DNA of 64,000 bases from Thermoplasmata archaeon (GTDB lineage Archaea > Thermoplasmatota > Thermoplasmata > Lutacidiplasmatales > UBA184), in the NCBI GenBank assembly GCA_035507575.1, contig DATJNY010000019.1, positions 17,681-81,680 on the forward strand, in the 5' to 3' direction. This document shows positions 1 through 64,000 of this stretch, one piece after another (positions within the stretch are counted from its first letter, which is position 1; each line of letters opens with the position of its first letter). A program made the translations under genes and the position numbers. The notes beneath the pieces were generated by a model. That model searched no databases. It was not told where the DNA came from and saw only the letters and a list, made by a program, of their open reading frames with translations.

Positions 1-519
1 TGGCCGTACTACGTGCGGCTGGTGCGCGGAGAGGTCCTGGCCGTGAAGCACCTCCCGTACGTCACCGCGGCCCGGGCCGCCGGCGTGACGGAGAACCGGA
101 TCCTGCTCCGCCACGTGCTCCGGAACGTCACGGAGCCGCTCGTCGTCTACTTCACGCTCGACATCGGCACCGTGCTCGTCACCTACTCGACGATCGCGTA
201 CATCGGCGTCGCGTCGAAGTACCCGGGACCCCAGCCCGAGTGGGGGGCGATGCTCGCGTTCTACCAGAACTCCGCGCCGATCAGCACGTACCCGTGGCTC
301 GTCCTCGCCCCCGGCGCGGCGGTGTTCGTCACGGTGATCGCGTTCAGCCTGCTCGGGGACGGGCTCCGGGACATCCTCGATCCGAGGACCCGGCGCGCGT
401 TCGTCCGGGGGACGTCGACCCACGACCCGCCGCCCGAGACGCCCGCGCCCGGACCCGCGGCGGTCGCCCCGGTCCCCGAGGGCGGGATCGGGAGTCCGGA
501 GCCCGGAGGGGGGGCGTGA
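1..519 (+). CDS. ABC transporter permease, OppC/DppC-like, C-terminal fragment (5' end lies outside the window)
   Basis: Frame 1 is open from base 1. The hydrophobic C-terminal region with a Pro-rich tail is typical of peptide/nickel ABC permeases. Its stop overlaps the next start as GTGA. Confidence 0.75.
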   Translation, partial: WPYYVRLVRGEVLAVKHLPYVTAARAAGVTENRILLRHVLRNVTEPLVVYFTLDIGTVLVTYSTIAYIGVASKYPGPQPEWGAMLAFYQNSAPISTYPWLVLAPGAAVFVTVIAFSLLGDGLRDILDPRTRRAFVRGTSTHDPPPETPAPGPAAVAPVPEGGIGSPEPGGGA

Positions 520-1673
520 CCGATCCCGTCCTCGTGGTGAAGGACCTCGCGGTGACGTACACCGTCGGCGCCGGGACGTTCTTCGCCGTCTCGGACGTTT
601 CCCTCGAGATCGAGCCCGGGAAGGTCATCGGCATCGTCGGGGAGACCGGCTGCGGGAAGAGCACGCTCGCGAAGGCGATCCCCCGCCTCCTCCCCGAGCC
701 CCCCGCGACGATCGGCTCCGGCACGATCGTCTTCCGCGGCACGGACCTCGTGCGGGTGCCGAAGCGCCAGCTCCCGATGGTCCGCGGGACGGGCATCGGG
801 ATGATCTTCCAGGAGCCGCTCAACTCCCTCAACCCGGCGTTCCGGGTCTTCGACCAGCTCGCGGAGGCGATCCGGATCCGCCACTATCGCGAGATGGGCT
901 GGGTGCGTTCGTTCCAGGGCGGCGCCCAGCCGTTCGACTACTCGAAGCCGCCGAACACGACGACCGTCGCGAGCGTGCTCTCGAAACCGATCGTGCCGGG
1001 CGGGGCCGCCGAGGAAGCGGTGCACGACCGCCTCGCGACCCGCTCGCAGTTCCGGGAGGAGGTCCTCTCCTACCTGCGGCTCGTCCGGATCAACGACCCC
1101 GAGACGATCCTGAACCTGTTCCCGCACGAGCTGTCCGGCGGGATGCGCCAGCGGGTGATGATCGCCATGGCCCTGAGCGAGAAGCCCTCGCTCCTGATCG
1201 CCGACGAACCGACGAGCGCGCTCGACGTGACGATCCAGGCGCAGGTCCTCACGCTGATGAAGGAGTTGATCGACGAGGTCCACGCCGCGATCCTGTTCAT
1301 CAGCCACGACCTCGGGGTGATCGCGGAGACCGCCGACGAGATCGGGGTGATGTACGCGGGCCGGATCGTCGAGTACGGCCCCGTCGCCGAGGTGTTCCGC
1401 GACCCGCGCCACCCGTACACCAAGGCGCTGCTCAAGGCCGCGCCCGCCCACTACAAGTCCGACGGGCCGCTCAGCTCGATCCCCGGCGCCGTCCCGAACC
1501 TCTCCCGACCGCCGTCCGGCTGCCGGTTCCACCCGCGCTGCACGCTCGCCCGCGACGTCTGCAAGGGCGTGTCGCCGCCCCTCGCGCCGGTCGACCCGGC
1601 GGCGCCGGCGGACTCGATGCACATCCACCGCAGCGCGTGCTACTTCCAAGCGGAGGTGCCAGGTCTGCCGTGA
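516..1673 (+). CDS. Oligopeptide/dipeptide ABC transporter ATP-binding protein (OppD/DppD-like)
   Basis: An in-frame GTG at 516 overlaps the upstream stop. Walker [10 protein letters not shown], signature LSGGMRQR, Walker [13 protein letters not shown] and the C-terminal oligopeptide-ABC motif RHPYTKALL are present. The N-terminal part of the 240..1673 ORF is Arg-rich junk. Confidence 0.85.
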
Positions 1674-2749
1674 GCGCCTCCGCCCCGCCGCTCCTGGAGA
1701 CCGAGCAGCTCGAGAAGTGGTTCCCGCTCACCCGCAGCCTCACCGACACGTTCCGACGCGCGAAGACGCGCTCGGTCCACGCGGTCGACGTCGTCTCCCT
1801 CTCCGTCGGCGCGGGCGAAACGCTCGGGTTGATCGGCGAGTCCGGCTCGGGGAAGACGACGTTCGGATGGTTGATCGCCCGGTTGCACGAACCGACGGGC
1901 GGGGCGATCCGGTTCGACGGCCGAGAGATCACCCACCTCCGGGGGGAGGCGCTGCGCGCCTGGCGCCGCAACGTCCAGATCGTCTTCCAGGACCCGGTCG
2001 GGTCGCTCGATCCGCGCCTCCGGGTCTGGCAGATCGTCGGCGAGCCGATCCGGGCCCAGACGGGCGTCGCCGGCGCGGCGCTCCGCGCCCGGGTGCGCGA
2101 TCTCCTCCCGGACGTCGGCCTCCCGCCGGACTGCATCGACCAGTATCCCCACGAGTTCTCGGGCGGCGGCCGCCAGCGCCTGTCGATGGCCCGGGCACTC
2201 TCGGTGAGCCCGCGGCTGATCGTCCTCGATGAGCCGACGAGCGCGCTCGACGTCGCGGTCCAGGCCCAGATCCTGAACCGGCTCGTCACCCTGCAGCGGG
2301 AGCGGGGCCTCTCCTACGTGCTGATCACGCACAACGTCGCGGCGGTCCGGTTCGTCGCGGACCGGGTCGCGGTGATGTACCTCGGGCGCCTCGTCGAGGT
2401 CGGCGGGGTCCACGAGGTGCTCGAGCACCCCGTCCACCCGTACACGAAGGCGCTGCTCGCCGCGGTGCCGTTCCCCGATCCGAGCCGCCGCCGCACCCGC
2501 TACCGGATCGGCGGGGACATCCCGTCGCTCGTCGACCCGAAGCCGGGGTGCCGGTTCGCCCCGCGCTGCCCGTTCGTGATCCCGCGGTGCCGCGTCGAGG
2601 ACCCGCCGCTCGCCCCGGTGGCGGGCGCCGGCGGGGTGCGCCTCGTCGCGTGCCACCGCGCGGAGGAGGTCAAGGAGATCGCTCCCGAGAGCCTCCTCGC
2701 CACCGCCCCCGCGACCCCGGCCGCCCCCCCCGAGCCCGTGACGGGCTAG
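1670..2749 (+). CDS. Oligopeptide/dipeptide ABC transporter ATP-binding protein (OppF/DppF-like)
   Basis: GTG at 1670 overlaps the upstream TGA (GTGA coupling). Walker A GESGSGKTT, signature FSGGGRQR, Walker [13 protein letters not shown] and C-terminal HPYTKALL are present. Confidence 0.85.
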   Translation: MSASAPPLLETEQLEKWFPLTRSLTDTFRRAKTRSVHAVDVVSLSVGAGETLGLIGESGSGKTTFGWLIARLHEPTGGAIRFDGREITHLRGEALRAWRRNVQIVFQDPVGSLDPRLRVWQIVGEPIRAQTGVAGAALRARVRDLLPDVGLPPDCIDQYPHEFSGGGRQRLSMARALSVSPRLIVLDEPTSALDVAVQAQILNRLVTLQRERGLSYVLITHNVAAVRFVADRVAVMYLGRLVEVGGVHEVLEHPVHPYTKALLAAVPFPDPSRRRTRYRIGGDIPSLVDPKPGCRFAPRCPFVIPRCRVEDPPLAPVAGAGGVRLVACHRAEEVKEIAPESLLATAPATPAAPPEPVTG

Positions 2750-2777
2750 CGCCGCGCGCCTCGGCGAAGGCGTCCCG

Positions 2778-4709
2778 TCAGCTCAACCACTGCGTGTTGA
2801 AGCCGATCGCGAACGGCTCGGCGCTCGCCATCGGATTGAAGATGTAGCCGTGGAGGTTCGTCGTGAAGACCGCGAACGACGTCGGCACCACGAGCCAGAT
2901 CTCGGTGTAGTTGTCGTAGAGCGTCTGGGTCATGTTCGTGTAGTATGCGGTGAGGTCGGCGGGGTTCGAGTCGCTCGCCGCATTGTACACCCAGTCGTCG
3001 TATGTCGCGTTGTACGCGGCGGAGGCGCCCGAGTTGAAACCGGCCATGCACTCGTTGGCGCTCCCGGTGCTCACGAAGTCGTTCTGGGTCCAGTCGTCCG
3101 GCGAGATGTAGTCGGACGTGTAGAACTCCTGACCCATGTAGAACGGCCCGCCGTTCGCGCTCGTCGACGAGACGCACGCCCCGTTCGAGTCGAGACCCTG
3201 CTCCTCGTAGAGCTCGTCGAGGCTCACGCCGACCGGGTTGATCGTGATCCCGATCTTCGCGAGGTCCTGCTCGAGGAACTGCGCCGTATCGGCCCAATCG
3301 GCCCCGACGTTGAGGTACATGTAATTGATCGAGGTGCCGGCGCACGCGTTCGCGGCGCACGGCGAGTCGGCGATCTCCTGCTGGGCGAGCGTCAGGTTGT
3401 AGCTGTAGTACGGCTCGTCCGCGGTGACGTTGTTGTTGTACGGATACGACGGGGGCACCGGCCCGACCCACTGGGAGGCGTAGCCGCCGAACGCCTGGGC
3501 GATGATCTGCTGGTAGTCGATCGCGTGCGTGATCGCCTCCCGGACGGAGAGATTGTTGAACGGATAGACGGACTGGTTCAGGAAGATCCACCAGGAGCCG
3601 CTCGTCGCGCCGTAGACGATCGGCAGGGGATCGACGACGACGTTCGAGAATCCCTGGAGCTGCTGGATCGTGGACGGTCCCACGTAGGCAAAGGAGGCGC
3701 CCTGGACCTGGCCGGTCTTCAGGTCGTTGACGGTGATGTCGATCGTGTCCTGGAAGATGATCTCGACCGAGGTGTTCGCTGGCGCGACGTTGTTGTTCCA
3801 CGGCTGGGTCGCGTACGCGCTCGCGCCCCAGTACTTCGGGTTCGGCGTGAGCGTGTAGCCGCCGCCGCCGACCCCGTTGTAGCCGTTCAGGACGTACGGC
3901 CCCGTACCCATCGTGTTGGTGGCCGCGTAGTCGTTCACGTTCCCTTCGACGACCCCTCCGTTCGCGTCGATCCAGACCGGATCGACCGCGTAGGAGTTCG
4001 GCGCGGAGATCGACGCGAGGAGGTACGTGTAGTTCGAATCCAGGTATCCGTATCCGAGGTTCAAGGCGATCGACTCGTTGGTGAGGACCTGGAACGACTG
4101 GTTCGGCTCGGACATCGCCTGGATCTCGGCGACGGTCGGCGTGTCGAAGTTCCAGCTGTTGAGGTCGTTCACGAGCGTCGCGTTCGCGCTCTGGATGTCC
4201 GTCAGGTTCGAGTAGTACGACAGCGGGTTCGACGGGTCGAAGTTCGTCGAGTAGAAGTTCTGCTCGAGGATGAACTGCGGACCCTGGGCGAGCAGCAGGC
4301 TGCGATAGAGGCTGTACCACTGGACGTAGGCGTTGTACGGGTCCCCGTTCGAGAAGACCACGCCCGGGCGGAGCTCGAAGGTGTACGTCTCAAAGCCCGT
4401 GTTCGGGTTGTACGAGATAGTGCCGTTGTTCGTCGCAAGGACGCCGGTGAAGCCCGTCACCTGCGACCCGTTGTAGTTCACGAGTCCCTGGTAGACCTGC
4501 TGGACCGCGGCCCACCCCGGCGTGGAGAACGTGACGGCGGGGTCGAGCGAGTCGGGGATCTCGGCCTGGTCGATGCAGATGTACGCGGTCTGGTTCGGAC
4601 CGCAGTTCGACGTCGTCGAATGCTTCAGCGCGAAGTACGCGCCGATCCCGGCCACGATGACGATCACCACGACCGCGATAACGATGATATTGCGCGTTTG
4701 CGGCTTCAT
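2778..4709 (-). CDS. ABC transporter substrate-binding protein, family 5 (peptide/nickel type), N-terminal membrane anchor
   Basis: 643 aa with an N-terminal TM helix (IIVIAVVVIVIVAGIGAYFAL) followed by a Ser/Thr/Asn-rich region with many N-X-S/T sequons. Overall composition is typical of archaeal extracellular family-5 binding proteins. It is convergent with the opp ATPases. Confidence 0.7.
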   Translation of the reverse strand: MKPQTRNIIVIAVVVIVIVAGIGAYFALKHSTTSNCGPNQTAYICIDQAEIPDSLDPAVTFSTPGWAAVQQVYQGLVNYNGSQVTGFTGVLATNNGTISYNPNTGFETYTFELRPGVVFSNGDPYNAYVQWYSLYRSLLLAQGPQFILEQNFYSTNFDPSNPLSYYSNLTDIQSANATLVNDLNSWNFDTPTVAEIQAMSEPNQSFQVLTNESIALNLGYGYLDSNYTYLLASISAPNSYAVDPVWIDANGGVVEGNVNDYAATNTMGTGPYVLNGYNGVGGGGYTLTPNPKYWGASAYATQPWNNNVAPANTSVEIIFQDTIDITVNDLKTGQVQGASFAYVGPSTIQQLQGFSNVVVDPLPIVYGATSGSWWIFLNQSVYPFNNLSVREAITHAIDYQQIIAQAFGGYASQWVGPVPPSYPYNNNVTADEPYYSYNLTLAQQEIADSPCAANACAGTSINYMYLNVGADWADTAQFLEQDLAKIGITINPVGVSLDELYEEQGLDSNGACVSSTSANGGPFYMGQEFYTSDYISPDDWTQNDFVSTGSANECMAGFNSGASAAYNATYDDWVYNAASDSNPADLTAYYTNMTQTLYDNYTEIWLVVPTSFAVFTTNLHGYIFNPMASAEPFAIGFNTQWLS

Positions 4710-4811
4710 AATCCGGGGCTCTTGCGGAGCCGGTCGCGGGACCGGCGACCCCCTTGATAAGGTATGCCATGGGGGGTTTTTCCGCCGAGAACTCTGGTCG
4801 GCGACGCCAGC

Positions 4812-4819
4812 CTATTTAG
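4812..4819 (+). promoter_or_regulatory. TATA-box-like element (CTATTTAG), about 30 bp upstream of the ALDH start
   Basis: An AT-rich octamer in an otherwise GC-rich spacer, centred about 30 nt before ATG 4853. This fits an archaeal leaderless promoter. Confidence 0.4.
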
Positions 4820-4852
4820 ACGCGCGGAACTCGCGGGTCGACGGGGCCGAGC

Positions 4853-6346
4853 ATGACGGTCAAGATGCTGATCGGGGGCGAGTGGGTCGCCGCGCACGGC
4901 GAGGCGACGACGCCCGTCGCGAGCCCGTTCGACGGGGCGAAGCTGGAGGAGGTCCCCCGCGGGACGCGGGAGGACGCCCGGCATGCGATCGACGCGGCGC
5001 GCGAGGCGTTCGACCGGGGCCCGTGGCCCCGGCTCCCCCCGCGGGCGCGCGGCGAGGTGTTCCTGAAGGCCGCGCAGATCCTGACCGCGCGGCTCCCGCA
5101 GCTCGCCGAGCTCGAGTCGCGCAACCAGGGCAAGACGATCAAGCAGGCGCTGGACGCCGACCTTCCCTTCTCCGTCGATAATCTGATCTTCTACGCCGGC
5201 GCCGGCCGCACCCTGGAGGCGAAGAGCCCGGGGGAGTTCACTGGCGAGGGCACGACGATCCTCCGTCGGGAACCGATCGGCGTCGTGGCGTCGATCACCC
5301 CGTGGAACTACCCGTTCATGATGGCCGTTTGGAAGATCGGGCCCGCGCTCATCACCGGTAACACGGTGGTCCTCAAGCCGGCGAGCTGGACCCCGCTCAC
5401 GACCCTCGAGCTCGGCCGGGCGTTCCAGGAAGCCGGCGTCCCGGCGGGAGCGCTCAACGTGGTCACGGGCCCCGGGGACGAGGTCGGGGACGAGCTCTCC
5501 CGCAATGCGAAGGTCGATCTCGTCTCGCTGACCGGCGACACCGCGACGGGGCGGAAGATCATGGAGGCGGCGAGCCACACCGTGAAGCGCGTCCAGCTCG
5601 AGCTCGGCGGCAAGGCCCCGTTCGTCGTCTTCGAGGACGCCGACCTCGCCGCGGCGGTCGAAGGGGCGATCGTCGCCGGCTTCGTGAACGGCGGCCAGGA
5701 CTGCACCGCGGCGACGCGCCTCATCGTCCACGAGAAGGTGCGCGACCCGTTCGTCCGACGGCTCCTCGAGCGCGTGGCGACGATCCGGATGGGGGATCCC
5801 CTCTCCCGATCGACCGATCTCGGCCCGCTCGTCCACGTGACGCACCAGCAGCGGGTCCTGCACTTCGTCGAGCAGGGCCAGGAGGAAGGCGCGAAGCTCG
5901 TCGCGGGCAGCCCCGAGGCGCCGAAGGAGCTCCCGCACGGCGCGTTCGTGCGCCCAACGATCTTCGACGCCGTCGCGCCCGACATGGCGATCGCGCAGAA
6001 GGAGGTGTTCGGGCCGGTGCTCGACGTCCTCACGTTCGGCTCGTTCGACGAGGCGATCCAGATCGCGAACGGGGTCGAGTACGGCCTCGCAGGGAGCGTC
6101 TGGACGAACGATCTCCGCACGGCGATCCGCGCGTCGAACGCGTTGCGGTTCGGGGACGTCTGGATCAACGATCACCTCCCGCTCGGCTCGGAGACGCCGC
6201 ACGGGGGATTCAAGCAGTCCGGCTTCGGCAAGGACCTCGGCACGGACTCGCTGCTCGACTACACCGCGATCAAGAACATCTACATCGACCTCACGGGGCA
6301 GGCCCGCAAGGGGTGGCACTACCTCACCTACGGCGATCCGGCCTGA
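4853..6346 (+). CDS. NAD(P)-dependent aldehyde dehydrogenase
   Basis: 497 aa. The ALDH family signature region (VTGPGDEVGDELS...ELGGKAPFVVFEDAD...) and the catalytic Cys region (GQDCTAATR) are present. Confidence 0.9.
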   Translation: MTVKMLIGGEWVAAHGEATTPVASPFDGAKLEEVPRGTREDARHAIDAAREAFDRGPWPRLPPRARGEVFLKAAQILTARLPQLAELESRNQGKTIKQALDADLPFSVDNLIFYAGAGRTLEAKSPGEFTGEGTTILRREPIGVVASITPWNYPFMMAVWKIGPALITGNTVVLKPASWTPLTTLELGRAFQEAGVPAGALNVVTGPGDEVGDELSRNAKVDLVSLTGDTATGRKIMEAASHTVKRVQLELGGKAPFVVFEDADLAAAVEGAIVAGFVNGGQDCTAATRLIVHEKVRDPFVRRLLERVATIRMGDPLSRSTDLGPLVHVTHQQRVLHFVEQGQEEGAKLVAGSPEAPKELPHGAFVRPTIFDAVAPDMAIAQKEVFGPVLDVLTFGSFDEAIQIANGVEYGLAGSVWTNDLRTAIRASNALRFGDVWINDHLPLGSETPHGGFKQSGFGKDLGTDSLLDYTAIKNIYIDLTGQARKGWHYLTYGDPA

Positions 6347-6354
6347 GGGGACCC

Positions 6355-7839
6355 GTGGCGGACGGCATCCCGGCGAGCGGCAAGGGCGCCCTCCTGATCG
6401 GAGGGGCGTGGCGGGCGCCGTCCGCGCAGCAGTACGCCTCGGTCCACGACCCGTCGACGGGGCGGGTGGTCGGCGAGGCGCCGATCGCCTCGGCGGACGA
6501 GGCGCGCGCCGCGGTCGACGCCGCCGCCGAGGCGGAGGAACGGTGGGCCGAGGTGCCGGGCCACGAACGGGCGCGGATCCTGCGCGCCGCCGCGGCGCGC
6601 CTCGAGGCCGACCGCGAGACGATGGCGCGACTGATCGCTGTCGAGGTCGGAAAGCCGATCACCGACGCCCGGATCGAGGCCGACCGAGCGGCCGGGGTGT
6701 TCCGCCTCGCCGCAGAGGAGATCCGGCATCTGGGCGGCGAGAGTTTCCCGGCCGACGCCTACGAGCGGCCCGCGGGCAACGAGCACCGGTTCCTGTTCAC
6801 GGTCCGGGACCCGATCGGGGTCGTGGTCGCGATCGGTCCGTTTAACTTTCCCCTGAACCTGCTCGCGCACAAGGTCGCGCCGGCGCTCGCGGCCGGCAAT
6901 CCCGTCGTCGCGAAGCCGACGTCGGCGGCGCCGTTCACGGCCCTGCGCCTGGCGGAGCATCTCGTCGCAGCCGGGGTGCTCCCCGGCGCGCTCAACGTCG
7001 TCGTGGGGCCCGGAGGCACGGTCGGCGACGCCCTCGTCGAACACCCGCGGACCCGGCTCGTAACGTTCACCGGGTCGACGGAGGTCGGCAAGGCGCTCGC
7101 GGGGAAGGCGGGGCGCCTCGCGAAACGGGTCATCCTGGAGATGGGGGGCCTCGACCCGTTCGTGGTCCTCGAGGACGCGCCGCTCGAGTCGACGGTCCAG
7201 GCGGCCGCGCGGGGGGTCTTCGCGTATTCCGGCCAGGTGTGCACCGCTTCGAAGCGGTTTCTCGTGCAGGACGGCATCGCGGACGCGTTCGCGGAGCGGC
7301 TCGCGGAACGGGCCCGCGCCCTGCGCGTCGGGCCGGCGCTCGAGGAGACGACCGAGGTCGGGCCCCTCATCGATGCGCAGGCCGTCGCGCGGATGGAGGA
7401 GCTCGTCGACGACGCCCGGGCGCGCTCCGCCCAGGTCCGGGCGGGCGGGCGCCGGCCGCCGGAGCGGACGGAGGGGAATTTCTACGCACCGACGGTCCTG
7501 GACGCTGTGCCCGAGTCGGCCCGGGTCCTCCACGAGGAGCCGTTCGGGCCGATCGCCCCGGTGGTCCGGTTCCACGACCTCGATGACGCGGTGCGGATCG
7601 CCAACGCGACGCCGTACGGATTGCAGGCCGCGGTCTACACGCGCGATCTCGCCCGCGGTTTCGCGCTGGCGAAGCGGATCCGCGCGGGCGGGGTGCACCT
7701 CAACGATCCGACGAACCTGCGTTGGGACGCCCTGCCGTTCGGGGGCGTCCGGGAGAGCGGCCTCGGCCGGGAAGGGCTGCGGTACGCGATGCGGGAGATG
7801 ACCGAGGTGAAGCTGATCTCGGTCAACTACGGCGGCTGA
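6355..7839 (+). CDS. Aldehyde dehydrogenase family protein (second paralog)
   Basis: ALDH motifs are present (GKPITDAR, ELGGKS-like EMGGLDPFVV, catalytic GQVCTASKR). I prefer the GTG at 6355, just after the upstream stop; the ORF track begins at 6313, inside the upstream gene. Confidence 0.85.
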   Translation: MADGIPASGKGALLIGGAWRAPSAQQYASVHDPSTGRVVGEAPIASADEARAAVDAAAEAEERWAEVPGHERARILRAAAARLEADRETMARLIAVEVGKPITDARIEADRAAGVFRLAAEEIRHLGGESFPADAYERPAGNEHRFLFTVRDPIGVVVAIGPFNFPLNLLAHKVAPALAAGNPVVAKPTSAAPFTALRLAEHLVAAGVLPGALNVVVGPGGTVGDALVEHPRTRLVTFTGSTEVGKALAGKAGRLAKRVILEMGGLDPFVVLEDAPLESTVQAAARGVFAYSGQVCTASKRFLVQDGIADAFAERLAERARALRVGPALEETTEVGPLIDAQAVARMEELVDDARARSAQVRAGGRRPPERTEGNFYAPTVLDAVPESARVLHEEPFGPIAPVVRFHDLDDAVRIANATPYGLQAAVYTRDLARGFALAKRIRAGGVHLNDPTNLRWDALPFGGVRESGLGREGLRYAMREMTEVKLISVNYGG

Positions 7840-7845
7840 GACGGC

Positions 7846-9347
7846 TCACGACGGCTCGGCGTCCGGGAACGTCCGGCCCGGCACGGGCGGGACGACGGGC
7901 CCGGGCAGACCGGGCGCCGGCAGGCGGGGTTCGGCGAGTCCGGTAAGCCCCGGCGCAGTCGGCCGGCTGCCGCGGGCGTGGGGGATCGGCTCGAGGCTAT
8001 CGAGCGCGTCCTCGAACGCGGCGAGCCCGCGCTCCAGGAGCTCGTCCTCGATGGTGAGCGGCGCCATGAACCGCAGCGCCTGGTCCCAGGCGCCGGCGGT
8101 GTGCATCAGCACCCCCCGGGCGAACAGCGCCGAGCGCATCGCCTTCGCGCGATCGCCCCACGGCGCGCGCGAGGCCGCGTCCCGGATGAACTCGACCCCG
8201 ATCATGAACCCCTTTCCCCGGACGTCGCCGATCGCGGGATGCGCCGACGCCATGCCGCGGAACCGCTCGACGAGCGCCGCGCCCCGATGGCGCGTCCGTT
8301 CCAGGAGGTCGCCCTCCCGGAGCACCTTCAGGACCTCGGTCCCGACGGCGAGGGCGAGCGGGTTGCCGCGATACGTTCCGATGTGGAACCCGCGCGGGAG
8401 CTCCTTCACGAGATCGGATCGGTAGGCGACCATCGAGACCGGGATCCCGCCCCCGATCGTCTTCGCGATGCAGAGCAGGTCCGGCGTCACCCCGGCGTGC
8501 TCGACCCCCCACATCCGGCCGGTCCGGCCGAGTCCCGTCTGGACCTCGTCCGCGATCAGGAGGATGCTGTGGCGGTCGCAGAACTCCCGGAGCGCCGGCA
8601 GGAAGTCGTCCGGGGGGACGACGTACCCCCCCTCGCCGAGGATCGGCTCGACGAGCACCGCGGAGACGGCGTCGATCCCCGACGCGGGATCGCTCACGAG
8701 GTGCTCCAGGTACGCGATCGTGCCGGCCGCCCCCTCCTCCGCCCCGAGAACGGGCCGGTAGGGGTCCGGGAACGGCACGCGCACGACACTCCCCCCGCCG
8801 AACGCGGACGTGGCGTGGTACCGTCGGGCGCTCGTCAGCCCCACGACGCCGCCGTGGACGCCGTGGTAGGCGCCCGAGAACGCCACCGTTCCGTGCTTCC
8901 CCTGGGCGAAGTCGGCGAGCGACACGGCGGTCTCGACCGCATCGCCGCCGGTGACGGTGAACAGGACCCGCGCGTGGTGGCGCAGGGAGCCGGGCAGCGC
9001 GTCCTGGAGCTCCTTGAGGAATGCGATCCGGACCTCGGTCGGGAGCTCGAGCGCGTGCCAAATCCGCTCCGATTGGGCCTGCATCGCCGCGACGAGGCGG
9101 GGATGGCGATGACCGAGATTGAGGACCGAGATGCCGGCGACCCAGTCGAGGTACCGGTTCCCGTCGACATCCTCGATCGTCGAGCCCTGCGCGCGGGCCG
9201 GCGCCATCGGAAAGTAGTGCGGATAGCCGATCGCGTCGGTCTCCCAGCGCCCCTGCGACTCGAGGAGCCGCCGCGAGTTCGGGCCGGGCGGAGGGACGAC
9301 GATCCGGGGCGCGTCCGGGTAGCTCAACCACGTGGAGCGATCCGTCA
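7846..9347 (-). CDS. Class III (omega) aminotransferase, PLP-dependent
   Basis: AT-III fold motifs are present (GNRYLDW..., DEVQTG, the PLP-lysine region CIAKTIGGG). I prefer the start at GTG 9347 (VTDRSTWLSYPDAPRIV...). The extension to 9618 is Arg-rich and overlaps the divergent amidohydrolase. Confidence 0.8.
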
Positions 9348-9443
9348 CGGCGCCCTCGCCCCGAGCACCGGCGTTCGCCCATATAACGGAGGACGCGGCG
9401 CCGGCCCGGGCAATTTTATCGACCCAAGTCGTCCCGTGCGACG

Positions 9444-10304
9444 ATGGCGGGTGCGAGCGAACCCCGGATCGACACCCACCTGCACCTGACGCGCTGGTGG
9501 CCGGACCTGGCCGGGACCGCCTATCGCGCGGACCTCGAGTACAACTCCGCGGGGCTGCTCGACGAGATGACCGCCGCCGGCATCGACTACGGGCTCGTGA
9601 TCCAGATCCACGAGGCACCGAGCGTCGAGGAAGCGCTCGAGGAGAGCCAGACGCTCGCGGCGGCGAGCGGAGGGCGGCTTCGCCCCGTCGTGACCGTCGA
9701 TCCGACCCGGGGCGAGGGCGCGGTCGCGGAAGCGCTCGCGCTCTGGGAGTCGGACCCCGCCATCGCCGGGGTCAAGCTGTTCCCGGGCTACCTGCCGTTC
9801 TACCCGCACGACCCTCGGGTCGACCCGATCTACGAGTTCGCGGGACGGCGCCGGCTCCCCGTCCTGATCCACCAAGGGGACACGCTCGACCGGAAGGGTC
9901 GGATCAAATTCGCCCGCCCGATCGAAGTGGACGAGGTCGCGGTCCGCTACCCGGACGTCCGCTTCGTGCTCTGCCACTTCGGCAACCCGTGGATCGACGA
10001 AGCGGCGGAACTCGTGTACAAGAACGAGAACGTCTACGCCGATACCTCGGGGCTGCTCGCGCATCCGTCCGCCCCCTACTTCGACCGGATGGTGGAGGAG
10101 TGCCGGGCGCGCATCGGACGCGCGATCCTGTCGATCGGCGCCGCCGACCGGATCCTGTACGGCTCGGACTGGCCGCTCGAGGAGCTGTGCCTCGCGGTCG
10201 ATCTCGTCGCTCGTCTCGATCTCCCGGCGGAGGACCGGGCGAAGATCCTCGGCGGGAACGCGGCCCGCCTGTTCGGCTTCCCGCGCCGGTCCGGGTCGTC
10301 ATAA
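9444..10304 (+). CDS. Amidohydrolase-2 family metal-dependent hydrolase (TIM barrel)
   Basis: N-terminal IDTHLHL metal-binding motif and a later HxH/D pattern (VLCHFGNPWIDEAAEL, YGSDWP). Confidence 0.8.
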   Translation: MAGASEPRIDTHLHLTRWWPDLAGTAYRADLEYNSAGLLDEMTAAGIDYGLVIQIHEAPSVEEALEESQTLAAASGGRLRPVVTVDPTRGEGAVAEALALWESDPAIAGVKLFPGYLPFYPHDPRVDPIYEFAGRRRLPVLIHQGDTLDRKGRIKFARPIEVDEVAVRYPDVRFVLCHFGNPWIDEAAELVYKNENVYADTSGLLAHPSAPYFDRMVEECRARIGRAILSIGAADRILYGSDWPLEELCLAVDLVARLDLPAEDRAKILGGNAARLFGFPRRSGSS

Positions 10305-10351
10305 CCCGGACGCCTCTCGGGGGGCGGTTCCGGACGGGGCCGGGGGACGTC

Positions 10352-11698
10352 GTGGACGGCGAGGAGATCCAGCGGATCGTCCGGGAGACGAACTACGTCA
10401 CCTGGCGCAAGCAGGCCGGCTGGAACCCGCTCGTCGTCGCGCGCGCCGAGGGTTCCCGGTTCTGGGACAGCGCCGGCAAGGAGTATCTCGACCTCTCCTC
10501 CCAGCTGATCGCGACCAACTTGGGCCACGCGAACCCGGCGGTCGTCCAGGCGATCGCGGACCAGGCGCGTACCCTGCCTTACGCCGTGCCGGGGTTCGCG
10601 ACGGAGCCCCGGGCGCGCCTCTCGCTCGCGCTCCAGGAGATCCTCCCGAAGGGGCTCGACCGGTTCTTCTTCAGCACCTCGGGGACCGAGGCGAACGAGG
10701 CGGCGCTGAAGATCGCCCGGGTCGCGACCGGGCGCACCAAGATCCTGGCGCGGTACCGCTCCTACCACGGGGCGACGGCCGCCTCGATCTCCGTGACGGG
10801 GGAGATGCGCCGCCGTCCGATCGAGCGGGTGCAGCGGGTCCCGGGGACCGTCTTCGCGCCGGACTGCTACTGCTACCGCTGCCCGTTCGGCCTCACGTAC
10901 CCGGACTGCGGGGTCGCGTGCGCCGAGTACGTGGACTACCAGCTCGAGCGGGAGGGCGACGTCGCGGCGATGATCGTCGAACCCGTCGTCGGGACGAACG
11001 GGGTCCTCGTGCCGGTGCCGGAGTACCTGCCCCGCCTCCGCGCGATCACGCGCAAGCACGACGTGCTGCTCCTCGCGGACGAGGTGATGAGCGCGTGGGG
11101 CCGCGTCGGCGAGTGGTTCGCCGTCGACCACTGGAACGTCGTCCCCGACCTCCTCACGACCGCGAAGGGGATCACCGGCGCCCACATCCCGCTCGGGCTG
11201 ACCGCGACGACCGCGAAGCTGCACGACGCGTTCCAGGACACATACTTCCCGCACGGCCACACCTACGAGGCCCATCCCCTGACGCTGGCCCCGGCGGTCG
11301 CGGCGATCGGGGAGTACCGCCGGCTGGGCCTGCTCGAGAAGTCCCGGAAGGACGGAGCGTACTTGCTGCAGCGCCTCCAGGAGCTCCAGGCGCGGCACCG
11401 GTCCGTGGGCGAGGTCCGGGGGCTCGGGCTGTTCGCCGCGGTCGAGCTCGTGAAGAACCGGGCGAAGCGCGTCCCGTTCAACACCGAGGACGACAAGCTC
11501 GCGGGCCGGCCGCTCGTCGTGGATCGGGTGACGGCGGCGATGCTGAAGGAGGGGGTCTACTGCATCGGATGGGTCTCCCACCTGATCATCGCGCCGCCGC
11601 TCATCATCGCGCGCGAGGAGCTCGACCGGGCGCTCGAGGTGCTCGATCGCGCCCTGCTCCTCGCCGACGCCGAGGCGGATCCGGCGCCCGCCGCGTAG
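10352..11698 (+). CDS. Class III aminotransferase (omega-amino acid:pyruvate-type)
   Basis: The in-frame GTG at 10352 lies just after the amidohydrolase stop. Motifs SSQLIATNLGHANP, DEVMSAWGRVG and the PLP-Lys region TTAKGITGA are present. The long 9332.. N-terminal extension is an artefact. Confidence 0.85.
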   Translation: MDGEEIQRIVRETNYVTWRKQAGWNPLVVARAEGSRFWDSAGKEYLDLSSQLIATNLGHANPAVVQAIADQARTLPYAVPGFATEPRARLSLALQEILPKGLDRFFFSTSGTEANEAALKIARVATGRTKILARYRSYHGATAASISVTGEMRRRPIERVQRVPGTVFAPDCYCYRCPFGLTYPDCGVACAEYVDYQLEREGDVAAMIVEPVVGTNGVLVPVPEYLPRLRAITRKHDVLLLADEVMSAWGRVGEWFAVDHWNVVPDLLTTAKGITGAHIPLGLTATTAKLHDAFQDTYFPHGHTYEAHPLTLAPAVAAIGEYRRLGLLEKSRKDGAYLLQRLQELQARHRSVGEVRGLGLFAAVELVKNRAKRVPFNTEDDKLAGRPLVVDRVTAAMLKEGVYCIGWVSHLIIAPPLIIAREELDRALEVLDRALLLADAEADPAPAA

Positions 11699-11705
11699 CC
11701 CGCGC

Positions 11706-13154
11706 TCAGAACCAGCGGGTCGTCACGACCTTCTTGCGGGTGTAGAACTCGATCGCGTCGCGGCCCGTCGCGTGGAGGTCGCCGTAGAAGGAGCCCTTCC
11801 AGCCGACGAACGGGAAGTAGGCCGCCGGAGCGGGGACACCGAGATTGATGCCGACCATCCCGGCCTCGATGCGGTGGGCGAACTCGCGGGCCGCGCGGCC
11901 GTCCCGGGTGAAGATCACCGCCGCATTGCCGTACCGGGACCGGTTCGCCACCTCGAGCGCGGCGTCGAGTGACGCCACCCGGATCACTGCGAGGACGGGA
12001 CCGAAGACCTCCTCCTGGGCGATCGCCATCTCGGGCGCGACCCGGTCGAACAGCACCGGCGCCACGTAGAACCCGTCCCCCGCGCTGGGGGCGGCCCCGC
12101 GGGCGGCGACGGTCGCCCCGCCGGCCTCGCCCTCCTCGATCCAGCGGAGCACGCGCTCGCGATGTTCCGCACGGATCACGGGTCCGACCGCCGTCGCGCG
12201 GTCGCCGGCGGGCCCGACCGCGAGGTGCCGTACCGCTTCCGCGAGCCGCGCGACGAGCGCGTCCCCGACGGGTTCGACCGCCAGCACGACGCTCCCCGCG
12301 AGGCAGCGCTCGCCGGACTGGCCGAACGCGCTCGAAAGGATGGCGGGGACCGACCGCTCGAGGTCGGCGTCCGGCATCACCACCATGTGGTTCTTCGCGC
12401 CCGCGAGCGCCTGGACGCGCTTTCCGTGCGCGGCGGCGGTCGTGTAGACGTGCCGGGCGGTCGGGGCCGAGCCGACGAACGACACCGCGTCGACGCCCGG
12501 ATGGGTGAGCAGCGCGTTGACCGCCGCGGCGTCCCCGTGGACGAGGTTGAACGTCCCCGGCGGGAACCCCGCCTCGTCGAACAGCCGGGCGAGCAGGCCG
12601 GCGGAGAGCGGCACCCGCTCCGACGGCTTCAGGACGAAGGCGTTGCCGCAGACGAGCGCGAGCGGCGCCATCCACAGCGGGATCATGACCGGGAAGTTGA
12701 ACGGGGTGATCCCGGCGACCACTCCGAGAGGCTGCCGCACGAGCGTCGTGTCGACGCCCGGGGAGACCTCCTCCAAGAACGCCCCCTGCATCGTGGTCGG
12801 CGCCGACGCCGCGAACTCGACGGCTTCGAGCCCGCGGCGGACCGAGCCGCGGGCCTCCTCGAGCGTCTTCCCGTTCTCGCGGACGACCGAGCTCACGAGC
12901 GCGTCGAAGTGCGCGTCGATCCCGGCCCGGAGTGCGAGGATCCGGCGCGCCCTCTCGGCGACCGGGACGTCCCGCCATCCGGGGAACGCGCGTCGCGCCG
13001 CGGCGACCGCGCCGTCGACGTCGGTCGGACCCGAGCGGGGGACCCGAGCGAGGAGCCGGCCGGTGGACGGGTCCGGCACATCGAGCGCCGCCTCGGCCGC
13101 AGCGCGGACCCAGCGACCGCCGACGAAGTTCTCGAGCACGTCGTCGCCGGACAT
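11706..13154 (-). CDS. Aldehyde dehydrogenase, methylmalonate-semialdehyde dehydrogenase-like (CoA-acylating ALDH subfamily)
   Basis: ALDH core plus the catalytic Cys (GERCLAG). The C-terminal ...KVVTTRWF ending is characteristic of MmsA-type enzymes. Confidence 0.8.
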   Translation of the reverse strand: MSGDDVLENFVGGRWVRAAAEAALDVPDPSTGRLLARVPRSGPTDVDGAVAAARRAFPGWRDVPVAERARRILALRAGIDAHFDALVSSVVRENGKTLEEARGSVRRGLEAVEFAASAPTTMQGAFLEEVSPGVDTTLVRQPLGVVAGITPFNFPVMIPLWMAPLALVCGNAFVLKPSERVPLSAGLLARLFDEAGFPPGTFNLVHGDAAAVNALLTHPGVDAVSFVGSAPTARHVYTTAAAHGKRVQALAGAKNHMVVMPDADLERSVPAILSSAFGQSGERCLAGSVVLAVEPVGDALVARLAEAVRHLAVGPAGDRATAVGPVIRAEHRERVLRWIEEGEAGGATVAARGAAPSAGDGFYVAPVLFDRVAPEMAIAQEEVFGPVLAVIRVASLDAALEVANRSRYGNAAVIFTRDGRAAREFAHRIEAGMVGINLGVPAPAAYFPFVGWKGSFYGDLHATGRDAIEFYTRKKVVTTRWF

Positions 13155-13188
13155 CCGACGGTCCGGGAGTCGTCCGGGGTCTTGAGGG

Positions 13189-14025
13189 TCACGGACGAGG
13201 CGCGTCGTCCGGGCGGCGACGGGCGGTGTAGATCGGGGTGACCGTCGTCAGCCGGACGGTGCCGCCGAACTCGACGCGAGCGACCCGTTCGATCGCGTCG
13301 AGGAAGCGCGTGCGGGCCCGGAGTGGCATCTTCCCGACCTCGCCGAACGTCCCGTAGAGCCCGCGGACCTCGTGCGCCGTGAGGTCGACCTCCGACCGGA
13401 TCGCTTCGTACGCGATCCGGTCGAAGCGGCCCGTGGCGCGAAGGTGGCGGAGCCGGCGGCGGACCTCCTCCCGCATCTGACGCCGGCTGTCCCGCACCCA
13501 CTGCTCGTACCGGCTCGGGCGGGAACCCCAGATCGCCATCGTCGCGCGCTGGAATTCGGTCGGGCGCTCCGGATCCCCGTGGCGGTTCCACCACATCGCC
13601 CACCAGCCGCCGGGCCGAAGCAGTCGCGCGATCTTCGGGAGCGCCCGGTGCTCGTTGACCCAGTGGAAGGAGGTCGCCGCCACGCCGAGGTCGAAGAGAC
13701 CCTCGGGGAGGACCGCCTCCTCGAACGGCGTGTTCACGATCAGGACCCGGGGTCGCGCCGCGCGGAGCGAGACGTCGAGGTAGCGGGCGAGTCGGGGGTC
13801 GGGTTCGATCGCGCAGAGCGGGTCCGCCCCCGCGCGGAGGAGGATCCGGCTCGCGACGCCGGGGCCCGGGCCGATCTCGAAGACGGCGGCGCCGGGGGCC
13901 AATCCGCACCGGCGCTCCAGGATCTCGCGGACCCGCCGGGGATACGGGAGCCGGTACCGGGCGTAGCCCGCGGGATCGCGGCCGAACGCCCGACGGCCCT
14001 CGCGACGCAGGAGCGACGGTGCCAT
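13189..14025 (-). CDS. Class I SAM-dependent methyltransferase
   Basis: Motif I glycine-rich loop (VFEIGPGPGVASR) and the overall Rossmann methyltransferase pattern are present. I prefer the start at internal Met 14025; the extension to 14124 is also possible. Confidence 0.65.
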   Translation of the reverse strand: MAPSLLRREGRRAFGRDPAGYARYRLPYPRRVREILERRCGLAPGAAVFEIGPGPGVASRILLRAGADPLCAIEPDPRLARYLDVSLRAARPRVLIVNTPFEEAVLPEGLFDLGVAATSFHWVNEHRALPKIARLLRPGGWWAMWWNRHGDPERPTEFQRATMAIWGSRPSRYEQWVRDSRRQMREEVRRRLRHLRATGRFDRIAYEAIRSEVDLTAHEVRGLYGTFGEVGKMPLRARTRFLDAIERVARVEFGGTVRLTTVTPIYTARRRPDDAPRP

Positions 14026-14148
14026 GCTCGAACGCCCCACAGCCCGGGCCGAGGAGATGAGCTGTCCCCTCGCGGGCCCCCGCCCGGGAGGGTTTTTGTA
14101 AGGGCAGGGGCTCCGAAGCTCCACGGTCCGACCGCCGGTCGGGCTGAC

Positions 14149-15531
14149 CTGGGAGATGGGACACTGGACCCCCGCTTTGCAACCGCGTTCGCGGAGTACC
14201 AGCGGCGCACGCCGCGCTCGAAGGAGCTGTGGGAGCGCGCCCGGCAGTCGAGCCCCCTAGGGGTCCACTCGAACTATCGATTCCTCGATCCGTACCCGTT
14301 CTACGTCCACCGCGCCTCGGGCGTCCACCTGTGGGACGCCGACGAGAACGAGTACCTGGACTTCAACATGGGATTCGGCTCGTTGCAGAGCGGCCACGCG
14401 CACCCGAAGCTGGTCGAGGCGCTCACCCGTCAGCTCCACGACGGGAGCGTGTACGGGTACGAGTGGGAGCGGACCCCCGAGGTCGCCGAGCGGATCTGCC
14501 GCCGGTACCGGATGGAGAAGGTCCGGTTCAGCACCACCGGCCTCGAGGCGACCCAGCACGCGGTCCGGTTCGCCCGGGCGTACACGAAGAAGCGCCACGT
14601 CCTCAAGTTCGAGGGCTGCTACCACGGCTCGCACGACACCCTCCTCGTCGGGGTGAAGCCCCGGGCGGAGGTCGCCGGACCCCCGCGTCACCCGAACTCC
14701 GCCCCGGCGTCGCCGGGGATCCTTCCCGAGGTCGCCGCCCACACGCTCGTCGCGCCGTTCAACGACCTCGAGGCGACGCGGGCGATCGCCCGGGAGCACG
14801 CGGACGACCTCGCGGCAATCATCGCGGAGCCGATCCCGATGAACATGGGGTTCATCCTGCCGGACGACGGCTTCTTTCCCGGGGTGCGCGAACTGTGCGA
14901 CGAGCTCGGGTCGCTCCTGATCCTGGACGAGATCAAGACCGGCGCGAAGTACCTGCACGGGGGCGCGGCCCGTCTCGGGGTCCGCGCGGACCTGATCACC
15001 CTCGGCAAGTCGATCGCCTGCGGCGTCCCGATGTCCGCGATCGCGGCCGGGCCGGGGATCCTGGATGAGGTCGGTCCCCGGAAGGTCGCCCACGCGGGGA
15101 CGTACAACTCGAACCCGCTCGGCATGGCCGCGTGCCTCGCCTCGCTCGACCACATCTTGACCGAGGAGGCGCTCGAGCGGTCCGCCGCACTCAACGCCCA
15201 GCTCTCGAAGGGATACGCCGAGGTGTTCGACGACGCGGGGGTGACGGCGCACGTCTCCTCGGACGGGGTCTCGGGCACCGTGTACTTCACGGACCACCCC
15301 GTCCGCAACTGGCGGGATTTCCTGACCGTCGACGGCGACCGGTCGATGCAGTACTACTACGAATCTCTGAACCGGGGGCTGATCCCCTCCGGCACCGGTC
15401 CTGATGAGCAGTGGACGATCTCGGTCCAGCACACGGCGCGGGACGTGGAGCGTCACCTCGAGATCCTGGGGGCCGTGGCGGAGCACCTCGTGGGGGCCCC
15501 CCAGGCCGGCGAGATCGAGGAGTCGGTCTGA
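14149..15531 (+). CDS. Class III aminotransferase, glutamate-1-semialdehyde aminomutase-like
   Basis: GSA-AT-like N-terminus (SKELWERARQSSPLGVHSNYR...), PLP region (DEIKTG, ITLGKSIACG). The 5' end is unresolved: no in-frame ATG/GTG/TTG exists between the divergent upstream gene and the conserved N-terminus, and CTG 14149 is the first candidate. Confidence 0.6.
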   Translation: MGDGTLDPRFATAFAEYQRRTPRSKELWERARQSSPLGVHSNYRFLDPYPFYVHRASGVHLWDADENEYLDFNMGFGSLQSGHAHPKLVEALTRQLHDGSVYGYEWERTPEVAERICRRYRMEKVRFSTTGLEATQHAVRFARAYTKKRHVLKFEGCYHGSHDTLLVGVKPRAEVAGPPRHPNSAPASPGILPEVAAHTLVAPFNDLEATRAIAREHADDLAAIIAEPIPMNMGFILPDDGFFPGVRELCDELGSLLILDEIKTGAKYLHGGAARLGVRADLITLGKSIACGVPMSAIAAGPGILDEVGPRKVAHAGTYNSNPLGMAACLASLDHILTEEALERSAALNAQLSKGYAEVFDDAGVTAHVSSDGVSGTVYFTDHPVRNWRDFLTVDGDRSMQYYYESLNRGLIPSGTGPDEQWTISVQHTARDVERHLEILGAVAEHLVGAPQAGEIEESV

Positions 15532-15572
15532 ACCGGTTCGCCCGTCGTCCCGGCCGCGGCCGGCGCGGGCGA

Positions 15573-15890
15573 TCAGGCCGCCGAGCCTTCGGGCGGCGCG
15601 AAGACGACGAGCAGCACGAGTTCCTCCGTGATCGAATGGAACCGATGCGCCTCGCGCGCCGGCACGAACAGCACGTCCCCGGGGTTCGCCGGCGACTCCT
15701 CGTTCCCGTGCCGCAGCGTCCCGTGCCCCCGGACGACGTAGTAGATCTCGTCCTCGGTGTGCGGCGATTGCCGGTCGACCCCCCCGGCCGGGAGGACGTA
15801 CACCCCGACGCTGAGGGTCGCGACGCGCAGGAACTCCGCGTAGCCGTCGCCGCGCTTCGCCTTCCCGGCTTCCACCTCGATCGCGCTCAT
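15573..15890 (-). CDS. Cupin domain protein
   Basis: 105 aa. Cupin motifs G(X)5HXH-like (PHTEDEIYYVVRGHGTL) and the second motif (GDVLFVPAREAHRF) are present. Confidence 0.7.
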   Translation of the reverse strand: MSAIEVEAGKAKRGDGYAEFLRVATLSVGVYVLPAGGVDRQSPHTEDEIYYVVRGHGTLRHGNEESPANPGDVLFVPAREAHRFHSITEELVLLVVFAPPEGSAA

Positions 15891-15944
15891 CGAACGCCCG
15901 TCCCGCGCGAGCCGGCTGAGGGTGATAGCCGCGTCGGGCCGTGC

Positions 15945-17315
15945 TCACGCCCCGCGCCCGGCCCGGCGCGCGCGGAACTCGTCGGCGGCCCGAGTCCCGG
16001 TGTCGATCGCCCCGGCGACGGTGCCGGATTGTCCGTCGAGGTCCGTCGCCTCGCCTCCAAAGAAGAGCCGTCCCGCGACGCTCGCGGCGAGATCGCGCCG
16101 GGCCGCGAGGCCCACCCCCGGGGGAAGGTAGGAGTAACCGCCCCGCACCCAGGGATCGTCCGGCCAGCGATGCACGGCCATCCCGTCGACCTCCCCGACG
16201 CGGACGCCCGAGGGCAGCATCGCCTCCCACTCGACGAGGGTCGCGTCGACCAGCTCCCGGTCGGTGAGGCCAGCACGCCGTCGCGCTTCGGGGCCCACCG
16301 TGAACGCGGTCAGCACCTCGACGCGCTCTCGCAGCCCGACCCGGGGGCGATAGAGCGACGACGGCGTGCCGCCGTACAGGAGGGAGAAGTCGCCCCAGTG
16401 CTCGGTGAGCGAGCTCCCGCGGACGCGGAGCTGGAGGGCGTAGGCGTCGCCGAAAGCGATCCGCTCGATCGCGCGGCGTTTCGCATCGGGGAGCGGCGGA
16501 TCGAACCGGATCGCCCCGGCCTTGAGCACACCGAGCGAGACCGTGACGATCGCCGCCGAGGACCGTACCTCGAAGGAGTCCCCGTTCGGACGGCGGCCCC
16601 GGACGAGCACTCCGTCGGGCTCGAGGAGGACGTCGGTGACCGCGTGCCCGAGACGAACGCGAGGCCCCAGGCGACTGGCGACGCGCTCGACGAGGGTGCT
16701 GTACCCCTCGACCAACTGGAAGTTCCGGAACCCGTACGGTTCGCGCGCCGCACGATACTCCTCCGCCGGACCGAGCAGCCCGATCACGGACGGCTCGGCG
16801 GCAGCAACGTGGGCGTAGAGCAACTCAACGATCCGGCGGGCCGCGGGCCGCCGGGGCCGCTCGTCCAGGAACTGCGCCAGCGAACGATCGGGAGCGGTCG
16901 CCGCGTCGATCTCGCGAGGAACCTCCACGAGTCCCTCGTAGAACGCCCGGGAGCCAACGAGGGGATGGAACGGCAGCGCGATCCACGGGAACCGACCGAC
17001 CCGCCGATCGAGCACGATGCGGCTGCGCTGCTGCACCGGCAAGCGCCGACGGTGGAGCTGTTCCCGTGCGACCCAGCGATGGGTCACAGCGGTGCGGCCG
17101 TGGATCATCTGGGCGCCGAGCTCGAGCGGTACCCCTTCGACGAGCCGGTAGTCGGTGTACGTCCGGCCGCCGAGCCGATCGCTCGCCTCGAGCACCACAC
17201 ACGTGTGGCCGGCCTCGATGAGCCGCAGCGCGGCGGAGAGGCCGGCGAAGCCCCCGCCGATCACGACGGCGTCGCTCCGTCCGTCCGTCGCGCCACCCCC
17301 TCCGCCGGGAGTCAA
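15945..17315 (-). CDS. Flavin-containing amine oxidase (polyamine/monoamine oxidase family)
   Basis: N-terminal FAD dinucleotide-binding motif (AVVIGGGFAGLSAALRL...E....GGR) and the C-terminal FAD region (FFGGEAT). Confidence 0.8.
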   Translation of the reverse strand: MTPGGGGGATDGRSDAVVIGGGFAGLSAALRLIEAGHTCVVLEASDRLGGRTYTDYRLVEGVPLELGAQMIHGRTAVTHRWVAREQLHRRRLPVQQRSRIVLDRRVGRFPWIALPFHPLVGSRAFYEGLVEVPREIDAATAPDRSLAQFLDERPRRPAARRIVELLYAHVAAAEPSVIGLLGPAEEYRAAREPYGFRNFQLVEGYSTLVERVASRLGPRVRLGHAVTDVLLEPDGVLVRGRRPNGDSFEVRSSAAIVTVSLGVLKAGAIRFDPPLPDAKRRAIERIAFGDAYALQLRVRGSSLTEHWGDFSLLYGGTPSSLYRPRVGLRERVEVLTAFTVGPEARRRAGLTDRELVDATLVEWEAMLPSGVRVGEVDGMAVHRWPDDPWVRGGYSYLPPGVGLAARRDLAASVAGRLFFGGEATDLDGQSGTVAGAIDTGTRAADEFRARRAGRGA

Positions 17316-17562
17316 GAGCTCGCGTCCCGTGCCGGGGGCGCGGCGATCGGCCGACGGCGTGGCGCCGGGGCGCGAGAACGTTTCGTGTACGACGCACGCC
17401 AGGCGGTCGGCTGCGTTCGGGGGGACACGCGGCTCGGGAGGGAGAGGGGCGGCTTAATCGCGAGCCCTCGCCGTCGGCCCGCGAGGAGCCGATGGGCGAG
17501 GACGCGGTCCGCCCTCGGCGGCAAACAACGCCTTTAACGCTCGCCCCCCCTCCCGGCGCTCG

Positions 17563-18762
17563 ATGCCGGCGCCCGCGCAGGCCGCGCGACGGGAGACCTC
17601 CTCGACGGGGCCGTCCGGGGCGAAGCCGGGGCCGGGCCGAACCCCGGACGGATCGGTCTACTGGGATCCCGCGGTGTGGACGACCGAGCTCGACCGGCTG
17701 TTCTACCGGCGATGGCTCTGCGTCGGCCGCGCGGAGCAGATCCCGGAAACCGGAGATTTCCTCACGCGCACGGTCGGCCGCGAACACCTGCTGTTCGTCC
17801 GCGCGCCGGCCGGGGACGTGCGGGGCTTCTACAACCTCTGCCGCCACCGCGGCACGCGCATCGTCCTCGCTCCCGAAGGGAAGGGAGCCCACTCGTTCAT
17901 CTGTCCGTACCACGCCTGGTCGTACGATCTCACCGGCCACCTCGTCGGCGCCCGGCACATGGACGGCGAGGAAGGGTTCGACCGCGCCCAGTTCGCCCTC
18001 CACCCGATCCGCGTCGCCACCTGGGGCGGGTTCCTCTGGGCGAACCTCGAGCCCGACGCGCCGCCCCTGGCGGGCGCGCTCGGCCCGTTCTTCGACCGGT
18101 TCGCCCGCTTTTCGCTGGCCGATCTGCGCCGCGGGGGCCACCGAGAGTACGAGGTCGAGGCGAACTGGAAGATCGTCGTCGAGAACTTCTCCGAGTGCTA
18201 CCACTGCGCGCCGGTGCATCCCAGCCTGAACCGGCTGACGCCGTACCTCTCGGGAGGGAACGATGCGACGTTCCGCCGGGCGGACGGCCCTCCCTCGCCG
18301 TGCGCCGGCGGCTTCATGGAGTTCGCCCGGGACTTCCAATCGATGACGCGGACCGGCTACACGCAGCGGCCGCGGCTGCCCGGCACCACGGACGAGGACG
18401 CCCGCCGGGTCTACTACTACGTGGTCTTCCCGAACCTGTTCTTCAGCCTGCACCCGGACTACCTCATGATCCACCGGGTCTGGCCGGTCTCGCCGACGCA
18501 CTCGCGCATCGAGAACGAGTTCTACTTCGCCCCCGAGGCGATGGCGGCGCCGGCGTTCGACCCGTCCGACGCGATCGATCTCTGGGACGAGATCAATCGC
18601 CAGGACTGGACCGTCTGCGAACTGGCGCAGGAAGGGATGGGCTCGCGCGCGTGGACGGGCGGGGTCTACAGCGACCGGGAGTCGCTCGTCCGCGACTTCG
18701 ATGAGTTCCTCGCGGACGAACTCCAGCGCGCCGACCCGGACCGTACGGCCGGGCCCGGCTGA
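17563..18762 (+). CDS. Rieske non-heme iron oxygenase, alpha subunit (GbcA/CntA/stachydrine-demethylase-like)
   Basis: Rieske [2Fe-2S] motif CRHRG...CPYHAW. The catalytic domain has mononuclear-iron His/Asp candidates (ECYHCAPVHPS). No beta subunit is adjacent. Confidence 0.8.
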   Translation: MPAPAQAARRETSSTGPSGAKPGPGRTPDGSVYWDPAVWTTELDRLFYRRWLCVGRAEQIPETGDFLTRTVGREHLLFVRAPAGDVRGFYNLCRHRGTRIVLAPEGKGAHSFICPYHAWSYDLTGHLVGARHMDGEEGFDRAQFALHPIRVATWGGFLWANLEPDAPPLAGALGPFFDRFARFSLADLRRGGHREYEVEANWKIVVENFSECYHCAPVHPSLNRLTPYLSGGNDATFRRADGPPSPCAGGFMEFARDFQSMTRTGYTQRPRLPGTTDEDARRVYYYVVFPNLFFSLHPDYLMIHRVWPVSPTHSRIENEFYFAPEAMAAPAFDPSDAIDLWDEINRQDWTVCELAQEGMGSRAWTGGVYSDRESLVRDFDEFLADELQRADPDRTAGPG

Positions 18763-18787
18763 CCGCGCGGACCGTTCGGACGCGCGG

Positions 18788-20365
18788 TCACCGGGGGAGC
18801 GAGCGAAGGTCCTCGCGGATCACTTCGGCCGCGTTGTGGCCCGGTGCGCCGGTGACGCCGCCGCCGGGATGCGCCGCGGATCCGCAGAGGTACATCCCTC
18901 GGATCGGGGTGCGGTACCCTGACCAGCCGAGGATCGGACGGAACGAGAAGATCTGGTCGGGCGCGAGGTTCCCCTGGAAGATGTTCCCGCCGGTCATGCC
19001 GAGCGTGCGCTCGATGTCGAGCGGCGAGACGATCTGCCACTCCTTCACGACCTTGCGGACGTTGGGGGCGTACTCCGCGTACGTGTCGAGGATCCGCTCG
19101 GCCGCTTCCGGCTTGAACTCGTCCCACGTGGTGTCCCGGAGCGCGTAGGGCGCGTACTGGACGAAGCACGTCATGACATGCTTGCCGGCCGGGGCCATCG
19201 ACGGGTCGACGACGCTCTGGATCTCGCAGTCCAGGAACGGGCGCTGCGAGAAGGCGCCGTACTTCGCGTCGTCGAACGCCCGCTCCAGGTACTCCATCGA
19301 CGGGCAGATCTCGATCGCTCCCGCGTGATGGGGGCCGGGGGTCTTCGGCGCCGCAGTGAACTTCGGCAGCCCGTCGAGCCGCGCGTGGAACTTGAGCGCC
19401 GCACCGCGGCTCCGGATGCGTCCGACCGCGCGCACGACCTCCGGAGGGACGGCATCCCGCGGAAGGAGCTCGAGGTACGTGTGCTGCGCGTCGAGGTTCG
19501 AGGCGACCGCCCGGGCCTCGATGAACTCCCCGTTCTCGAGCGTCACGCCCGTCGCCGCGCCGTCGCGGACGTTGACGGCGCGGACGGGGGCGCTGGTGCG
19601 GATCGTCGCGCCGAAGTGGGTGGCCGCCTTCGCCATCGCCTCCGTGAGGCGGCCCATCCCTCCCTTCGAGAACCCCCAGACCCGGCGGAGGCCGTTCAGC
19701 GTGCCGAGGCTGTGGTGGGCGAGCACGTAGGCGGTACCGGGCGTTCGAGGGCCGACCATCTCTCCGATCACGGCGTTCGTGGCGAGCGCGACCTTCAGCT
19801 CGTCCGATTCGAACCACTGGTCGAGGAAGTCCTGGGCGGAGAGGAGGAAGAGGCTCCGGACGAGTTCCTCGACCTCGGGGCCCGGGAACGCCGCGACGAG
19901 GTCGGCGAGCGGGACGGGCGGCGCCAGGAGGAGCGGCTCGACCAGATCGAGGACCCCATCCCAGAACGCCTCGTACTTCGGGTAGGCGCGGGCATCCTTC
20001 TTCGAGAACTTCGCGATCTCGGCCTGGCTCTTCTCGACGTCGTTCCAGAGCGAGAGGCTTCGACCGTCGGGGAACGGGCAGAACGCCTGCGGGTCGTACA
20101 GGATCGGCTCGTAGCCGAACCGGGCCAGCTCGAGCTCCTCCGCGATCTGGGGCCGCAGGAGGCCCGCGACATAGGAGAACGTGTTGACCCGGAAGCCGGG
20201 CCACGGCTCCTCGGTGATCACGGCGCCCCCCACGAACGGGCGCCGCTCCAGGACGACGACCTTCGCCCCCGCCTTCGCGAGATAGCCCGCGGCGACGAGC
20301 CCGTTGTGGCCCCCGCCCACGATCGCGACGTCGAAATCGGCCAACTTCGGCCCCGACCGCGCCAC
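18788..20365 (-). CDS. FAD/NAD(P)-binding oxidoreductase of the phytoene-desaturase (CrtI)-related family
   Basis: N-terminal Rossmann motif (DVAIVGGGHNGLVAAGYLAKAG...E) and a CrtI-like C-terminal region. Confidence 0.75.
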   Translation of the reverse strand: MARSGPKLADFDVAIVGGGHNGLVAAGYLAKAGAKVVVLERRPFVGGAVITEEPWPGFRVNTFSYVAGLLRPQIAEELELARFGYEPILYDPQAFCPFPDGRSLSLWNDVEKSQAEIAKFSKKDARAYPKYEAFWDGVLDLVEPLLLAPPVPLADLVAAFPGPEVEELVRSLFLLSAQDFLDQWFESDELKVALATNAVIGEMVGPRTPGTAYVLAHHSLGTLNGLRRVWGFSKGGMGRLTEAMAKAATHFGATIRTSAPVRAVNVRDGAATGVTLENGEFIEARAVASNLDAQHTYLELLPRDAVPPEVVRAVGRIRSRGAALKFHARLDGLPKFTAAPKTPGPHHAGAIEICPSMEYLERAFDDAKYGAFSQRPFLDCEIQSVVDPSMAPAGKHVMTCFVQYAPYALRDTTWDEFKPEAAERILDTYAEYAPNVRKVVKEWQIVSPLDIERTLGMTGGNIFQGNLAPDQIFSFRPILGWSGYRTPIRGMYLCGSAAHPGGGVTGAPGHNAAEVIREDLRSLPR

Positions 20366-20464
20366 GAAGGGGTGGGATTTAATGGATGGTCGATGCGGCG
20401 TGCCGTCGTCGAAATGGTTGGCCGGGGTCGGGCGATTCCCGACCCCGGCTCGAAGCGTGCCGCG

Positions 20465-20719
20465 CTAGGCCGAAGCCCGTTCGGCGCTCGCCTCGGGGTC
20501 CGTCTCGCTCTCCCCGGGGGTGCCGAACCGTCGCAGGATGCCGGCCAGACGCGCCCGGAGGCCTCCGCCCTTGCGGGCGGGGACCGGCGGCGCTAGCTGG
20601 GCCAGGACCCAGCGGTAGTCCTCGCGCGGGAACTCGCGGGCCGCGAGCTCCCTAGCGTGGAATCCCCCGAGGAACGAGTCCGAGCCCTGACGTGCTTGGA
20701 CGATCTGCCACGTCTGCAT
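20465..20719 (-). CDS. Hypothetical small protein (84 aa)
   Basis: An ORF with an ATG start, followed on the minus strand by an AT-rich promoter-like spacer. No recognisable motif. Confidence 0.35.
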   Translation of the reverse strand: MQTWQIVQARQGSDSFLGGFHARELAAREFPREDYRWVLAQLAPPVPARKGGGLRARLAGILRRFGTPGESETDPEASAERASA

Positions 20720-20917
20720 GCTCTCCCTCCTCGGTCATGGTCGAGGCTACGACCCGCGGCCGGTATATGAAGGAACCTTTAGCGAGGAAAGAGAAAATCC
20801 ACTATAGACTATGGAAAATTCGCCCGGCCAACGTCATATAATCGAAAATCGACCCGTGTAGCGACTCGGGCTACAACGGGCCGGTTTTCTGGGGAAGGGG
20901 TTGCGCTCCTGTCCGCG

Positions 20918-21592
20918 CTACGGCGGGCTCGCGAGGTGCGCCCAGGCCGCGGTGAAGCCGTAGGAGACCGCGGCGATCCCGGCCAACACGACCGCGACGA
21001 GGAACAGCCCGACCAGGATCCGCCAGAGCCACGGGTAGTCCGGCACGTCCTTCGAGGGGAGGGGGGACGCCTTGGCGTTCGTCGGACCGACGATGAACCA
21101 GTCGATGAACAACGTTGCCGGGAACGCCAGGATCGCCACGCCGCCGAAGGCGAGGTACAGGAGGAACGTCTCGAGGGGGTCGAGGGTCAGGCTGAGCTGG
21201 TAGGCACGGGCGCCGTAGTAGATGATCCCGGATCCCGAGACGGCCGCGACGATGCCGACCAGGTGGGTCGGCAGGCCCTTCCAGACCATCACGCCGAAGC
21301 CGATGAGGACCAGCGCGAGCAGGAACAACGGGTCGAAGAAGAACAGGTCGTACGAGCCGAACTGCGGGGGGATCGGCCAGGTGATCTCGCCCCAGAGGGC
21401 GATGGCGCCGATCGCCACTCCGAGGAGGGCGAGGAATCCGGCGCCGCCTTGGAGGTGGCTCGTCGCCCGCTCGTGGTCCTGCCGGCGGTATTCGTACCAC
21501 ACGCAGAAGGCCGTGTAGAAGATCACGACAGTCACGAGGATCATCAGGTCCAGGATCAGGGTCAGGTCGTCGACGAACACCATTTTTCTCAC
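20918..21592 (-). CDS. Integral membrane protein (about 6 TM), DUF981-like
   Basis: Hydrophobic periodicity throughout. Two ATG candidates exist (21592 and 21583). Confidence 0.6.
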   Translation of the reverse strand: MRKMVFVDDLTLILDLMILVTVVIFYTAFCVWYEYRRQDHERATSHLQGGAGFLALLGVAIGAIALWGEITWPIPPQFGSYDLFFFDPLFLLALVLIGFGVMVWKGLPTHLVGIVAAVSGSGIIYYGARAYQLSLTLDPLETFLLYLAFGGVAILAFPATLFIDWFIVGPTNAKASPLPSKDVPDYPWLWRILVGLFLVAVVLAGIAAVSYGFTAAWAHLASPP

Positions 21593-21695
21593 TCCGTTGC
21601 TGCGGCTTCCGCCGCCTTAGTCGCTCGACCGAGGACGGGGGGATGAACCTCCCGTCAGGTACAGTTGACGGAGCTCGACCTCGACGCGCGGCGGA

Positions 21696-21715
21696 GGGAG
21701 GAGTGCTCCCGGCGG
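21696..21715. repeat. Direct repeat (att-like), gggaggagtgctcccggcgg; this is the distal partial copy of the tRNA 3' end
   Basis: A 20/20 nt match to 27760..27779 in the same orientation. The repeat covers the last 12 nt of the tRNA plus 8 nt of its 3' flank. Confidence 0.8.
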
Positions 21716-22587
21716 TTTGGGGACGGCGGCCGGGTGAAAGACCGGGGAAGGCGCGAGCCCAAGTGTCTCGGACTGTCCGAGTCGCGGCCCCCCGCCGAGA
21801 TCCCAGGCGAGTGTGGACGTGATTGTTTTGGCGCCACGTCTCCGCGAGCTCGGCGGAGGGAAGTCAGACGAAGGGACCGAGGATCGGCTCGCGAAACTTA
21901 ACCGGGAATCGGTCGATGCTCATCGGAGACGGTGTTCGTTCGAGGGGAGATAGCCATCGCCGTGGGGATGGTCATAGCTCGTTCTGTAGAGATGATTTCG
22001 TCTGTAGCCCCAAATGCCGGATCGGGAATCTTCGAACACAGTGAGCGCGAGTTAGACAAAACGCACGGGAACGTCATCCGGGCCACGCTGCCCGCCCTAG
22101 AGAATCGGCCAGCAAATCCAGACGACGCGCAGGCGATCTCTCGCGTCGATCCGATGCTCGACCTTGTCCACGCCAGCGCAGTGGGGGTCATCTTCCAACA
22201 TGTCATTATGGCACCGGCCGAAGTCGGTTCCTCTCTCCACAGCGGGAGGGTGCTTGAGGCGTCCGGTCCAACACTAGGTGGGGTCCGCGGTCGGCGCGGG
22301 ACCCGCGTTCACGACGCCCGAGCAAGCGCTTCGCGCTCAAAACGACGACGGAACGGACGCCTGGGGTCCGAATCGGACCGTTGCGGGCTCCCCTCGCCCG
22401 CTCCGCTCGCGGGTCCCCTCGCGTTTATGGCCATTCCTGCCGGTAACTCCACGTGCCTTGTCCACCCGAAGCGCCCGAGCGGGAACGCGAGGAGACTGAC
22501 AAGCTCCCACTCGCGTTCGACCTGCACCGGCAATCCGCTGACCGTGTCCGAACCGTGCGGAGTCTTCGAAAGGTGGTAGCACTCCTG

Positions 22588-23079
22588 ATGGGTCTCGTGA
22601 TTGCCCTCCTACTCTCGTTCGTGGCCATCGGAGTAGCACAGGGAGTTTTGGGGTTTCAGTGGGTGGTACTCGTGGTTGTCCTATCTTGCCTCTCCTTCCT
22701 GATCGGGGAGTTCACTCTCGTCATGTGGAAAACCAACCAAGGGGCTGTGGGAGTCGCAATTCTGACTGATGGCTTGGAGTTCGCATGGGCTTCCGGGAAG
22801 ACGGAGGTTCTCCCTTGGAACGGTATCTTTCGAGGGTTCACCTTGTTTGACGACAGCGGAGTGGATCTGATTCGCGCTCACAGTCCCAATCTCTGGGAAC
22901 TGCGGCGGTGGAATCGACCGATCACTTGCCTGTCCAATGATGCGTTCGAGGCGATCATACGCGCCGCCTCGAACCGTGGGGTTGTGGTCCATGAACTCAA
23001 ACTGAGGGCCGGCCTGTTCAGATGGACCCCATCCCGAGCCATCCGATTCTCTTCGCCCGGACCAGCCCCACCGGCGTGA
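22588..23079 (+). CDS. Membrane protein with two N-terminal TM helices plus a bacterial-PH (DUF304/YdbS-like) domain
   Basis: A TM hairpin (LVIALLLSFVAIGV... WVVLVVVLSCLSFLIG) is followed by a soluble domain. It is a paralog of the 28012..28683 protein (shared AIL(W)DGxxE..., DAFxxxR motifs). The start is taken at the internal Met preceding the TM helix. Confidence 0.55.
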   Translation: MGLVIALLLSFVAIGVAQGVLGFQWVVLVVVLSCLSFLIGEFTLVMWKTNQGAVGVAILTDGLEFAWASGKTEVLPWNGIFRGFTLFDDSGVDLIRAHSPNLWELRRWNRPITCLSNDAFEAIIRAASNRGVVVHELKLRAGLFRWTPSRAIRFSSPGPAPPA

Positions 23080-23377
23080 CTGCAACGCGGGTCCCTCCCG
23101 CGGCACAGCGGATTGCATCCCCATCTTTCCACAAGAAGAACCCCGATGAATACCTTCGAAGCTTTGCTATGATTCCGCTCCGCGACTGCCGATTCAGCGA
23201 CGCTTAACTAGCGAGAGGCACGTCCCCCTTCGAATCCCAACACAGCATATGTTTGCGCACGAGGAGTGCTCAGTCCTAGTCGGACCGGGTACTCTCGTGG
23301 ACCGGTGCGACACGTGCGGTCCCAGGGCGGGGTTGCGTTCGATCGTTGTCGTGCCTCGCTCGCCAGCCGAGTTGAGG

Positions 23378-25381
23378 ATGGAGAGGAGGACATCGGAGTC
23401 CTCTTCACCCTCGGCGGCAGGTCCGACCGAATCGAGTGGAATTGGGTTAAGGCGCAGTCGTAAACGACATCGATCGACACTGTTTCCGATTCTTGTCGCC
23501 CTAGTTATGGTTCTCGGCGGTCTCCTTTACCAAGCTTCCTCTGCCCTGGAACACTTCGAACCATCGGTGCCAAGTGCCGTCCCGGAAGACACTCCGACGC
23601 TTAGTGTTGGTCAGGCGAACCTGGGGGCCGCTCCAATCGGATCCGGTTCGATTCCCGCTTCGACCGCCGCCAGTCGACCTCCTGCTCAGAACATGACCGC
23701 GCGCGACAATTATTGTGAGTACGACTATAGCTATCTCTGTCACGTCTACGTCGGAGATGACTACTCCGGCGAATCTACCACGGTCACGTCTGTCCAGTTC
23801 ACCATGACCATCCCTAACGGGACCCCCGTTGGGTTCGGTGATGAATACTATCTCGAGTTGATGTCAATCTGGGACCAAAAAGATTCCTACGATCAGATAG
23901 GTGTCGCCGACGCTCAAGGGGGCGATTATCCCGGTAACCCTTCTTCGTACTACGGAAGTTGGACAGTATTCTACTCTGCGGGCGAGCACTGCTTTAACGG
24001 AACGCCCGTGTGGAATCCTATCGCGACATCGCTGACACCCGATGACCAATACACGTTCCAAATGTCAGCTCAATCCAGCGGTTACGTGGACTTCGCCGTG
24101 TACTATGGGGCATCGACATCTTCGCTCGATTGGTCGACCTCGGTCGATACCGGTGCGACTTACTTCTACGAGTCCTCCGCGGCACCGAGCTGTTGGGGGG
24201 GATCAGACGAGGGTTTCACGGACTACGAAGAGATGTTGAGTGTTGGGGGAACTGCGCAGCCAGAATGGAACTTCTTCTTCGACAAAAACGAGGCCAACGG
24301 CGTGTCTGTCACCACCTGGAGCACGGTCGCGCCTGACTGCTCGTGGACCGGCGCCTCGCCTCCCGGATATAAACAGTGCATGTCATTGGGCCTGCCCGCG
24401 GTCTGGCCCAATCTAATGGCCTACTCTTCGAACTCGGGGAGCGTTGTCTCGATTTGGAATGAGTGGTTCGTGAACAACCCTGCTCCCACAGTCTGTGTCC
24501 CAAACGAGGGATGGTGTCAGGTTACGATAGCGCGTGGCTCTGACACGGTGCTTTCCGGGACTGTTACTGATGCTTCCCCCTGCAGTCCGGGACCGGGCGG
24601 TGAGTATTCCGCGTTGTGCTCGACCGACATCGACGAGTTCGAGATCATTCAGTTCCCGACGGCACCCACGACTGCCGCGGACTGTTTCGGTTGGGGAGAC
24701 GGTGAGGACTGCTTGTGCCCCACGTCATCGAGCGGCTGGACATGTAGTTTCACCGGGAGCCAGATTGAAAATCCTTCGACGTACCCTCCTCAAAGCGATG
24801 ACGTGGTTCCTGTCTCATACAGTCTCAAGATTAGCGTTCCGTCCTCTGCAGCTTGCGCTGAGAACCTGATTCGGTTGAACGTCACGGACGGAAGTGAACC
24901 CGGGGGATATGCTTGGGGCACCTTCGATTTTGATGTTTACGTCACGGGGTGTAGCGGCGGGGGCGGATGCGTCGCGTCGGGGACGCCGATACTGACGCCG
25001 GAGGGATACCGGCCGGTGCAGGATCTGACCGCTGGGGAGGAAATTGAGGAGTACGACTTCCTTACTCAGAGCCTGACTCGCGGAGCTTTCGTCTCAGGGA
25101 ACTCAACTGGAGTTTCGGAGCTGGTGGACATCAACCATGGCCGGCTCTTGCTGACTCCAACCGAGCAACCAATCTACATCGAGAACGAGACCTTCGTCGG
25201 ATGGCTGCACGATCCCCAAAATCTTACAGTCGGCGACAAGATTTTTGACCCAGTGAATGGCGGCTGGATACCGGTGACGAGCGTCGTCCTTGTTGATCAA
25301 AAGGCCACGGTCTACGATGTGGTAACGAGTGGTTTCAATAATTTCGTCGCTAACGGAGTGTTGCTGGACATCAAGGGCTAG
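23378..25381 (+). CDS. Membrane-anchored extracellular Ser/Thr/Cys-rich glycoprotein with a C-terminal Hint (hedgehog/intein-like) domain
   Basis: N-terminal signal-anchor (LFPILVALVMVLGGLLY), many N-X-S/T sequons and many Cys. The last 137 aa begin at Cys 24968 (GGGGCVASGTPILTPEGY...VYDVVTSGFNNFVANGVLL) and match the Hint fold pattern. The central beta-rich region may be thermopsin/eqolisin-like, but that is unconfirmed. Confidence 0.65.
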   Translation: MERRTSESSSPSAAGPTESSGIGLRRSRKRHRSTLFPILVALVMVLGGLLYQASSALEHFEPSVPSAVPEDTPTLSVGQANLGAAPIGSGSIPASTAASRPPAQNMTARDNYCEYDYSYLCHVYVGDDYSGESTTVTSVQFTMTIPNGTPVGFGDEYYLELMSIWDQKDSYDQIGVADAQGGDYPGNPSSYYGSWTVFYSAGEHCFNGTPVWNPIATSLTPDDQYTFQMSAQSSGYVDFAVYYGASTSSLDWSTSVDTGATYFYESSAAPSCWGGSDEGFTDYEEMLSVGGTAQPEWNFFFDKNEANGVSVTTWSTVAPDCSWTGASPPGYKQCMSLGLPAVWPNLMAYSSNSGSVVSIWNEWFVNNPAPTVCVPNEGWCQVTIARGSDTVLSGTVTDASPCSPGPGGEYSALCSTDIDEFEIIQFPTAPTTAADCFGWGDGEDCLCPTSSSGWTCSFTGSQIENPSTYPPQSDDVVPVSYSLKISVPSSAACAENLIRLNVTDGSEPGGYAWGTFDFDVYVTGCSGGGGCVASGTPILTPEGYRPVQDLTAGEEIEEYDFLTQSLTRGAFVSGNSTGVSELVDINHGRLLLTPTEQPIYIENETFVGWLHDPQNLTVGDKIFDPVNGGWIPVTSVVLVDQKATVYDVVTSGFNNFVANGVLLDIKG

Positions 25382-25630
25382 AGGCAGGTCGCGTTTTCAC
25401 CTCAAACCTACCATCTTAAGGCGAGTTGGCGACGAGGGTCTGACGCGTTGGGCGCTTAGGTAAAAATGAATCGCCTTCCGGCAGGCCCAGCAAGGCTGAA
25501 TCTTCGATAGACCTAGCGACACGCCAGACATGCGATGGTTACCTCACGCTTGGCAGACCCCGCGCCGAAGCCTATCCATTCATCTCAACCGTCGTCGCGA
25601 GTGATTAGTCGGGGTGAAGCCGACTAGAGG

Positions 25631-27088
25631 CTATCCCCCCGGAATATCTCGTCCTACCGGAGGACTCGCTCCGTCTATGCGACCACGTCGCCACTGAAGG
25701 AGAACCGCCACCCCCGCGATCACCACGCCCGTCGAGATTCCAGGAATCAGAACCAGTTCCAGATACCAAGAGGAAGGAGCTGACTCAGCTCCACTTCCAG
25801 GAAGACCACCCGCGATCACGCTCACGGTGTTCGCATTGAAATCGGGGACGTAGAGGTTCCCGTTCGAGGGGTCGAATGCAGGAGCCAGAGGACTGGAAAG
25901 GACCGAGATTGTCGAAGTCACAGTGTTGGTGTCCCCTGAGATTACGCTCACGGTACCCGAGCTTGAGTTGTCGTTCGAGATGTAGATGTTCCCGTTATCA
26001 GGGTCGTAGACGGGGGACTGCGGGAGCGTCCCTACCGTTACTACTGCGACAACTGAGTTGTTAGACCCAGAGATGACGGTAACGGTACCGCTGGCGAACC
26101 CCCCCGACTGGGACGCTACGTACAGGTCTCCATTGGAGGGATCATAGGTCGGGATACCCGGCGCGGTAGCTCCAAGCGGAATCGTCGCAATGACGGTGTT
26201 CGTCGCCCCAGAGATTACGCTCAAGTGGTTGGTCTGTCCCGAGGTTTCTGCAACCGCCGGAACATAAAGATCGCCATCCCCGCTGTCGTAGGCCGGGGTA
26301 TCGGGAGACCCGCCCACCGGAACTGTGGCGATGATCGTGTTCGATGTCGCCGAGATCACGCTGACGTCATCGTCGTCCATATTCGGCACGTAGAGGTCGC
26401 TGTTGGCGGCGTCATAGGTCGGAGTATCTGGGAAGGCGCCGACGGCGATGGTTGAGATCACCGTGTTCGATGATCCAGAGATCACGCTCAAGTGACCGTC
26501 CTCCTGCGGGGTAACGGCACTCACGGGAACATACAGGTCTTCGTTCCTGCTGACGTAGGTGGGTAGTAGAGGGTATCCACCAACCGGAATCGTGCCCGTG
26601 ACAAGTTCTGTTGTGCCGGAGACGACCGTGACGTTCTCCGAAACCGATAGGGGGGAGATTGCGTACAGATCACCGTTGCCGCCATCGTAAACGACTCCCC
26701 CGGGCGGCCGAAGCAGCGAGATTGTGGCGACAACAGTGTCCGTCGAGCCAGAAATCACGCTGAGGCGCATGGCCCCTACTGTAGGAACGTACACGTTCCC
26801 GTTCGCCCTGTCAAAGACAGGGGCCTCTGGATTAGCTCCCACCGTGACATTCGCGATTACGGTGTTGACACTCGTCGACTCAGAGACGTCCGATTCCATC
26901 GCCAACTTCCGAAAATCTGCGGCATGCCCTGGGGCGGTGTCGACTTGGCGCTGAGGTTGAAGGGGCGCAAGTGGCAGCTGGGCATCCGAGCCCACTCTCT
27001 GTACGTTGAATAGAGGCATGCCCCATGGAACAAGGCCGGCCAAGCATAGTATCGCGGCAACTACGGCGACCGGCAAGAACCGAGTCAT
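25631..27088 (-). CDS. YVTN-family beta-propeller repeat surface protein with signal peptide and C-terminal TM anchor
   Basis: About ten 40-residue repeats, each containing LYV(P/A) ... VSVISG..N.V..TI.VG. There is an N-terminal signal (MTRFLPVAVVAAILCLAG) and a C-terminal TM (GVVIAGVAVLL) with a basic tail. Confidence 0.75.
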   Translation of the reverse strand: MTRFLPVAVVAAILCLAGLVPWGMPLFNVQRVGSDAQLPLAPLQPQRQVDTAPGHAADFRKLAMESDVSESTSVNTVIANVTVGANPEAPVFDRANGNVYVPTVGAMRLSVISGSTDTVVATISLLRPPGGVVYDGGNGDLYAISPLSVSENVTVVSGTTELVTGTIPVGGYPLLPTYVSRNEDLYVPVSAVTPQEDGHLSVISGSSNTVISTIAVGAFPDTPTYDAANSDLYVPNMDDDDVSVISATSNTIIATVPVGGSPDTPAYDSGDGDLYVPAVAETSGQTNHLSVISGATNTVIATIPLGATAPGIPTYDPSNGDLYVASQSGGFASGTVTVISGSNNSVVAVVTVGTLPQSPVYDPDNGNIYISNDNSSSGTVSVISGDTNTVTSTISVLSSPLAPAFDPSNGNLYVPDFNANTVSVIAGGLPGSGAESAPSSWYLELVLIPGISTGVVIAGVAVLLQWRRGRIDGASPPVGRDIPGG

Positions 27089-27759
27089 GCGCGCGTTTAG
27101 GAAGAGCATAGAGCCACTTATCAACCATGAGTACCCGCCACATGCACCGTGCCAAAAAACCTGTGTTATGACCCGCGTCTATCGACAGCCGGACCGGCCG
27201 CTTCCGGCAGGAACCGTCATTTTCGCGGAGGGGTCCGCAAGTCCTGTCCTAATCATGAACCACCGTCGAAGGAGGTCTCGCAGCTAGGTCCCCTCTTGGA
27301 CCGGTTTCAATCGATGCTGGGCTAAGAGTGGAGTCGGTTCGGAAGTTCGATCCGGCACACTCGTGCGTATGCTTGTTCGGCGGTACGGGTACCATCGCGC
27401 GAAGGTCGTAGGCACGCGTCTTGAAGATCCCAGTCCCGACGCGTCAGCCCCTCACTTTCAGAGCGGTGAGGGCCATTCCGATTCGCCGCTCACTCTGGTA
27501 GTTGCTCCCCGCGTCCGGGGGCGGCGAGCAACTGGGCAGATGTGACCTGGTCTCGGCCGGAAACGGTAAGCACGAGGGCCTCTCCACGAACCGCCTCGAC
27601 TCTCGGCTCTGTCCCCGCGGAGTGATGAACCACGGACTTTGACACGGCGGACTCGATAGCACCTTGTGCGCTGTACTGCGCGCCGAGGAACAGCCAGACC
27701 GTGGGACCAGGAATCAAACATGGGCTGAATCTCACGAGATCGGCCCGTCGGGGCTGGAC

Positions 27760-27779
27760 GGGAGGAGTGCTCCCGGCGG
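27760..27779. repeat. Direct repeat (att-like), the proximal copy overlapping the tRNA 3' end
   Basis: Identical 20-mer to 21696..21715. Confidence 0.8.
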
Positions 27780-27867
27780 GATTCGAACCCACGTTGGAGG
27801 GTTTCCCCGGCCCCGTTCGGGGGGCCACGAAGGCCCTCTATCCTTGACCGGACTAGACTACGGGAGC
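27768..27867 (-). tRNA. tRNA gene with a predicted 25-nt intron in the anticodon loop; identity uncertain (hand fold suggests anticodon UUC, Glu); CCA not encoded
   Basis: Acceptor stem GCUCCCG/CGGGAGC, U8-A9, D-arm AGUCCGGUCAA loop and T-arm GUGGG-UUCGAAU-CCCGC are all recognisable. A 100-nt span instead of about 75 implies an intron. A BHB-like fold (CCUU/GGGG helix flanked by 3-nt bulges) gives a spliced loop of CCUUCGA. Confidence 0.8.
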
Positions 27868-28011
27868 ACCGACCGAGCGAGGCGCGGACTCCCTTGAAAG
27901 TTCCCCCAGTCGCGGGGCGCGGCCCGGCCCCCCGGCGAGGGGAGTTCCGCGCCCCATCCCCGATTACCTTCGAAGTCTACGGGAAGTTCAGGGGGAGGAC
28001 GGTTACCCCCG

Positions 28012-28683
28012 GTGCTCCATCGGGCACGGGGGGAACAGCGTATCCCGGCGTCGTCGTCGAAGCCGGACCCGGAGGAGGGGGGGATCTCCATCGCCCGGGA
28101 GGGGGCCGGTGCCGAGTTCCTTCGCCGACGGATCGAGCGGCCACCGAGGATCGGGCTCTACGTGCTGCTGGGACTCGGGGCGATGACGCTGGGAACCGGG
28201 GCGATCGCCTGGCTGCTCGCGCCGACCTCGCTCGCGATCGGTCTGGGCGCGTTGGGCACCGTGCTGATGACGCTCGGGTACGTGCAGCATCGGCTGTACC
28301 GTCGCGATCTCGCGCATTGGCCGGACCGGGCGGTCCTCTGGGACGGGGGAATCGAACTCGTGCTGCACAACGGGGAGGTTCGAGGGGTCTCCTGGACGGA
28401 CCCCGATCTCGCGATCGACCTGGTCGCGCGCCCGGCGCCCGCCCCGGCGGGGCGCGAATTCCTCCTCGTCTGGATGACGGAAGGGAAGATCCCCTCCGTG
28501 GAGATCACCGAGGATGCATTCGATCGTCTCCGCGGCGTCGCGGTGCGGCACGAGCTCGCCGTCACGTCGCGGCGGCACGGGCGGACCGGCACCGAACGTG
28601 AGACGGTGGAGATCCGCCAAAGCCCGGCCCGACAACTGGGCTCGCCCTCCGCGATCGAACGGACGGAGCCCAGCCCTCGGTGA
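28012..28683 (+). CDS. Membrane protein with two TM helices plus a bacterial-PH (DUF304-like) domain; paralog of the island gene 22588..23079
   Basis: TM hairpin (IGLYVLLGLGAMTLGTGAIAWLLA.../ LAIGLGALGTVLMTLGYV) followed by a soluble domain similar to the island copy. Start is ATG 28012, or possibly later. Confidence 0.55.
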   Translation: MLHRARGEQRIPASSSKPDPEEGGISIAREGAGAEFLRRRIERPPRIGLYVLLGLGAMTLGTGAIAWLLAPTSLAIGLGALGTVLMTLGYVQHRLYRRDLAHWPDRAVLWDGGIELVLHNGEVRGVSWTDPDLAIDLVARPAPAPAGREFLLVWMTEGKIPSVEITEDAFDRLRGVAVRHELAVTSRRHGRTGTERETVEIRQSPARQLGSPSAIERTEPSPR

Positions 28684-28697
28684 ACCCGGCGGGGACG

Positions 28698-29147
28698 CTA
28701 CGGGGCCGCGGGCGGGCCGACGACCAGGGTGATGTTCAACACGCCCGAGTAACCGCTCGTCGGAGCCTGGATCGTGAGGTTCGTGTACTGAACGGGCTCG
28801 TTCACGATCGTGACGGCGACCAGTGAGAACGGTGCGGCCACGCTCGCGCCCTTGAAATTGTAGCAGAACAGCTCGCACGTCTCGGTCAGCGCGAACTTCT
28901 GCCCCGCGTGCACGGTGAACCCCGCGCTCGTGGCGGCGAGCGATCCGGCGGCATACCAGGTGACGGACGTGATGTCGACGGTCGGCGGCGGGCTGGCGAT
29001 CGCGTAGGCGTCCGCCGCCACCAGAGCGAGGAGGACGACGGCCGCGACTCCGATCGCGAGCTGGATCCAGCGGATCCGGAGCCTGGGAAGACGACCGAGC
29101 CCGGCCTGGTCGTAGCCCCCGTAGAACGTCGCCACGGCATCGTGCAT
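28698..29147 (-). CDS. Hypothetical membrane-anchored extracellular protein (149 aa)
   Basis: N-terminal TM (IQLAIGVAAVVLLALVAADAY) then a beta-rich ectodomain with N-X-T sequons. Confidence 0.45.
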   Translation of the reverse strand: MHDAVATFYGGYDQAGLGRLPRLRIRWIQLAIGVAAVVLLALVAADAYAIASPPPTVDITSVTWYAAGSLAATSAGFTVHAGQKFALTETCELFCYNFKGASVAAPFSLVAVTIVNEPVQYTNLTIQAPTSGYSGVLNITLVVGPPAAP

Positions 29148-29570
29148 CGGTCGGGGTCACGCCGAAGCCAGTTCCGCTCGGACCGGGTCGAATGGCGTGG
29201 GATTCCTGCCCCCCTCAGGACGTGGTGGTCGCGGAATGGATCCCGCTCGATGAAAGACGGTCGCTCCTCGTACTTGAGGACGGCCTTCGACTACCGAAAA
29301 CACGGAAACTACGAAGGAGTCGGCGCCCCTTACGGATCTCGAGGTGGAGCACGCTCCGCCCCGGCTCCCCCGGTGACGCGATCGAGCGGGAATCCCCCCG
29401 CGAACGATTCTCGGATCGGGCCCCTTCCGCCGCAAAGGCTGTTCGGGCGAGACGGCCTCGAGGGACCGGAGTCCCCGGACGTCGACCGTCTCCTCGAACA
29501 CCGTCGCGGGAGTCCCAACGCCGGATGTCGAAGGGCGGGGGAGCCCCTACCTCGGCCGGTCGCAGCGGGG

Positions 29571-30113
29571 CTACATCCAGAGGGCCATCAGGACCTCGTC
29601 GTCGGGCCGCCCGTCGAGCAGGACCTCGCCCTTCAACCGGCCCTCTTCCGCGAATCCCATCTTCCGGTACAGGGCGATCGCCCGCTCGTTCGAGGCGAAG
29701 ACCCCGAGCTTGACCTTGCGGACCCCGAGGCTCCGGGCCCACTCGAGTCCGCTCTCCATCAGCATGCGCCCGATCCCGCTCCCCCGGTGCTCCGGGAGGA
29801 CGGCCATGCCGAGCTCGGCCGTGTGCGCGTTCTTCGACCATTTGCCCCGGGCGAAATTCGCTCCGGCGACGACCTGGCCGCCGACCTCGGCTACGAGCCA
29901 CAGGTTGAAGCGGGGATCGTTGTCCCGGAACTGGGTGCGGATCTCGTCAGCCGTCCGGGGGAATTTCTCGGTCATCAGGTAGATCTTCTCTGCGGCGACG
30001 CGGTCGAAGTTCGCCACCCACGCCTCCGCGTCGTCGGGCCGAGCCGCACGAACGACAACCACGGATCCGTTCCGCAACCGGGCCGTGACGGGGAGCGGCA
30101 TCCGTGGCCCCAC
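29571..30113 (-). CDS. GNAT family N-acetyltransferase
   Basis: Acetyl-CoA binding motif A (LPEHRGSGIGRMLM) and motif B region (ALYRKMGF). Confidence 0.8.
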   Translation of the reverse strand: MGPRMPLPVTARLRNGSVVVVRAARPDDAEAWVANFDRVAAEKIYLMTEKFPRTADEIRTQFRDNDPRFNLWLVAEVGGQVVAGANFARGKWSKNAHTAELGMAVLPEHRGSGIGRMLMESGLEWARSLGVRKVKLGVFASNERAIALYRKMGFAEEGRLKGEVLLDGRPDDEVLMALWM

Positions 30114-30148
30114 ACCGGCGCGCGGGGAAATCGTTTCGCGCGGAAGCG

Positions 30149-30805
30149 CTAGGCGCCCTTCGTGAGCCGTCGTACGAGGCGGGCCGGGGTGGCGTAGAGC
30201 ACCCTCTCCAGATCCGGCTCCCGAACGCCCGCCCCGAGCGCGATCCGCCGGGCCTGCTCGATCGGGATCAGATCGTGCACGCTGTGCGCGTCGGAGTCGA
30301 CCACGAGATCCGCTCCCGCCTCCAGGGCGAGCCGGGTGACGAGTCCGTTGCAGAGGCTGTGGCCCCGTCGTCCCGAGATTTCGAGCGCCACGCCGTTCGC
30401 TTTCGCGAGGTCGGCGTCCTTCGCGTCCAGCAGCCCCGGGTGCGCGAGGACATCGACCTCACCGGACTCGAGGGCGGCGTGGTTGGTCCCGCGGGGCACG
30501 TGCTCCACGATCGTTTCCCCGTGCACGATGACAATCTGAGCGCCCGCGCGACGGCAGGCGCGCGCGGTCTCGGCGATGCGGCGCGGCGGCACCTTGGTGA
30601 GCTCGACGCCGACCAGGGGAATAAACGAGGTGCCGTCCCAGGCCGCGGCTTCCTGGAACAATCGCGTCAGGAGCGGTCGGGGATCCTCGAGGGCGAGGTG
30701 GTCGGTCAACGCGAGCGCCCGGTGATCGAGCGCTTCCGCTTCGTTCCACATCTCGGTCGGCGAGGTCGTACCGTCGGTGAGAAAGGAGTGCGAGTGGAAG
30801 TCCAT
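30149..30805 (-). CDS. PHP-domain metal-dependent phosphoesterase (histidinol-phosphatase-like)
   Basis: Start at ATG 30805 (MDFHSHSFLTDG, the PHP motif I HxH). Later His/Asp motifs (VIVHGETIVEH, VVDSDAHS) are present. The upstream extension to 31603 is junk. Confidence 0.75.
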   Translation of the reverse strand: MDFHSHSFLTDGTTSPTEMWNEAEALDHRALALTDHLALEDPRPLLTRLFQEAAAWDGTSFIPLVGVELTKVPPRRIAETARACRRAGAQIVIVHGETIVEHVPRGTNHAALESGEVDVLAHPGLLDAKDADLAKANGVALEISGRRGHSLCNGLVTRLALEAGADLVVDSDAHSVHDLIPIEQARRIALGAGVREPDLERVLYATPARLVRRLTKGA

Positions 30806-30943
30806 CCGGCGCCGTATCGAGCGATTCGGACGCCGTTCGGACATCGGCGCCCGGTCAGCGGTCGCAGGGCTTAGGGTTTCGGGCCGACGGGCCCCCGTCG
30901 GGTCGGACCGGGACCGATTGCGGGGGAATCGTTGTAGCCTTCG

Positions 30944-31528
30944 ATGGTTCGCGGTCGTAGGTCCCCTCCGATGACCGCCCGCCGTCGACGCGCAAAGCCG
31001 CCCACCTACTCGGTCCGCCCGAGCCGTCGGGCCGACACCGAGGTGCTCGTCCGGCACCGCCAGGGCATGTGGAAGGACATCGGCATCCACACCCCCGACG
31101 AGATCCGGAAGGCCGGTCCCCGCTACCGCTGGTGGTTGGGCCGGGAGTCGCGGGCCCGCCGGTTCTTCGGCTTCGTCGCGGTCGGCACGAAGGGGGAGGT
31201 CGTGGGGAGTGGCGCCGTTTGGCTCCAGCCGAGCCAGCCGCGCCCTGGCGCACTCGCCCGGCTCGAAATGCCGTACATCATGTCGATGTACACCGAGCCG
31301 GCGTTCCGTCGCCGAGGCGTCGGGACCCTCCTTGTCGCCGAAATGATTCGTTGGGCTCGCCGGCGCGGATTCGCCCGGATCACCCTCCACGCGTCCGCCC
31401 AAGGTCGACCGATTTATCGAGATCTGGGATTCGAAGGGTCCAACGAGATGCGCCTCAGCTTGGTCGGTGGGACGTCGTCCCCTCCACGGGCGAAGACGGC
31501 GCCCGGCCGACGCCGTCGGCGGGTCTAG
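30944..31528 (+). CDS. GNAT family N-acetyltransferase
   Basis: Motif A (RRRGVGTLLVAEMIRWARRRGF). The start may be the internal Met 30971. Confidence 0.7.
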   Translation: MVRGRRSPPMTARRRRAKPPTYSVRPSRRADTEVLVRHRQGMWKDIGIHTPDEIRKAGPRYRWWLGRESRARRFFGFVAVGTKGEVVGSGAVWLQPSQPRPGALARLEMPYIMSMYTEPAFRRRGVGTLLVAEMIRWARRRGFARITLHASAQGRPIYRDLGFEGSNEMRLSLVGGTSSPPRAKTAPGRRRRRV

Positions 31529-31654
31529 AGCGGCCCTCGCGCACCGCGCAGAGGGAGCCACCCTCGTCAGTCGTACATGGGCAGGTTGCAAGCGCACTTG
31601 CACCCATCGGAAAAAGGGGAAGGAAGGGGTTAGTCACGGGGATCCGGGTTCCCC

Positions 31655-33154
31655 TTAGACGACCTGGTAGAGTCCGACCTCAGCCGTCGCCGACGCCAAC
31701 GCCGCGTTGTTCGCCGGGTCCGTCACGAAGGTGATGAACTCTTGCGCGACGCCGGTGAGGGGCTCCAAGGAGATCAGCTCGAACGGGCGTCCGCCCACAA
31801 ACTGATCCACAGTCTCGCTGGCCGTTAGGCCGGCAGAGATGGTGCCCGAGGTTCCGGTCGTCGGTACCACACCACCGTAGACAAAGCTCGAACTAGGCGT
31901 CGTAACCGGCAAGCCTGCTCCAGAGATGTTCTGTCCCAATCCTAGGAATGGCACGATTCCGATGTTCGCCGTCGTCCGAGCGAGCCCATCCGAGGCGTAG
32001 CCAATGGCGTTGGCGCTCGCAGCGACGTCGGACAGGACTCCGGGATTACCGTTTCCCTGCTGGCCAGTCGGGTAGCTGAACCCACAGTCTGAGAGGAGGT
32101 TGTTGCTCCCGCATCCGCCGTACCCAAGGTTGGAGAATCCCGTGCCAGTCTGGGTCGTCGCAAAGCTGGATGACGACGAGGATGGGCCGCTTCCGTACCC
32201 GAGGACCTTGGCCTCGAACGTCTGTGTGGTTCCGCTTGCGTCAGAGCGCTCGATCGGAACAATCGGGGCAAGTGGTCCAGCGCCCGCCGTCGGAGTCATG
32301 ACGTACGGACCCGCGCAGATTGTCCACCCGCACGGACTAGCGTCCGTCAACGGTGTCACAATGTCGTTCGCCGCTTGTCCAGTGCCGCCCACACTATCAG
32401 CGCCCATCGCTCCAGCGGTGGTGGCACCAACGCCCGTCGGCTCTTCGGTTACCTCTACCCCGCCGTTAGACACGATTGTGTTGTTTACCCCGGCCGGAAT
32501 CTGGTCCCACAGCAGTGGCGTCCCAATCGTCGCCGTCACACCAAGCGTCGCAAAGTGCTCTCCGTTGAAGGTCCCGAGCTGGTGAATCGTTGGCGAGCTC
32601 GAACTGCCAGCTTCATAGATCGCATTCAGAGTGTCTGCACTCATGCTTCGGATGCCGTGGGAGTTCCCGCTCTGGATGACCACATCGACTGCGTCGTAGG
32701 CGACCGTCGTAATTGTAATGGTCGACGCATACTGCGAAGCGCATCCATAGCTGGACTCCAGTGTGGCGACAGTCTGCGGCGTGGAAGAAGCGCCGAGGTT
32801 GATGTTCCCCTCGCAGAGAGCGATCATCCCCGCGCCAGTTCCGCCTTGGTTGTCGCTCACGACGACATCCGAATTGTTCTGCTCGAACCAGCTTACCGCT
32901 AGCGAGCTGAACGGATACACGGACGTGCTCCCGCCGATGGTCAGCGTCGGCTCCGCGTGTTGCGTGCCGATGCCTCCCGTGATGTTCCCTTGCCAAACGA
33001 CGAGCCAGAGATAGAGCGCCGCCGCCGCCGCGACCGCGATCAGGATCAGGATCAGCGTCGCCACGACCGGCGACACCGCCCGAGCCCGATTCTGGCCGCG
33101 CCACGCGCGTCGGAACCGCTGGCCGCGTTCGACTCTCTTCGTTTTCGCGCTCAT
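31655..33154 (-). CDS. PstS-like (phosphate-binding-protein fold) extracellular protein with an archaeal class III (prepilin-like) signal peptide
   Basis: The N-terminus ...RGQNRARA|VSPVVATLILILIAVAAAAALYLW matches the archaeal type IV pilin-like signal consensus (RG/RA then S-P-V-I-A-T-hydrophobic). PstS-like motifs follow (LTIGGSTSVYPF, NQGGTGAG). The C-terminal half is Ser/Thr/Gly-rich with N-glycosylation sequons. Confidence 0.7.
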   Translation of the reverse strand: MSAKTKRVERGQRFRRAWRGQNRARAVSPVVATLILILIAVAAAAALYLWLVVWQGNITGGIGTQHAEPTLTIGGSTSVYPFSSLAVSWFEQNNSDVVVSDNQGGTGAGMIALCEGNINLGASSTPQTVATLESSYGCASQYASTITITTVAYDAVDVVIQSGNSHGIRSMSADTLNAIYEAGSSSSPTIHQLGTFNGEHFATLGVTATIGTPLLWDQIPAGVNNTIVSNGGVEVTEEPTGVGATTAGAMGADSVGGTGQAANDIVTPLTDASPCGWTICAGPYVMTPTAGAGPLAPIVPIERSDASGTTQTFEAKVLGYGSGPSSSSSSFATTQTGTGFSNLGYGGCGSNNLLSDCGFSYPTGQQGNGNPGVLSDVAASANAIGYASDGLARTTANIGIVPFLGLGQNISGAGLPVTTPSSSFVYGGVVPTTGTSGTISAGLTASETVDQFVGGRPFELISLEPLTGVAQEFITFVTDPANNAALASATAEVGLYQVV

Positions 33155-33394
33155 TTCTCTTCGTTTCCCCTCTTTGTTTTCTTGCAGTTGCTGTCTCGCT
33201 GCCGCGGGACCCTCCCTGCACGCATCGAACCGGGGAGTGGGTTGATAGCCGCCCTCGAAGGAGAAGTCGTAGGAAGTCGAACCCTCCGGCTAACTCCGTA
33301 CGAGCGTGGTCCGTCGTGTCGTGAATGGTCACCTTCGAAGAATACGGAAACTCCGGGCGGCCCGTTCATCGCGCGACCTCGTCTTCCCGATTGG

Positions 33395-35176
33395 ATGCCG
33401 AGTCCCAGCGGGGAGTCCGTCGTCGTTCCCGGCCTGAGAGAGCAACTCCCCCTCCCCCTACGGAAGGGGATCCCGGCGGGTGCGAAGCCCAAGGATCGGG
33501 AGACGCTGCTTCGGGAAGGGAAGGATCTCGAGCGCGTACTCGTCCGTCGCGTGGCGGTTCCCGAGAAGGTTTTGATCCAGGCCGAGCTCGGCTACATGCG
33601 CCGCCAGCTCCAGGGAGATCGGCGGAAGGTCGACATCACCTACGGCGTGAACCCCCCGTTCGCGTTCGTTCACATTTCCTTCAATGCGCCGACCGGTGAG
33701 TTCGACTACGATGTCCTCGAGCCGAAGCTGACGGACTCGGAACGATCCCTCGGTTCGGAGATCCGGGCGAAGATGGAGACGATCATGGGGCAGGAGGAGA
33801 TCCCCATCACCGAGGGGGTGGCCCTCGGGGAGTCGCAAGAGCTCAAGGACTACCTCCAAGAAAAGTTCCTGACGGTGCTGGATCTCTACAATATCGACGT
33901 CGCCCCGAAGCGCCAGCCGGTGATGCTGTACTACCTCTTCCGGGAGTTTCTCGGATTCGGGCAGACCGACCCGATCCTCCGCGACCCCTTCCTCGAGGAC
34001 ATCAGCTGCCTCGGGCCGCGCGTCTACATGTACGTGTTCCACCGCGTGTTCGGCTCCCTGCGGACCAACGTGCTCTACTCGAGCGAGATGGAGCTCAACA
34101 AGTACGTTTTCCGGCTCGCGCAGATCGCCGGGAAGCACATCTCCGTCTACCAGCCGATCCTGGACGCCACCCTCCAGGACGGGAGCCGGATCAATCTCAC
34201 GCTCGGGACCGAAGTCACCCGGAAGGGCTCGACGTTCAGCATCCGAAAATTCTCGGCCGATCCGGTATCCCCCATCGACCTGCTGCAGTTCGGCTCGGTG
34301 TCTCCGCACGTGCTCGCCTATTTCTGGAGCCTGATCGAGCACCACCGGTCGATTCTCATCTCGGGCGGAACGGCGGCCGGGAAGACGACGTTCCTCAACG
34401 CGATCTCGATGTTCATCCGACCCGAGGACAAGATCGTCTCGATCGAGGACACACCCGAGATCCAGATCGACCACGAGAACTGGATCCAGTCCGTGGCACG
34501 AACCGGCTACGGCGCCGCTTCGGGAGTGTCGTCGGGGGCATCGGGAGTCTCGGGCCTCTCGTCAACGGCGGGCAAGACGGCCGGGAGCGTGACCCTCTTC
34601 GACTTGCTGGTGGCGGCGCTCCGCCAGAGACCAGAGTACGTGATTGTCGGGGAGGTGCGGGGCGTGGAGGCGTTCACGCTGTTCCAGGCGATTTCGGTCG
34701 GGCACGCCTCGATGTCCACGATTCACGCCGGATCCATCGCGGAGCTCGTCCACCGCGTGGAGAATGAGCCGATGAACATTCCGCGGGTGCTGTTTCAGGC
34801 GCTCGATGCGGTCGCCTTTCCGACGCAGGTCGTCGTGGGACGCAACCGGGTGCGTAGGGTCGTCGGCGTTACCGAGATTCTCGGGGTGGATCCATCCACC
34901 AACGAGCTCCTCACGAACGACGTCTTCCACTGGAGTCCCAGCACCGACTCCTTCCAATTCCTCGGCCGGAGCTTCGTCCTCGAAGAGGTAGGAGAGCGGA
35001 CTGGGAAGAGCATCGACGCCCTGACGGCGGAACTCCAACGCAAGGCGACGTATCTCGATCTGATGACCCGCCTTGGGCTCACGTACTTCCGAGACGTGAG
35101 CCGGGCGATCGGGTCGTATTACGTGGCGCCCGACGACGCGATCCGCGAATTGGAGCGACGGATCACCGCCCGCTGA
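33395..35176 (+). CDS. FlaI/TadA/VirB11-family secretion ATPase (type IV pilus assembly ATPase)
   Basis: Walker A ISGGTAAGKTTFLNAI, Asp/Walker B box IVSIEDTPEIQ and His box GHASMSTIHAGS are present. I prefer the ATG at 33395. A Gly/Ser-rich insertion sits at 34497..34590. Confidence 0.85.
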   Translation: MPSPSGESVVVPGLREQLPLPLRKGIPAGAKPKDRETLLREGKDLERVLVRRVAVPEKVLIQAELGYMRRQLQGDRRKVDITYGVNPPFAFVHISFNAPTGEFDYDVLEPKLTDSERSLGSEIRAKMETIMGQEEIPITEGVALGESQELKDYLQEKFLTVLDLYNIDVAPKRQPVMLYYLFREFLGFGQTDPILRDPFLEDISCLGPRVYMYVFHRVFGSLRTNVLYSSEMELNKYVFRLAQIAGKHISVYQPILDATLQDGSRINLTLGTEVTRKGSTFSIRKFSADPVSPIDLLQFGSVSPHVLAYFWSLIEHHRSILISGGTAAGKTTFLNAISMFIRPEDKIVSIEDTPEIQIDHENWIQSVARTGYGAASGVSSGASGVSGLSSTAGKTAGSVTLFDLLVAALRQRPEYVIVGEVRGVEAFTLFQAISVGHASMSTIHAGSIAELVHRVENEPMNIPRVLFQALDAVAFPTQVVVGRNRVRRVVGVTEILGVDPSTNELLTNDVFHWSPSTDSFQFLGRSFVLEEVGERTGKSIDALTAELQRKATYLDLMTRLGLTYFRDVSRAIGSYYVAPDDAIRELERRITAR

Positions 35177-35179
35177 GCC

Positions 35180-36130
35180 ATGTTCGAGCCAGCGCCCACC
35201 CCGACGCAGAGGACGCGCTCCCCCGGGACGTCGGCGGGGAAGAAGAGGGTCGGTTCGATCGCGGAGAGCTACCGTAGTTTCGCGTACGGCCTGTTTGGGG
35301 AACGGTTCGACCGAGGCGAGGGGGACCCACTTCTCTCCGAGAGGCTGAAGCGGGCGGGCTACGACGTGAGCCCGGGGATGTTTCGCGGGGTCACCATCCT
35401 GACGGCGATCATCGCGGTCGCGGTCACCTTGCCGTTCACGTTGATCCTGTTCCTGCTTCTGATCCACGTCGGGTTTTGGTACGGCTACGTGGTCCTGGTC
35501 CTCGCCGTGACCGTAGGGGCCGTGTTTCTCGGGTTCAGCTCCCTCGTCAGCACACGGATCGCCAACCGAAAGGACCAGCTCGACCGCGAGTTGCCCTTCA
35601 CCTTGAGCGAGCTCTCGGTGCTCGCCAGCACGGGCACGTCTCCCGTTCAGCTCGTCCGCAGGATGGCGGACCGCGATCACGACCTGGCGATGACCGGCGA
35701 GTTCAAGCGCGTCGTCTACAAGATCGATCTCGAGGGCAAGGATCTGATTTCGGCGCTCGCCGAGACCGGTAAGGCCTCCGCGTCGAGCTCGGTCCGGGAA
35801 GCGTTCTGGGATCTCGCGAACATGATCCACCAGGGCGGCAGCCTGGACGAGTACCTTCGGACGAAGGCCGACGACGTGCTGAAGCTAAAGCGGATGATTC
35901 AGAAGCAATTCATCGAGCGTCTCTCGACATTCCTCGACATGTACGTCTCGCTCGTGCTCGTCGGCGTACTGATGATCGCCGTGGGGGCGTTCTTGATCAA
36001 CGCCCTCGGCCAGACCGTGGCGGGGCTCGACGCGAACGAGCTGTTGCTCGTGCTCACGTTCGGGCTCGTTCCGCTCGCGGTCGTCATGACCGTGATCATG
36101 ATCTCGATCGCGTACGCGAGGGCCGAGTGA
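35180..36130 (+). CDS. T2SSF-domain membrane protein (TadB / FlaJ-half-like)
   Basis: The start is 4 nt after the ATPase stop. A cytoplasmic N-terminal domain is followed by 3 TM segments and a conserved cytoplasmic helical region, which is the T2SSF architecture. Confidence 0.75.
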   Translation: MFEPAPTPTQRTRSPGTSAGKKRVGSIAESYRSFAYGLFGERFDRGEGDPLLSERLKRAGYDVSPGMFRGVTILTAIIAVAVTLPFTLILFLLLIHVGFWYGYVVLVLAVTVGAVFLGFSSLVSTRIANRKDQLDRELPFTLSELSVLASTGTSPVQLVRRMADRDHDLAMTGEFKRVVYKIDLEGKDLISALAETGKASASSSVREAFWDLANMIHQGGSLDEYLRTKADDVLKLKRMIQKQFIERLSTFLDMYVSLVLVGVLMIAVGAFLINALGQTVAGLDANELLLVLTFGLVPLAVVMTVIMISIAYARAE

Positions 36131-36134
36131 CCCG

Positions 36135-37544
36135 ATGCGAAGCGCGCTGCTTCTCGCGATCGTGCTGGTCCTCGCCCTCGCACCCCTCTCCGCGGCGCTC
36201 GCTCCGGGTGCGGCCGGACAGCCCAGCCCGATCGGCGTGATCGATGTATCGCCGGCCCCCGGGAGCGTCACTCCGTCGACCACTCCTACGCTCTACGTGA
36301 CCTACTCCGATTCCGGCGGCGACATCAACTATGCCGCGGTATACATCAATCAGATCAATTTCACGGGATTCACCGGGTACGAGTTCACCTCGACCAGCGT
36401 CACGTGTCCCGTCCCTTCGATCCTCGCGCTCAAGCCCGGACTCCAAAATGCGAGCCTGGTCCTCGGCGATGGCTCGGGAAACTCGCTCAACTACACCTGG
36501 AATTTCACGGTGAACCCGAATGCTTCCATCTCGGGTCAGCCGATCTTCTCGATCAGTGCCGGGAAGCTTCTCCTCTACATCGGCATCGCGACCGCGGTCG
36601 CCGGCGCGACGTTCTTCGCGTACATCGCCTACCTGAAACAGACCACCCGATTTGCGTTTCGAAAGTACTTCGCCACGCACCCGATCCAACGGTCGTATCT
36701 CGTCCTCTACATCCCGTGCGCCGCCGCCTTTCTCTTCCTCCTCGTCGGCCTCTCGTACGTCACGGGGACCCCCAATCTTCCCGCGTACTCCCTCGATCTC
36801 GTCTTCATCGGTGCAATATTCATTGCGCTCACCGCGTTTGGCATCGACGCGCGCACTCAGTTGGCGCGCAACCGGGCGTACGAGCGGGCGTTCGCGCAAT
36901 TCCTATTCGAAATGTCCGACGCGATGCGGGGAGGGCTCGACCCCGCGAAAGCGATCACCGAACTCGCGAAGACCCAGACGAACATCCTTCAACGCCCCCT
37001 TCGCGTCGCCTCGGATGGCATCCGGATCGGCCGCCCGTTCGAAGCCGTCCTACGCGACATGGCGCGCGGCCTGAAGAGCCCCCTGATTTCTCGGTACGCC
37101 GACCTGATCGCCGAGGCGACGACGGTCGGCGGGGAGACCGCGGTCGTCATCCATCGGGCCGCCAAGGACATGGATGATTTTGTGAAGATCGAAGAGGAGC
37201 GATCCGCCCAGCTCACTCTTCCCGTCGCGGTCATTTACATTGCGTTCGCAGTGCTCGTGGCGGTCTTGGTCGCTCTGCTTTACATCGCGCCGGATCTCGG
37301 CACGCTCAACATCGGTTTCCTCACGTCGGCAGCCAATCCCTTGAAAGGCCCTACCGCGAGCTCGGTGCCAACCCTCGCCCTGAGCACACTCCATGAGCGC
37401 TTTTTCGAGCTTACCATCATCAACTCTCTTGGCACCGGTGCGATTATCGGAGCGTTTACCGAGGGTCGCGCCCGCTATGGAATCGTGCACTCACTAGGGC
37501 TGGTCGCGGCGACCACGGTGTTGTTTCTCTTCATCTTCCCCTGA
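36135..37544 (+). CDS. T2SSF-domain membrane protein (TadC / FlaJ-half-like) with N-terminal signal peptide and an extracellular beta-rich domain
   Basis: Signal peptide (MRSALLLAIVLVLALAPLSAALA), an extracellular domain of about 140 aa with N-X-T sequons, then a TM plus cytoplasmic helical T2SSF-like region plus two further TM segments. Confidence 0.7.
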   Translation: MRSALLLAIVLVLALAPLSAALAPGAAGQPSPIGVIDVSPAPGSVTPSTTPTLYVTYSDSGGDINYAAVYINQINFTGFTGYEFTSTSVTCPVPSILALKPGLQNASLVLGDGSGNSLNYTWNFTVNPNASISGQPIFSISAGKLLLYIGIATAVAGATFFAYIAYLKQTTRFAFRKYFATHPIQRSYLVLYIPCAAAFLFLLVGLSYVTGTPNLPAYSLDLVFIGAIFIALTAFGIDARTQLARNRAYERAFAQFLFEMSDAMRGGLDPAKAITELAKTQTNILQRPLRVASDGIRIGRPFEAVLRDMARGLKSPLISRYADLIAEATTVGGETAVVIHRAAKDMDDFVKIEEERSAQLTLPVAVIYIAFAVLVAVLVALLYIAPDLGTLNIGFLTSAANPLKGPTASSVPTLALSTLHERFFELTIINSLGTGAIIGAFTEGRARYGIVHSLGLVAATTVLFLFIFP

Positions 37545-37583
37545 CAAGGGGGGCTGAAGCTTCATCCGGGACGAGCCCGCAGA

Positions 37584-38411
37584 CTACGATGGAGCCATGT
37601 ACTGAATCGTTGCGGAACCGAGGAGTCCGTCGCTGCTTGTGACGACGAGTTGGATATTGTAGGTGTCCCCAGCGGTAAGGGTGCTAGTCAGTTCCGCTTC
37701 CTCCCCGTAGAGCGTAGCGATGACGGAGGAGCCCTGCGTCACCGTCCACGCCCAAGACACGATCGTCGCATTCCCTCCTGGCTGAAATGAGTCCGAACCG
37801 TCGAGGAGCGGGATTTGCTCCGGCTCGCCCCCGGAGTAGGTCGTCAGCACCGACACGAGCGCCACGGCGGTGGGTGGCAGGAATGATTGCTCGAACTGGT
37901 TTCCGAGGAAGGTGGAGATCGCGATCGTCGCGTAGCTGGTGGGAACCGGGGCTTGGTCGGGATTCACGAACGAGTAGGTGGGGCCAGAAGTCAGGATCAA
38001 CGAGATTGTCGCCTCTTCGTCGGGTGTCAAAATGAGCTGAGATCCCGCCGTCACGAGATACATGCTATGGTTGACGAGGTCGGTGACTTGATAGTACACG
38101 AGAGGGAAGCCGTTGATCGTAAGGTCGGTCACAGCGATCGAGTTCACGTCCGAACTCGCGATCGAGAACTCGAAGGTCGCGAATCCGGTTCCCGCTGTAT
38201 CGAGCGAGGATGCAATCCCGACAACGCGGATTGATTCGAGCTGGACGAGGTGAATGTGGGCCTGCTCGGCGTTGTATTGCTGCTCGTACGACGCGACGAA
38301 CGCGGCGAGGGTGACCGCGGCGGCGATGACGATGAGAATGAGCATCAGTGTCCCGACGATCTCGGCAAGACCCCGGGAGCCGCGTGTGAGTGAGGGCGAC
38401 CGGCGCCGCAC
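37584..38411 (-). CDS. Archaeal type IV pilin-like protein (class III signal peptide)
   Basis: N-terminus MRRRSPSLTRGSRG|LAEIVGTLMLILIVIAAAVTLAAFV (prepilin-type: basic leader, G at -1, hydrophobic core with GTLML). This is followed by a Ser/Thr-rich beta domain with N-X-S/T sequons. The apparent start is GTG 38411. Confidence 0.7.
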   Translation of the reverse strand: MRRRSPSLTRGSRGLAEIVGTLMLILIVIAAAVTLAAFVASYEQQYNAEQAHIHLVQLESIRVVGIASSLDTAGTGFATFEFSIASSDVNSIAVTDLTINGFPLVYYQVTDLVNHSMYLVTAGSQLILTPDEEATISLILTSGPTYSFVNPDQAPVPTSYATIAISTFLGNQFEQSFLPPTAVALVSVLTTYSGGEPEQIPLLDGSDSFQPGGNATIVSWAWTVTQGSSVIATLYGEEAELTSTLTAGDTYNIQLVVTSSDGLLGSATIQYMAPS

Positions 38412-38439
38412 GCCCGCGGGAGCCGGAAGGTCGCTGATA

Positions 38440-38464
38440 GGAGTTCCTTACGAAAATTGCGTAA
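38440..38464. promoter_or_regulatory. Intergenic palindrome TTACG-AAAATTG-CGTAA with an AT-rich core, between the pilin gene and the flaH-like gene
   Basis: Perfect 5-bp inverted arms with a 7-nt AT-rich spacer at 38448..38464. It lies about 30-50 bp from the pilin start on the minus strand and about 65 bp upstream of ATG 38529. Confidence 0.35.
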
Positions 38465-38528
38465 TCGACCGAAGTTCTTCGCACACTCCCAATGGCATCG
38501 TTAAGCGAATACCTCCGTAACGAGTACC

Positions 38529-39158
38529 ATGGGTATTCCGGTCGAGGTTCCGGGCCTCGACACGATCGTTCCTGTGATTCCGGACGGTCACATCGTGGTA
38601 ATCGAGAGCGGGGCGGACGGCGTCAAGAGCTTCCTCTCCCGACGACTCGCGAAGACGGCCCTGCGCGCTGGCCGTTCGGTAACTTTCATCGCGTCCCGGG
38701 ACGGGCCGGAACTTTCCCAATCGCTTCTGATCGGCAACGACCTGCCACCCACGCGGGGGGACGGGTTGCGTGTTGAGGAACGGGACTCGCTGGTCGGTTG
38801 GCAAGACGTCGACTCGCTGCGCGGGGTTCTCGTCGTCGATTCGTTCTCATTCCTTGCGCTGAATCTGCCGCCAAGCCAGCTCTCCGAGCTCCTGCGCCGA
38901 CTGCGGCGGTTGGGCCACGCCCAGGGGCTCACGGTGATCCTTGCCACCGACCGCGGGATGGCGGACGAGAGGTCGGAATCGATCCTCGGACACCTCTCCG
39001 ATGGCTGGATTCAATTCCTTTCGAAGGAAGGGCCCGAGGGCCTGATTCGCTATCTACGCGTACCGAAATGGTCGGACGGAACACTCGTCGACCGCAACAT
39101 CTACTACGAGTATGACGGTAAGCGCCTTGCCATTGACCTTCGGCGCCGAGTGTTGTAA
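38529..39158 (+). CDS. FlaH/ArlH-like KaiC/RecA-superfamily ATPase-fold protein (degenerate Walker A)
   Basis: 209 aa with a RecA-like core: IVVIESGADGVKSFLS (Walker A-like, with Lys-Ser retained) and a hydrophobic strand plus D (VLVVDSFS) as the Walker B position. Size and pattern are those of archaeal FlaH. Confidence 0.6.
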   Translation: MGIPVEVPGLDTIVPVIPDGHIVVIESGADGVKSFLSRRLAKTALRAGRSVTFIASRDGPELSQSLLIGNDLPPTRGDGLRVEERDSLVGWQDVDSLRGVLVVDSFSFLALNLPPSQLSELLRRLRRLGHAQGLTVILATDRGMADERSESILGHLSDGWIQFLSKEGPEGLIRYLRVPKWSDGTLVDRNIYYEYDGKRLAIDLRRRVL

Positions 39159-39170
39159 GGAGGCTCGCTC

Positions 39171-40289
39171 ATGCCCGGATCTTCCTACGATCGATTCGGT
39201 CTCACGAGCAATCCCTTCCGGGACCTCGCCAGCGAGAGCTTGGAGGATGTGGAGATCTACCACGTCAATCTCGACATCGACCGAACCCTCGATACGATCC
39301 GAGAGGAGATCTACGCGAAGGAAAATCGCGCGCTGATCGCGCTCGTGGGCCTGCACGGAGCCGGCAAGACGGAACGGCTCCTGATGGCTCAGGAAGAGGC
39401 GAGGGATCGAGGAGCCTTCAGCGTCTACTTCGACATCACCACCAAGACCACGTGGGTAACACGAGGGCTGGCCGCGTCGTTCCGCAAGTCGGCGAATCTC
39501 GGTGGATTCGCCCAGATCTTCAGCGCCCCGCGGTGGTACCGGGACATCGCTGCCCTCGAGCGGATGAAGGACCGAAACTACGATCCGTTGAAAGCCGGCC
39601 GCGCTCTCGCCGAGGCCCTGAACGCGCACGCGCCCGCGTTTCTACTGCTGAACGACCTGCACAACCTCGCCGCGTCGGATGAACTGGGAATCTTCGCGAA
39701 GGTCCTCCAAGAGATGGTCGACAAAATCAAGCCGGGGGTTCTCGTCATGTTCGGGTGCTTTCCGAGCTTCATGCTGCAACTCGCTACGCATCAGGCTCCC
39801 CTGTCGAGCCGGATCAACCGAACCCTAATTCTCCCCCGCCTGACCCCGGAGGAAGCTTCGTTGCTGCTGGCGAAGAAACTATTGGCCAAACGACTGGTCG
39901 AAGGACTGGATCCGCTCTACCCATTCGATCAAGAGTCCGTGTCGCGACTGAACCAATACGCGTACGGCAACCCCCGAAGGCTGCTCGAGCTCGCGGACGT
40001 TTGCATCGAATTCGCGGTAGCCCACCGCTCCTACCGCATCGACACGGAGATCGTGCGCAGTGCGCTCCTCGAACGTCAAGTCCAGGACCTGAAGTCGGAG
40101 GTCGAGGCGCGATCGGACGGGTGGAAGGAGGACCCCCCGGCGGGAGGGATCGAGCCCCTACCCAACGACACCGTTTACATTGAAGGGAGGGCGCCCGCCG
40201 GAGCAACGATCCCCACAGCGATCACCCCGACCGCTCAGCGCAGTTCCGACCGGACTACTAGTGGTGGGCCGGGGCCGGCTCCCCCATGA
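39171..40289 (+). CDS. AAA+ ATPase, ExeA/GspA-like
   Basis: The N-terminal FGLTSNPF motif is typical of ExeA-like ATPases. Walker A is LVGLHGAGKTERL and Walker B is LLLNDLHNL. The C-terminus is Pro-rich. Confidence 0.6.
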   Translation: MPGSSYDRFGLTSNPFRDLASESLEDVEIYHVNLDIDRTLDTIREEIYAKENRALIALVGLHGAGKTERLLMAQEEARDRGAFSVYFDITTKTTWVTRGLAASFRKSANLGGFAQIFSAPRWYRDIAALERMKDRNYDPLKAGRALAEALNAHAPAFLLLNDLHNLAASDELGIFAKVLQEMVDKIKPGVLVMFGCFPSFMLQLATHQAPLSSRINRTLILPRLTPEEASLLLAKKLLAKRLVEGLDPLYPFDQESVSRLNQYAYGNPRRLLELADVCIEFAVAHRSYRIDTEIVRSALLERQVQDLKSEVEARSDGWKEDPPAGGIEPLPNDTVYIEGRAPAGATIPTAITPTAQRSSDRTTSGGPGPAPP

Positions 40290-41289
40290 CGGCCAGATTG
40301 ATCGCCTGTTCGGCGATGTCGGCGGCGTAGCTCGCGATCCGTCCCAGGCTATCGACCACGACTCCGAGCGCGAGGAGCTCCTCGCCCTTGCGCGTCGCGA
40401 CGCGGTGGAACAGATCGTCGATGAGTCGCTGATGTTGCGGTCGTGCGTCGATCGCTGCGTTCGCCTCCTCGATGTCCCCGGCCATCAAGGCGTGGAAGGC
40501 CCGATCCAGCATCGCGATGGCCGAGGTCTTGGCGATCACAAGGTCCGCTGCGAGCTTCGGTTCGAGCGGTTTCTTGTCGGAGAGCGTGGCGTAGGCCCCC
40601 GCGATGCGGACTGCGTGGTAGCCGATCCGCTCCATGATCTTCGCGACGAGCCCATGGACGAGGATGGCTCCCATCCCCTGTCCGTTGGGGCCTGATGGGA
40701 ACTGGCCCGGGGTGAGGTATCTCTTCGCGACCATCCAGTAGAGGCGGTCGACATCCTGGCTGCGTTGCGTTACGTCATGAGCCAAAGTCGGGTTCCGGCT
40801 CTGCAACGCGAGGATCGAATCCTCGAGCATGGCGCGGGTGATGAGATGCATTCGGCGCAAGCACTTCTCCGCGCTCAGTTCCGACGGGTCGGAGAGGTCT
40901 TGGATGATGAGCTGGTTCCGGTTCTCCTCGATCACCTCAGGGCCGATCACGAGCCGGCAAAAGTCGCGTGCAGATCGCCGGACGAAGGGGCCGCGGTCAG
41001 CCGGAAAACGCACCTCGATGAGACCGTATCCTGAGATGTACGCCCCGATCAGTTTCCGCAGAAGGTGTTCTCGTGCCTCCTCACCCTTCTCCTCGAAGAC
41101 CTTCCGGCGGAGCGGGGGGCGCTCCTCGCGCTTATGGCGCACGGATACGGAGCCGTCAAGCTCGGAATCCACGAACAGCGTGTCACCGGCCTTCAGCCCG
41201 GCATCCAGCACCCAGCGCTTGGGCAAGGAAACGAGATACGTTGAGCCGCCGGCCAGCTGAAGCTTACGGCCCTCCATGCGCAGCACCAT
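40258..41289 (-). CDS. Phosphate-uptake regulator: N-terminal AbrB/SpoVT-type DNA-binding domain fused to tandem PhoU domains
   Basis: N-terminus MEGRKLQLAGGSTYLVSLPKRWV (AbrB swapped-hairpin-like). This is followed by two PhoU-like helical repeats (DxxxD motifs; ...MLEDSILAL..., ...ADIAEQAINLA). Confidence 0.75.
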   Translation of the reverse strand: MVLRMEGRKLQLAGGSTYLVSLPKRWVLDAGLKAGDTLFVDSELDGSVSVRHKREERPPLRRKVFEEKGEEAREHLLRKLIGAYISGYGLIEVRFPADRGPFVRRSARDFCRLVIGPEVIEENRNQLIIQDLSDPSELSAEKCLRRMHLITRAMLEDSILALQSRNPTLAHDVTQRSQDVDRLYWMVAKRYLTPGQFPSGPNGQGMGAILVHGLVAKIMERIGYHAVRIAGAYATLSDKKPLEPKLAADLVIAKTSAIAMLDRAFHALMAGDIEEANAAIDARPQHQRLIDDLFHRVATRKGEELLALGVVVDSLGRIASYAADIAEQAINLAVMGEPAPAHH

Positions 41290-41318
41290 CCCCCGAGGCT
41301 CTACGTAGGCTTAAGCGT

Positions 41319-41338
41319 GAAATAAATAGAAACAATAG
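41319..41338. promoter_or_regulatory. AT-rich TATA-like element (GAAATAAATAGAAACAATAG) in the divergent spacer
   Basis: It lies about 30-50 bp upstream of the regulator start (41289, minus strand). The spacer is otherwise GC-rich. Confidence 0.35.
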
Positions 41339-41454
41339 GGCTATGCTACGAAGTTTACGAGACCCGCGTAGCCTTCGAAGAAAGCCTGAGTGCTCCGAGG
41401 TAAAGTCCGCAGTTCGAAGCAACGTTGATTACTTGATTCGCGTCGATACGGAGC

Positions 41455-42015
41455 ATGCCTGAGGTACCGGCCGAGGGGCTTCGGTTCGAGGAAGTCGATC
41501 CCTCGTCCGCCGACCTCCCCCCCGTCGAGCACCGGCCACCTTCGACCGACGGACGCCGGCCCGGGGTTTATCTGATCGTTATCGTGCTGGTGATCGCGGT
41601 CGCGGTCGGTTCGGTGTATCTCGTGTCGATCACGTTCCACCGTGGGGCGGCGTCCTCCACGACGCATGTGCTCGTGCCGAACGGAACCGCCTACTCGATC
41701 CCGGCCGGCCAGTACGACGCCGTCGCCTTCATCGTCGACGGGAATGCGACGGTGAAGGGGACGATGTACACGGCGTTCGGAATGACGCTTTATCAGATGA
41801 CCCCCGCCCAGTACGAGCATCTCGTCAATACCCTGAATTTCTCGGCCGGCTACGAATGGACCTCCGGACCGATCGGTAACAACACCGTCTATCAACTGAA
41901 TCTCACCGTCCCCGCCGGGCAGTGGGAGTTGGTCTGGGCGAATCCGAACGATCCGTCCACCTTCATCACCACGCTGATCGGGTTCTACTCCGATTTGATC
42001 CTCGAGCCCTCGTGA
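41455..42015 (+). CDS. Hypothetical membrane-anchored extracellular protein (186 aa)
   Basis: N-terminal TM (VYLIVIVLVIAVAVGSVYLV) plus a beta-rich ectodomain with N-X-T sequons. It sits between two PhoU-type genes. Confidence 0.5.
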   Translation: MPEVPAEGLRFEEVDPSSADLPPVEHRPPSTDGRRPGVYLIVIVLVIAVAVGSVYLVSITFHRGAASSTTHVLVPNGTAYSIPAGQYDAVAFIVDGNATVKGTMYTAFGMTLYQMTPAQYEHLVNTLNFSAGYEWTSGPIGNNTVYQLNLTVPAGQWELVWANPNDPSTFITTLIGFYSDLILEPS

Positions 42016-42049
42016 GCCCGCTTCGTCGACCAGATCCCAAGCGGGCGTT

Positions 42050-42781
42050 CTACCGTTTCGGGCTGGGCGACCAGACGCCCGAGGTCGCCCGATGGGCGAG
42101 GGCTGGGAAATACTCAGGTCGGCGCTCGCCGGTGATCGCATAGATGGCCTTCTCGGCGATCTTGCAGGCGTTGTCCCCGACCCGCTCCAGGTGGCGGCCG
42201 GCCAGAAGAAAGCGGCCGAGACGTTCGGTGGAGGGTCCGCCCTTTTGCAAAAGCTCGAAGACCCGGTTCTGCAGTTGGTCGTACAGCTCATCGACATCGT
42301 CGTCCATGGCGAAGATGGCCCGCGCTTCATCGGCGTCCTCTTTGAGGAACGCCCGCACGGATCGCTGGACCATCAGGCGGGACTGCTCGTCCATCTTTCG
42401 CAACAGCTCGCTGGGGGTTTGGTCGGAGGTGTCGGGCGAGCTCGTCAGGTTCTTCGCGAGGTCGTAGCCGAGCCGCCCGACGCGGTCGACGCAGTTCGCG
42501 ATCTTGAGCACGGCGCCGATCGTCCGGAGATCCGGCCCTTCAGGCTGGAGGATCGCGATCAGGCGGATCGCCTCGGTCTCGATGGCGATGTCGAAGCGGT
42601 CGAGGGGCGAATCGCGGTCGGTCACGCTCTTCGCGAGGGCCGCGTCGCCGGTGATCAGCGCCCGGGTCCCGTCGGCGACCATGCCGACGGCGAGTTCGCT
42701 CATCGCGCCGACATGGGCTTTCAGGACCACGATCGGGTCGTCGGGGGGGTTCGGTTTCGGAGGTTCGGGGGTCGCGTTCAT
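42050..42781 (-). CDS. phoU: PhoU-family phosphate transport system regulator
   Basis: Start at ATG 42781 (MNATPEPP...), overlapping the pstB stop. Two PhoU repeats with conserved D/E residues are present (ETEAIRLIA..., DDVDELYDQL..., ERVGDNACKIAE). Confidence 0.8.
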   Translation of the reverse strand: MNATPEPPKPNPPDDPIVVLKAHVGAMSELAVGMVADGTRALITGDAALAKSVTDRDSPLDRFDIAIETEAIRLIAILQPEGPDLRTIGAVLKIANCVDRVGRLGYDLAKNLTSSPDTSDQTPSELLRKMDEQSRLMVQRSVRAFLKEDADEARAIFAMDDDVDELYDQLQNRVFELLQKGGPSTERLGRFLLAGRHLERVGDNACKIAEKAIYAITGERRPEYFPALAHRATSGVWSPSPKR

Positions 42782-43551
42782 GAGAACCGTCCAGTGATGA
42801 ACTCCGCCGTGAGCGGGTTCCGGGGCCGCTCGAGGACCTCGGCGGTCGGCCCGACCTCGATGAGGTGGCCGGTGTGGAGAACGGCGATGCGGTCGGAGAC
42901 CCGCGCCGCCTGGCTGACGTTGTGCGTGACGAGGACGAGCACGTAGTCCTCCTTGAGCCGTTGCATCGTCGCCTCGACGCGCTGCGTCGCCGCGGGATCG
43001 AGCGCCGACGTCGGCTCGTCCAGCAGCAGGACCCGGGGCTGGGTCGCGAGCGCGCGGGCGATGCACAGGCGCTGCTGTTGTCCTCCCGAGAGCGAGAGCG
43101 CGGGACGGTCCAGGTCATCCTTGACCTCGTCCCACAGGCCGGAGCGGCGGAGCCCCTCCTCGACCTGCCGCTCGATCTCACGGATCTCCTCGCCGACCAG
43201 GCGGAGGCCAAACGCCGCGTTCTCGAAGATCGACGTCGGGAAGACGGTCGGGCGCTGGAAGACCATCCCGATGCGGCGCCGGACCATCACCGGGTTGACG
43301 CGAGGATCGTAGATGTTCTGGCCGAGGTAGAGGATCGCCCCCTCCACCTTCAGACCGGGCGTGAGTTCCACCATGCGGTTCAGGCTGCGCACGAACGTGG
43401 TCTTCCCGCAGCCGGACGGGCCGACGACCGCGGTGAGGCTCGACGGCCCAAAGTCGAGGGAGAGGTCGTCGATGAGCTTCTTCTGCTTCGTGCGCACGGT
43501 CAGGTGCTGCACCGACACGACGGCGCTCCCGTCGTTCGCGGTCGCGTTCAC
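42778..43551 (-). CDS. pstB: Phosphate ABC transporter ATP-binding protein
   Basis: Start at GTG 43551. Walker A GPSGCGKTT, signature LSGGQQQRL, Walker [12 protein letters not shown] and H-loop VTHN are present. The 828-aa containing ORF is an artefact. Confidence 0.9.
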   Translation of the reverse strand: MNATANDGSAVVSVQHLTVRTKQKKLIDDLSLDFGPSSLTAVVGPSGCGKTTFVRSLNRMVELTPGLKVEGAILYLGQNIYDPRVNPVMVRRRIGMVFQRPTVFPTSIFENAAFGLRLVGEEIREIERQVEEGLRRSGLWDEVKDDLDRPALSLSGGQQQRLCIARALATQPRVLLLDEPTSALDPAATQRVEATMQRLKEDYVLVLVTHNVSQAARVSDRIAVLHTGHLIEVGPTAEVLERPRNPLTAEFITGRFS

Positions 43552-44462
43552 TGGTAGAGTCCCTCCAATCGCTTCTGGTATCGGGCCGAGATGACGCGCA
43601 CGAGGATGTTGAGGGCGACGACGACGACCATCAAGAGGAGCGCGGCCTGGAACGCGAGCGAGAGGCTCGGCGATCCCGCGGGCTGGGAGAAGTTCTCCCA
43701 GATCGTCCCGGTCAGGAACGTGACCGGGGAATAGATCGTGGGCGGGAAGATCACCGACTGGGTCGTCGTGAGGACGATCGGGGCCGTTTCGCCGACACCG
43801 ATGGCGAGCGCGAGGAAGACCCCGTTCAGGATCTGGGGGAAGGCGATCGGCGCGCCGACCCGGAGCACGTATTGGTACGGCCGGGCCCCCGAGCCGTAGG
43901 CGGCCTCCCGGATCGGGCGGGGGATCGACGAATAGGCGAGATCGGAGATCCGGAAGATGTAGGGGGTCATGAAGAACGCCAGCGTGACCGACCCCGCGAT
44001 GAACGAAAGCCCCCAGCCGAACGTGATGACGAAGAGGAAGTAGCCGAAGTACCCAAGGACGACCGACGGCGTTCCGACGAGCATGTTCGCCGCCATCCGG
44101 ACCCAGCCGGCGGCCCGCTCGGGCAGGAACTCGGCGGTCGCGACCCCGCCGAAGAGGCCGAGCAGCACCGCGAGGGCGATCGCGAACAGCATGATCGCGG
44201 CGGTCGTCTCGATCGGAACACCGAGCGCGTCCGGGTCGTAGGGGTTCGTGCTCGTGAGCACGGTCCAGGTGAACGTCGGAAGCGCCTGCGACGCGATGTA
44301 GTAGACGAGGTCGAGGATCGGGATGATCGCGACAAGGAAGAGCAGCGGCAGCACCCAGCCGATGGCCTTGTCGAAGCCGAGTCGCCAGCGCGTGCGGAAC
44401 GACCGGTCGAAGAGCAGCTCCTCGGCGGTCTCGGCCCGGAGGTGGTTCACCGCGCTCGCCAT
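43548..44462 (-). CDS. pstA: Phosphate ABC transporter permease
   Basis: 6 TM, with the EAA-like loop region (EAAYGSGARPYQ). The 4-nt start/stop overlap with pstB indicates operon coupling. Confidence 0.85.
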   Translation of the reverse strand: MASAVNHLRAETAEELLFDRSFRTRWRLGFDKAIGWVLPLLFLVAIIPILDLVYYIASQALPTFTWTVLTSTNPYDPDALGVPIETTAAIMLFAIALAVLLGLFGGVATAEFLPERAAGWVRMAANMLVGTPSVVLGYFGYFLFVITFGWGLSFIAGSVTLAFFMTPYIFRISDLAYSSIPRPIREAAYGSGARPYQYVLRVGAPIAFPQILNGVFLALAIGVGETAPIVLTTTQSVIFPPTIYSPVTFLTGTIWENFSQPAGSPSLSLAFQAALLLMVVVVALNILVRVISARYQKRLEGLYQ

Positions 44463-44468
44463 CGACCC

Positions 44469-45413
44469 TCACAACCCCGGGACTTCGTAGGTGACGATGC
44501 GGGCGACGAGCCGGCGGCCGATGATGTTGACCGCGAGCGAGATCGCGAGGAGCACGAGCGCCATCTCCGACAGCGCGGCGAGCCACTGGGTGTTGCCGAA
44601 GGCAGAGTCCAGCGAGAGGAACATCTCCGCGGCCATCGTGCCGGTCGATCCGTAGACGTTGGTGGGGTACGAGGCGACGACGTTCAGCACCATCGCGATC
44701 GCAACGGTCTCCCCGAACGCCCGGCCGAAACCGAGAAAGGCGGCGCTGAGGATCCCGCGGCTCCCATACGGGATCGCCACGTGGCGGACCGTCTCCCAGC
44801 GGGTCGCCCCGAGGCCGAGGCCGGCTTCCCAGAGGTCCCGGGGGACGCTCCGGAGCGCGTCCCGGATCAGGAGGGTCGTGATCGGGAGCGCCATCAGCGT
44901 GAGGATGAAGACCCCGACGGGCAGGCCGAGCCCATCCGCGCGGGGCGCGAGCCCACCGAACCCCGGGATGAACCCGATGTGGGCGTACAACGCGGGATTG
45001 ATCACGCTCCCGAAGAACGGGGCGACGAGCAGGTACCCCCAGATCCCGTAGACGATGCTCGGGATCCCGGCGAGGAGGTCGACGAACGGGTCGAGCCACC
45101 GGGTGATCCATCCCGGCAGGTACGTGGTCGAAGCGATCGCGATGCCGAGACCGATCGCCATGGCGAAGAAGAGCGCCGGGAGGGCGGTCAGGAACGATCC
45201 GGCGATGAACACCGCGATCCCCCACTGCGAGGGCGGATCCCAGATGCTCCCCCAAAAGCCCCAACCGAAATTCGTGAGCTTGCTCGAGATGAGCAGCTCG
45301 ACGACGATCCCCACGAGGATCGCCATCGGGATGAGCGCCGGGACGAACGGGACGATCCGTCCGATCGTCGCGCCGTAGGCCCGGTGTCGCGGAGCGGTCG
45401 GGGTTGCGTTCAT
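44469..45413 (-). CDS. pstC: Phosphate ABC transporter permease
   Basis: 6 TM, with the EAA loop (EAGLGLGATRWETVRHV). Confidence 0.85.
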   Translation of the reverse strand: MNATPTAPRHRAYGATIGRIVPFVPALIPMAILVGIVVELLISSKLTNFGWGFWGSIWDPPSQWGIAVFIAGSFLTALPALFFAMAIGLGIAIASTTYLPGWITRWLDPFVDLLAGIPSIVYGIWGYLLVAPFFGSVINPALYAHIGFIPGFGGLAPRADGLGLPVGVFILTLMALPITTLLIRDALRSVPRDLWEAGLGLGATRWETVRHVAIPYGSRGILSAAFLGFGRAFGETVAIAMVLNVVASYPTNVYGSTGTMAAEMFLSLDSAFGNTQWLAALSEMALVLLAISLAVNIIGRRLVARIVTYEVPGL

Positions 45414-45505
45414 GCTGGGGGAAGAAGGGAAGGAAGGGGTTCCCGGTCCGCGGACGCTACCGGGGCCGAGGGGTCACGCACGATACTCCCGGAACTTCGC
45501 CCGCC

Positions 45506-46804
45506 TCAGCTGATGCCCGAGACGCTCGCCAGCTCCACATTGTCGTAACCGATGACCTCGGGGGTCAGGGGCACGAAGTTGACCCCATTGATCCACGCCG
45601 AGGCCGACCCCGCGGAGTTGTAGTTCCCGTACGTCAGGGCCCAGTGCATGAACGCGACCGTGGCCGCGAGCGCGGCGGCCGTCACGACCGTGCCACCGGG
45701 CAGGGTCTTGATCAGCGCGTACTCGAGGTTGACGATCGGGTAGGCGTCCACGCCCGCCGCGGCGTTCGAGCCGCCGCCACCGTGCACGAGGGTGACCGCG
45801 CCCGCGTAGCTGCCGCCGAGGATCAGGCTGACCGCGAGTCCGTAGGTCGCGAAGTCGAGGCGGGTCAGACCCAGGTTCGCGTCGTTCGAGATCGTGGTGG
45901 TCGTGGGCAGGATGTAGTCGTCCGCCGCCGCTGCGTAGGTCCCGTTCGCGATCGTCGCGTTGTTCCCGACGGCCGCATACTCGAGTCCGGCCGCCGCGGC
46001 GCTCGCTTCGTAGCTGATCCCAATGTACGCGATCGAGCCGACCTGGCCCTGCGCGGTCGAGACCATGCCCGAGTTACCGGTGCCGGTCAGGACGTTCGTG
46101 CCGGTGAAGCCCGATAGGCCGCTCGTCGAAACCGGGTACGGGAACGCCGCATCGGACATGTAGCAAAGCGACGTGAACAGGAACGTATCCCCGCTCGAGT
46201 CGGATCGCTTGACCGGGTAGATCGTCTGGGCCGACATCGCGCTGAGCTCGCCCGCGACCGTCGACGACTGAGCCGCCAGGATCTCCGGGTTGTTCCACGT
46301 TGTGATCGATCCGCTGTAGATCCCCGCGAGGATCGAGCCGTTCAGGTTCAGGTGCACGGCGTTGAGCGGCGCCGGCAGGTTGTAGTAGATCAACTGCGCG
46401 GAGATCGCGACGGGGAAGTTGATCAGGTTCGTGGTGCTCGCGTTCGTCAGGTAGCCGTCCGAGGCCCCGATATTGACGAGACCCAGTTCGGCGCTGCTTT
46501 GGCCCGTACCACTGCCCGTGGACGCCGCGCTAAGGACGACGCCCGAGGCCGTGTAGTTCGGGAACCAGTAGTTCTTGAAGAGCGGGTAGAGCAGGCTCGA
46601 GCCCGTCTCCGTCAAGTTGATCGTGCTCGAGCTCGTGCTCGAGTTCGTGGACTTCCCGAGGAAGTATCCCCCGGCGATGCCCACGATCAAGAGGACGATC
46701 GCGATCGCGACCGCAACGCCCACCGACATGCCGCCGGAGCGGCGCTTCATGGGCGTCGAGAGTTGTTCGGTCTGTGTCGTTCCACCCGTGTTCTGCGCAC
46801 TCAT
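45506..46804 (-). CDS. pstS: Phosphate ABC transporter substrate-binding protein, N-terminal membrane anchor
   Basis: TM anchor (VGVAVAIAIVLLIVGIAGGYFL) and PstS motifs (TGSSLLYPL, ASTGSGTGQ, GASDGYL). It is first in the pstSCAB-phoU operon. Confidence 0.85.
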   Translation of the reverse strand: MSAQNTGGTTQTEQLSTPMKRRSGGMSVGVAVAIAIVLLIVGIAGGYFLGKSTNSSTSSSTINLTETGSSLLYPLFKNYWFPNYTASGVVLSAASTGSGTGQSSAELGLVNIGASDGYLTNASTTNLINFPVAISAQLIYYNLPAPLNAVHLNLNGSILAGIYSGSITTWNNPEILAAQSSTVAGELSAMSAQTIYPVKRSDSSGDTFLFTSLCYMSDAAFPYPVSTSGLSGFTGTNVLTGTGNSGMVSTAQGQVGSIAYIGISYEASAAAAGLEYAAVGNNATIANGTYAAAADDYILPTTTTISNDANLGLTRLDFATYGLAVSLILGGSYAGAVTLVHGGGGSNAAAGVDAYPIVNLEYALIKTLPGGTVVTAAALAATVAFMHWALTYGNYNSAGSASAWINGVNFVPLTPEVIGYDNVELASVSGIS

Positions 46805-46906
46805 TTTTTTCTCACCAGGTCCGTCAATCGCTTCGGCCCTCGCTCCCGCGGTACCAGTCCCGGCCGCCGGGAAGAGCCGACATCAATGCGAGGCACGACG
46901 GCGGGC

Positions 46907-46960
46907 CATATATAGGAATTCAATTTAGAATGTATATTCCACAATAGTTCGACATATGGT
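46907..46960. promoter_or_regulatory. AT-rich block with several TATA-like motifs (CATATATAGGAATTCAATTTAGAATGTATATTCC...) in the pstS/truA divergent spacer
   Basis: This is the only strongly AT-rich segment in the 240-bp spacer, about 100 bp from each flanking start. Confidence 0.35.
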
Positions 46961-47044
46961 ACGTCGTCACATCCATCTCCGGAGGGCTTCGAGGGTACCG
47001 ATAAGGGCGCCCGCTGCCTCGGCCGCGCCACGTCTCGCTGGCTG

Positions 47045-47860
47045 GTGCGCTTCGGATACGACGGGGCCGGGTTCCGAGGGTGGGCCCGTCAGCCGGGTCA
47101 GCGGACCGTCGAGGGCGAGATCCGCCGCGGTCTGGTGCAGCTCGACGCCATTCGCCCCGCCGATCTCGCAGCGGTGGAAGTCGCCAGCCGTACGGATCGG
47201 GGGGTCAGCGCGCGGGCGAACGCGCTCGTCGTTCCGTCGGAGCTGGACGCCGGGTCCCTGCTCGAGCGGATGAACGCGATCGACCCCGAGATTTTCTTCT
47301 CGGCCACGGTCGAGGTCGACTCGACCTTCCGCGTTCGCGCCGCCCGCCGCCGCATCTACCGGTACTTCGACCCCACTCCGGACCCGGATCTCGCCCGGCG
47401 ACGGGAAGTCGCCGCGTTCTTCGCAGGATCGATCGATGTCCGGTCTCTGGGCCGCGGGATCCCGGGCTCGTCGCCGGTGCGGCGGTGGGTCGAGTCCGTC
47501 ACGGTGCGACCGCTCGGCCGGGGAAGCATGTTCGAGGTCCGCGCCCCCTCGTTCGTCTGGGGGATGGTCCGGAAGATCGTAGGATCGGTGCGCGCGGCCG
47601 AAGCAGGCCGCCTCGACGTCGCGCAGTTGCGCGACGCCCTGGCGGGGCGGGTCCGGCTTTCCCTCCCGATGGCCGAGTCCGATCCGCTCGTCCTCTGGGA
47701 CGTCGAGTATCCGCTGCGCTGGACGGCCCAATGGTCCGGTCGACGTCCGGCACAACTCCGGCACTGGCGAGCGGTCCGGGCGGCCGAATGGGCGCGGGGA
47801 TACGTGCTGCGGTCCCTGGAGGGCGGGTCGCCCCCGCCCCCTCGGGTCAGGGGGCGGTGA
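47045..47860 (+). CDS. truA: tRNA pseudouridine(38-40) synthase
   Basis: GTG start. Conserved motifs FGYDGAGFRGWARQ and catalytic RTDRGVSA are present. Confidence 0.8.
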   Translation: MRFGYDGAGFRGWARQPGQRTVEGEIRRGLVQLDAIRPADLAAVEVASRTDRGVSARANALVVPSELDAGSLLERMNAIDPEIFFSATVEVDSTFRVRAARRRIYRYFDPTPDPDLARRREVAAFFAGSIDVRSLGRGIPGSSPVRRWVESVTVRPLGRGSMFEVRAPSFVWGMVRKIVGSVRAAEAGRLDVAQLRDALAGRVRLSLPMAESDPLVLWDVEYPLRWTAQWSGRRPAQLRHWRAVRAAEWARGYVLRSLEGGSPPPPRVRGR

Positions 47861-49214
47861 GGTTGCCGGCGACGCCCCACACGATGGGATCTCCGTTGAA
47901 AGCCGTGGAGAGCACGTCGCTCGTCGAGAGCCCCGCCGCCCCGACGAAGACCACGCGATCCCCCGCCCCGATGGGCACGTCCGCCACCGTCCATGCCGTC
48001 CCGTTCGCGACGGACGGGTAGCTGTCGAGCCAGACCCCCGTGGAGCTGAGCAGGACCGCGTACCAACCCTGGGGCGGGGCGGGGCAGTTCGAGAGCTCCG
48101 GGTCGGCGGGGCCGCATCCGGCCGCCGCGGGCGCGATCGGCGGCTCGTAGAGCGAGCCGTTCTGGAGCTGCCACCGGACCCAGGACGTTGTCAACGAGGT
48201 CAGGGACACATTGGCCGGCACCGCGGACGTGTAGAAGGATGGTTGGACGGACCACTCCCGATACAATCCGGGAGACGTGGAGTTCCCGGAGAGCGGGGTG
48301 GGCAGAAGCCCTAACTGGTACTCCGAATTATAGCACGAGATCGAACCCTCGAACCACGAATCGCCGTAGCCGCTCGTCGCATTGAGCAGCCAGGTCGTGA
48401 AGTTGAACAAGGGACCATAGTCGCCGGGGAATCCGCAGGACCCGTACGCGACGCTCCACTCCGGGGCTCCGAAGATCTCGGCGGGCAGGAACTCCTGGCC
48501 CGGGAAATAGAGCGCGAAGACGGCGGCCGGGGGGGTGGGCATCTCGATCGGTTGGAGCTCGCCGGGGAACGGCGGTATCGCATTCCAGTTCGCGATCTGC
48601 TGCTGAAGGTGGTGCACCGCGTCGTTCGAGTCGATCTCCTGCCACGGCTGGATGGCGCTGTACGGGTAGGCGTAGAACGGGGAGAGTTGCCGGCAGGGGC
48701 TGTCCGACCCGAGTACGCCGTTCAAGGTGATATTGCCGGCCACCCAGCTCGCGACGAACGTGGGGGTGTACGTCCCGTTGAAGACGAACGTCCACAACGG
48801 TGCCGATCCGCTCGTGTAGACGTCGGACGCCGTCGAATACGGGTACTCGCTTGCGTTCCAGAACGTGAGCGTGCTGACCCCGTTCAGCTGTTGCTCGCAC
48901 GGCGTCCAGTCGTTCGGGGTGAAGAGGGCCCACAGGGCGAGGGGGGGCGACCACGGAGAGTCCGCGGCGGCGCCTTCCGCGAAATCCACGGTCCACGGGT
49001 GCCCGCCGAGGTACGCAAGGTCGCTCGCCACGGCAGTCCACGCGGTGTCGAACGTCGCCCAGCCGGACGGGGGTGGCGGATACGGCGAACCGTTCTGAAA
49101 CAGGCCCACGTTCCCGTACAGGGAAAATCCCGCGACCACCACTACGATCCCGATCGCCACCACGATTCCCAGGATCAGCCCGCGAGGTCGCGGGCGCGGC
49201 AGAGAGGCGGTCAC
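47847..49214 (-). CDS. Hypothetical membrane-anchored extracellular glycoprotein (455 aa)
   Basis: N-terminal TM (LILGIVVAIGIVVVVAGFSL). The ectodomain is Trp/Tyr/Pro-rich with more than 15 N-X-S/T sequons. No enzymatic motif recognised. Confidence 0.5.
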   Translation of the reverse strand: MTASLPRPRPRGLILGIVVAIGIVVVVAGFSLYGNVGLFQNGSPYPPPPSGWATFDTAWTAVASDLAYLGGHPWTVDFAEGAAADSPWSPPLALWALFTPNDWTPCEQQLNGVSTLTFWNASEYPYSTASDVYTSGSAPLWTFVFNGTYTPTFVASWVAGNITLNGVLGSDSPCRQLSPFYAYPYSAIQPWQEIDSNDAVHHLQQQIANWNAIPPFPGELQPIEMPTPPAAVFALYFPGQEFLPAEIFGAPEWSVAYGSCGFPGDYGPLFNFTTWLLNATSGYGDSWFEGSISCYNSEYQLGLLPTPLSGNSTSPGLYREWSVQPSFYTSAVPANVSLTSLTTSWVRWQLQNGSLYEPPIAPAAAGCGPADPELSNCPAPPQGWYAVLLSSTGVWLDSYPSVANGTAWTVADVPIGAGDRVVFVGAAGLSTSDVLSTAFNGDPIVWGVAGNLTAP

Positions 49215-49308
49215 GCGCTTCCTCCGGCGCCGGGTCGAGTCCCAGCGCGCGTATCTCTCCTCGGGTCAGCGCGCACCGGACGCGGCGGGAGCTGCCGGCG
49301 TGCCGGGA

Positions 49309-49755
49309 TCACCCGGGCTTCGGATAGCTGGGAGGCTGCACGAGGGAGAAGAGGTTCCCGTCGGGGTCCTCGAACGTGGCGGCCGTGCCCCACGGCAGGT
49401 CGGCCGGAGGCTGGAAGAACGGCACCCCGCGGCCGTGGAGCTCCGCATAGACCTTCCGGCAGTCCGCGACGCGCACGACGATCGGCGGCATCCGGGCCGG
49501 GGCCCAGTCTTTCGCGCGCGCCTGCTGCTGCGGGTCGACCGGCCCCCCGATCGGGAACAGCGCGAGTTCGAGCTCCTGCCCCTTCGGGCCGACCGAGACC
49601 CAGCGATGGCCCCCGGGGAGGGCGACGTCGGTCTTCGTCTCGAATCCGACCTGGTCCAGGTAGAACGCGAGCGACTTCGCCTGGTCCTTCACGACGAGCG
49701 TCACCTGGGTGATCTTCCCTTCCATCTCCGTTCCCTCGCGCGGAGCCGGCTCCAC
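49309..49755 (-). CDS. VOC (glyoxalase/bleomycin-resistance/dioxygenase) family protein
   Basis: Paired beta-alpha-beta-beta-beta modules (ITQVTLVVKD..., GNLFSLVQ). The start may be the internal Met 49725. Confidence 0.7.
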   Translation of the reverse strand: MEPAPREGTEMEGKITQVTLVVKDQAKSLAFYLDQVGFETKTDVALPGGHRWVSVGPKGQELELALFPIGGPVDPQQQARAKDWAPARMPPIVVRVADCRKVYAELHGRGVPFFQPPADLPWGTAATFEDPDGNLFSLVQPPSYPKPG

Positions 49756-49792
49756 GCCCGGGGGCCGGATATCGGGTCGGATATGTAACGGG

Positions 49793-51376
49793 TCAGACCG
49801 CCCCGAGGGCCCGCTCGACGAGACCTCTCGGGAAATCGACCCCGGGCCGGTCGGCGCGCAGGCGCGCGAAGAGCTCCGCCCGCGCTTCGAAGCACGGGTT
49901 CTCGGGAGCGCGGTGCGAGCGCTCCACCAGGAGCGTGAGCTGGCGGAGGCTTCCCCACGTGCGCGCGACGTGCTTCGCGTCGATCTCCTCGGACTGGGCG
50001 CCGGTCAGGGCGACCCGGGTCGCGATGAAGCGACGGACCTCGGCCGAACCCGAGTGGCCGGCCGCGCGGCCGGCGGCGGCCTCCCAGGCCTTGTGGGACC
50101 GATGGCGCCGCATCACCTCGCGCGCGTCGAGCGCCTGGAGATTGGCGCCCCCCTCCCAGATCGGGGTCACGAGCGCGTCGCGGGCGAGCTTCGCGAGCGG
50201 CTCCTCCTCGAGGTATCCCATCCCGCCTCGGACCTCCATCGCGAGCGCGGTCCCGCGCACCGCCTGCTCGGCGGTGACGAGCTTCGCGATGTGCGTGGTG
50301 AAGCGCATCACCTGGGCGTCGGGCGAGTACGGCGGCATCTCGCCGGCGCTCTTCGCGAGCGAGAAGACCGCATCGAAGGCGAGGAGCGACGCCGCATCCG
50401 ACTCGGTGGCGAGGGTCGCGACGTCGAGGGCGAGGAGCGGGTGCTCGATCAACGGCTTCCCGAACGCCTGCCGCCGCCGCGCGAAGGCGATCGACCATTC
50501 GGACGCCCGCTGGAGCACTCCCGCGGACCCGACGGCGTTCGCGACGCGCGAGACGTTGAGCATCTCCATCGCCGGCAGGACGCCCGCACTCTCGGGGCCG
50601 AGGGCGTACGCCTCCGCCCGATCGAACCCGACCTCGCCGGTCGGGACCGCGATCGTGCCCAGTTTCTCCTTCAGGCGTCGCACGCGCCAGTTCGGCGTCC
50701 CGTCGGCGCGCCGCGCCGGGACGAAGAAGAGACGGATCCCGTGGATCCCCTCGGAGGCGCCGTCCGGGCGCGCGGTGACGACCGCACACGAGGCGCCGAC
50801 GTTGCTGCAGAAGAACTTCTCCCCGCTGAGCGCCCATCGCCCCTGGGCGATCGGCGTGGCGTGCGTCGCGTTCGCGCCGAGGTCCGAGCCCCCCTGCTCC
50901 TCGGTCGCCCACGTGGCCCCCTGCGCCCGGCCCCGCGTCGCGACGAGCTCGGTCAGGTACCGCTCCCGCAGGTCCGACGAGCCCCATTTCGCGAGGGCGT
51001 AGACCGTGGCCAGCGTGACGGTAGACGAGCAGAGGAACCCGATCTCCGCCGCCTCGTGCATCAGGGCGAACGCCACCGGCCAGTCGCGCGCCGAGCGCGT
51101 CGGCCCGAGCGCGAGCCCGCTCGCGTAGAGGCGGTCGAGCATCCGCCGGTGGGACGCCGAGAGCCGGACCTCGGGGACGCCGGACGCCCCCCGCGAGGGG
51201 GCCCGGAGCCCCGGCCGGGCGGACCGGTCGATCTCGACCGCGGCCGGCTCGAGCTCCTCCCGGCAGAATCGGCCGAACTCCGCGATCGCGCGACCTTCCT
51301 CCGCGCTGAGCGGGCGATCGGCGATCCGGAACGCCTCCCGCACGATGCTCGGTGGCAGCGCCCCCGGGACGGCCAT
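49793..51376 (-). CDS. Acyl-CoA dehydrogenase family protein (AidB-like)
   Basis: ACAD middle and C-terminal domain patterns (WATEEQGGSDLGA, EVRGGMGYLEE). Confidence 0.75.
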   Translation of the reverse strand: MAVPGALPPSIVREAFRIADRPLSAEEGRAIAEFGRFCREELEPAAVEIDRSARPGLRAPSRGASGVPEVRLSASHRRMLDRLYASGLALGPTRSARDWPVAFALMHEAAEIGFLCSSTVTLATVYALAKWGSSDLRERYLTELVATRGRAQGATWATEEQGGSDLGANATHATPIAQGRWALSGEKFFCSNVGASCAVVTARPDGASEGIHGIRLFFVPARRADGTPNWRVRRLKEKLGTIAVPTGEVGFDRAEAYALGPESAGVLPAMEMLNVSRVANAVGSAGVLQRASEWSIAFARRRQAFGKPLIEHPLLALDVATLATESDAASLLAFDAVFSLAKSAGEMPPYSPDAQVMRFTTHIAKLVTAEQAVRGTALAMEVRGGMGYLEEEPLAKLARDALVTPIWEGGANLQALDAREVMRRHRSHKAWEAAAGRAAGHSGSAEVRRFIATRVALTGAQSEEIDAKHVARTWGSLRQLTLLVERSHRAPENPCFEARAELFARLRADRPGVDFPRGLVERALGAV

Positions 51377-51452
51377 CCCGGAGGTCGAGGAGGGGTCCCC
51401 TATCTATCGTGTGCGAGACCGGCCTTAAGGGGCGCCCCGGGATTCGCGGGAC

Positions 51453-52004
51453 GTGGTATCGATCGACCCGGTGACCTTCGCCGCCCTGGTCGGCACCTGG
51501 GTCCTCGTTGTCGGGACGCTCGGGTTCGCCTACTGGCAGCTCCGGCAGACCCAACGGCTCCATTCGGCGTCGACGGTCCTCGACCTGAGAGAGCGGTTCT
51601 TCGGTCCCCGTATGCAGGAGGCCCGGCGCGAGCTGAGCACCTGGCTGCTCCGGACGGACCGGGGCGAGGAGGTCGACAACTGGGAGGTCGGGATCTTCTT
51701 CGAGCTGCTCGGGTCGCTGACGCGGGAGGGGGTGCTCGAGCGCCGGATGGTCTGGGAGGCGTTCGGCACCTGGGTCACCGCGTACTACGTCTTCTCCCGG
51801 GAGCCGGTGAACCTCTTCGAGCGGTGGCGGCAGGAGAGTCGCGACCCGCTGATCTTTGCCAACTTCGAGTGGCTGGCGCAGCAATGCCAGGAGCTCGACC
51901 GACGGGCCACGCACGGCGCGATCCCGCCGCGCGCCGCGACGGAGGATGCGCGGGACGTGCTGAGCGGCGAGGCCCGTCTCGCCCCGGCGCCGCGGCCTGC
52001 GTGA
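51453..52004 (+). CDS. Hypothetical protein with N-terminal TM helix (183 aa)
   Basis: An ORF with an ATG start, a single N-terminal TM and a Trp-rich soluble domain. Confidence 0.45.
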   Translation: MVSIDPVTFAALVGTWVLVVGTLGFAYWQLRQTQRLHSASTVLDLRERFFGPRMQEARRELSTWLLRTDRGEEVDNWEVGIFFELLGSLTREGVLERRMVWEAFGTWVTAYYVFSREPVNLFERWRQESRDPLIFANFEWLAQQCQELDRRATHGAIPPRAATEDARDVLSGEARLAPAPRPA

Positions 52005-52017
52005 GCCCCGCGGGCGG

Positions 52018-52617
52018 CTACGCCGTCTTCTCCGAGGCGAGCGGCGCAGGCGGCGCGGCGAGCTTCTGCTGCCAGAGGTGGTAGACCGCGGCGCTGCGTC
52101 CGACCAGGAGGCCCGTCGAGAAACCCCACAGCGCGTCGACCGAGAACAGGAGCGCGAGGGCGACGGTCGAGACGCCGAGGAACATCGACGCCGTCGGGAA
52201 GGAGAACGGCGACTCGTTCAGGATCGCGGTCTCGATGCCCGTCCGCACGAAGAACAGGACGACGTAGATCACCGGCAGGAGCGGGCTCAGCCGGTAGCTC
52301 CACTGCGACTCCCCGTCGGCCTGGTAGAGGTGGACGTTCCGGGCCGTGTACCGGTAGGCGACCACAAATCCGACCGCGACGAGCGCCGCGTCGGCGGCGA
52401 ACGAGGCGAACGTGAGCGTCGCGAGGCTCGTGCCGACCGCCGTGACGCCGATCGTGGCGAGCGTGATCCCGTAGAGCAGCACGTACAGGATCGGGATCGC
52501 GACGAGCCGCCCCGTCGTGACGGGAGCGCCGTGCGTCAACCGCCACGAACGGCGAAGGATGATCAGCCCGAGGATGACGACGAAGAGATACCCCGCCACC
52601 TCCGACTGCGAGATCAT
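52018..52617 (-). CDS. Integral membrane protein (about 6 TM), function unknown
   Basis: Strong hydrophobic periodicity, and stop-start spacing consistent with neighbouring genes. Confidence 0.55.
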   Translation of the reverse strand: MISQSEVAGYLFVVILGLIILRRSWRLTHGAPVTTGRLVAIPILYVLLYGITLATIGVTAVGTSLATLTFASFAADAALVAVGFVVAYRYTARNVHLYQADGESQWSYRLSPLLPVIYVVLFFVRTGIETAILNESPFSFPTASMFLGVSTVALALLFSVDALWGFSTGLLVGRSAAVYHLWQQKLAAPPAPLASEKTA

Positions 52618-52674
52618 GAGAGTCCTCGGACGCCGCTCCGATCGCGACGGACGCCCCGTTCGGTCGGGGGTATT

Positions 52675-53979
52675 TCAGCCCACCCGTTCCCACCGCTCGA
52701 GCTTCTGAACGGTGCCGAGCGTCGAGCCCCGCTGGATCTCCTCGCGGACCCGGTTCTCGTGTTCGAGGACGTCGAGCGCCCGGTTCGCGATCTCTTGCGC
52801 CCGCTCGCGGGGGACGACGACGACGCCCGAGAGATCCCCGACGATCCAATCCCCCGGCCGGACGCGCTGCCCGCCGACGGTCACCTCGACGCCGATCTCG
52901 CCGTGCCCCTTTGGCTCGCCGGCGTCGGAACTGACGTGGCGGCTGAACACCGGGAAGCCGAGCTCGAGGATCGCGTCGAGGTCGCGGGCGGCCCCGTCGA
53001 TGACGACCGCCGCGACGCCCCGGCCGTGGGCGCTCCAGCTCGCGAGCTCGCCCCAGAGGCCGGTCGGTCCCCCGCCGGCGTCGACCACGATGACGTCCCC
53101 CGAGCCGGCCCGGTCGATCGCCTCGACGGGCTTCGCCCAATCGCCGTCGCGGGTCAGCACCGTGACCGCGGGGCCGGCGACGCGCACGGTCCGGTCCTTC
53201 AAGTGCGGGACGATCCCGTGCATCGCGCCCTTCCGCTGGAGGGCGTCCGTGACGTTCGGGCTCGAGACCCGGAGGAACGCCGCCCGGATCTCGTCCCCGC
53301 CGTACCGGCGGAAATGCTCCGTGGCGACCCCCCGCCGGGTCGCGATCGCCTCGCGGATCCGCCGGGTCGCCTCCGCGATCTGCGGGCTCTTCGTGATCGC
53401 GCCGCCGACGATCAGGATCTGGGCTCCGGCTTCCACCGCTTCCGCGACGGTCTCCGAGTTCAGCCCGCCCGCCACCGCGACCGGGACCGGGGACGCCTTC
53501 GCGATCTCGGCGAGCACGGCGAACGGCGTCTTCGCCTGCATCTGCATGTCGATCCCGACGTGCCAGCAGACCGCCGCCGCCCCGAGTTCGGCGGCGCGCC
53601 GGGCCCGGGCGACCGGATCGGGGACCCCAAGGAGATCGACGACGATCTCCGCCCCGTAGAGCTCGCCGCCGCGAACGCCGTCGGCGATCGTATCGTCGTC
53701 CGCCGCCCCGAGGATCGTGACGAGGTCGGCGCCCGCCTTCGCCGCGATCTCGACCTCGAAGGCACCGGTGTCCATCACCTTCATGTCGGCGACGATCCGC
53801 TTGTCCGGGAACGCCTTCTTCAACTCCCGCACCGCGTCGAGCCCCTCGGACTTGATCAGGGGGGTCCCGGCTTCGACCCAGTCCGCGCCGCCCTCCACGG
53901 CCTCCCGGGCCGCGGGGAGCGCGCGGGAGAGGTTTTCGAAGTCGAGGGCGACCTGCAGGACCGGCCGCTCGAGGCGCAT
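52675..53979 (-). CDS. Bifunctional 3-hexulose-6-phosphate synthase (OMPDC-fold) / RraA-like (MenG/RraA family) fusion protein
   Basis: N-terminal HPS motifs (VLQVALDF, DWVEAGTPLI, IVADMKVMD, AGADLVT), then an RraA-like domain (GDVIVVDAGGG, AAVVIDGAARD). Start is ATG 53979. Confidence 0.75.
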   Translation of the reverse strand: MRLERPVLQVALDFENLSRALPAAREAVEGGADWVEAGTPLIKSEGLDAVRELKKAFPDKRIVADMKVMDTGAFEVEIAAKAGADLVTILGAADDDTIADGVRGGELYGAEIVVDLLGVPDPVARARRAAELGAAAVCWHVGIDMQMQAKTPFAVLAEIAKASPVPVAVAGGLNSETVAEAVEAGAQILIVGGAITKSPQIAEATRRIREAIATRRGVATEHFRRYGGDEIRAAFLRVSSPNVTDALQRKGAMHGIVPHLKDRTVRVAGPAVTVLTRDGDWAKPVEAIDRAGSGDVIVVDAGGGPTGLWGELASWSAHGRGVAAVVIDGAARDLDAILELGFPVFSRHVSSDAGEPKGHGEIGVEVTVGGQRVRPGDWIVGDLSGVVVVPRERAQEIANRALDVLEHENRVREEIQRGSTLGTVQKLERWERVG

Positions 53980-54009
53980 GCCGCGCCGAGCGGGCCGGCC
54001 GTAATAACC

Positions 54010-54924
54010 ATGCCACACGGCGGCTCACCGAACGGGATGCCGGCGCCCGCCACGGGAGGGGTTCGGCTGATCCACGGCGACGCGCGCCGCCTCGCGGGGG
54101 TCGATGACGCGTCGGTCCACCTCGTCGTCACCTCCCCGCCGTACCCGATGATCCCTCAGTGGGATGGCCTGTTCCGGACGCTCGGCGCGACGCGCTACGC
54201 CGGCATGCTCCGCGTCCTCTCCGACGCCTGGCGGGCCTGCTACCGCGCACTCGTCCCGGGCGGGATCCTGGCGGTGAACATCGGGGATGCCCTGCGCACC
54301 CGTGCGGGAGAGTTCCGTCTCTGGCCGAACGCCGCCCACACGCTCGCCGACGCGGAACGGATCGGGTTCCGGCCGCTGCCGTACGTGCTATGGAAGAAGC
54401 CGACCAACAAGCCGAACGCCTTCCTCGGCTCGGGATTCGTCCCGCCGAACGCCTACGTCACGCTCGATTGCGAGTACGTGCTCCTGTTCCGGAAGGGCGC
54501 CCTGCGGCGCCTGCCGCCCCACGATCCGGCGCGCGCGGCGAGCCGGTTCTCCCGCGCGGAGCGCGACCGGTGGTTCAGCCAGATCTGGACGGACGTGCGC
54601 GGGGTGCGACAGGCGACGTCCCGAGGCCGCAGCGCCGCGTTCCCGCCGGAGATCCCGGAGCGACTCATCCGGATGTTCTCGCTCGTGGGGGAGACGGTGC
54701 TCGACCCGTTCGCCGGAACGGGCACCACACTCGCCGCCGCCGCGCGCTGGGGCCGGAACGCGATCGGGGTCGAATGGGACCTCCCGACGTTCCGCGCGCT
54801 CGCGTCGGCGGGCCGCGCCCGGGGCTGGACGGTGATCACTCCGCGGGCGGGAGCGGCGGACGGGCCCGGTGCGCCACCTCGTCGTCGACGGCCTGCTTCA
54901 GGTACTGGAGCGCGGACGGGCTGA
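54010..54924 (+). CDS. DNA methyltransferase (N6-adenine/N4-cytosine, beta-class) with no restriction endonuclease recognised beside it
   Basis: Catalytic motif IV SPPY (HLVVTSPPYP) precedes the SAM-binding motif I (DPFAGTGTT). Start is ATG 54010; the upstream portion of ORF 52078.. is antisense junk. Confidence 0.75.
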   Translation: MPHGGSPNGMPAPATGGVRLIHGDARRLAGVDDASVHLVVTSPPYPMIPQWDGLFRTLGATRYAGMLRVLSDAWRACYRALVPGGILAVNIGDALRTRAGEFRLWPNAAHTLADAERIGFRPLPYVLWKKPTNKPNAFLGSGFVPPNAYVTLDCEYVLLFRKGALRRLPPHDPARAASRFSRAERDRWFSQIWTDVRGVRQATSRGRSAAFPPEIPERLIRMFSLVGETVLDPFAGTGTTLAAAARWGRNAIGVEWDLPTFRALASAGRARGWTVITPRAGAADGPGAPPRRRRPASGTGARTG

Positions 54925-55399
54925 GCCGATCCAGGTGCAGCAGGAGATAGTGCAGGTACAGGCGCTCCGGCCGGTGGGAGGGTCCGGGCGCGCGCGGGGG
55001 GTTTCCCGGTGCCGACTCGACCTCGGCCCGGTGGCGTTCGAGCGTCTCCGCGTGGTGCTCGTGCTCCGTGCCGTGGTACGAACGGCCGACCGGTCCGACG
55101 AGCGGAGGATACACGTGCCCCACGGGATCGTACGGGGCCGGTTCGACGACCGCGCGGCGCGGCGGCGACGCCCACGGGGGGCGCTCCCGTTCGGGGGCGG
55201 ACGGGAGCTTGCCTTCGAGGTACGGGTGGACGGGCCGGTCGGGGTCCTGGAGCTCGCCGATCGGGCGTCCCGCCACGTCCTCGACGATCGACTTCAGGTT
55301 CCAGCTGGTCTTGCGTCGCGGAGGGCGGTCGGAGCTCGCTTCGGCCTCCACGTCCGACGCTCCCGACGGGGACTCATAAACCTGTGTTTGGAGCGGCAC
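54836..55399 (-). CDS. Hypothetical protein (187 aa), His/Pro-rich
   Basis: It overlaps both the ATPase stop (26 nt) and the convergent methyltransferase 3' end (89 nt), so its reality is uncertain. Confidence 0.3.
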   Translation of the reverse strand: MPLQTQVYESPSGASDVEAEASSDRPPRRKTSWNLKSIVEDVAGRPIGELQDPDRPVHPYLEGKLPSAPERERPPWASPPRRAVVEPAPYDPVGHVYPPLVGPVGRSYHGTEHEHHAETLERHRAEVESAPGNPPRAPGPSHRPERLYLHYLLLHLDRLSPSALQYLKQAVDDEVAHRARPPLPPAE

Positions 55400-57056
55400 C
55401 CGGCGCCCCGCCGGACGCCCCGAGCCGTTCGGTCAGGAAGGCGACTTCCTCCGACGCCGCGACGATCGCGAGCGGGAGGTGGAGCTCCCCGATGCGCCAG
55501 AGGGATTCCGAGTACCCCGTCTCTCGCGGCAGGCGCGCCTTCGGGAGCCAATCGGCCTCCGCCGCCGTGAGCCCGAAGAACTCCCGGGTCGCCCGCGAGA
55601 CCTCGGGAAGGCGGAGGAACGCCGTCGCCCGAAGGTTCCGCAGGGTCGCCCGGCCCTCCTCGGTGGCGAGGAAGTCGTCGGGCGCCTGACTCAGCAGCAG
55701 GATTCCCGCATCGAAGTGGCGCACGTGCCGGACGATCCGGTCCAGGAACTCGGCGATCGCCGGGGAGCGCACGAGGAGGTGCGCCTCGTCGAGGACGAGG
55801 AGCTTCGCTCCGGGCCGCGCCCGCATTCGGCCGTACGCCCAGTCGAGGAGGTACGCGAGATGGAACGCGAGCTGGTCCGCGGGCACTCCGCGAAAGTCGA
55901 CCGCCACCGGTCCGGCGGCCGTGGAGAGGGTTGTGGGGCCGTTGACGCTGGAGAGCGAGCCCGAGCGAAACACGTCCAGCAGCGTCGGGAGTCGCCCCGC
56001 GCCCGCCCTTCCGTCGTCCACCTCGGTCAGCAGGTCCTCGAACGTCGGGACCTCGGGGCCTCGGGTGTAGAGCCGGGAGATCGCGGCGTCGAGGGTCGCC
56101 GCTTCCCCGTCGTCCAGGCTCGGGAAGAGCGCGCGCAGCATCGACGCGACGCGCGCCGCCTTCTCCCGTCGGTCGCCGCCCGTCGTGATCGGGTCGAGCG
56201 GATTCAGCCGCCCCGTCCCTCCGTCCCCGACCGTCACCACGGACCCTCCCAGAGACCGCACGAGCGGGCCGAACTCTCCCAGCGGATCGAGGATCGTCAT
56301 CTCGACGTTCGGTCGGGTCCATCGGGTGCGCAGGAGGTACAGCGCCGCCGCGAACGTCTTGCCCGCCCCGGTCGTGCCGAAGATCCCCCAGGAGTAGCTC
56401 GGGTGCTCCCACCGATTGAGGAACACCGGGCTCGCGTCGGAGAGCGCCAGCCCGACCAGGATGCCGCCCGGCTCGACCACGCTCTCGTCGCCGAAGGGGT
56501 AGAGCGCCGCGACGCCATCGGTCGGCAGCGTGTGCCAGTACCCGACGGGCCGGGGCTCGGTGCCGGTGAGATCGGGCGGAGCCAGGGCGGCCCGGACCTC
56601 GTAGCGCGGGATCCGCGGACGAAAACCGAAGCCCGAGAGTCGCTCGGCGAGGCGGGCCCGGACCGCCTCGACCCGTGGGCGGGAGGCCGCCGTCGCGACG
56701 AACCGCACCCCGACGCGCCAGAGCTCCTGGGTCCGTCGCGCCACGGCCCGTCCGAAATCCTCGGCCGAGGTCCGCTCGACCTCGAGCTCTGAGGTACGGA
56801 CGCCACCCCCCGACGCGATCTCCGCCTCGGCCACCGTTCGGGCGCCGTGGAGGATCTCGAGCGCCCGCTCCGGCGGGAGGCGATGGAATTCGAGGAACAG
56901 GTCGACCGGCTCGGTCGTCGGCACGGCCCGACCGAGGAATCCGAACGGGAGCTCGGGCGGGAACTGGGCGACGAGCAACGGCGCCGAGTACGCTCCTCCC
57001 GACCGGCGCCACGTCGCCCCCTCTTCCACGCCGGCCCGGGGCGCTTGGCCGGTCAT
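55374..57056 (-). CDS. VirB4/TrbE/HerA-FtsK-like (DUF87-type) DNA-transfer ATPase
   Basis: Walker A GIFGTTGAGKTFAA, Walker B KLLVLDEAHLL and a downstream LLLSQAP motif. Start is ATG 57056, with an ATGA overlap to the upstream gene. Confidence 0.75.
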   Translation of the reverse strand: MTGQAPRAGVEEGATWRRSGGAYSAPLLVAQFPPELPFGFLGRAVPTTEPVDLFLEFHRLPPERALEILHGARTVAEAEIASGGGVRTSELEVERTSAEDFGRAVARRTQELWRVGVRFVATAASRPRVEAVRARLAERLSGFGFRPRIPRYEVRAALAPPDLTGTEPRPVGYWHTLPTDGVAALYPFGDESVVEPGGILVGLALSDASPVFLNRWEHPSYSWGIFGTTGAGKTFAAALYLLRTRWTRPNVEMTILDPLGEFGPLVRSLGGSVVTVGDGGTGRLNPLDPITTGGDRREKAARVASMLRALFPSLDDGEAATLDAAISRLYTRGPEVPTFEDLLTEVDDGRAGAGRLPTLLDVFRSGSLSSVNGPTTLSTAAGPVAVDFRGVPADQLAFHLAYLLDWAYGRMRARPGAKLLVLDEAHLLVRSPAIAEFLDRIVRHVRHFDAGILLLSQAPDDFLATEEGRATLRNLRATAFLRLPEVSRATREFFGLTAAEADWLPKARLPRETGYSESLWRIGELHLPLAIVAASEEVAFLTERLGASGGAPGAAPNTGL

Positions 57057-57448
57057 GGCGCCGCCGTCCCCGAAGCGTGGCGTGCACGGCGCGGGGAGAA
57101 CTCGGCCCATCCAAGCGGGAGCAGCGACGCCGCCAGGCCCAGCGCCCGGACCGGAGTCCACGGCGACGGAGCGAGCGCGAACGCCACCGCTCCCGCGCCG
57201 ACCGACAACCACGCCACCATCGTTCCGACGCCGAGTGGGGCCGGCGCGGCCGCGCCGGGCCGGTGACGCGACGCCCAGCCGGCGATCGCGAGCGCGACGA
57301 GCGCCACGACGAGGGAGTCCAGATACGGCAGGAGGATCGCGAGAGCGCCGACGACGAGCCCCAGCGCGAGGGCGGTCCGAAACGGGTCGAGTTCGATCGG
57401 CACCCCGCGTCCGCCGGTCGGGGGAACGGGCCGCGGCGTCACGTCCAC
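57053..57448 (-). CDS. Small membrane protein (about 3 TM)
   Basis: GTG start overlapping the upstream stop. The protein is hydrophobic throughout. Confidence 0.5.
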   Translation of the reverse strand: MDVTPRPVPPTGGRGVPIELDPFRTALALGLVVGALAILLPYLDSLVVALVALAIAGWASRHRPGAAAPAPLGVGTMVAWLSVGAGAVAFALAPSPWTPVRALGLAASLLPLGWAEFSPRRARHASGTAAP

Positions 57449-58203
57449 CCCACGCGACGCGCCGCGTCGAACAGCCGGCCGTCTCGCAGGCGCGTCGCCG
57501 CGATGCCGCATTCCCCGAGTCGATCCGCGAGGCCCTCGGACCGGCGGTCGAGGTCGTCGCGTCCGTCCCGGCCCGCCCCGGCGGCGACGAGCGTGAGGTA
57601 GACCTGTCGCACCCGGCGGCGTCGGCAGATCATCTCCACGAGCTCGGCGTACGTCGCGCGGGCGGCCGCGTCGGGACCCGGCGCACCGGGCGGGGGCAGC
57701 CGCACGAGCGCGACGGCCATCGGGGTCGTGGTGATCCAGAGGCCAAGGTCGCCGTCGAACGACCGGAGGACGGTGCGAAACGTATCGAAGCGTCGGGCGA
57801 GGTCGGAGGGCGGGAGGTACGTGATCGGCGTGCCGCCGGCCCGGACGATCGCACCGGGACGGCCGTCCGGCGCAGGAACGAATCCCAGTCGAAGTCCCGC
57901 ACGCAGGGTCGGGGGGATCACCATGCGCACCCCCGGATCGCGCCCCAAGCGCCAATGCAGGTACGCGAACGCGCGCTCGTCCAGCGCCTGTCCGTCCGTC
58001 CGCACGACGCAGGCCGCGAACGCCGTCGCGACCGCGACGAGCCAAAGGCCGGCGCCGGTGAACGGGACGACCGCCGCGCTGACCGCGGCGTAGGTAACGA
58101 AGCGCAGGGCGTCCCGCGCCGACGAGAACGGCCCGAGCCGGAGCCGCCGGTCGACCCGCTCCGGGATCGCGGCCACGGGGGGACCGTCTCCGGGGTCGTC
58201 CAT
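57439..58203 (-). CDS. Hypothetical membrane protein (N-terminal TM hairpin plus soluble domain)
   Basis: ATG start 1 nt after the upstream stop. TM hairpin: FVTYAAVSAAVVPFTGAGLWLVAVATAFAACVV. Confidence 0.55.
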   Translation of the reverse strand: MDDPGDGPPVAAIPERVDRRLRLGPFSSARDALRFVTYAAVSAAVVPFTGAGLWLVAVATAFAACVVRTDGQALDERAFAYLHWRLGRDPGVRMVIPPTLRAGLRLGFVPAPDGRPGAIVRAGGTPITYLPPSDLARRFDTFRTVLRSFDGDLGLWITTTPMAVALVRLPPPGAPGPDAAARATYAELVEMICRRRRVRQVYLTLVAAGAGRDGRDDLDRRSEGLADRLGECGIAATRLRDGRLFDAARRVGWT

Positions 58204-58204
58204 C

Positions 58205-59344
58205 TCATCCTCGCCCTCCGTAGCCCGTGTCGACCGCCGGCCACCGTCCGGGTCCGTTGGGGTGCTTCGCGCGGCTCTGCAGGTGCCGCACGAGGTGCGC
58301 CGCGCCGTGCCCGGCGACCTGTGCCGCCGCGAGCGGGAGCGCGACCGGTGCCGAGGCCGACCCGGCCACCCGCAGCGCCCCGCTCGCCGCCTGGCGCCCC
58401 GCCGAGCCGGTGGACGGGGGCGCCGCGGACGGCGCTGCGTACCCGGAGACCCCGGTGGGGGCGGCGGCGAGGCCGCGTTGCGCCCCGCCCCCGATGGCGC
58501 TAGCGCTCCCGGGGAAGCCGAACGCGGTGAGATGCGTGCCGGCGAGCGAGAGGAGATACGGGGACGCGAGCGCGCAGCCGAGGTAGCCGACGAGGAGCAC
58601 GATCGTCGGGCTCCCGACGGCGAGTTCGAGCGGGACGATCAGCACGCACGGCAGGAAGACGAGCTCGACGAACAGGAACCAGGCCCGCCGCGCGAGCGGC
58701 GCGAGCGGCCGGAACGGCCAGAGCAGCGTGAAGATCGGCAGGAGCACGAGCAGCACCGCGAGGAGGGCGTCGCGCAGGCCGACGGCCAGCACGAGCCCGA
58801 AGACGAGGAAGAACTCGACGAGGGAGAGGACGAACGCCAGCGCCCCGTTGTCCCAGGAGAACTTCCCCTGGCCGATCCCGGCGAGGTTCACCCAGTGCTG
58901 CCACGCGCCACCGTCCCAGCCCGCGAGGACCGGATACAGCCCGGCGCCGACCGCGAGGATCGCCCCGGCGATCGGCACGGTGAAGTTCGCGGCGACGACG
59001 GCGATCACGAGCCGCGGGAGGAGGGCGTCGAGCTCGTTGGCCCAGCGGGCGATCGACGCACGAGCGAGGTAGCAGATCGCGACCCCGAGCGCGACGAGCG
59101 CGATCGCCGGATCGACGATGTTCGCGAGCGTGTACGTCGAGAAGCTCGTGGCTCCGGCGAGGTAGTTCGACGGGTCGGAGGTGCTCGCGACGAGCGGGGG
59201 GTAGAGCGCCGCCGGGGAGAGCTCCGGGACCAGCAGCTGGTCGTACGTCGGGCCGACGACCGCCGAGACGAGCGCGGTCAGCCCGGCGAAGAGGAAGAAC
59301 AGGATCGCCTGGATGATGCTGGCCCAATCGATCCCGAGCGGCAT
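58205..59344 (-). CDS. Polytopic membrane protein (at least 7 TM), VirB6/TrbL/CedA-like candidate
   Basis: Hydrophobic throughout, with a Gly/Ala/Ser-rich C-terminal tail. Confidence 0.55.
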   Translation of the reverse strand: MPLGIDWASIIQAILFFLFAGLTALVSAVVGPTYDQLLVPELSPAALYPPLVASTSDPSNYLAGATSFSTYTLANIVDPAIALVALGVAICYLARASIARWANELDALLPRLVIAVVAANFTVPIAGAILAVGAGLYPVLAGWDGGAWQHWVNLAGIGQGKFSWDNGALAFVLSLVEFFLVFGLVLAVGLRDALLAVLLVLLPIFTLLWPFRPLAPLARRAWFLFVELVFLPCVLIVPLELAVGSPTIVLLVGYLGCALASPYLLSLAGTHLTAFGFPGSASAIGGGAQRGLAAAPTGVSGYAAPSAAPPSTGSAGRQAASGALRVAGSASAPVALPLAAAQVAGHGAAHLVRHLQSRAKHPNGPGRWPAVDTGYGGRG

Positions 59345-59359
59345 CGTCCCGGTCCCGGG

Positions 59360-59749
59360 TCAGCTGCCCGTGAGCACCCAGTGCGCGAGCCCCCAGACGA
59401 GGCCGGTGATCGCGGCGACGAACAGCAGGCTCCCGATGAGCGCGTCCCGCGCGCGCTCCTTCGCCTGGATCTTCTTCGTGACGTCGTGGGAGAACCAGCT
59501 GAGCGCCACCCGCGCCCAGACGAGGGCCAGCAACCCGCTCCCCGCGACCCCGACGAGTTCGACCAGGCGGTTGATCGACGCGGTGAAGTTCGAGACGGGG
59601 GTCGACGAGGCGGACGGGACGACGGTCGCCGTGCCGAGGGGGTGGGTCGGGATCGACGCCGTCGTGGCCGGCCCCAGGCTCGCGCCGAGCACGAGCGCGA
59701 GGCCGAACAGCGCGGTCGCGCGGGGGCCGATCATCGCTCGCTCGACCAT
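59360..59749 (-). CDS. Small membrane protein with signal peptide plus two TM helices (VirB2/TrbC-pilin-like topology)
   Basis: 129 aa: signal-like N-terminus, a hydrophilic Ser/Thr stretch, then a TM hairpin (LVELVGVAGSGLLALVWARVALSWF / LIGSLLFVAAITGLVWGLAHWVL). Confidence 0.5.
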   Translation of the reverse strand: MVERAMIGPRATALFGLALVLGASLGPATTASIPTHPLGTATVVPSASSTPVSNFTASINRLVELVGVAGSGLLALVWARVALSWFSHDVTKKIQAKERARDALIGSLLFVAAITGLVWGLAHWVLTGS

Positions 59750-61920
59750 GCGAGGATCTCCCCTCCCTCGGAGTCGATCTCGGATCGGAGCGTACCGTCC
59801 GCCTTCAGTCGGTCGATCGTCGCGGCGGCGAGCTCGATCGGCACGCCGGCCTCGTCGGCGAGGAGTTCCACGGTCGCACGGTCGGCCCCTTCGGCCGGTT
59901 CGATGATCCCGCGCAGGACCTCCCGGGCGTCGACCGGCGGAGGAGGGGGCGAACGGGATCGGAGGTGCCGTCGCCAGAGGGAGAACGCTCCCATCGCGAC
60001 CCCGACGGCGACGACCAGGCCCGTGACGAGGAGGGGCTCCGCCTCACTGGCGCCGGCACCGGCACGGGAGGCGTTGGGGGGGGTCGGGGCCGGTGGCGGG
60101 ACGACGGGGGCGCGCGCGGTCGAGTTCGCGACGACCCCGAGCGCGTCGACGACCGTGATGCGAAGATCCAAGAGACCACCGATCCCGGTCGTGAACGCCT
60201 CGATGAACGCCCCGTCCGACGAGATCGTCCGGTTCCATTCGAGGCCGGCCGTCGCGCTCACGTTCACCTGGAACGGGGGGACCCCCCCCGCGACGCGGAG
60301 GCCGAGCGCGAAATCGCCGGCCGGCGGCAATCCCGACGGGTCCACGGAGACCTGCACGGCGAGCGGCGGAACGACGACCAGCGCGGCGAGGGCGGTTGCC
60401 ACGCCCCCGGCCGCGTCGGCCACGACGACCGTCAAATTGACGGACCCCTCGACCGAGTAGTTCGCGCTCCAGCCGAAGGCACCCACCGTCGAGAGGTTTC
60501 CGGCGGCGGGGGAGCCGTTCGTCGCAGCGCACGACGGGACGACGGCCCAATCGAACGGGGGCGTGCCCGCGAGGACGCTCCCGGTGACCTGCAGTGCGGC
60601 GCCGTCGGACGTGGGGGTCCGCGCCGAGATCGCGGTGACCACGAGCGCCGGATCGACCACGAGCGGCGTCGTCGCGTTCGTCGCGGCGACTCCGTCGGCG
60701 TCGGTGAGACGTGCTGCGAGCGAGAGGTCGCCGGCGACCGAAGGCACGATCGGAAGGAACACCCGCCCGTCGGCCGCGGCCGTCTCGGTTCCCTGCTCGG
60801 AGGTACCGATCTCGGACCACGTGAGCTGGAACGGGGGAACGCCGCCCGCGATCTCGAACGGCACCGCGCTCGGGAGGCCGACCTCCGCGGTGACGTTCCC
60901 CCCGACCGGGGTCAGCGTCGGGAGGGGCTCGACGTCCTCGGAGAATCCCGCGGTGACCCCGACCCCCGGGACCGGAGGGAAGACCTCGAACAGGACCGAG
61001 CCGGCTCCGACGTCCGAGAAGGCGCAGGAGAGGTTCGTGATCGACGCGTTGCCGAAATCCTCGGGCCGGGCCGGGTTCGTGCACGACCATCCCCAACTGG
61101 AGCCGTTCGGCAGATCGAGCGTCGTCGCTCGGAACTCGAGGGAGGTACCGACGTCGACGGACGTCGCCGGGGCGGCGAGCCCCGCCGCGAGCCCGTCGGA
61201 GACGGTCAGGTCCGCGTCGACCGTGCCGCGGGTCGATTGTCCGGCGGCATCGACCACGACGACGAGCGGTCGGTAGCTCCCGCTCGCGAAGCGATGGGAG
61301 GTCACGAACGATCCCGGGCGCTCTACGGTGAGGTTCGTCGAGCGCCCGTCCCCCCACGCGACCGAGACGAGATACGGCGGGAGTCCGCCGTCGATCTCTC
61401 CGGTGACGTTCGCGGTCCCGTTCTCGCGAAGGGGATTCGGGCTCGCCACGAGGTTCGTCACGCGCACGGGCGCGACGACGGTCACGTTCGCCTCCGCGAA
61501 CCCGAGCAGGACCCGGGCGGTCGCACCGCAGGTCATCCCGCTCGCGGATCGCACCGCGATCGCGGTCGTCCCCGTCTCGGCCGAGGTCCCGAAGAACGTC
61601 GCGTTCTCGGAGGTGGTCGTCCCGAGCACCCCTTCGGCCGTCGCGCCCACCAGCCCCCAGCGGAACCAGAGCGGGGCGAGCGAGCAGCGCGGTGGGAGGC
61701 CGACCCACGCGGCGGAGAGGGACGTGGAGTTCCCCGCGGCGAGTCGCCAGGTGCTCGGATCGACGATCAGCTCCGGCTCGGGCTCGACGGCGGTCCCGAT
61801 CGGGCCGCTCCGCGACGCCTCCCTGGGGAGGGGAGCCGGGAGGAGCAGCAGGGCGACGATCGCCCCGCCCGCCAGCGCGAACCACGGACAGACCCGCACA
61901 CCGGAATTCGCGCGTCCCAC
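59731..61920 (-). CDS. Large cell-surface protein with PKD-like repeats, C-terminal TM anchor and a short cytoplasmic tail
   Basis: Signal peptide, then repeated modules of about 90 aa carrying GG(L/V)PP(F/Y) signatures (PKD-like), a TM near the C-terminus (LLVTGLVVAVGVAMGAFSLW) and a cytoplasmic tail of about 70 aa. Its stop overlaps the next gene. Confidence 0.65.
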   Translation of the reverse strand: MGRANSGVRVCPWFALAGGAIVALLLLPAPLPREASRSGPIGTAVEPEPELIVDPSTWRLAAGNSTSLSAAWVGLPPRCSLAPLWFRWGLVGATAEGVLGTTTSENATFFGTSAETGTTAIAVRSASGMTCGATARVLLGFAEANVTVVAPVRVTNLVASPNPLRENGTANVTGEIDGGLPPYLVSVAWGDGRSTNLTVERPGSFVTSHRFASGSYRPLVVVVDAAGQSTRGTVDADLTVSDGLAAGLAAPATSVDVGTSLEFRATTLDLPNGSSWGWSCTNPARPEDFGNASITNLSCAFSDVGAGSVLFEVFPPVPGVGVTAGFSEDVEPLPTLTPVGGNVTAEVGLPSAVPFEIAGGVPPFQLTWSEIGTSEQGTETAAADGRVFLPIVPSVAGDLSLAARLTDADGVAATNATTPLVVDPALVVTAISARTPTSDGAALQVTGSVLAGTPPFDWAVVPSCAATNGSPAAGNLSTVGAFGWSANYSVEGSVNLTVVVADAAGGVATALAALVVVPPLAVQVSVDPSGLPPAGDFALGLRVAGGVPPFQVNVSATAGLEWNRTISSDGAFIEAFTTGIGGLLDLRITVVDALGVVANSTARAPVVPPPAPTPPNASRAGAGASEAEPLLVTGLVVAVGVAMGAFSLWRRHLRSRSPPPPPVDAREVLRGIIEPAEGADRATVELLADEAGVPIELAAATIDRLKADGTLRSEIDSEGGEILAWSSER

Positions 61921-61969
61921 GGTCGCACCGGCCGTGGGAACGGACGGGGGATACTTCCTCGGCCGTCGC

Positions 61970-62647
61970 TCAGCGGTGGGTGGAAGGTGGCGGTGGAGCG
62001 AGAACCAGCGCGACGTGCTCCTTCGAGAACGGGGCGAGCTCGGCTTCGGCGCGCACCGAGAACCCGGCGCGATGGAGTTCGGCGCGCGCCTCCCGCACCA
62101 CCGCCGGGACCGGTCGGCGTTGCGTGACGGATCGCACCTTCAGCATGAGCACTCCCGTCCCGGTCGGCCCGAGCGCGGTCCGGGCGTTCTCCACGAAGAT
62201 CCCCACCTGGTTCCGCTGGGCGACGTCCTGATAGACGAGGTCGACGAGCCCCACGTCGGCGGCGTACCGTTCGGGGAGCTGCGCGTCCGCGAGGATGGGG
62301 AGCAGGTTCTCTCTCCGGCGCGCGAGCGCGAGGAGGGGCGCGAACGACGCCGGACTCTTCTCCACCGCGAAGACCGTGCCGCCGGGATCGAGCTCGGCGA
62401 GGTGGCTGACCGTGGTCCCGTGCGCCGCGCCGAGGTAGAGGATGCGCCGGACCCCGGTGAGAAGGTCCGGGGGCGCCCCCTTCCGCAGGAACGCCGCGAG
62501 CTTCGAGCGGAACGGGTCCCACTGACGGTACTCGATCTCGCCGGATCGGCGCAGCTCCTCTCCGTAGACCCGCTCCCCCGGGCGGGCGTTCCGAGTGTAC
62601 AGCTCGCGCCCCTCGCGGAAGACGCCGGGCCACGCGGTCGGTTCCAT
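61970..62647 (-). CDS. flpA: Fibrillarin-like rRNA/tRNA 2'-O-methyltransferase
   Basis: Fibrillarin motifs (RILYLGAAHGTTVSHLAEL, VFAVEKSP, the DV..P.Q region). Confidence 0.8.
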   Translation of the reverse strand: MEPTAWPGVFREGRELYTRNARPGERVYGEELRRSGEIEYRQWDPFRSKLAAFLRKGAPPDLLTGVRRILYLGAAHGTTVSHLAELDPGGTVFAVEKSPASFAPLLALARRRENLLPILADAQLPERYAADVGLVDLVYQDVAQRNQVGIFVENARTALGPTGTGVLMLKVRSVTQRRPVPAVVREARAELHRAGFSVRAEAELAPFSKEHVALVLAPPPPSTHR

Positions 62648-62657
62648 GGGGGCCCCG

Positions 62658-63122
62658 CTACTTCACGGCGAGGAAGTACTCGACCTCGACCGCGCCGTGG
62701 AGCGGAAGGTCGGCGACGCCGACTGCGATCCGGGCGGGCCGGCCGGCCTCGCCGAACAGCTCGATGAGCAGCTCCGTCGCCCCGTTGGCGACCTCGTGGG
62801 GCCGGTCGAACCCGGGAGAGGTCGCGACGTAGACCGCGACGCGCAGGAACCGCTCGATCCGATCCAGCGAGCCGAGGGTGTGGGCCAGCGCACTGAGCGC
62901 CTGGAGTGTCGCGCGACGGGCGAGCCCTTTCGCGACGTCGACCGGCACCTCCTGGTCAACTCGGCCCGGGTTGAGCACCCGTCCACTCTCCATGGCGATC
63001 TGCCCGGCGACCCAGGCGAAGCCCCCGTGGACGACGACGGGCGCGTACGCGCCCGCCGGGGGAGGCGGAGGAGGGAGCTCGAGGCCGAGGCTCTTGAGCC
63101 GCTCGGTCGGCGACGGAGACAT
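62658..63122 (-). CDS. RidA/YjgF family reactive-intermediate deaminase
   Basis: 154 aa with the conserved RidA C-terminal region (PARIAVGVADLPLHGAVEVEYFLAV). Confidence 0.8.
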   Translation of the reverse strand: MSPSPTERLKSLGLELPPPPPPAGAYAPVVVHGGFAWVAGQIAMESGRVLNPGRVDQEVPVDVAKGLARRATLQALSALAHTLGSLDRIERFLRVAVYVATSPGFDRPHEVANGATELLIELFGEAGRPARIAVGVADLPLHGAVEVEYFLAVK

Positions 63123-63206
63123 GCGTCAGGGAAACGGTCGTGGGAAAAAGCGCTGCGGTGCGTCCCGCCCGACACGCTCAAGGCTTCCGGCCGGCTTTCC
63201 GCCGTG

Positions 63207-63605
63207 ATGTCGTTCTTCCGCCGGCGGCGCAAGGAGAACGAGGAACCGGAGAAGAAACCGGCGGCGACCCCGCCCCCGAAGGTCGCCGCGCCGAAAGGCG
63301 CGTCCGGGCCGCGCTCCCCCTCGAAGGACGGGGATCCCGCTCCGTCGGCGCTCGGCGCCACCCCGCCCGCATCGACCCCGCCGACGGAGCCGTCGGCCCC
63401 GGCCGAGCCGACGGGCGTCGCCGCGCCGGTGCCGGCGCCGGAATCCCCCCGGGCCCCGGCCCCGCCTCCGCCGCTTCCGGACCGTCCCACGATCGTCGCC
63501 GGGCCCGCCCCGATCGTCGCGCGCCCGCTCTCGCAGTGCTTCGTCTGCGGTTCCCCGCTCGACGGCGGGAAGTGTCCGACCTGCCGGATGACCTGGATCG
63601 AGTGA
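63207..63605 (+). CDS. Pro/Ala-rich protein with a C-terminal zinc ribbon (CxxC-x9-CxxC)
   Basis: A basic N-terminus, a long PAPS low-complexity region and a C-terminal CFVCGSPLDGGKCPTC. Confidence 0.45.
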   Translation: MSFFRRRRKENEEPEKKPAATPPPKVAAPKGASGPRSPSKDGDPAPSALGATPPASTPPTEPSAPAEPTGVAAPVPAPESPRAPAPPPPLPDRPTIVAGPAPIVARPLSQCFVCGSPLDGGKCPTCRMTWIE

Positions 63606-63669
63606 GCGCCCCCCGGGGTGTCGTGGACGACTAGCGTTTTGAACCCCTCCCGCTCCGAAGCACGAACAT

Positions 63670-64000
63670 CATGCCGGATGGGAGAGCCGTGGCCGCGGAG
63701 CTCGACGCGCTGGAACGCCGCATCGTGGATCATCTTTTCGAGCTCGAGCCATCGTACGCGGTGGGGCTCGGTCTCCACCGCTACGACGGCCTCGTCCCGG
63801 ATCTCTCCCGGGCGGCGACGGAGTCCTGGGCGACGCGTGCCGACGCCCTCCTCGCCCAGCTCAGTCGCATTGACGACGCCTCGCTCTCCGACGCCCGGCG
63901 CGTCGACCGCTTCCTCCTTCGCCTCTTGCTCGAGAGCCCGCTGTTCGATCTGCGGGAGGCGCAGGACCTCGACCGGAACCCGATGTCGTACGTCGGGAGC
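63670..64000 (+). CDS. DUF885-like protein, N-terminal fragment (continues past the window end)
   Basis: An open frame from ATG 63670 to the window edge. The N-terminal pattern (LFELEPSYAVGLGLHRYDGLVPDLS) resembles DUF885-family proteins. Confidence 0.5.

Follow-up and report, generated by a model that had tools for sequence, protein, structure and literature searches.

What does a soil archaeon do with a Rieske oxygenase set among aldehyde dehydrogenases (ALDHs), aminotransferases and flavin oxidases, and did these genes reach it recently from bacteria? Both questions are raised by positions 4853-20365 of the window (the whole 64,000-nucleotide stretch of DNA that was analysed), which the sequence-only reading took for a cluster degrading a polyamine, an omega-amino acid or a quaternary amine. 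Amino-compound catabolism remains the best interpretation, and those three substrate classes are still the right short list. We put at about one in two the probability that the cluster serves the uptake and degradation of an N-alkylated amine, whose most likely form is a short omega-amino carbon chain bearing a quaternary (trialkylammonium) nitrogen.

GC3-based gene calling combined with Pfam and NCBIfam scans found 12 genes in this interval (Table 1); every gene family that had been named from the sequence is present, with an Opp/Dpp-type ABC importer adjoining. Thirteen genes had been counted, but the intergenic gaps are too small for another gene, so that figure was a miscount. The archaeal background is borne out by a fibrillarin gene at 61970-62647 and by the best matches, all of which are soil Thermoplasmata MAGs of ~70% GC, a value that agrees with Lutacidiplasma (PMC9287336). 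We describe the host as an uncultured soil Thermoplasmata archaeon, aerobic by prediction for its lineage (PMC9287336). Locus L085, an independent ENA assembly of the same population, matches window positions 8153-26065 at 99.4% identity, gap-free and with identical gene order, which rules out misassembly as the source of the gene arrangement.

Table 1. Features of the cluster and its flanks, with window coordinates, strand and supporting evidence.
Feature	Position	Strand	Evidence or remark
Opp/Dpp-type ABC importer, permease and ATPases	1..2749	+	Pfam BPD_transp_1, ABC_tran, oligo_HPY
Permease C-terminal fragment (cut by window start)	13-519	+	Pfam BPD_transp_1
Two ATPases with oligo_HPY C-terminal domain	ORFs 240-1673, 1637-2749	+	True starts probably later
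Substrate-binding protein SBP_bac_5, 643 aa, divergent from ALDH1	2778..4709	-	Pfam PF00496, 148 bits
ALDH1, omega-aminoaldehyde/betaine-aldehyde dehydrogenase-like	4853..6346	+	Pfam Aldedh, 562 bits
ALDH2, SSADH/lactaldehyde-dehydrogenase-like	6355..7839	+	Pfam Aldedh, 533 bits
AT1, class-III aminotransferase, GABA aminotransferase-like	7846..9327	-	Pfam Aminotran_3, 337 bits
Amidohydro_2 metal-dependent hydrolase/decarboxylase family	9444..10304	+	Pfam PF04909, 144 bits
AT2, omega-aminotransferase, taurine/beta-alanine/polyamine:pyruvate type	10352..11698	+	Pfam Aminotran_3, 300 bits
MMSDH, CoA-acylating methylmalonate/malonate-semialdehyde dehydrogenase, MmsA type	11706..13154	-	NCBIfam TIGR01722, 562 bits
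SAM-dependent methyltransferase, class I	13189..14124	-	Pfam Methyltransf_11/25
AT3, class-III aminotransferase, glutamate-1-semialdehyde aminomutase/beta-transaminase-like	~14149..15531	+	Pfam Aminotran_3, 203 bits
Small cupin, 105 aa	15573..15890	-	Pfam Cupin_2, 50 bits
Flavin amine oxidase, polyamine oxidase/LSD-type N-demethylase-like	15945..17315	-	Pfam Amino_oxidase, 202 bits
Rieske non-heme-iron oxygenase, alpha-only, group V	17563..18762	+	Pfam PF00355 (Rieske), PF00848 (Ring_hydroxyl_A)
CrtI/CrtO-family FAD oxidoreductase	18788..20365	-	Pfam Amino_oxidase, 62 bits; FAD Rossmann domains
Small conserved ORF, 84 aa, downstream of CrtI-like gene	20465..20719	-	Orthologs; called in L085

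Alignment of the Rieske protein shows that the metal ligands shared by Rieske oxygenases in general are conserved (C93/H95/C114/H117 and H214/H219/D348), and it carries the bridging Glu, Cys pair and cation-pi aromatic residue by which group V and clade Va are defined (PMC7948474, PMC10952381): E211, C212/C215 (ECYHC) and F209, which occupies the CntA-Y203 position. The count of bacterial homologs with F or Y at this position is partly biased, as one of two retrieval patterns contained [FY]. The nearest PDB entries are Stc2 (153 bits) and CntA (145 bits), and a Foldseek search with an AF2 model (pLDDT 82) places Stc2, 3N0Q and CntA at the top (TM 0.70-0.81). These hallmarks and the predicted fold point to a group V (quaternary-ammonium type) oxygenase of an uncharacterised clade; the protein is not an ortholog of GbcA, CntA or Stc2.

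Many homologs are annotated 'glycine betaine catabolism A' by JGI, and the protein had been called GbcA/CntA-like. The resemblance is real, and GbcA/BmoA (glycine betaine monooxygenase, with GbcB/BmoB) belongs to the same group V. GbcA itself can be ruled out, however: on the NCBIfam equivalog model for GbcA the protein reaches 193 bits, where 670 are required, with most of the match in the N-terminal half, and F209 is aromatic as in clade Va, where clade Vb has Asn. GbcA has no aromatic residue at the CntA-Y203 position (PMC7948474), and neither a GbcB-type reductase nor DgcAB/Sox genes are present at the cluster. The best match in both sequence and fold is Stc2, the stachydrine (proline betaine) demethylase of Sinorhizobium meliloti (PDB 3VCA/4QUP, group Vb, TM 0.77), which is likewise alpha-only and agrees with the window protein in its Rieske and 2-His-1-Asp ligands, its bridging Glu and its ECYHC Cys pair. 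However, it is ~28% identical, has Asn in place of the Phe, stands in another gene context and lies apart in the tree, where the window protein occupies a long separate branch. CntA/YeaW, the carnitine monooxygenase (PDB 6Y8J, group Va), shares the aromatic cation-pi residue, the bridging Glu (E205 in CntA) and the Cys pair, and its fold matches (TM 0.70-0.81); in sequence, the first 190 residues agree well (140 bits) but the C-terminal catalytic domain poorly, and structure-based identity is ~23%. The CntA Y203F mutant is active (PMC7948474), and CntA products (semialdehydes) would suit the window ALDHs. OxyBAC, the benzalkonium oxygenase, has Phe at the 203 position according to the published residue, as the window protein does (PMC7948474). 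Its logic is also alike, with a Rieske enzyme needed at the quaternary nitrogen and the lower amines left to flavin amine oxidases, an order proposed for benzalkonium C-N cleavage (PMC5120141), but its substrate is xenobiotic, whereas the window cluster is ancient and lineage-wide.

The sequence-only reading had remarked on the lack of a beta subunit. It is indeed absent, but this is nothing unusual, since group V oxygenases are alpha3 as a norm (PMC7948474); what the enzyme lacks is its reductase. CntA depends on a dedicated reductase, CntB, which is essential for its activity (PMC7948474), whereas neither the window nor any of the 22 archaeal loci was found to hold a reductase or ferredoxin. 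The Rieske enzyme would have to draw its electrons from a donor whose gene lies outside this region.

No gene accompanies the Rieske gene more regularly than the CrtI-like one, which lies within 10 kb in 17 of the 22 archaeal loci and in 9 bacterial loci, often with a gap of <60 bp. The conserved core is this pair, to which close relatives add the amine oxidase and the cupin. With NCBIfam the CrtI-like protein scores 314 bits for CrtO (cutoff 1000) and 136 bits for crtI_fam (cutoff 238), and its AF2 model (pLDDT 84) matches CrtD (4REP, TM 0.78-0.83), then CrtI, then NicA2/MAO/putrescine oxidase. In predicted structure it is nearer to carotenoid desaturases than to amine oxidases, which counts against an amine substrate. 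The nearest PDB entries to the amine oxidase are LSD2/LSD1 and maize polyamine oxidase (69-86 bits). Cupin orthologs (59-71% identical) occur in 8 of 22 archaeal loci, beside the amine oxidase in six of these, and the small ORF, which has no Pfam match, has orthologs (49-77% identical) at the same position in L001, L003, L008 and L010.

A peptide-type importer had been recognised correctly; it has an SBP_bac_5 binding protein and oligo_HPY ATPases. Importer orthologs (54-76% identical) adjoin the Rieske gene in Thermoplasmata loci, and those of the binding protein (42-50% identical) lie directly beside it in 8 of 22 archaeal loci. In L001, L009 and L011 the amine oxidase sits between the permease and ATPase genes and the cupin is also inside the ABC operon, which supports a functional link between importer and cluster. 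The binding protein is weakly similar to HbpA/YliB in the PDB (46-48 bits) and is of the peptide/opine type, not the betaine type (ProX/OpuAC), which counts against a quaternary amine.

Among the other enzymes, only MMSDH passes a curated subfamily-level cutoff (448 bits); all remaining ALDH and aminotransferase assignments fall below NCBIfam cutoffs. ALDH1 reaches 573 bits for the aminobutyraldehyde dehydrogenase subfamily (cutoff 615) and 499 bits for BADH, ALDH2 reaches 400 bits for SSADH (cutoff 646), and the two probably share an operon (8-nt gap). The closest solved structure to AT1 (start 9327 TTG or 9348 GTG) is E. coli GabT (265 bits), while AT2 matches taurine:2-oxoglutarate aminotransferase (6JIX, 275 bits) and polyamine:pyruvate transaminase (9J4Z, 229 bits). 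AT3 scores 335 bits for GSAM (cutoff 398), 322 bits for GntE (cutoff 525) and 228 bits for GSAM in the PDB; its start is uncertain, with no canonical start codon between 13663 and 14368 and a CTG at 14149 in line with the GTG at which the L005 ortholog starts. The Amidohydro_2 protein is nearest to uncharacterised BB4693 (3IRS, 57 bits). The methyltransferase, with no informative PDB or NCBIfam match, has an ortholog in L005 only (73% identical) and a called length of 278 aa in L085; this accessory gene is confined to the closest relatives. Bacterial GABA/beta-alanine/polyamine funnels (GabT-GabD; beta-alanine:pyruvate transaminase-MmsA; SpuC-KauB/PauC) have the same families and pairing (AT1/ALDH2, AT2/MMSDH), but here they occur in an archaeal host, behind a Rieske/flavoprotein front end.

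For a quaternary amine, the pathway would begin with uptake by the Opp/Dpp-type transporter, as its operon embedding in relatives suggests. Flavin oxidases cannot attack a quaternary (charged) nitrogen; the Rieske monooxygenase, going by its active-site hallmarks, would hydroxylate the adjoining carbon. The hemiaminal could then collapse by C-N bond cleavage (CntA/OxyBAC style) or by loss of a methyl as formaldehyde (Stc2/GbcA style), and the CrtI/CrtO-like flavoprotein and PAO/LSD-like amine oxidase may convert tertiary and secondary amines to aldehydes and primary amines. At the level of family assignments, ALDH1 would turn amino-aldehydes into omega-amino acids, AT1 and ALDH2 would take GABA to succinate, and AT2 and MMSDH would take beta-alanine through malonate semialdehyde to acetyl-CoA, with the cupin, Amidohydro_2 protein, methyltransferase and AT3 as putative accessories.

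A GcvT-like tetrahydrofolate aminomethyltransferase that stands alone (DmdA-like or Tdm-like) is encoded within ~4.5 kb of the Rieske ortholog in 16 bacterial loci and 5 divergent archaeal ones, directly adjoining it in most of the bacterial loci, and bacterial relatives also have non-Pyl MttB and PotABCD-like transporters in the vicinity; the setting is therefore methylated-amine demethylation. Dimethylglycine oxidase, heterotetrameric sarcosine oxidase and Tdm combine a flavin or other oxidase with a GcvT folate domain, and the relatives' Rieske gene, flanked by a CrtI-like flavoprotein and a GcvT-like protein, resembles a split version, although the window flavoprotein belongs with CrtI and the amine oxidases and not with the DAO family. 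The window contains no GcvT, MttB or formaldehyde-handling genes, a further point against a quaternary amine.

It is possible, though we think it unlikely, that the substrate is instead a polyamine (spermidine, spermine, norspermidine or a related secondary amine). The PAO-like oxidase and CrtI-like flavoprotein would split it into diamines and amino-aldehydes, the three aminotransferases and three ALDHs would carry these to succinate and acetyl-CoA, and the Rieske enzyme would either accept a polyamine bearing methyl groups or branches or hydroxylate the carbon beside a secondary or tertiary nitrogen. Canonically, spermidine yields 4-aminobutanal and 3-aminopropanal, then GABA and beta-alanine, then succinate and acetyl-CoA, a scheme that the aminotransferases, ALDHs and amine oxidase match almost gene for gene. 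The AT2 match to polyamine:pyruvate transaminase fits as well, as do the JGI names of the oxidase homologs ('polyamine oxidase' or 'monoamine oxidase'), the PotD/PotF-like transporters beside bacterial orthologs and two proteins carried by relatives, one of the saccharopine-dehydrogenase family (with a weak, 102-bit similarity to carboxynorspermidine synthase) and one of the agmatinase/formimidoylglutamase family. However, polyamine catabolism requires no Rieske oxygenase to our knowledge, and the cation-pi aromatic residue and other group V traits are associated with quaternary ammonium substrates. The relatives' GcvT and MttB neighbours indicate N-methyl groups, the archaeal importer is not PotD-type, and the family scores are all under equivalog cutoffs.

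Nor need there be a single pathway: a Rieske/flavoprotein/ABC module could simply lie beside general GABA and beta-alanine salvage genes, making the cluster a mosaic of two or three independent catabolic modules. The strand changes nine times across the twelve genes, giving at least eight transcription units on alternating strands, so co-regulation is not implied; the aminotransferase/ALDH block is lacking in L001, L009, L010 and L011, which do have the module, and ALDH1 and ALDH2 are differently placed in L004. We nevertheless consider a mosaic improbable, since the block is syntenic with the Rieske module (72-92% identity) in L003, L005, L007 and L085, in the order CrtI-like, Rieske, amine oxidase, (cupin), AT3, (methyltransferase), MMSDH, AT2, Amidohydro_2, AT1, ALDH2, even though the Rieske proteins of the first three are only 69-76% identical to that of the window. 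Orthologs of Amidohydro_2 (72-74% identical) and AT2 (84-85%) occur in both L003 and L007, and that of ALDH2 in L007 is 86% identical. The chemistry also connects, one part yielding the amines and aldehydes that the other consumes.

Biosynthesis of a specialised N-containing metabolite, or oxidation of an isoprenoid/carotenoid-type lipid, is very improbable: the methyltransferase, GSAM/GntE-like aminotransferase (GntE being a guanitoxin model), cupin, Rieske enzyme and flavoproteins are of kinds often used for tailoring, CrtO, CrtD and CrtI are the nearest matches of the CrtI-like protein, and SRPBCC (AHSA1/Polyketide_cyc2) proteins occur in related loci, but a scaffold-forming enzyme and exporter are absent, an importer, CoA-acylating MMSDH and GabT/SSADH-like genes are present, the methyltransferase is missing from most relatives, the GcvT and MttB contexts of relatives speak for degradation, and the CrtO/CrtI scores are all far under cutoffs.

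As for origin, Rieske orthologs are found in 22 Thermoplasmata species representatives and in >100 metagenomic protein clusters, and the Thermoplasmata sequences form a clade (bootstrap 100/100) nested among Chloroflexota and Acidobacteria sequences. Every named match among the top 120 homologs of the amine oxidase is from Thermoplasmata, and the CrtI-like protein is also lineage-wide there. Cluster GC and GC3 equal the flank values, and cluster GC equals that of the host. The cluster is long established in the Thermoplasmata lineage, and given this clade and composition, any inter-domain transfer was therefore ancient; the horizontal acquisition suggested by the sequence-only reading survives as such an event, not as a recent import. 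Of the widespread orthologs with a known pathway that it had weighed against its own proposal, the orthologs are there and the assigned pathway is not. Adjoining the cluster is a recent insertion, which, unlike the cluster itself, has low GC and a tRNA att repeat.

The amine cluster at 4853-20365 contains twelve genes, listed in the table with the importer alongside and other features of the window. With the window's GC content at ~70%, spurious frames crowd the six-frame ORF lists. We chose reading frames by third-position GC (GC3) and then assigned gene families with Pfam and NCBIfam scans. These scans bear out the gene families and end coordinates proposed in the sequence-only reading. Its count of thirteen genes was a miscount, as the gaps between genes are too small for one more. 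The ABC importer it placed beside the cluster is present, upstream and of the Opp/Dpp type. An ENA contig assembled independently from the same population (L085) matches window 8153-26065 at 99.4% identity, gap-free and with its genes in the same sequence, which shows that the arrangement is real. Exact look-ups of the window's Rieske protein and of P0241, a 100%-identical hit to the CrtI-like protein, turned up no contig on record; the 98% relative P0001 did yield contigs. One start codon is unusual: the region where homologs of the aminotransferase AT3 begin (13663-14368, +) contains no ATG, GTG, or TTG; opposite the GTG that starts the ortholog in the related locus L005 (92% identity), AT3 has a CTG, at 14149. 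In L085, AT3 is called from an internal ATG (387 aa), which loses conserved N-terminal residues. A scan for sigma-70 promoters and terminators was uninformative, the host being archaeal.

Features of the window, with coordinates and strand
Feature	Coordinates	Strand
ABC importer, permease fragment and two oligo_HPY ATPases	13-2749	+
ABC importer (Opp/Dpp-type), SBP_bac_5	2778-4709	-
ALDH1, aldehyde dehydrogenase	4853-6346	+
ALDH2, aldehyde dehydrogenase	6355-7839	+
AT1, class-III aminotransferase	7846-9327	-
Amidohydro_2	9444-10304	+
AT2, class-III aminotransferase	10352-11698	+
MMSDH, MmsA-type CoA-acylating methylmalonate-semialdehyde dehydrogenase	11706-13154	-
SAM methyltransferase	13189-14124	-
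AT3, class-III aminotransferase	~14149-15531	+
Cupin, 105 aa	15573-15890	-
Flavin amine oxidase (PAO/LSD-like)	15945-17315	-
Rieske alpha subunit	17563-18762	+
CrtI/CrtO-like flavoprotein	18788-20365	-
Probable integrated element	21696-27779	
Direct repeat, first copy	21696-21715	
Direct repeat, second copy	27760-27779	
Intron-containing tRNA	27768-27867	-
GNAT acetyltransferase	29571-30113	-
GNAT acetyltransferase	30944-31528	+
T2SSE-family ATPase	32957-35176	
T2SSF-family membrane protein	35180-36130	
Phosphate-uptake-like locus	40258-46804	
PhoU-domain protein with N-terminal AbrB/MazE-like domain	40258-41289	
ATPase of phosphate-uptake-like locus	~42796-43494	
Two permeases of phosphate-uptake-like locus	43548-45413	
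PBP_like_2 binding protein of phosphate-uptake-like locus	45506-46804	
OMPdecase/HUMPS-family and RraA-like domain fusion	52675-54018	-
Fibrillarin	61970-62647	

By sequence, the solved structures nearest to the Rieske protein are those of Stc2, a stachydrine demethylase (153 bits over the full length), CntA, a carnitine monooxygenase (145 bits, most of it from the first 190 residues), and 3N0Q, which is uncharacterised; the same three lead the Foldseek matches to its AlphaFold model (pLDDT 82), with TM scores of 0.70-0.81. Both HMMER and Foldseek rank group V structures above the biphenyl and terephthalate dioxygenases, a ranking among solved structures. Group V Rieske oxygenases, Stc2 and CntA among them, act on quaternary ammonium compounds, consist of alpha subunits only, and have a bridging glutamate (CntA E205) and an iron-adjacent Cys-X-X-Cys (CntA C206/C209) (PMC7948474, PMC10952381). 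Clade Va (CntA, choline monooxygenase, and OxyBAC, acting on carnitine, choline, and benzalkonium) has an aromatic side chain at position 203, in cation-pi contact with the ammonium group, while the clade Vb demethylases (Stc2, GbcA/BmoA) have Asn there (PMC7948474, PMC10952381).

The window protein has the Rieske ligands C93/H95/C114/H117 (CXH...CXXH) and the iron ligands H214/H219/D348 (2-His-1-carboxylate), all invariant in an alignment of 23 archaeal orthologs, 54 bacterial homologs, and Stc2. Its motif ENFSECYHC supplies the bridging E211 and the cysteine pair C212/C215, also invariant. The equivalent of CntA Y203 is F209, an aromatic as in clade Va; of the 23 archaeal orthologs, 11 have F and 12 have Y here, and the pattern used for retrieval partly biases the F/Y tally among bacterial sequences. 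By its sequence, the protein thus classes as group V-type with a Va-type signature and not as orthologous to GbcA, CntA, or Stc2. A long branch separates it from Stc2, and GbcA identity is ruled out by the NCBIfam GbcA model (NF058607), which scores 193.5 bits against an equivalog cutoff of 670 over two stretches (the best covering residues 31-223). The earlier label of a GbcA/CntA-like oxygenase therefore holds for the group V hallmarks and the CntA-like aromatic but not for orthology. Neither the window nor the related loci yielded a beta-subunit gene, in line with the original reading; this is normal for the alpha-only group V and no anomaly, the missing partner being the reductase.

The 64-kb window encodes no NAD(P)H reductase (FNR-like flavoprotein with plant-type [2Fe-2S]), and none lies within 10 kb of the Rieske gene in 22 archaeal loci, so the search for a cognate reductase, which covered the window and these loci, came up empty. 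The dedicated reductase of the two-component systems CntAB, GbcAB, and BmoAB thus has no counterpart at this locus. Neither ferredoxins nor Rieske-type ferredoxins are encoded in the window or near any archaeal ortholog, and when the window was searched for Fe-S cysteine motifs and homologs of bacterial Rieske-type ferredoxins, the oxygenase itself was the sole match. A small Rieske-type ferredoxin (159 aa) occurs within 10 kb only in 12 bacterial loci, adjoining the oxygenase gene in three.

What does accompany the oxygenase is a flavoprotein. In a neighbourhood comparison of 84 loci (tblastn and clustering, with neighbours taken from precomputed Pfam lists), the CrtI/CrtO-like flavoprotein is the most constant Rieske neighbour, found in 17/22 archaeal and 9 bacterial loci (e.g., L029 and L082); in archaeal loci its gene often lies <60 bp from the Rieske gene and sometimes has two or three paralogous copies. 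It has a CrtD/CrtI-like fold (TM 0.78-0.83 to 4REP), with flavin amine oxidases as its next structural neighbours. It scores below the NCBIfam cutoffs for CrtO (NF045689; 314 vs 1000 bits) and crtI_fam (TIGR02734; 136 vs 238), and since these are missed though the fold matches, we place it in the superfamily but outside the named CrtO/CrtI families. We rejected it as the Rieske NAD(P)H reductase for insufficient evidence, its nearest structures being desaturases and amine oxidases and not reductases. The constant pairing, together with the lack of a reductase or ferredoxin in any of the 22 archaeal loci, leaves room for a bolder idea: that the pair is a self-contained N-dealkylation machine, in which flavoprotein amine dehydrogenase(s) pass two electrons from the oxidation of lower amines to the Rieske protein, so that quaternary nitrogen is attacked without NAD(P)H. 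In that case the two would define a new sub-clade of group V and the first pathway in archaea to rest on a quaternary-amine oxygenase, but we consider it a long shot.

The amine oxidase, with its N-terminal FAD Rossmann fold, belongs to the flavin amine oxidase family (PF01593, 201.6 bits vs a gathering cutoff of 19.8, residues 23-446), and its nearest structures are LSD2/LSD1 (of the N-methyl-lysine demethylase type), maize PAO, and MAO-B. MMSDH is a full-length match to TIGR01722 (562 bits vs 448.5; residues 9-481 aligned to model positions 3-477). The remaining dehydrogenases and aminotransferases score under their NCBIfam cutoffs: ALDH1 comes close to the aminobutyraldehyde-DH subfamily (573 vs 615), and the others are ALDH2 against SSADH (400 vs 646), AT1 against GABA-AT (315 vs 507), AT2 against its best model (417 vs 472), and AT3 against GSAM (335 vs 398). 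Judged by these scores, the resemblance of all five to the Puu/Gab/Spu equivalogs is at family level only. AT1 is nearest to E. coli GabT, AT2 to taurine:2-oxoglutarate aminotransferase and polyamine:pyruvate transaminase, and AT3 to glutamate-1-semialdehyde aminomutases and beta-transaminases. PDB searches gave only weak or uninformative matches for the methyltransferase, weak or uncharacterised ones for Amidohydro_2, and weak ones for the substrate-binding protein, with no clue to substrate or ligand.

Our preferred reading, to which we assign a probability of approximately 0.5, is that the cluster breaks down quaternary or otherwise alkylated amines in four stages. We infer the reactions and the substrate class from gene families, active-site hallmarks, synteny, and genomic contexts, all of which are observed. 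The compound would be imported via the ABC system, and the Rieske protein would then hydroxylate the carbon alpha to the charged nitrogen, leading to C-N scission or demethylation. Flavin amine oxidases require a nitrogen lone pair and are therefore powerless on quaternary nitrogen, whereas a Rieske oxygenase has no such requirement. The tertiary and secondary amines so formed could be oxidised, in flavin-dependent fashion, by the CrtI-like and PAO-like proteins. Finally, ALDH1 would convert amino-aldehydes to omega-amino acids, AT1 and ALDH2 would take GABA to succinate, and AT2 and MMSDH would take beta-alanine to acetyl-CoA. The main rival is plain polyamine catabolism, which fits the three aminotransferases, three aldehyde dehydrogenases, and the oxidase very well but leaves a group V Rieske protein with a cation-pi residue unexplained; we therefore regard it as a real but distinctly lesser possibility.

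Comparison with related loci shows which parts of the island travel together. Relatives with Rieske identity of at least 57% also carry the PAO-like oxidase (6/22), the cupin (8/22), and an Opp/Dpp-type transporter (8/22). In L001, L009, and L011, the oxidase gene is flanked by the permease and ATPase genes, all on one strand (as is the cupin gene in L001), and this position inside the transporter operon ties the importer to the pathway. The window's order of AT3, (methyltransferase), MMSDH, AT2, Amidohydro_2, AT1, and ALDH2 is kept in L003, L005, L007, and L085, at 72-92% identity. However, L001, L009, L010, and L011 have no aminotransferase/ALDH block, so the island is modular. That it is a mosaic of separate, independent modules is nevertheless unlikely, and we rank this below both amine-breakdown readings; a biosynthetic or isoprenoid role also falls below those two and is the least probable explanation of all. 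Archaeal relatives frequently have a saccharopine-dehydrogenase-family protein (weakly carboxynorspermidine-synthase-like) and SRPBCC proteins nearby, and an agmatinase-family protein occurs once.

The bacterial and divergent archaeal relatives offer context for the alkylated-amine reading. A stand-alone GcvT-type tetrahydrofolate aminomethyltransferase is encoded within ~4.5 kb of the Rieske gene in 16 bacterial and 5 divergent archaeal loci, and in the majority of those 16 bacterial loci the two genes are immediate neighbours. It resembles either the DMSP demethylase DmdA (314 bits, cutoff 410) or TMAO demethylase, in the latter case the C-terminal domain. Many bacterial loci also have a PotABCD-like transporter near the Rieske gene, and 11 have a non-pyrrolysine MttB. 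These neighbours, along with the CrtI-like flavoprotein, are hallmarks of methylated-onium compound catabolism, and the flavoprotein plus GcvT of the bacterial relatives looks like a split analogue of dimethylglycine/sarcosine oxidase. GcvT, MttB, saccharopine-dehydrogenase-family, and SRPBCC genes are all missing from the window. Among Chloroflexota, L029, L082, L053, and other loci share a conserved arrangement of Rieske, GcvT-like, sometimes CrtO-like, PotABCD-like, and non-Pyl MttB genes.

In GTDB species representatives, Rieske orthologs at 54-76% identity occur in 22 Thermoplasmata genomes, UBA184 among them. The next matches, at 41-50%, are in Chloroflexota (Limnocylindrales, Chloroflexia, Thermomicrobiales, and Anaerolineae), Acidobacteria, and a few others. 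Such oxygenases had been called rare in archaea, which may hold for archaea overall but fails within this order. Seven Thermoplasmata loci (L004, L009, L011, L014, L016, L018, and L023) have a second Rieske paralog, absent from the window, that adjoins the ortholog (e.g., L004 11171-12349, L009 6362-7675), shares ~41-45% identity with it, and carries Ala where the cation-pi aromatic would sit. When a neighbour-joining tree is rooted with Stc2 (100 bootstraps), the archaeal orthologs form a single clade (100/100) and the paralogs another (100/100). The two are joined in just 8/100 bootstraps and both lie amid bacterial branches.

This bears on horizontal acquisition, which the sequence-only reading thought plausible for part of the cluster. 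The cluster's GC (70-75%) and GC3 (0.86-0.95) are the same as those of flanking genes and its orthologs are monophyletic across the lineage, ruling out recent transfer. Any inter-domain transfer was therefore ancient, with later inheritance seemingly vertical and lineage-wide.

A neighbouring element serves as an internal control. A 6.06-kb stretch of 57-61% GC (vs ~70% around it) begins 1.3 kb downstream of the cluster and has at its ends the two copies of an exact 20-nt direct repeat, GGGAGGAGTGCTCCCGGCGG. The second copy consists of the last 12 nt of an intron-containing tRNA (its 3' end) plus 8 nt downstream. This 100-nt tRNA is recognised by Rfam (RF00005, 46.7 bits) and missed by ARAGORN. 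Because of the low GC and the repeat overlapping the tRNA 3' end, the stretch is probably a recently integrated element of ~6.06 kb; it is also present in L085. Its ORFs (215, 147, 710, and 497 aa) have no Pfam match, no integrase is recognised in it, and its 497-aa ORF product has internal repeats of ~126-144 nt. The amine cluster bears no such signature of recent insertion.

The archaeal background proposed for this DNA is confirmed by several lines of evidence: the fibrillarin and archaeal pilus-type T2SSE/T2SSF genes in the window, the Thermoplasmata homologs, the GTDB representatives, and the description of Lutacidiplasma. Among the best 120 homologs each of the Rieske protein, amine oxidase, and CrtI-like protein, all hits with a source name are from Thermoplasmata or other euryarchaeal MAGs; the majority of all hits are metagenome proteins without an organism name. 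A haloarchaeal origin, which the 70% GC might suggest, was rejected since the homologs are all Thermoplasmata. Lutacidiplasma belongs to the TMEG soil archaea, is aerobic or facultative, and has ~69% GC, which fits the window; the paper describing Lutacidiplasmatales nowhere mentions Rieske proteins, betaine, polyamines, or amine oxidases (PMC9287336). The T2SSE/T2SSF pair forms an archaeal type IV pilus/archaellum-like locus and lies in a second block of lower GC (61-64%, window 32000-42000).

Characterised group V Rieske oxygenases are bacterial (acting on carnitine, glycine betaine, proline betaine, or benzalkonium) or are plant choline monooxygenases. Our searches of the accessible literature library returned no paper on this cluster or on any archaeal group V Rieske oxygenase, and nothing relevant on gbcA in Thermoplasmata or on a Rieske protein combined with an aminomethyltransferase and quaternary amines. 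The enzyme families and chemical logic are known; what sets the cluster apart is the uncharacterised Rieske clade, its unusual constant flavoprotein partner, the lack of a dedicated reductase at the locus, and the uncultured archaeal host. If the alkylated-amine reading is true, abundant uncultured aerobic soil Thermoplasmata (TMEG/Lutacidiplasmatales-type) draw carbon and nitrogen from quaternary or alkylated amines, among them osmolytes of plants and microbes, polyamines, and derivatives of lipid head groups. This would give the group a concrete ecological role and provide a candidate enrichment substrate for cultivation. The Rieske clade is shared with soil Chloroflexota and Acidobacteria, where it adjoins GcvT, MttB, and Pot genes. 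The finding is unlikely to astonish specialists, but it poses a tractable enzymology question, with the regular pairing of Rieske and CrtI/CrtO-like proteins as a testable way into new N-dealkylation chemistry and into how Rieske oxygenases of archaea obtain their electrons.

Elsewhere in the window, two GNAT acetyltransferase genes are found 9-11 kb beyond the downstream end of the cluster. The related locus L001 is likewise flanked by GNAT genes, and these enzymes might be connected with the acetylation of amines or polyamines. Further downstream are a phosphate-uptake-like locus and a protein in which an OMPdecase/HUMPS-family domain is fused to an RraA-like (aldolase/demethylmenaquinone methyltransferase-like) domain.

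Follow-up and report, generated by a model that had tools for sequence, protein, structure and literature searches.

The 3' end of a tRNA-Glu gene has probably received a small genomic island by site-specific insertion of the tyrosine-recombinase type, with the integrase of the island lost or never encoded. The island was found in a window of 64 kb, the whole stretch of Thermoplasmata DNA analysed. It is an att-flanked, integrase-less island of a kind already known, similar to a CIME, an element that keeps attL and attR without integration or transfer genes (PMC5704250). In the proposed mechanism attP on the incoming DNA would have recombined with attB, which consists of the last 12 nucleotides of the tRNA and 8 nucleotides of trailer. 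The exchange would have rebuilt an intact tRNA at attR (27760-27779), and the displaced copy of the core would remain as attL (21696-21715) beside the original downstream neighbor, a DUF981 gene. The cargo would then be three envelope-associated genes drawn from a DNA pool of ~58-64% GC: the membrane protein p208, a YVTN propeller surface protein, and an anchored surface protein of the Hint type. The enzyme was presumably a tyrosine recombinase whose gene has since been deleted or acts in trans. The cargo likely alters the cell surface, and the island may play a role in surface variation.

The direct repeat and its tRNA

The island is bounded by the 20-mer GGGAGGAGTGCTCCCGGCGG, which occurs in exactly two copies in the whole 64-kb window. 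The boundaries and the genes next to them are as follows.

20918 to 21592, minus strand: DUF981 membrane protein, a gene of the host flank (Pfam DUF981, E=9e-30; likely start ATG 21583)
21696 to 21715, no strand assigned: attL-like copy of the 20-mer, an exact match with sharp edges, read as 12 nt of displaced tRNA 3' end with 8 nt of trailer
27760 to 27779, no strand assigned: attR-like copy of the 20-mer, made up of 8 trailer nucleotides and the final 12 of the tRNA
27768 to 27867, minus strand: target tRNA, intron-containing and Glu-UUC-like (Rfam RF00005, 46.7 bits)

The earlier note on this DNA had placed the 20-mer at these two positions and had read the right copy as the last 12 nucleotides of the tRNA (27768-27779) with 8 of flank. 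Both statements are confirmed, and a scan of both strands of the window at up to 4 mismatches shows no third copy. There are two exact direct repeats of at least 20 nt in the window; the second pair lies inside paralogous ABC-ATPase genes. Block shuffles of the window lead to an expectation of 0.03 exact 20-mer repeats per window. The flanks beyond the two copies match at chance level only (11/40 and 15/40), and because sequence identity ends sharply at the edges of the 20-mer, the repeat is better viewed as an att core than as a duplication. Short attL/attR direct repeats at tRNA 3' ends are standard scars of archaeal integration (PMC6563490, PMC7253208). The integration geometry that the earlier note proposed is thus supported by a sharp exact repeat, an intact tRNA, and foreign content exactly between the copies. 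The attL-like copy lies 104 bp from the start of the DUF981 open reading frame at 21592 (113 bp from the likelier ATG at 21583) and is conserved in every same-species contig spanning the site. One property of the core counts against insertion: it spans 20 bp at the 3' acceptor end, T-loop excluded, whereas many archaeal att sites are longer.

The 20-mer has four matches in JGI metagenome contigs, none of them with attB or attP context, and no matches in viral contigs. One of the four (L019) is a canonical tRNA-Glu of another organism with the same 3' end and 8-nt trailer and no integrase nearby, and was judged coincidental. The other three are unrelated.

The target tRNA folds as a cloverleaf (z = -3.6) and is interrupted at position 37/38 by an intron of 25 nt (27803-27827 of the window), with the anticodon loop CCUUCG/intron/A read as Glu(UUC). 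It is this intron that causes ARAGORN to overlook the gene with default settings. With the -i option the program returned numerous false calls with long introns, together with an Arg(tcg) call that is doubtful, and it was not relied on. The identity of the tRNA was instead taken from Rfam and from an alignment with its orthologue in L004, which has no intron and which ARAGORN calls Glu-ttc. The tRNA is intact, as judged by its full-length Rfam match and by orthologous tRNAs in L004 and L014. Synteny shows DUF981 to be its conserved neighbor in both of these relatives.

Composition and contents of the island

The enclosed 6,044 bp have a GC content of 0.590, compared to 0.705 and 0.694 in the flanks. 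The lower GC content reported earlier (0.59 vs ~0.70) is confirmed, and codon usage agrees with it: the three island genes have GC3 values of 0.65-0.66 vs 0.85-0.95 in native genes. Native secreted proteins in the window also have high GC3 (0.88-0.94). Pieces of the cargo each match a different contig of ~59-64% GC (L030, L038, L040), a mosaic typical of mobile DNA. A second low-GC tract is present at 31.6-43 kb of the window, with no bounding repeats.

The enclosed DNA contains the following features.

21716 to 22452, no strand assigned: left gene-free end (GC 0.64; no Pfam, PHROGs or Rfam matches)
22062 to 22354, no strand assigned: conserved non-coding patch (blastn, 71% identical to L040 649-941, no indels)
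22453 to 23079, plus strand: p208, a small membrane protein that combines an N-terminal TM helical hairpin with a beta-rich domain of ~110 aa (GC3 0.65)
23249 to 25381, plus strand: Hint710, Ser/Thr-rich, with an N-terminal anchor and a putative C-terminal Hint/intein-like domain
25631 to 27124, minus strand: YVTN497, a YVTN beta-propeller surface protein (TIGR02276, E=4.7e-34, 4 stretches; GC3 0.66)
27125 to 27759, no strand assigned: right gene-free end, between the YVTN start and attR (GC 0.62; no Pfam, PHROGs or Rfam matches except the tRNA)

The p208 family is tiny, with 8 clusters among 5.8e9 proteins. It had first been described as a bPH membrane protein, but searches for family and fold matches, bPH profiles and the PH-like fold included, returned none. 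Its similarity to the native neighbor p223 is not significant.

Hint710 is equally scarce, with homologues in only 3 clusters of the same 5.8e9 proteins. A TM-like segment spans residues 74-100, sequons are present, and an alternative start is available at M44 (23378). The putative Hint/intein-like domain begins ...GGGGC|VASGTPILT, where the Cys is in the candidate nucleophile position; inteins end in His-Asn, which this domain lacks. Pfam matches to Hint_2 (E=0.003) and Intein_splicing (E=0.005) both fall under the gathering cutoffs, and the PDB matches, to the intein 6rpp and the BIL 2lwy, are also weak (E=0.005). Of the earlier description as a Hint-domain glycoprotein, the Hint part is weakly supported by these three sub-threshold matches (E ~0.003-0.005).

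The identification of the third gene as a YVTN propeller is confirmed by TIGR02276. YVTN497 carries a signal/anchor at its N-terminus and is anchored by a TM segment at its C-terminus (TM segments 11-41 and 454-478). Its internal repeats appear as repeat families in the DNA, and it has more than 700 homologues. One of these, P0020, sits in an ordinary chromosome. The contexts of Hint710 and p208 homologues showed no integrase and no shared synteny, and an Rfam search, of L030 only, found no tRNA. The contig L038 (9 kb, with 16 co-oriented small open reading frames) has no PHROG or Pfam matches. No match to the island was detected in phage and plasmid collections by distant blastn, none to p208 and Hint710 in phages by tblastn, and PADLOC reported no defence matches.

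The left gene-free end is shorter than the ~0.9 kb given earlier: family alignment supports a longer p208 with its start at 22453, which leaves 0.74 kb (21716-22452). Gene callers place a 205-aa open reading frame on the plus strand here (21962-22579). It looks spurious, with GC1/2/3 of 0.65/0.56/0.68 and homologues that resemble wrong-frame translations only. The conserved patch is shared with a contig of ~60% GC from another organism and is strongest at 22305-22354. Its mismatches are spread over the codon phases as 29/29/27, with no codon periodicity: the sole conserved stretch of the left end shows a non-coding pattern of evolution. The patch was also considered as a structured RNA. RNAalifold proposed 12 compensatory pairs from the two sequences, but the single-sequence z was -0.6 to +0.7 on both strands with no Rfam match, and the candidate was rejected. 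The pattern of the conserved block has no exact match in viral contigs.

The tRNA-DUF981 interval in relatives and the age of the island

The interval between tRNA and DUF981 varies between the three species that share this adjacency (the species of the window, L014 and L004), with different mobile-type content in each. In L014 it holds vapBC, and YVTN is absent. In L004 it holds a related island of low GC3, with a YVTN gene (61% amino acid identity) in the same position and orientation as the copy in the window, a p208-like gene (36%) and an IS66 remnant. No direct repeat was found at the tRNA in L004, where a degenerate attL candidate is not significant. The earlier note had named relatives with the same gene content and no repeat as an argument against insertion. 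This applies in part to L004, where the cargo at this tRNA is related and no repeat is present.

Within the species, nine contigs of 99.5-100% identity are all consistent with an occupied site. They come from at least 6 samples and either carry the island or break nearby; all contigs that span the site carry it. An empty tRNA site, the comparison suggested earlier, was not found among these nine contigs, and L014 is free of the island but holds vapBC, with intergenic DNA too diverged for reconstruction of attB. The assemblies examined also contained no circular junction and no island-free strain. Among the sampled strains the island is identical, with zero SNPs vs 0.3-0.7% in the left flank. 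This could be taken as a sign of a young island, but the tract without SNPs extends across the right flank as well, to 38.7 kb or beyond, and island-specific youth was rejected for that reason.

Between the window and L004 the YVTN gene has a residual synonymous identity of 0.28, compared to 0.18-0.33 for host genes. Given this host-like divergence and the related cargo in L004, a single recent import is too simple an account of the island. If the repeat had predated the split between the two species, all 28 unconstrained positions would have had to stay identical, with a probability of ~0.53^28, or ~2e-8. A perfect repeat next to a YVTN gene diverged like the host points either to a last integration after the species split or to maintenance of the att sites. 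In the preferred reading, the final integration (or re-integration) would have come after the split.

Competing explanations and known systems

Several observations count against insertion with loss or lack of the integrase: integrase and empty site were not found, the related cargo in L004 lacks a repeat, and the divergence of YVTN fits long residence. An active non-autonomous element is an unlikely alternative. Such a cassette, an archaeal parallel to the CIMEs, would have had no need of its own integrase from the start. A tyrosine recombinase elsewhere in the genome, or on a helper element, would excise and re-integrate the cassette, keeping attL and attR the same during co-divergence. The perfect repeat despite host-like YVTN divergence would be expected of such an element. 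So would the lack of any decayed integrase trace, considering that decay by point mutation should also damage the repeat. The non-coding patch at the left end, shared with the element-like contig L040, and the related island beside this tRNA in L004, another species, point the same way. However, no helper integrase was found among the window open reading frames scanned with Pfam (the others were read by eye only), the assemblies examined gave no empty site or circular junction, and the identical island in all sampled strains shows no sign of ongoing mobility. In addition, CIMEs in bacteria are defined as decay products. They are known from Firmicutes, where they derive from conjugative elements, sit at the 3' end of a tRNA or another target gene and can be mobilised by a newly arriving ICE (PMC5704250). 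The island resembles them in keeping attL and attR at a tRNA 3' end with integration and transfer genes absent; it differs in its archaeal host, with no known helper and no visible decay intermediates, so that mobilisation would be by analogy.

A longer history of the same sort is rather unlikely: an integrase-less, att-bounded cassette lineage that has been at tRNA-Glu since before the species split and has been repeatedly re-inserted in trans. If true, it would explain the perfect att sites, the host-like YVTN divergence and the absent integrase remnant together, and archaea would then have a counterpart to the cis-mobilizable elements of bacteria.

The earlier note had suggested that the gene-free ends could be decayed fragments of an SSV-type or other recombinase. 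In a type I, or 'suicidal', element attP lies inside the integrase, and the split int(N) and int(C) would have decayed into those ends. The island shares with SSV- and pT26-2-type elements an attB made of the tRNA 3' end plus a few nucleotides and an integrated copy lacking an intact integrase, and both of its ends lack convincing genes. In contrast to those elements it has no int(N)/int(C) pseudogenes at the att sites, and its 20-bp core does not include the T-loop. The att of pT26-2 is 51 bp, T-loop included, and such elements are known from hyperthermophiles (PMC7253208). No recombinase or integrase was detected in the island open reading frames or in the two ends translated in six frames (Pfam E<=1, PHROGs E<=0.1), in agreement with the earlier note as to an intact integrase but not as to decayed fragments. 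When the island is circularised in silico, the longest open reading frame across the att core is at most 167 aa (stop to stop), Arg-rich junk, so a split integrase does not reassemble across attP. The lack of codon periodicity in the conserved part of the left end also speaks against this origin, and decay that erases homology is hard to square with a 20/20 repeat. Overall, a decayed element of this type is improbable.

An ancestral, fast-evolving surface-protein locus, where YVTN and p208 were always present, the low GC3 is intrinsic to the genes, and the 20-mer is coincidental or a local duplication, is very improbable. The synonymous divergence of YVTN from the L004 copy is host-like, with position and orientation conserved, the island is present in all strains, and a YVTN-like gene lies upstream of DUF981 in L005 and L009. 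However, the latter is a different paralogue of native GC3 (0.90) with 27-30% identity, YVTN is wholly absent from L014, and the high GC3 of native secreted proteins does not fit an intrinsic explanation. A chance 20-mer that ends on a tRNA and brackets a compositional shift would itself be very improbable, and the sharp repeat edges oppose duplication.

Insertion of a transposon or casposon, with the 20-mer as target-site duplication, would account for a segment flanked by direct repeats, and casposons can insert near tRNA genes, but it is effectively refuted because terminal inverted repeats (terminus alignment at shuffle level, p=0.32) and a transposase were not found in the island, nor was Cas1, while the repeat is longer than usual target-site duplications and, in the manner of att cores, falls on the tRNA end.

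Site-specific insertion, the preferred reading, leaves the island close to two other archaeal categories. Cryptic integrated elements of Thaumarchaeota start at 2.6 kb, have att repeats mostly <26 bp and carry dark-matter cargo, with the integrase, by definition, as the one conserved gene (PMC6563490). The present island is likewise small, with short att repeats setting its boundaries and dark-matter cargo; unlike them it has no integrase. Archaeal 'dark matter islands' are a descriptive category of narrowly distributed, fast-evolving genes with undefined boundaries (PMC4158269). On that description the rare gene cluster, with Hint710 in 3 clusters and p208 in 8, is similar, and the exact att-like repeats that bound it are a difference.

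The island provides a case of tRNA-targeted integration with clean boundaries, in a lineage of Thermoplasmata that is uncultured and known from MAGs only. It shows tRNA-Glu/DUF981 to be a recombination hotspot whose cargo differs by species. Two of its envelope proteins, Hint710 and p208, belong to very rare families that seem to owe their spread to mobile DNA. Most of this is routine annotation; the perfect att repeat set against host-like cargo divergence is the only feature that hints at something new, namely archaeal cassettes that may be mobilised in trans.

The repeat and its target tRNA

The 20-mer GGGAGGAGTGCTCCCGGCGG occurs in two exact copies, and a search of both strands of the window tolerating up to 4 mismatches found no other. 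The earlier note had described this pair, and also the overlap of the right copy with the end of a minus-strand tRNA; both observations hold. The features of the island and its borders are as follows.

20918-21592, minus strand, flanking DUF981 gene
21696-21715, left copy of the repeat (attL-like)
22453-23079, plus strand, p208, N-terminal helical hairpin and beta-rich C-terminal domain (AF2 pLDDT 82)
23249-25381, plus strand, Hint710, rich in Ser/Thr, a single hydrophobic anchor near the N-terminus, C-terminal region from GGGGC|VASGTPILT
25631-27124, minus strand, YVTN497, clear YVTN beta-propeller (TIGR02276, E=5e-34)
27760-27779, right copy of the repeat (attR-like), comprising the final 12 nt of the tRNA and 8 nt of trailer
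27768-27867, minus strand, tRNA-Glu

Only one further exact direct repeat of at least 20 nt exists in the 64 kb of the window, and it lies within two paralogous ABC-ATPase genes; 0.03 such repeats per window are expected from composition-preserving block shuffles. Beyond the edges of the 20-mer, identity between the copies is at chance (11/40 on one side, 15/40 on the other).

The tRNA is real. It matches Rfam RF00005 over the full model (46.7 bits), and its unspliced precursor gives a cloverleaf fold (z = -3.6). Default ARAGORN does not call it because a 25-nt intron (27803-27827) occupies the canonical 37/38 position. Alignment to the intronless orthologue at L004 (a related locus in another species), which orthologue ARAGORN calls as Glu(UUC), gives CCUUCGA as the mature anticodon loop. 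In this loop (around 27829-27833) C replaces the near-universal U at position 33, and the C33 loop is common to three species (window, 27768-27867; L004, 5955-6029; L014, another related locus, 1715-1812). The 37/38 introns differ, with 25 nt in the window, 23 nt in L014 and none in L004, and the predicted splice region departs from the textbook bulge-helix-bulge. An unrelated metagenomic organism (L019, a 2.4-kb contig) has a canonical intronless tRNA-Glu(UUC) at 1126-1208 whose last 12 nt and 8-nt trailer, CTCCTCCC, are identical to those of the window, so that the whole 20-mer is present there; no integrase was found on that contig.

The repeats enclose 6,044 bp with a GC content of 59.0%, compared with 70.5% and 69.4% in the flanks. 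GC3 is 0.65-0.66 for the three island genes and 0.85-0.95 for native genes. Native secreted and surface proteins share the latter range, so low GC3 is not merely an envelope-gene trait here. A second low-GC tract at 31.6-43 kb is milder (GC3 0.75-0.89). Four contigs of strains in different samples share an end point, 31583/31584; from about 31584 (to about 43000) GC is reduced to about 0.62, and the genes of a pilus-like cluster begin (PBP_like_2, T2SSE, two T2SSF, a PKD protein and KaiC-like ATPases). No bounding repeats were found for this tract, which is probably a second strain-variable island.

The earlier reading of integration into a tRNA site is supported, and att-site recombination by a tyrosine-type integrase is the probable route. 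The incoming element would have carried an attP identical to the terminal 12 nt of tRNA-Glu plus the 8-nt trailer. Recombination of this site with tRNA-Glu by the integrase would have restored the tRNA at attR and moved the core copy to attL, next to DUF981. The present element lacks an integrase in cis. On the tRNA strand (window minus strand), the empty attB and circular attP junctions would read GGGTTCGAATCCCGCCGGGAGCACTCCTCCCTCCGCCGCGCGTCGAGG and CCGTCCCCAAACCGCCGGGAGCACTCCTCCCGTCCAGCCCCG, respectively.

The interval in relatives and strains

When species-representative genomes were scanned with the flanking DUF981 protein, 16 loci emerged (55-78% protein identity), all from uncultured Thermoplasmata MAGs. 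Only two of these, L004 and L014, have the tRNA adjacent to DUF981.

L014, 1918-2545, vapBC toxin-antitoxin pair in the tRNA-to-DUF981 interval
L004, YVTN gene adjoining the tRNA, oriented as in the window, 61% at the amino acid level
L004, p208-like gene, opposite orientation, 36% at the amino acid level
L004, 8874-9950, minus strand, truncated IS66 transposase (profile positions 284-384 of 387 only)

The L004 YVTN and p208-like genes have GC3 of 0.65-0.68 versus 0.95-0.97 in their flanks. The tRNA end is not duplicated in L004, which also shows no non-coding similarity to the window island. At L003 the right-flank gene p149 is found near DUF981 without the tRNA, and L005 and L009 have a different YVTN-like gene there, of native composition. 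The tRNA-DUF981 interval is therefore a hotspot, and its content is species-specific and of mobile type.

Comparison of the window with L004 at four-fold degenerate sites gives YVTN a residual identity of 0.28 above saturation, within the 0.18-0.33 of host genes, so YVTN has diverged in step with its hosts. The same measure is about zero for p208, which makes orthology of the two genes improbable. The island described in the earlier note stands as an observation; the picture of a recent, discrete import has to be qualified, since a second species has related cargo, with host-like divergence, at this tRNA.

Nine contigs of the same species, from at least 6 samples and with 99.5-100% identity, either contain the island or end close to it; none shows an empty site, and wherever a contig spans a repeat copy, that copy is intact. 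The island is free of SNPs, but this was rejected as evidence of youth, as the SNP-free tract continues into the right flank and reaches at least 38.7 kb. Polymorphisms cluster at 27819, where the tRNA intron is 24 or 25 nt long, and in the tRNA 5' leader (27915-27939), a patch of 5 substitutions or indels; strains show no other variation over the ~17 kb around these sites.

The phoU gene lies about 0.5-0.8 kb from tRNA-Glu in L004 (4424-5440) and L014 (162-893), with one small gene between. In the window, phoU/pstACS (42050-46804) is about 14 kb away, which indicates that ~14 kb (27.9-42 kb) was gained or rearranged on the tRNA 5' side. Farther along, 52078-61920 has a long ORF with a terminal N6_N4 DNA methylase domain, several membrane proteins, a HerA/DUF87-AAA_10-type ATPase (55374-57212) and a surface protein of 729 aa that is rich in repeats; a conjugation- or secretion-like module may be encoded here. 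A Pfam scan of the ten least obvious ORFs found no integrase.

Envelope cargo

None of the three island genes matches a defence family. The 'bPH' label once given to p208 is without support, as the protein has no match in Pfam or NCBIfam and no fold match; its family comprises 8 clusters only among 5.8 billion proteins. In other MAGs (L032-L037; e.g., L032, 4050-10591; L036, 3639-10591), a p208-like gene lies directly 3' of a giant gene for a protein of 2,000-2,300 aa with no Pfam domains, and the stop of the giant gene often overlaps the p208-like start; the next gene in L036 is an IS110 transposase. This suggests an accessory role for p208 alongside large surface proteins. The closest full-length homologue (64%) stands last in a series of 16 small ORFs, all in one orientation, on L038 (8,988 bp, JGI 3300078425). 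Nine of these ORFs were scanned (6 with PHROGs, 3 with Pfam) with no significant matches, and L038 may be a novel archaeal virus or plasmid.

The C-terminal region of Hint710 gives three independent sub-threshold Hint/intein matches (E about 0.003-0.005), and its homologues form three clusters only in the database, itself counted. YVTN497 belongs to a very large family and has hydrophobic anchors at its termini.

The missing integrase and alternative origins

Had integration preceded the window-L004 split, the chance that the 28 repeat positions free of tRNA-function constraint stayed unchanged would be ~0.53^28, about 2e-8, a figure inferred from four-fold-site divergence. The repeat is therefore younger than the species split, or actively maintained. 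Its perfection also argues against an integrase decayed in place by point mutation; either the gene was deleted outright, or the cassette relies on an integrase encoded elsewhere. Active mobilisation of the cassette in trans, which would fit a maintained repeat, is a possible though unlikely account.

The gene-free ends (21716-22452 and 27125-27759) had been proposed as possible fragments of a decayed SSV-type integrase. They were searched as six-frame translations with stops masked (21593-22600 and 27100-27900), and gave no Pfam family at E<=1 and no PHROGs family at E<=0.1; with Rfam at E<=1 the tRNA was the sole match. When the ends were joined through the 20-mer to mimic attP, the longest frame across the core was at most 167 aa of arginine-rich junk, and no terminal inverted repeats were found. 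Together these results leave the partitioned-integrase idea unsupported. SSV-type elements are defined by int(N)/int(C) relics (PMC7253208), which the island does not have, and a decayed element of this type is improbable. A left-end ORF from gene callers has two homologues in an exhaustive HMMER search, both wrong-frame-looking. The left end is nevertheless not without features: at the DNA level, a patch at 22062-22354 aligns free of indels, at 71% identity, with L040, a ~60% GC contig of another organism from the same sample as L038. Its mismatches are even over codon phases (29/29/27), so it evolves as non-coding sequence; neither strand gives a thermodynamic RNA-structure signal.

A variable locus of ancestral origin, its repeat a coincidence, would leave the tRNA overlap and the rarity of such repeats to chance, and is very improbable. 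A transposon-type insertion, given ends that lack inverted repeats, has next to no standing.

On the preferred reading of tRNA-site integration, the island fits the definition of a cis-mobilizable element, in which att sites are retained and integration and transfer genes are lost (PMC5704250). Another resemblance is to cryptic integrated elements of archaea, though the island lacks the integrase that is their defining gene (PMC6563490). The functional outcome would be the gain of three envelope proteins, and possible mobilisation of the cassette in trans is a lead worth pursuing.

Follow-up and report, generated by a model that had tools for sequence, protein, structure and literature searches.

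A locus within the window analysed here, a 64,000-nucleotide stretch of DNA from a soil archaeon, probably encodes a phosphate "bindosome", that is, a pilus machinery displaying a phosphate-binding protein that feeds the Pst transporter. At its center is a gene for a PstS-fold protein with the N-terminus of a type IV pilin, which is transcribed divergently from a pilus-assembly module, and a regulator gene and a pst operon adjoin the module. The evidence is computational and consists of domain identities, the conservation of a cleavage site and a binding pocket, selection on a pilin-like helix, and linkage across lineages. The recurrence of the arrangement in dozens of related genomes suggests an undescribed archaeal way of harvesting phosphate. 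Acidic soils and sediments, in which phosphate is often limiting, are the source of many of these genomes; several of the MAG sets are named as soil, and the AcS set is from acidic soils. All the genes that a previous reading of the sequence alone (the sequence-only reading) had assigned to the locus were found where it had placed them, and family searches (Pfam and NCBIfam) were run for each protein.

The pilin-type PstS protein

The gene at 31655..33154 (minus strand) encodes a protein of 499 aa, which was studied by Pfam/NCBIfam searches, alignment, AlphaFold2 and Foldseek. Its basic leader of 26 residues ends in ...NRARA|VSP and is followed by a pilin-like helix, approximately residues 27–58, and thereafter by a two-lobed phosphate-binding fold. 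The sequence-only reading had taken this N-terminus for a class III prepilin-type signal and not a plain Sec signal-anchor, and several lines of evidence agree. TIGR02537, the archaellin/type IV pilin N-terminal domain model, matched residues 25–51 with 29.1 bits against a cutoff of 20; position −2 of the predicted cleavage site is K/R in 112 of 121 homologs and position −1 is A/G in 118 of the 121; and the profile of the family gave matches to the filament core of Iho670, an adhesion filament of Ignicoccus (3j1r, E = 1.8e-5; 5kyh, E = 9.2e-5). At the sequence level, the protein thus carries the combination that characterizes the Bas system, a substrate-binding protein whose signal peptide is of class III. 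Residues 27–56 are almost invariant, with 96% amino acid identity versus 83% nucleotide identity in 45 genomes, although collection of the genome loci by N-terminal peptide patterns inflates the apparent invariance of residues 27–45, while residues 46–56 and the homology-based homolog set are less affected. Codon analysis of residues 27–56 showed two to five synonymous codons per position, save at the single-codon Trp positions and Ser28, and the helix is under purifying selection. The N-terminal membrane anchors of the canonical D-type PstS and of a peptide-binding protein in the same window are ordinary and variable, and those of canonical PstS proteins differ freely from genome to genome. 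The 26-residue leader is unusually long, which counts against the bindosome. Pfam scans found no prepilin peptidase (A24-type; PibD/FlaK/EppA) among the called genes of the window, and the enzyme may be encoded elsewhere in the genome.

The other half of the earlier proposal, that the divergent gene encodes a PstS-fold protein, is borne out by family models, profile matches, and structural comparison. The protein matches PBP_like_2 with 42.5 bits (cutoff 27) and the PstS family model TIGR02136 with an E-value of 1.4e-18. Full-length NCBIfam PstS models score under their cutoffs because the protein carries insertions, which are variable and rich in Gly/Ser/Thr; six Cys residues are invariant. 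Its profile matches PstS proteins in the PDB, including 4GD5 and 4Q8R. The AlphaFold2 model is of moderate quality (pLDDT 68.7, and below 50 in the region of the SGT loop), and its best 47 Foldseek matches in the PDB are all phosphate-binding proteins, with target-normalised TM-scores of 0.76 or less. Both the profile and Foldseek results indicate the two-lobed, PstS-type periplasmic-binding-protein fold.

Pocket residues were mapped via HMM alignment to 4GD5 and the description in PMC13614923, and G75-S-T-S78, T/S106, S124, D154, R303-x-D-x-S-G-T, and R456 were found to be conserved. Among 121 homologs, S76/T77/S78, T/S106, S124, D154, R303, S307-G308-T309, and R456 are each conserved at 96–100%. 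As aligned, the protein is an S-type PstS, in which Ser replaces a key Asp and the Asp-Arg-Thr/Ser triad is present, a pattern described in PMC13614923. Because S-type PstS proteins discriminate poorly against arsenate (PMC13614923), phosphate should be regarded as the predicted rather than the certain ligand.

The assembly module, its control region, and the pst operon

The divergently transcribed gene at 33395..35176 (plus strand), whose start agrees with an ATG conserved in a 25-locus alignment, encodes a 593-aa type IV pilus assembly ATPase (PF00437, 111.8 bits) of the T2SSE/VirB11 family, the secretion ATPase expected in the TFF superfamily. It had been called FlaI-like; a T2SSE ATPase it is, but its sequence matches Archaeoglobus GspE (2OAP, 392 bits) better than it does FlaI (278 bits), and its PDB relatives are afGspE, FlaI, and CpaF. 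Identity of the ATPase is 66–82% across loci (tblastn) and 68–88% among the best 120 protein matches, and many of its homologs are annotated with PilB3_N and PilB3_C domains. Two T2SSF-domain membrane proteins, as the sequence-only reading had proposed, are encoded by the adjoining genes on the same strand, 35180..36130 (316 aa, T2SSF/TadC-like, 47 bits) and 36135..37544 (469 aa, 51 bits). Each scores over the cutoff, and they form the first and second halves of a polytopic platform protein (T2SSF/TadC). The second half bears a signal peptide, its N-terminal domain (about 140 aa) is extracellular, and its counterpart in Thaumarchaeota carries a Big_1 Ig-like domain.

The gene at 37584..38411 (minus strand) encodes a conventional archaeal pilin of 275 aa, as judged by alignment, AlphaFold2, and Foldseek, and is a candidate for the structural or partner pilin. 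Its prepilin-type leader, ...SRG|LAEIVGTLMLILIV, precedes an N-terminal helix, which is long, and a pair of beta-sandwich domains (Ig and PKD), the second, C-terminal one being PKD-like. The pilin-like nature proposed for it was upheld, with a weak N-terminal match to TIGR02537 (19.4 bits, narrowly short of its cutoff, 20). The AlphaFold2 model (pLDDT 89) places the helix at residues 12–58, and in Foldseek the model reached target-normalised TM-scores of 0.63–0.65 with 9eq7, an archaellin, and 8fk7, the type IV pilus of Pyrobaculum. This helix with its Ig-like head and the TIGR02537 match of the pilin-type PstS (29.1 bits) supply the pilins of a TFF system. When read from the sequences, the helices of the two proteins are identical at 11 of 29 positions. 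The database gene call for the conventional pilin (P0241, 253 aa, 92% of the query) is without the leader.

Two further proteins complete the module on the plus strand. The one at 38529..39158 (209 aa) is KaiC/FlaH-like, with weak family matches (29.4 bits to the KaiC Pfam family, cutoff 26.6; E = 2.8e-7 to ArlH, far under that model's cutoff) and a degenerate Walker A motif, GADGVKS; DUF7125 is recorded for its homologs. The other, at 39171..40289 (372 aa), is a P-loop NTPase with a weak AAA_22 match (22.3 bits, under the cutoff of 27), a Walker A motif GLHGAGKT, and an N-terminal "FGL..NPF" motif that resembles ExeA/GspA. Both genes are syntenic in nearly all loci, the NTPase with 50–72% identity, and PDB sequence searches gave no significant relative for either protein. 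The genes earlier labeled FlaH-like and ExeA-like are therefore present, but the labels derive from low-scoring matches.

The divergent control region, 33155..33394, was examined by a 25-locus alignment and k-mer counts, and contains two conserved blocks that are candidate operator and promoter elements. One, at approximately 33241–33275 and upstream of the pilin-type PstS gene, consists of the TATA-like CTATCAAC plus CTACG[GA]CTTCTC..TTCGAGG, and the other, at approximately 33332–33370, consists of ACGGAG..CCGTA-type repeats and a TATA-like element that precedes the ATG of the ATPase gene by about 27 nt. No operator common to the divergent promoter and the pst/pstS promoter was found, and the window shows no enrichment of the ACGGAG..CCGTA pattern (38 matches versus 31 expected). 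Rfam detected no structured RNA in 33155–33394 and, across the whole window, one tRNA only, which ARAGORN missed. Elsewhere in the window, the ORFs of a low-GC island had no PHROGs or Pfam match.

A PhoU-AbrB regulator followed by a pst operon with phoU had also been read from the sequence, and family models recovered all of these genes. A protein of 343 aa encoded at 40258..41289 (minus strand) has an AbrB/MazE-fold DNA-binding domain fused to PhoU domains (MazE/AbrB and PhoU matches). This candidate phosphate-responsive regulator is encoded within the examined flank of 29 of the 34 evaluable loci. The next gene, 41455..42015 (plus strand), encodes a membrane-anchored protein of 186 aa that has no family match and recurs beside the module in about 16 related loci. 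The pst operon then follows on the minus strand, with genes for PhoU (42050..42781, start codon read from the translation; TIGR02135, 135 bits, cutoff 130), the ATP-binding subunit PstB (42778..43557, start approximate; TIGR00972, 329 bits), the permeases PstA (43548..44462; 153 bits) and PstC (44469..45413; 224 bits, cutoff 196), and the canonical D-type PstS (45506..46804; 432 aa, with "IGASDGY"; TIGR00975, 151 bits).

Recurrence of the linkage and its interpretation

In 31 of 34 evaluable Thermoplasmata loci, the divergent ATPase gene lies within 1.5 kb of a pilin-type PstS gene. All three loci that were reached from the ATPase carry the binding-protein gene, the same pilus module occurs beside each of five distant class III PstS relatives, and two Thaumarchaeota MAGs also carry the linkage. 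The recurrence is far beyond chance. Synteny in related genomes, which the sequence-only reading had proposed as a check, is thus observed: homologs of the pilin-type gene co-occur almost always with the pilus genes, and every locus found via the ATPase has the binding-protein link. None of the three observations that, according to that reading, would have refuted it was made. Depending on the genome, the pst and phoU genes lie on one side of the module or the other. In the loci L056 and L057, which represent two distant lineages, the pilin-type PstS gene directly precedes a gene for a fused PstC-PstA permease (449 and 381 bits, respectively), with no other PstS gene in between, and encodes the sole PstS adjoining the permease.

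For the bindosome, we infer signal cleavage, assembly, ligand, hand-off to PstCAB, and regulation as follows. The 499-aa protein would be made with its long basic class III leader, and a PibD/FlaK-type prepilin peptidase encoded outside the window would cut after Arg-Ala. The ATPase and the split TadC-like platform would extract the invariant hydrophobic helix from the membrane, and the helix, by itself or jointly with the Ig/PKD pilin, would pack into a fibre or a short stalk on which the S-type PstS domains are held at the cell exterior. If each subunit carries a globular head of about 440 residues, packing into a filament may be difficult. This counts against the bindosome, as do the moderate quality of the AlphaFold2 model, the poor discrimination of S-type PstS proteins against arsenate, and the searches that found no prepilin peptidase in the window and no operator shared with the pstS promoter. 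The displayed domains, for which lower affinity and lower selectivity than in classical PstS would be expected, would capture phosphate, and its transfer to PstCAB would be direct or would go via the membrane-anchored, high-affinity D-type PstS. The AbrB-PhoU protein and PhoU would tie expression to phosphate status via the conserved divergent promoter. A bolder version, which we consider unlikely, is that the phosphate-binding pilin forms the main block of a dynamic, possibly retractile PstS "antenna" or "fishing line", a standard uptake apparatus of many Thermoplasmatota and some Thaumarchaeota. Phosphate would then be gathered away from the cell and relayed along a gradient of affinities to the D-type PstS and PstCAB, and in lineages like those of L056 and L057 the pilin-type PstS would be the transporter's sole binding protein.

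Another possibility, to which we give little weight, is a pilus for adhesion or mineral scavenging, in which the PstS-derived head would be an adhesin for phosphate minerals or surfaces, or a structural element, and would not feed PstCAB directly. Such a pilus would fit the PilB3-type accessory domains of the ATPase, which are known from adhesive pili, the Ig and PKD domains of the partner pilin, which are typical of adhesins, and the paralogs P0300 and P0303, whose pocket residues have decayed and which carry long Ig-like repeats. The residues enclosing the free phosphate ion are, however, approximately 100% conserved in the pilin-type PstS, and are needless for a structural head, and in L056 and L057 the gene occupies the position of the substrate-binding protein in pst operons. 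It is also improbable that the system is a phosphate sensor, which would relay PstS occupancy via the platform, the KaiC-like protein, and the AAA_22 protein to AbrB-PhoU and control the Pho response rather than bulk uptake. The bacterial PstS-PstCAB-PhoU system also acts as a sensor, and the conservation of the two extra cytoplasmic NTPase-like proteins and the AbrB-PhoU gene in the module, together with the PP2C phosphatases beside it in L056 and L059, would agree with such a function. Nevertheless, no signalling domain links the parts, the pilin-type PstS is the only PstS beside the permease in L056 and L057, and KaiC-like proteins accompany many archaeal pili with no sensing role shown (PMC4858521).

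The protein might instead be an ordinary binding protein, held in the membrane by an uncleaved, pilin-resembling anchor, with the neighboring genes belonging to an unrelated, merely co-regulated pilus. The N-terminal anchors of other binding proteins in the window and the lack of a peptidase among its called genes are compatible with this explanation, as are three loci (L010, L029, and L039) where the pilin-type PstS gene has no adjoining pilus module, which also count against the bindosome. A helix identity of 96% would be unexpected for an anchor when the globular domains are only about 50% identical between genomes, the helix is homologous to those of the partner pilin and Iho670, and the linkage is kept in deep lineages of Thermoplasmatota and in Thaumarchaeota, which together make an ordinary anchor very improbable. 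A divergent archaellum, the motility organelle suggested by the best NCBIfam matches (FlaI, FlaJ, and ArlH) and by the JGI annotation of homologs as FlaI or "flagellin-like", is scarcely credible and was rejected, because all three models score under their cutoffs, the nearer relative of the ATPase is afGspE and not FlaI, Pfam/NCBIfam searches found no archaellin (PF01917), FlaF, FlaG, FlaX, or FlaCDE in the locus or the window, just as the sequence-only reading had stated, and the lineage is reported to be without archaellum genes (PMC9287336).

If the pilus machinery is needed for deployment of the phosphate-binding protein, many Thermoplasmatota genes annotated as "FlaI", "flagellin-like", or "archaellum component" would serve nutrient uptake, and the Sulfolobus bindosome would be one case of a broader archaeal strategy, not a lineage curiosity. 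The locus would then offer a natural example of a filament-displayed solute-binding domain, and a compact, co-localised set of binding protein, machinery, transporter, and regulator for studying the long-unresolved structure of the "bindosome".

Comparison with known systems

The binding domain resembles the S-type proteins, such as Clostridium perfringens PBP-1 (4GD5), the Vibrio cholerae protein 1TWY, and Synechocystis SphX (PMC13614923), which also have Ser in place of the Asp of the low-barrier hydrogen bond. The pilin-type PstS keeps both the GSTS and SGT loops of these proteins and their Asp-Arg-Thr/Ser triad, and the genome pairs an S-type with a D-type protein, as SphX is paired with PstS1. 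The bacterial S-type proteins are, however, soluble or lipid-anchored and 240–300 aa long, whereas the pilin-type PstS has a pilin N-terminus, six conserved Cys residues, and about 150 residues of variable insertions.

In a comparison with published descriptions of the archaeal TFF subsystems (1, 2, 4A–4I, and Aap; Makarova 2016/MacSyFinder), the split platform, KaiC-like partner, and PilB3-type domains of the machinery do not fit any one of those consulted. The machinery shares an ATPase, a platform, and class III pilins with the archaeal adhesive type IV pili, i.e., Haloferax PilB3/PilC3, Iho670 fibres, and Aap. The likeness extends to pilins with an N-terminal helix and an Ig-like head, the PilB3-type domain matches, and the helix homology with Iho670, but no solute-binding-protein head or fixed link with a transporter operon is reported for these pili.

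Among bacteria, Pseudomonas aeruginosa reportedly forms PstS-rich surface appendages under phosphate limitation (Zaborina and co-workers, in 2008), and the stalks of Caulobacter are said to be phosphate-uptake extensions containing PstS (Wagner and co-workers, in 2006). In both cases, PstS on or in a cell extension widens phosphate capture, as proposed here, but the machinery is unrelated and PstS is not known to have a pilin-type N-terminus.

The precedent for the bindosome is that of Sulfolobus, with BasEF, BasABC, and the class III sugar-binding proteins GlcS, AraS, and TreS (PMC3047682). Both systems combine ABC-transporter binding proteins bearing prepilin-type signals with a T2SSE ATPase, a T2SSF membrane protein, and pilin-like proteins. 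The parallel drawn by the sequence-only reading therefore holds in logic but not in orthology, given that matches to the BasE (NF053672, 165.9 bits) and BasF (NF053673, 29.9 bits) models are far under the cutoffs of 1000 and 1300, respectively. The substrate is sugar in Sulfolobus and, by prediction, phosphate here, and the Sulfolobus binding-protein genes adjoin those of their transporters far from basEF, whereas the gene studied here is physically locked to the machinery. The KaiC-like protein, the AAA_22 protein, and the AbrB-PhoU partner further distinguish the present system, which belongs to another phylum.

A preprint by Sivabalasarma and Albers (bioRxiv 10.64898/2026.04.22.720090) gives, in its text, 4364 candidate class III binding proteins, those of euryarchaea included, and likewise presents type IV filament machineries functionalised by substrate-binding proteins. 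Neither phosphate nor PstS appears in that text, and searches of the literature for an archaeal pilus linked to phosphate gave no relevant result, in line with the view of the sequence-only reading that no phosphate-linked bindosome had been described. According to the same text, class III binding proteins usually co-localise with ABC transporters and not with filament clusters, whereas the present system shows co-localisation and co-conservation of all three, binding protein, filament cluster, and transporter. As measured against that text, the general prediction of class III binding proteins is already known, while the co-localised phosphate system proposed here is new.

Module components and assembly machinery

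The window has a G+C content of 57-75%, and the nearest sequences in the databases come from soil MAGs named "Thermoplasmata archaeon". The genes listed in an earlier sequence-only reading, which had proposed a phosphate bindosome here, are all present and were confirmed by Pfam/NCBIfam profiles. The minus strand encodes a PBP_like_2/PstS-family protein (31655-33154), referred to as PstS-like, whose residues 25-51 score 29.1 bits (cutoff 20) against the NCBIfam N-terminal model of archaellins and type IV pilins. Profile matches also identify a T2SSE ATPase (33395-35176, plus strand), two T2SSF platform proteins (35180-36130 and 36135-37544, plus strand) and a pilin-like protein with a PKD-like C-terminus (37584-38411, minus strand). 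Two genes previously labeled "FlaH-like" and "ExeA-like" exist on the plus strand, but their products, a KaiC/ArlH-like protein (38529-39158) and an AAA_22 P-loop protein (39171-40289), give weak matches. Profile matches further identify an AbrB-PhoU fusion (40258-41289, minus strand) and phoU-pstB-pstA-pstC-pstS (42050-46804, minus strand), between which lies a membrane-anchored protein of unknown function (41455-42015, plus strand). In Pfam scans of the remaining called genes of the window, archaellum accessory genes, archaellins and prepilin peptidases did not turn up, which agrees with the earlier statement that archaellum-specific genes are lacking.

The ATPase is 68-88% identical to its top 120 relatives, and PilB3_N and PilB3_C domains are found on many of its homologs. 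The model of the second pilin, of high confidence (pLDDT 89), consists of a helix of 47 residues and two beta-sandwich domains, resembling archaellins and archaeal pilins with target-normalised TM-scores of 0.63-0.65 (9eq7, 8fk7) and 0.52 (Aap pilin). The alignment shows conservation of its leader and of its helix (RG|LAEIVGTLMLILIV...), and the helix is identical to that of the PstS-like protein at 11 of 29 positions, which is consistent with co-assembly of the two. Database calls of this pilin (P0241-P0248; 252-266 aa, 91-92% query coverage) are about 20 residues short, and P0241 starts at an internal Met, residue 23 of the window's pilin; because the leader is thus omitted, the class III signal is hidden in automated annotation. 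One homolog bears the JGI label "FlaF".

Pilin-type N-terminus and predicted phosphate-binding pocket

The PstS-like protein has more than 300 homologs, mostly of 450-530 aa, and their N-terminus often earns them the JGI name "flagellin-like protein". When 27 homologs with an overall identity of about 50% are aligned, residues 27-56 (VSPVVATLILILIAVAAAAALYLWLVxWQG) show essentially no variation, and six Cys residues are invariant. Across 45 genomic loci this segment shows 96% identity in protein and 83% in DNA (minimum 70%), with invariance biased over residues 27-45, where peptide patterns were used to retrieve the loci; less biased evidence comes from residues 46-56 and from the 27 sequences collected by homology. 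Apart from the single-codon Trp positions and Ser28, every position of the segment uses two to five synonymous codons, and the constraint therefore acts on the peptide. At the predicted cleavage site, position -2 is K/R in 112 of 121 homologs and -1 is A/G in 118, a pattern that reads as a PibD-type site, preceded by a long (~26 aa), very basic leader. The family profile also matches the filament core of the Iho670 adhesion fibre of Ignicoccus (3j1r, E 1.8e-5; 5kyh, E 9.2e-5). Together with the NCBIfam match, these features support the class III prepilin-type signal predicted earlier.

The AlphaFold2 model of the protein is of moderate confidence (pLDDT 68.7) and places a two-lobed domain after a helix at residues 29-58; the top 47 matches in a Foldseek search of the PDB are, without exception, phosphate-binding proteins. 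The phosphate-contacting motifs G75-S-T-S78, T/S106, S124, D154, R303-S-D-A-S-G-T-T310 and R456-P-F are kept in 96-100% of 121 homologs. Position 124, which we take to correspond to E. coli Asp56 from the E. coli sequence and an HMM alignment to 4GD5, is Ser, and the protein thus falls in the "S-type" class of PstS (C. perfringens PBP-1, 1TWY, SphX). The pst operon's own PstS has Asp at the matching position and is therefore D-type. S-type proteins use an Asp-Arg-Thr/Ser triad to bind phosphate; their affinity is lower, and they discriminate less well against arsenate (PMC13614923). Two paralogs of the domain, P0300 and P0303, have a decayed pocket (e.g. GGATAAYPE; R303 and R456 gone) and carry a plain anchor and long Ig-like repeats in place of the pilin N-terminus.

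Linkage across genomes and surroundings in the window

The association of the PstS-like gene with pilus genes, for which synteny had been suggested as a check, recurs widely. Among 34 Thermoplasmata loci with enough upstream sequence, the divergent ATPase lies within 1.5 kb of the PstS-like gene in 31, while the covered flank contains AbrB-PhoU in 29 and pst or phoU genes in 17; the exceptions, in which no pilus module adjoins the gene, are L010, L029 and L039. The pst genes take one of two positions: past AbrB-PhoU, the arrangement of the window, or next to the PstS-like gene on its downstream side and in the same orientation (L003, L004, L013, L014, L019, L023). In the reverse direction, three ATPase homologs, picked solely for the length of surrounding sequence, each proved to have the complete module and a PBP_like_2 gene in divergent orientation. 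A search of 1.84 billion representatives with the PstS-like profile gave 260 clusters at E<=1e-10, including many shorter proteins (308-420 aa) that retain the class III N-terminus and S-type motifs, and the same module was found in 5/5 contexts of distant class III PstS relatives. In Thaumarchaeota, locus L049 has a class III PstS-like gene followed by the ATPase, TadC1, TadC2, a 474-aa Pilin_N protein and canonical PstS, and L048 has the order pstA-pstB, PstS-like gene, ATPase. In L056 and L057 a fused PstC-PstA permease (TIGR02138, 449 and 384 bits; TIGR00974, 381 and 358 bits) comes directly after the pilin-type PstS, and no second PstS intervenes. There the pilin-type PstS takes the position of a binding protein belonging to the transporter. 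These permeases (L056 10454-13690; L057 10321-13545) have an extra N-terminal region of ~440-500 residues, of unknown function. In L058, one gene of unknown function and then an exopolyphosphatase lie downstream.

A PP2C-type phosphatase gene adjoins the module in two distant lineages (L056 112-747; L059 887-1480), a hint of phospho-regulation of the KaiC-like component. One MAG, AcS1-45, contains two separate module copies (L004 and L037), the result either of a duplication or of two strains in one bin.

The 240-bp divergent intergenic region contains conserved blocks in an alignment of 25 loci. A TATA-like element stands at a suitable distance from each divergent start, and just upstream of each are CTACGG/CCGTAG-type repeats, local to this region within the window, which are candidate operator sites. 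Rfam gave no family in the region.

Elsewhere in the window, a low-GC island of ~6 kb (21696-27779; 57-61% versus ~70% G+C) has an exact 20-nt direct repeat, GGGAGGAGTGCTCCCGGCGG, at its two boundaries (21696-21715 and 27760-27779). The second of these copies runs into one end of a minus-strand tRNA gene (27768-27867) that was found by Rfam and missed by ARAGORN, and so may contain an intron. This arrangement resembles an integrated element and its att sites; no integrase was seen, and neither Pfam nor PHROGs gave a match for the island's large ORFs (710 aa; 497 aa, the latter with five 43-nt repeats inside it). A minus-strand cluster (54836-61920), in which a HerA/DUF87-like ATPase (55374-57212) is followed by several membrane or secreted proteins (254, 379, 129 and 729 aa, without a family match), is a possible apparatus for DNA transfer or secretion. 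Immediately past the pst operon lies a secreted 455-aa protein without a family match (47847-49214, minus strand); its N-terminus (RPRG|LILGIVVAIGIVVVV) fits a loose FlaFind-like pattern, and it may be a further class III substrate. Positions 1-20400, with three aldehyde dehydrogenases, two class III aminotransferases, two amine oxidases, a Rieske oxygenase, an amidohydrolase and an oligopeptide ABC system, look like an amine or polyamine catabolism neighborhood; relatives of these genes are found beside the module in L053 as well.

A putative phosphate bindosome and known systems

The most economical reading, which we consider fairly probable, is a phosphate bindosome, in which a pilus-type machine would deploy a binding protein that feeds Pst under PhoU-type control. 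An adhesion or mineral-binding pilus seems unlikely: the PilB3-type domains and the Ig/PKD pilin speak for it, the conserved phosphate-contacting motifs against it. A sensing device is less likely still; AbrB-PhoU, which commonly accompanies the module, speaks for it, and the position of the protein as the only PstS next to the permease in L056 and L057 speaks against it. That the N-terminus is a mere membrane anchor is quite improbable; as controls, the anchors of canonical PstS vary freely among the same genomes, and the window's other binding proteins have plain anchors. An archaellum is effectively excluded, with the ATPase under the FlaI model's cutoff and nearer to Archaeoglobus GspE (best PDB match, 392 bits) than to FlaI (278 bits), and with archaellum genes reported absent from the lineage, the sole relevant remark in the Lutacidiplasmatales genome paper (PMC9287336).

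The phosphate bindosome, as a predicted phosphate-linked variant, is well supported by comparative genomics. The sequence-only reading knew of no such version, and our search of the searchable literature likewise found nothing linking PstS to archaeal pilins. An April 2026 preprint (10.64898/2026.04.22.720090) predicts thousands of archaeal class III binding proteins, proposes functionalised filaments and places the genes usually beside transporters, not filament clusters; phosphate is not mentioned in its text. The module's split platform, KaiC-like and AAA_22 partners, Ig/PKD pilin and AbrB-PhoU match none of the published subsystem descriptions compared. As for the Sulfolobus bindosome assembly system (Bas), orthology is rejected, the ATPase being far under the BasE model's cutoff, and the parallel drawn earlier fails as a claim of membership but stands as one of likeness: the module would work like a bindosome.
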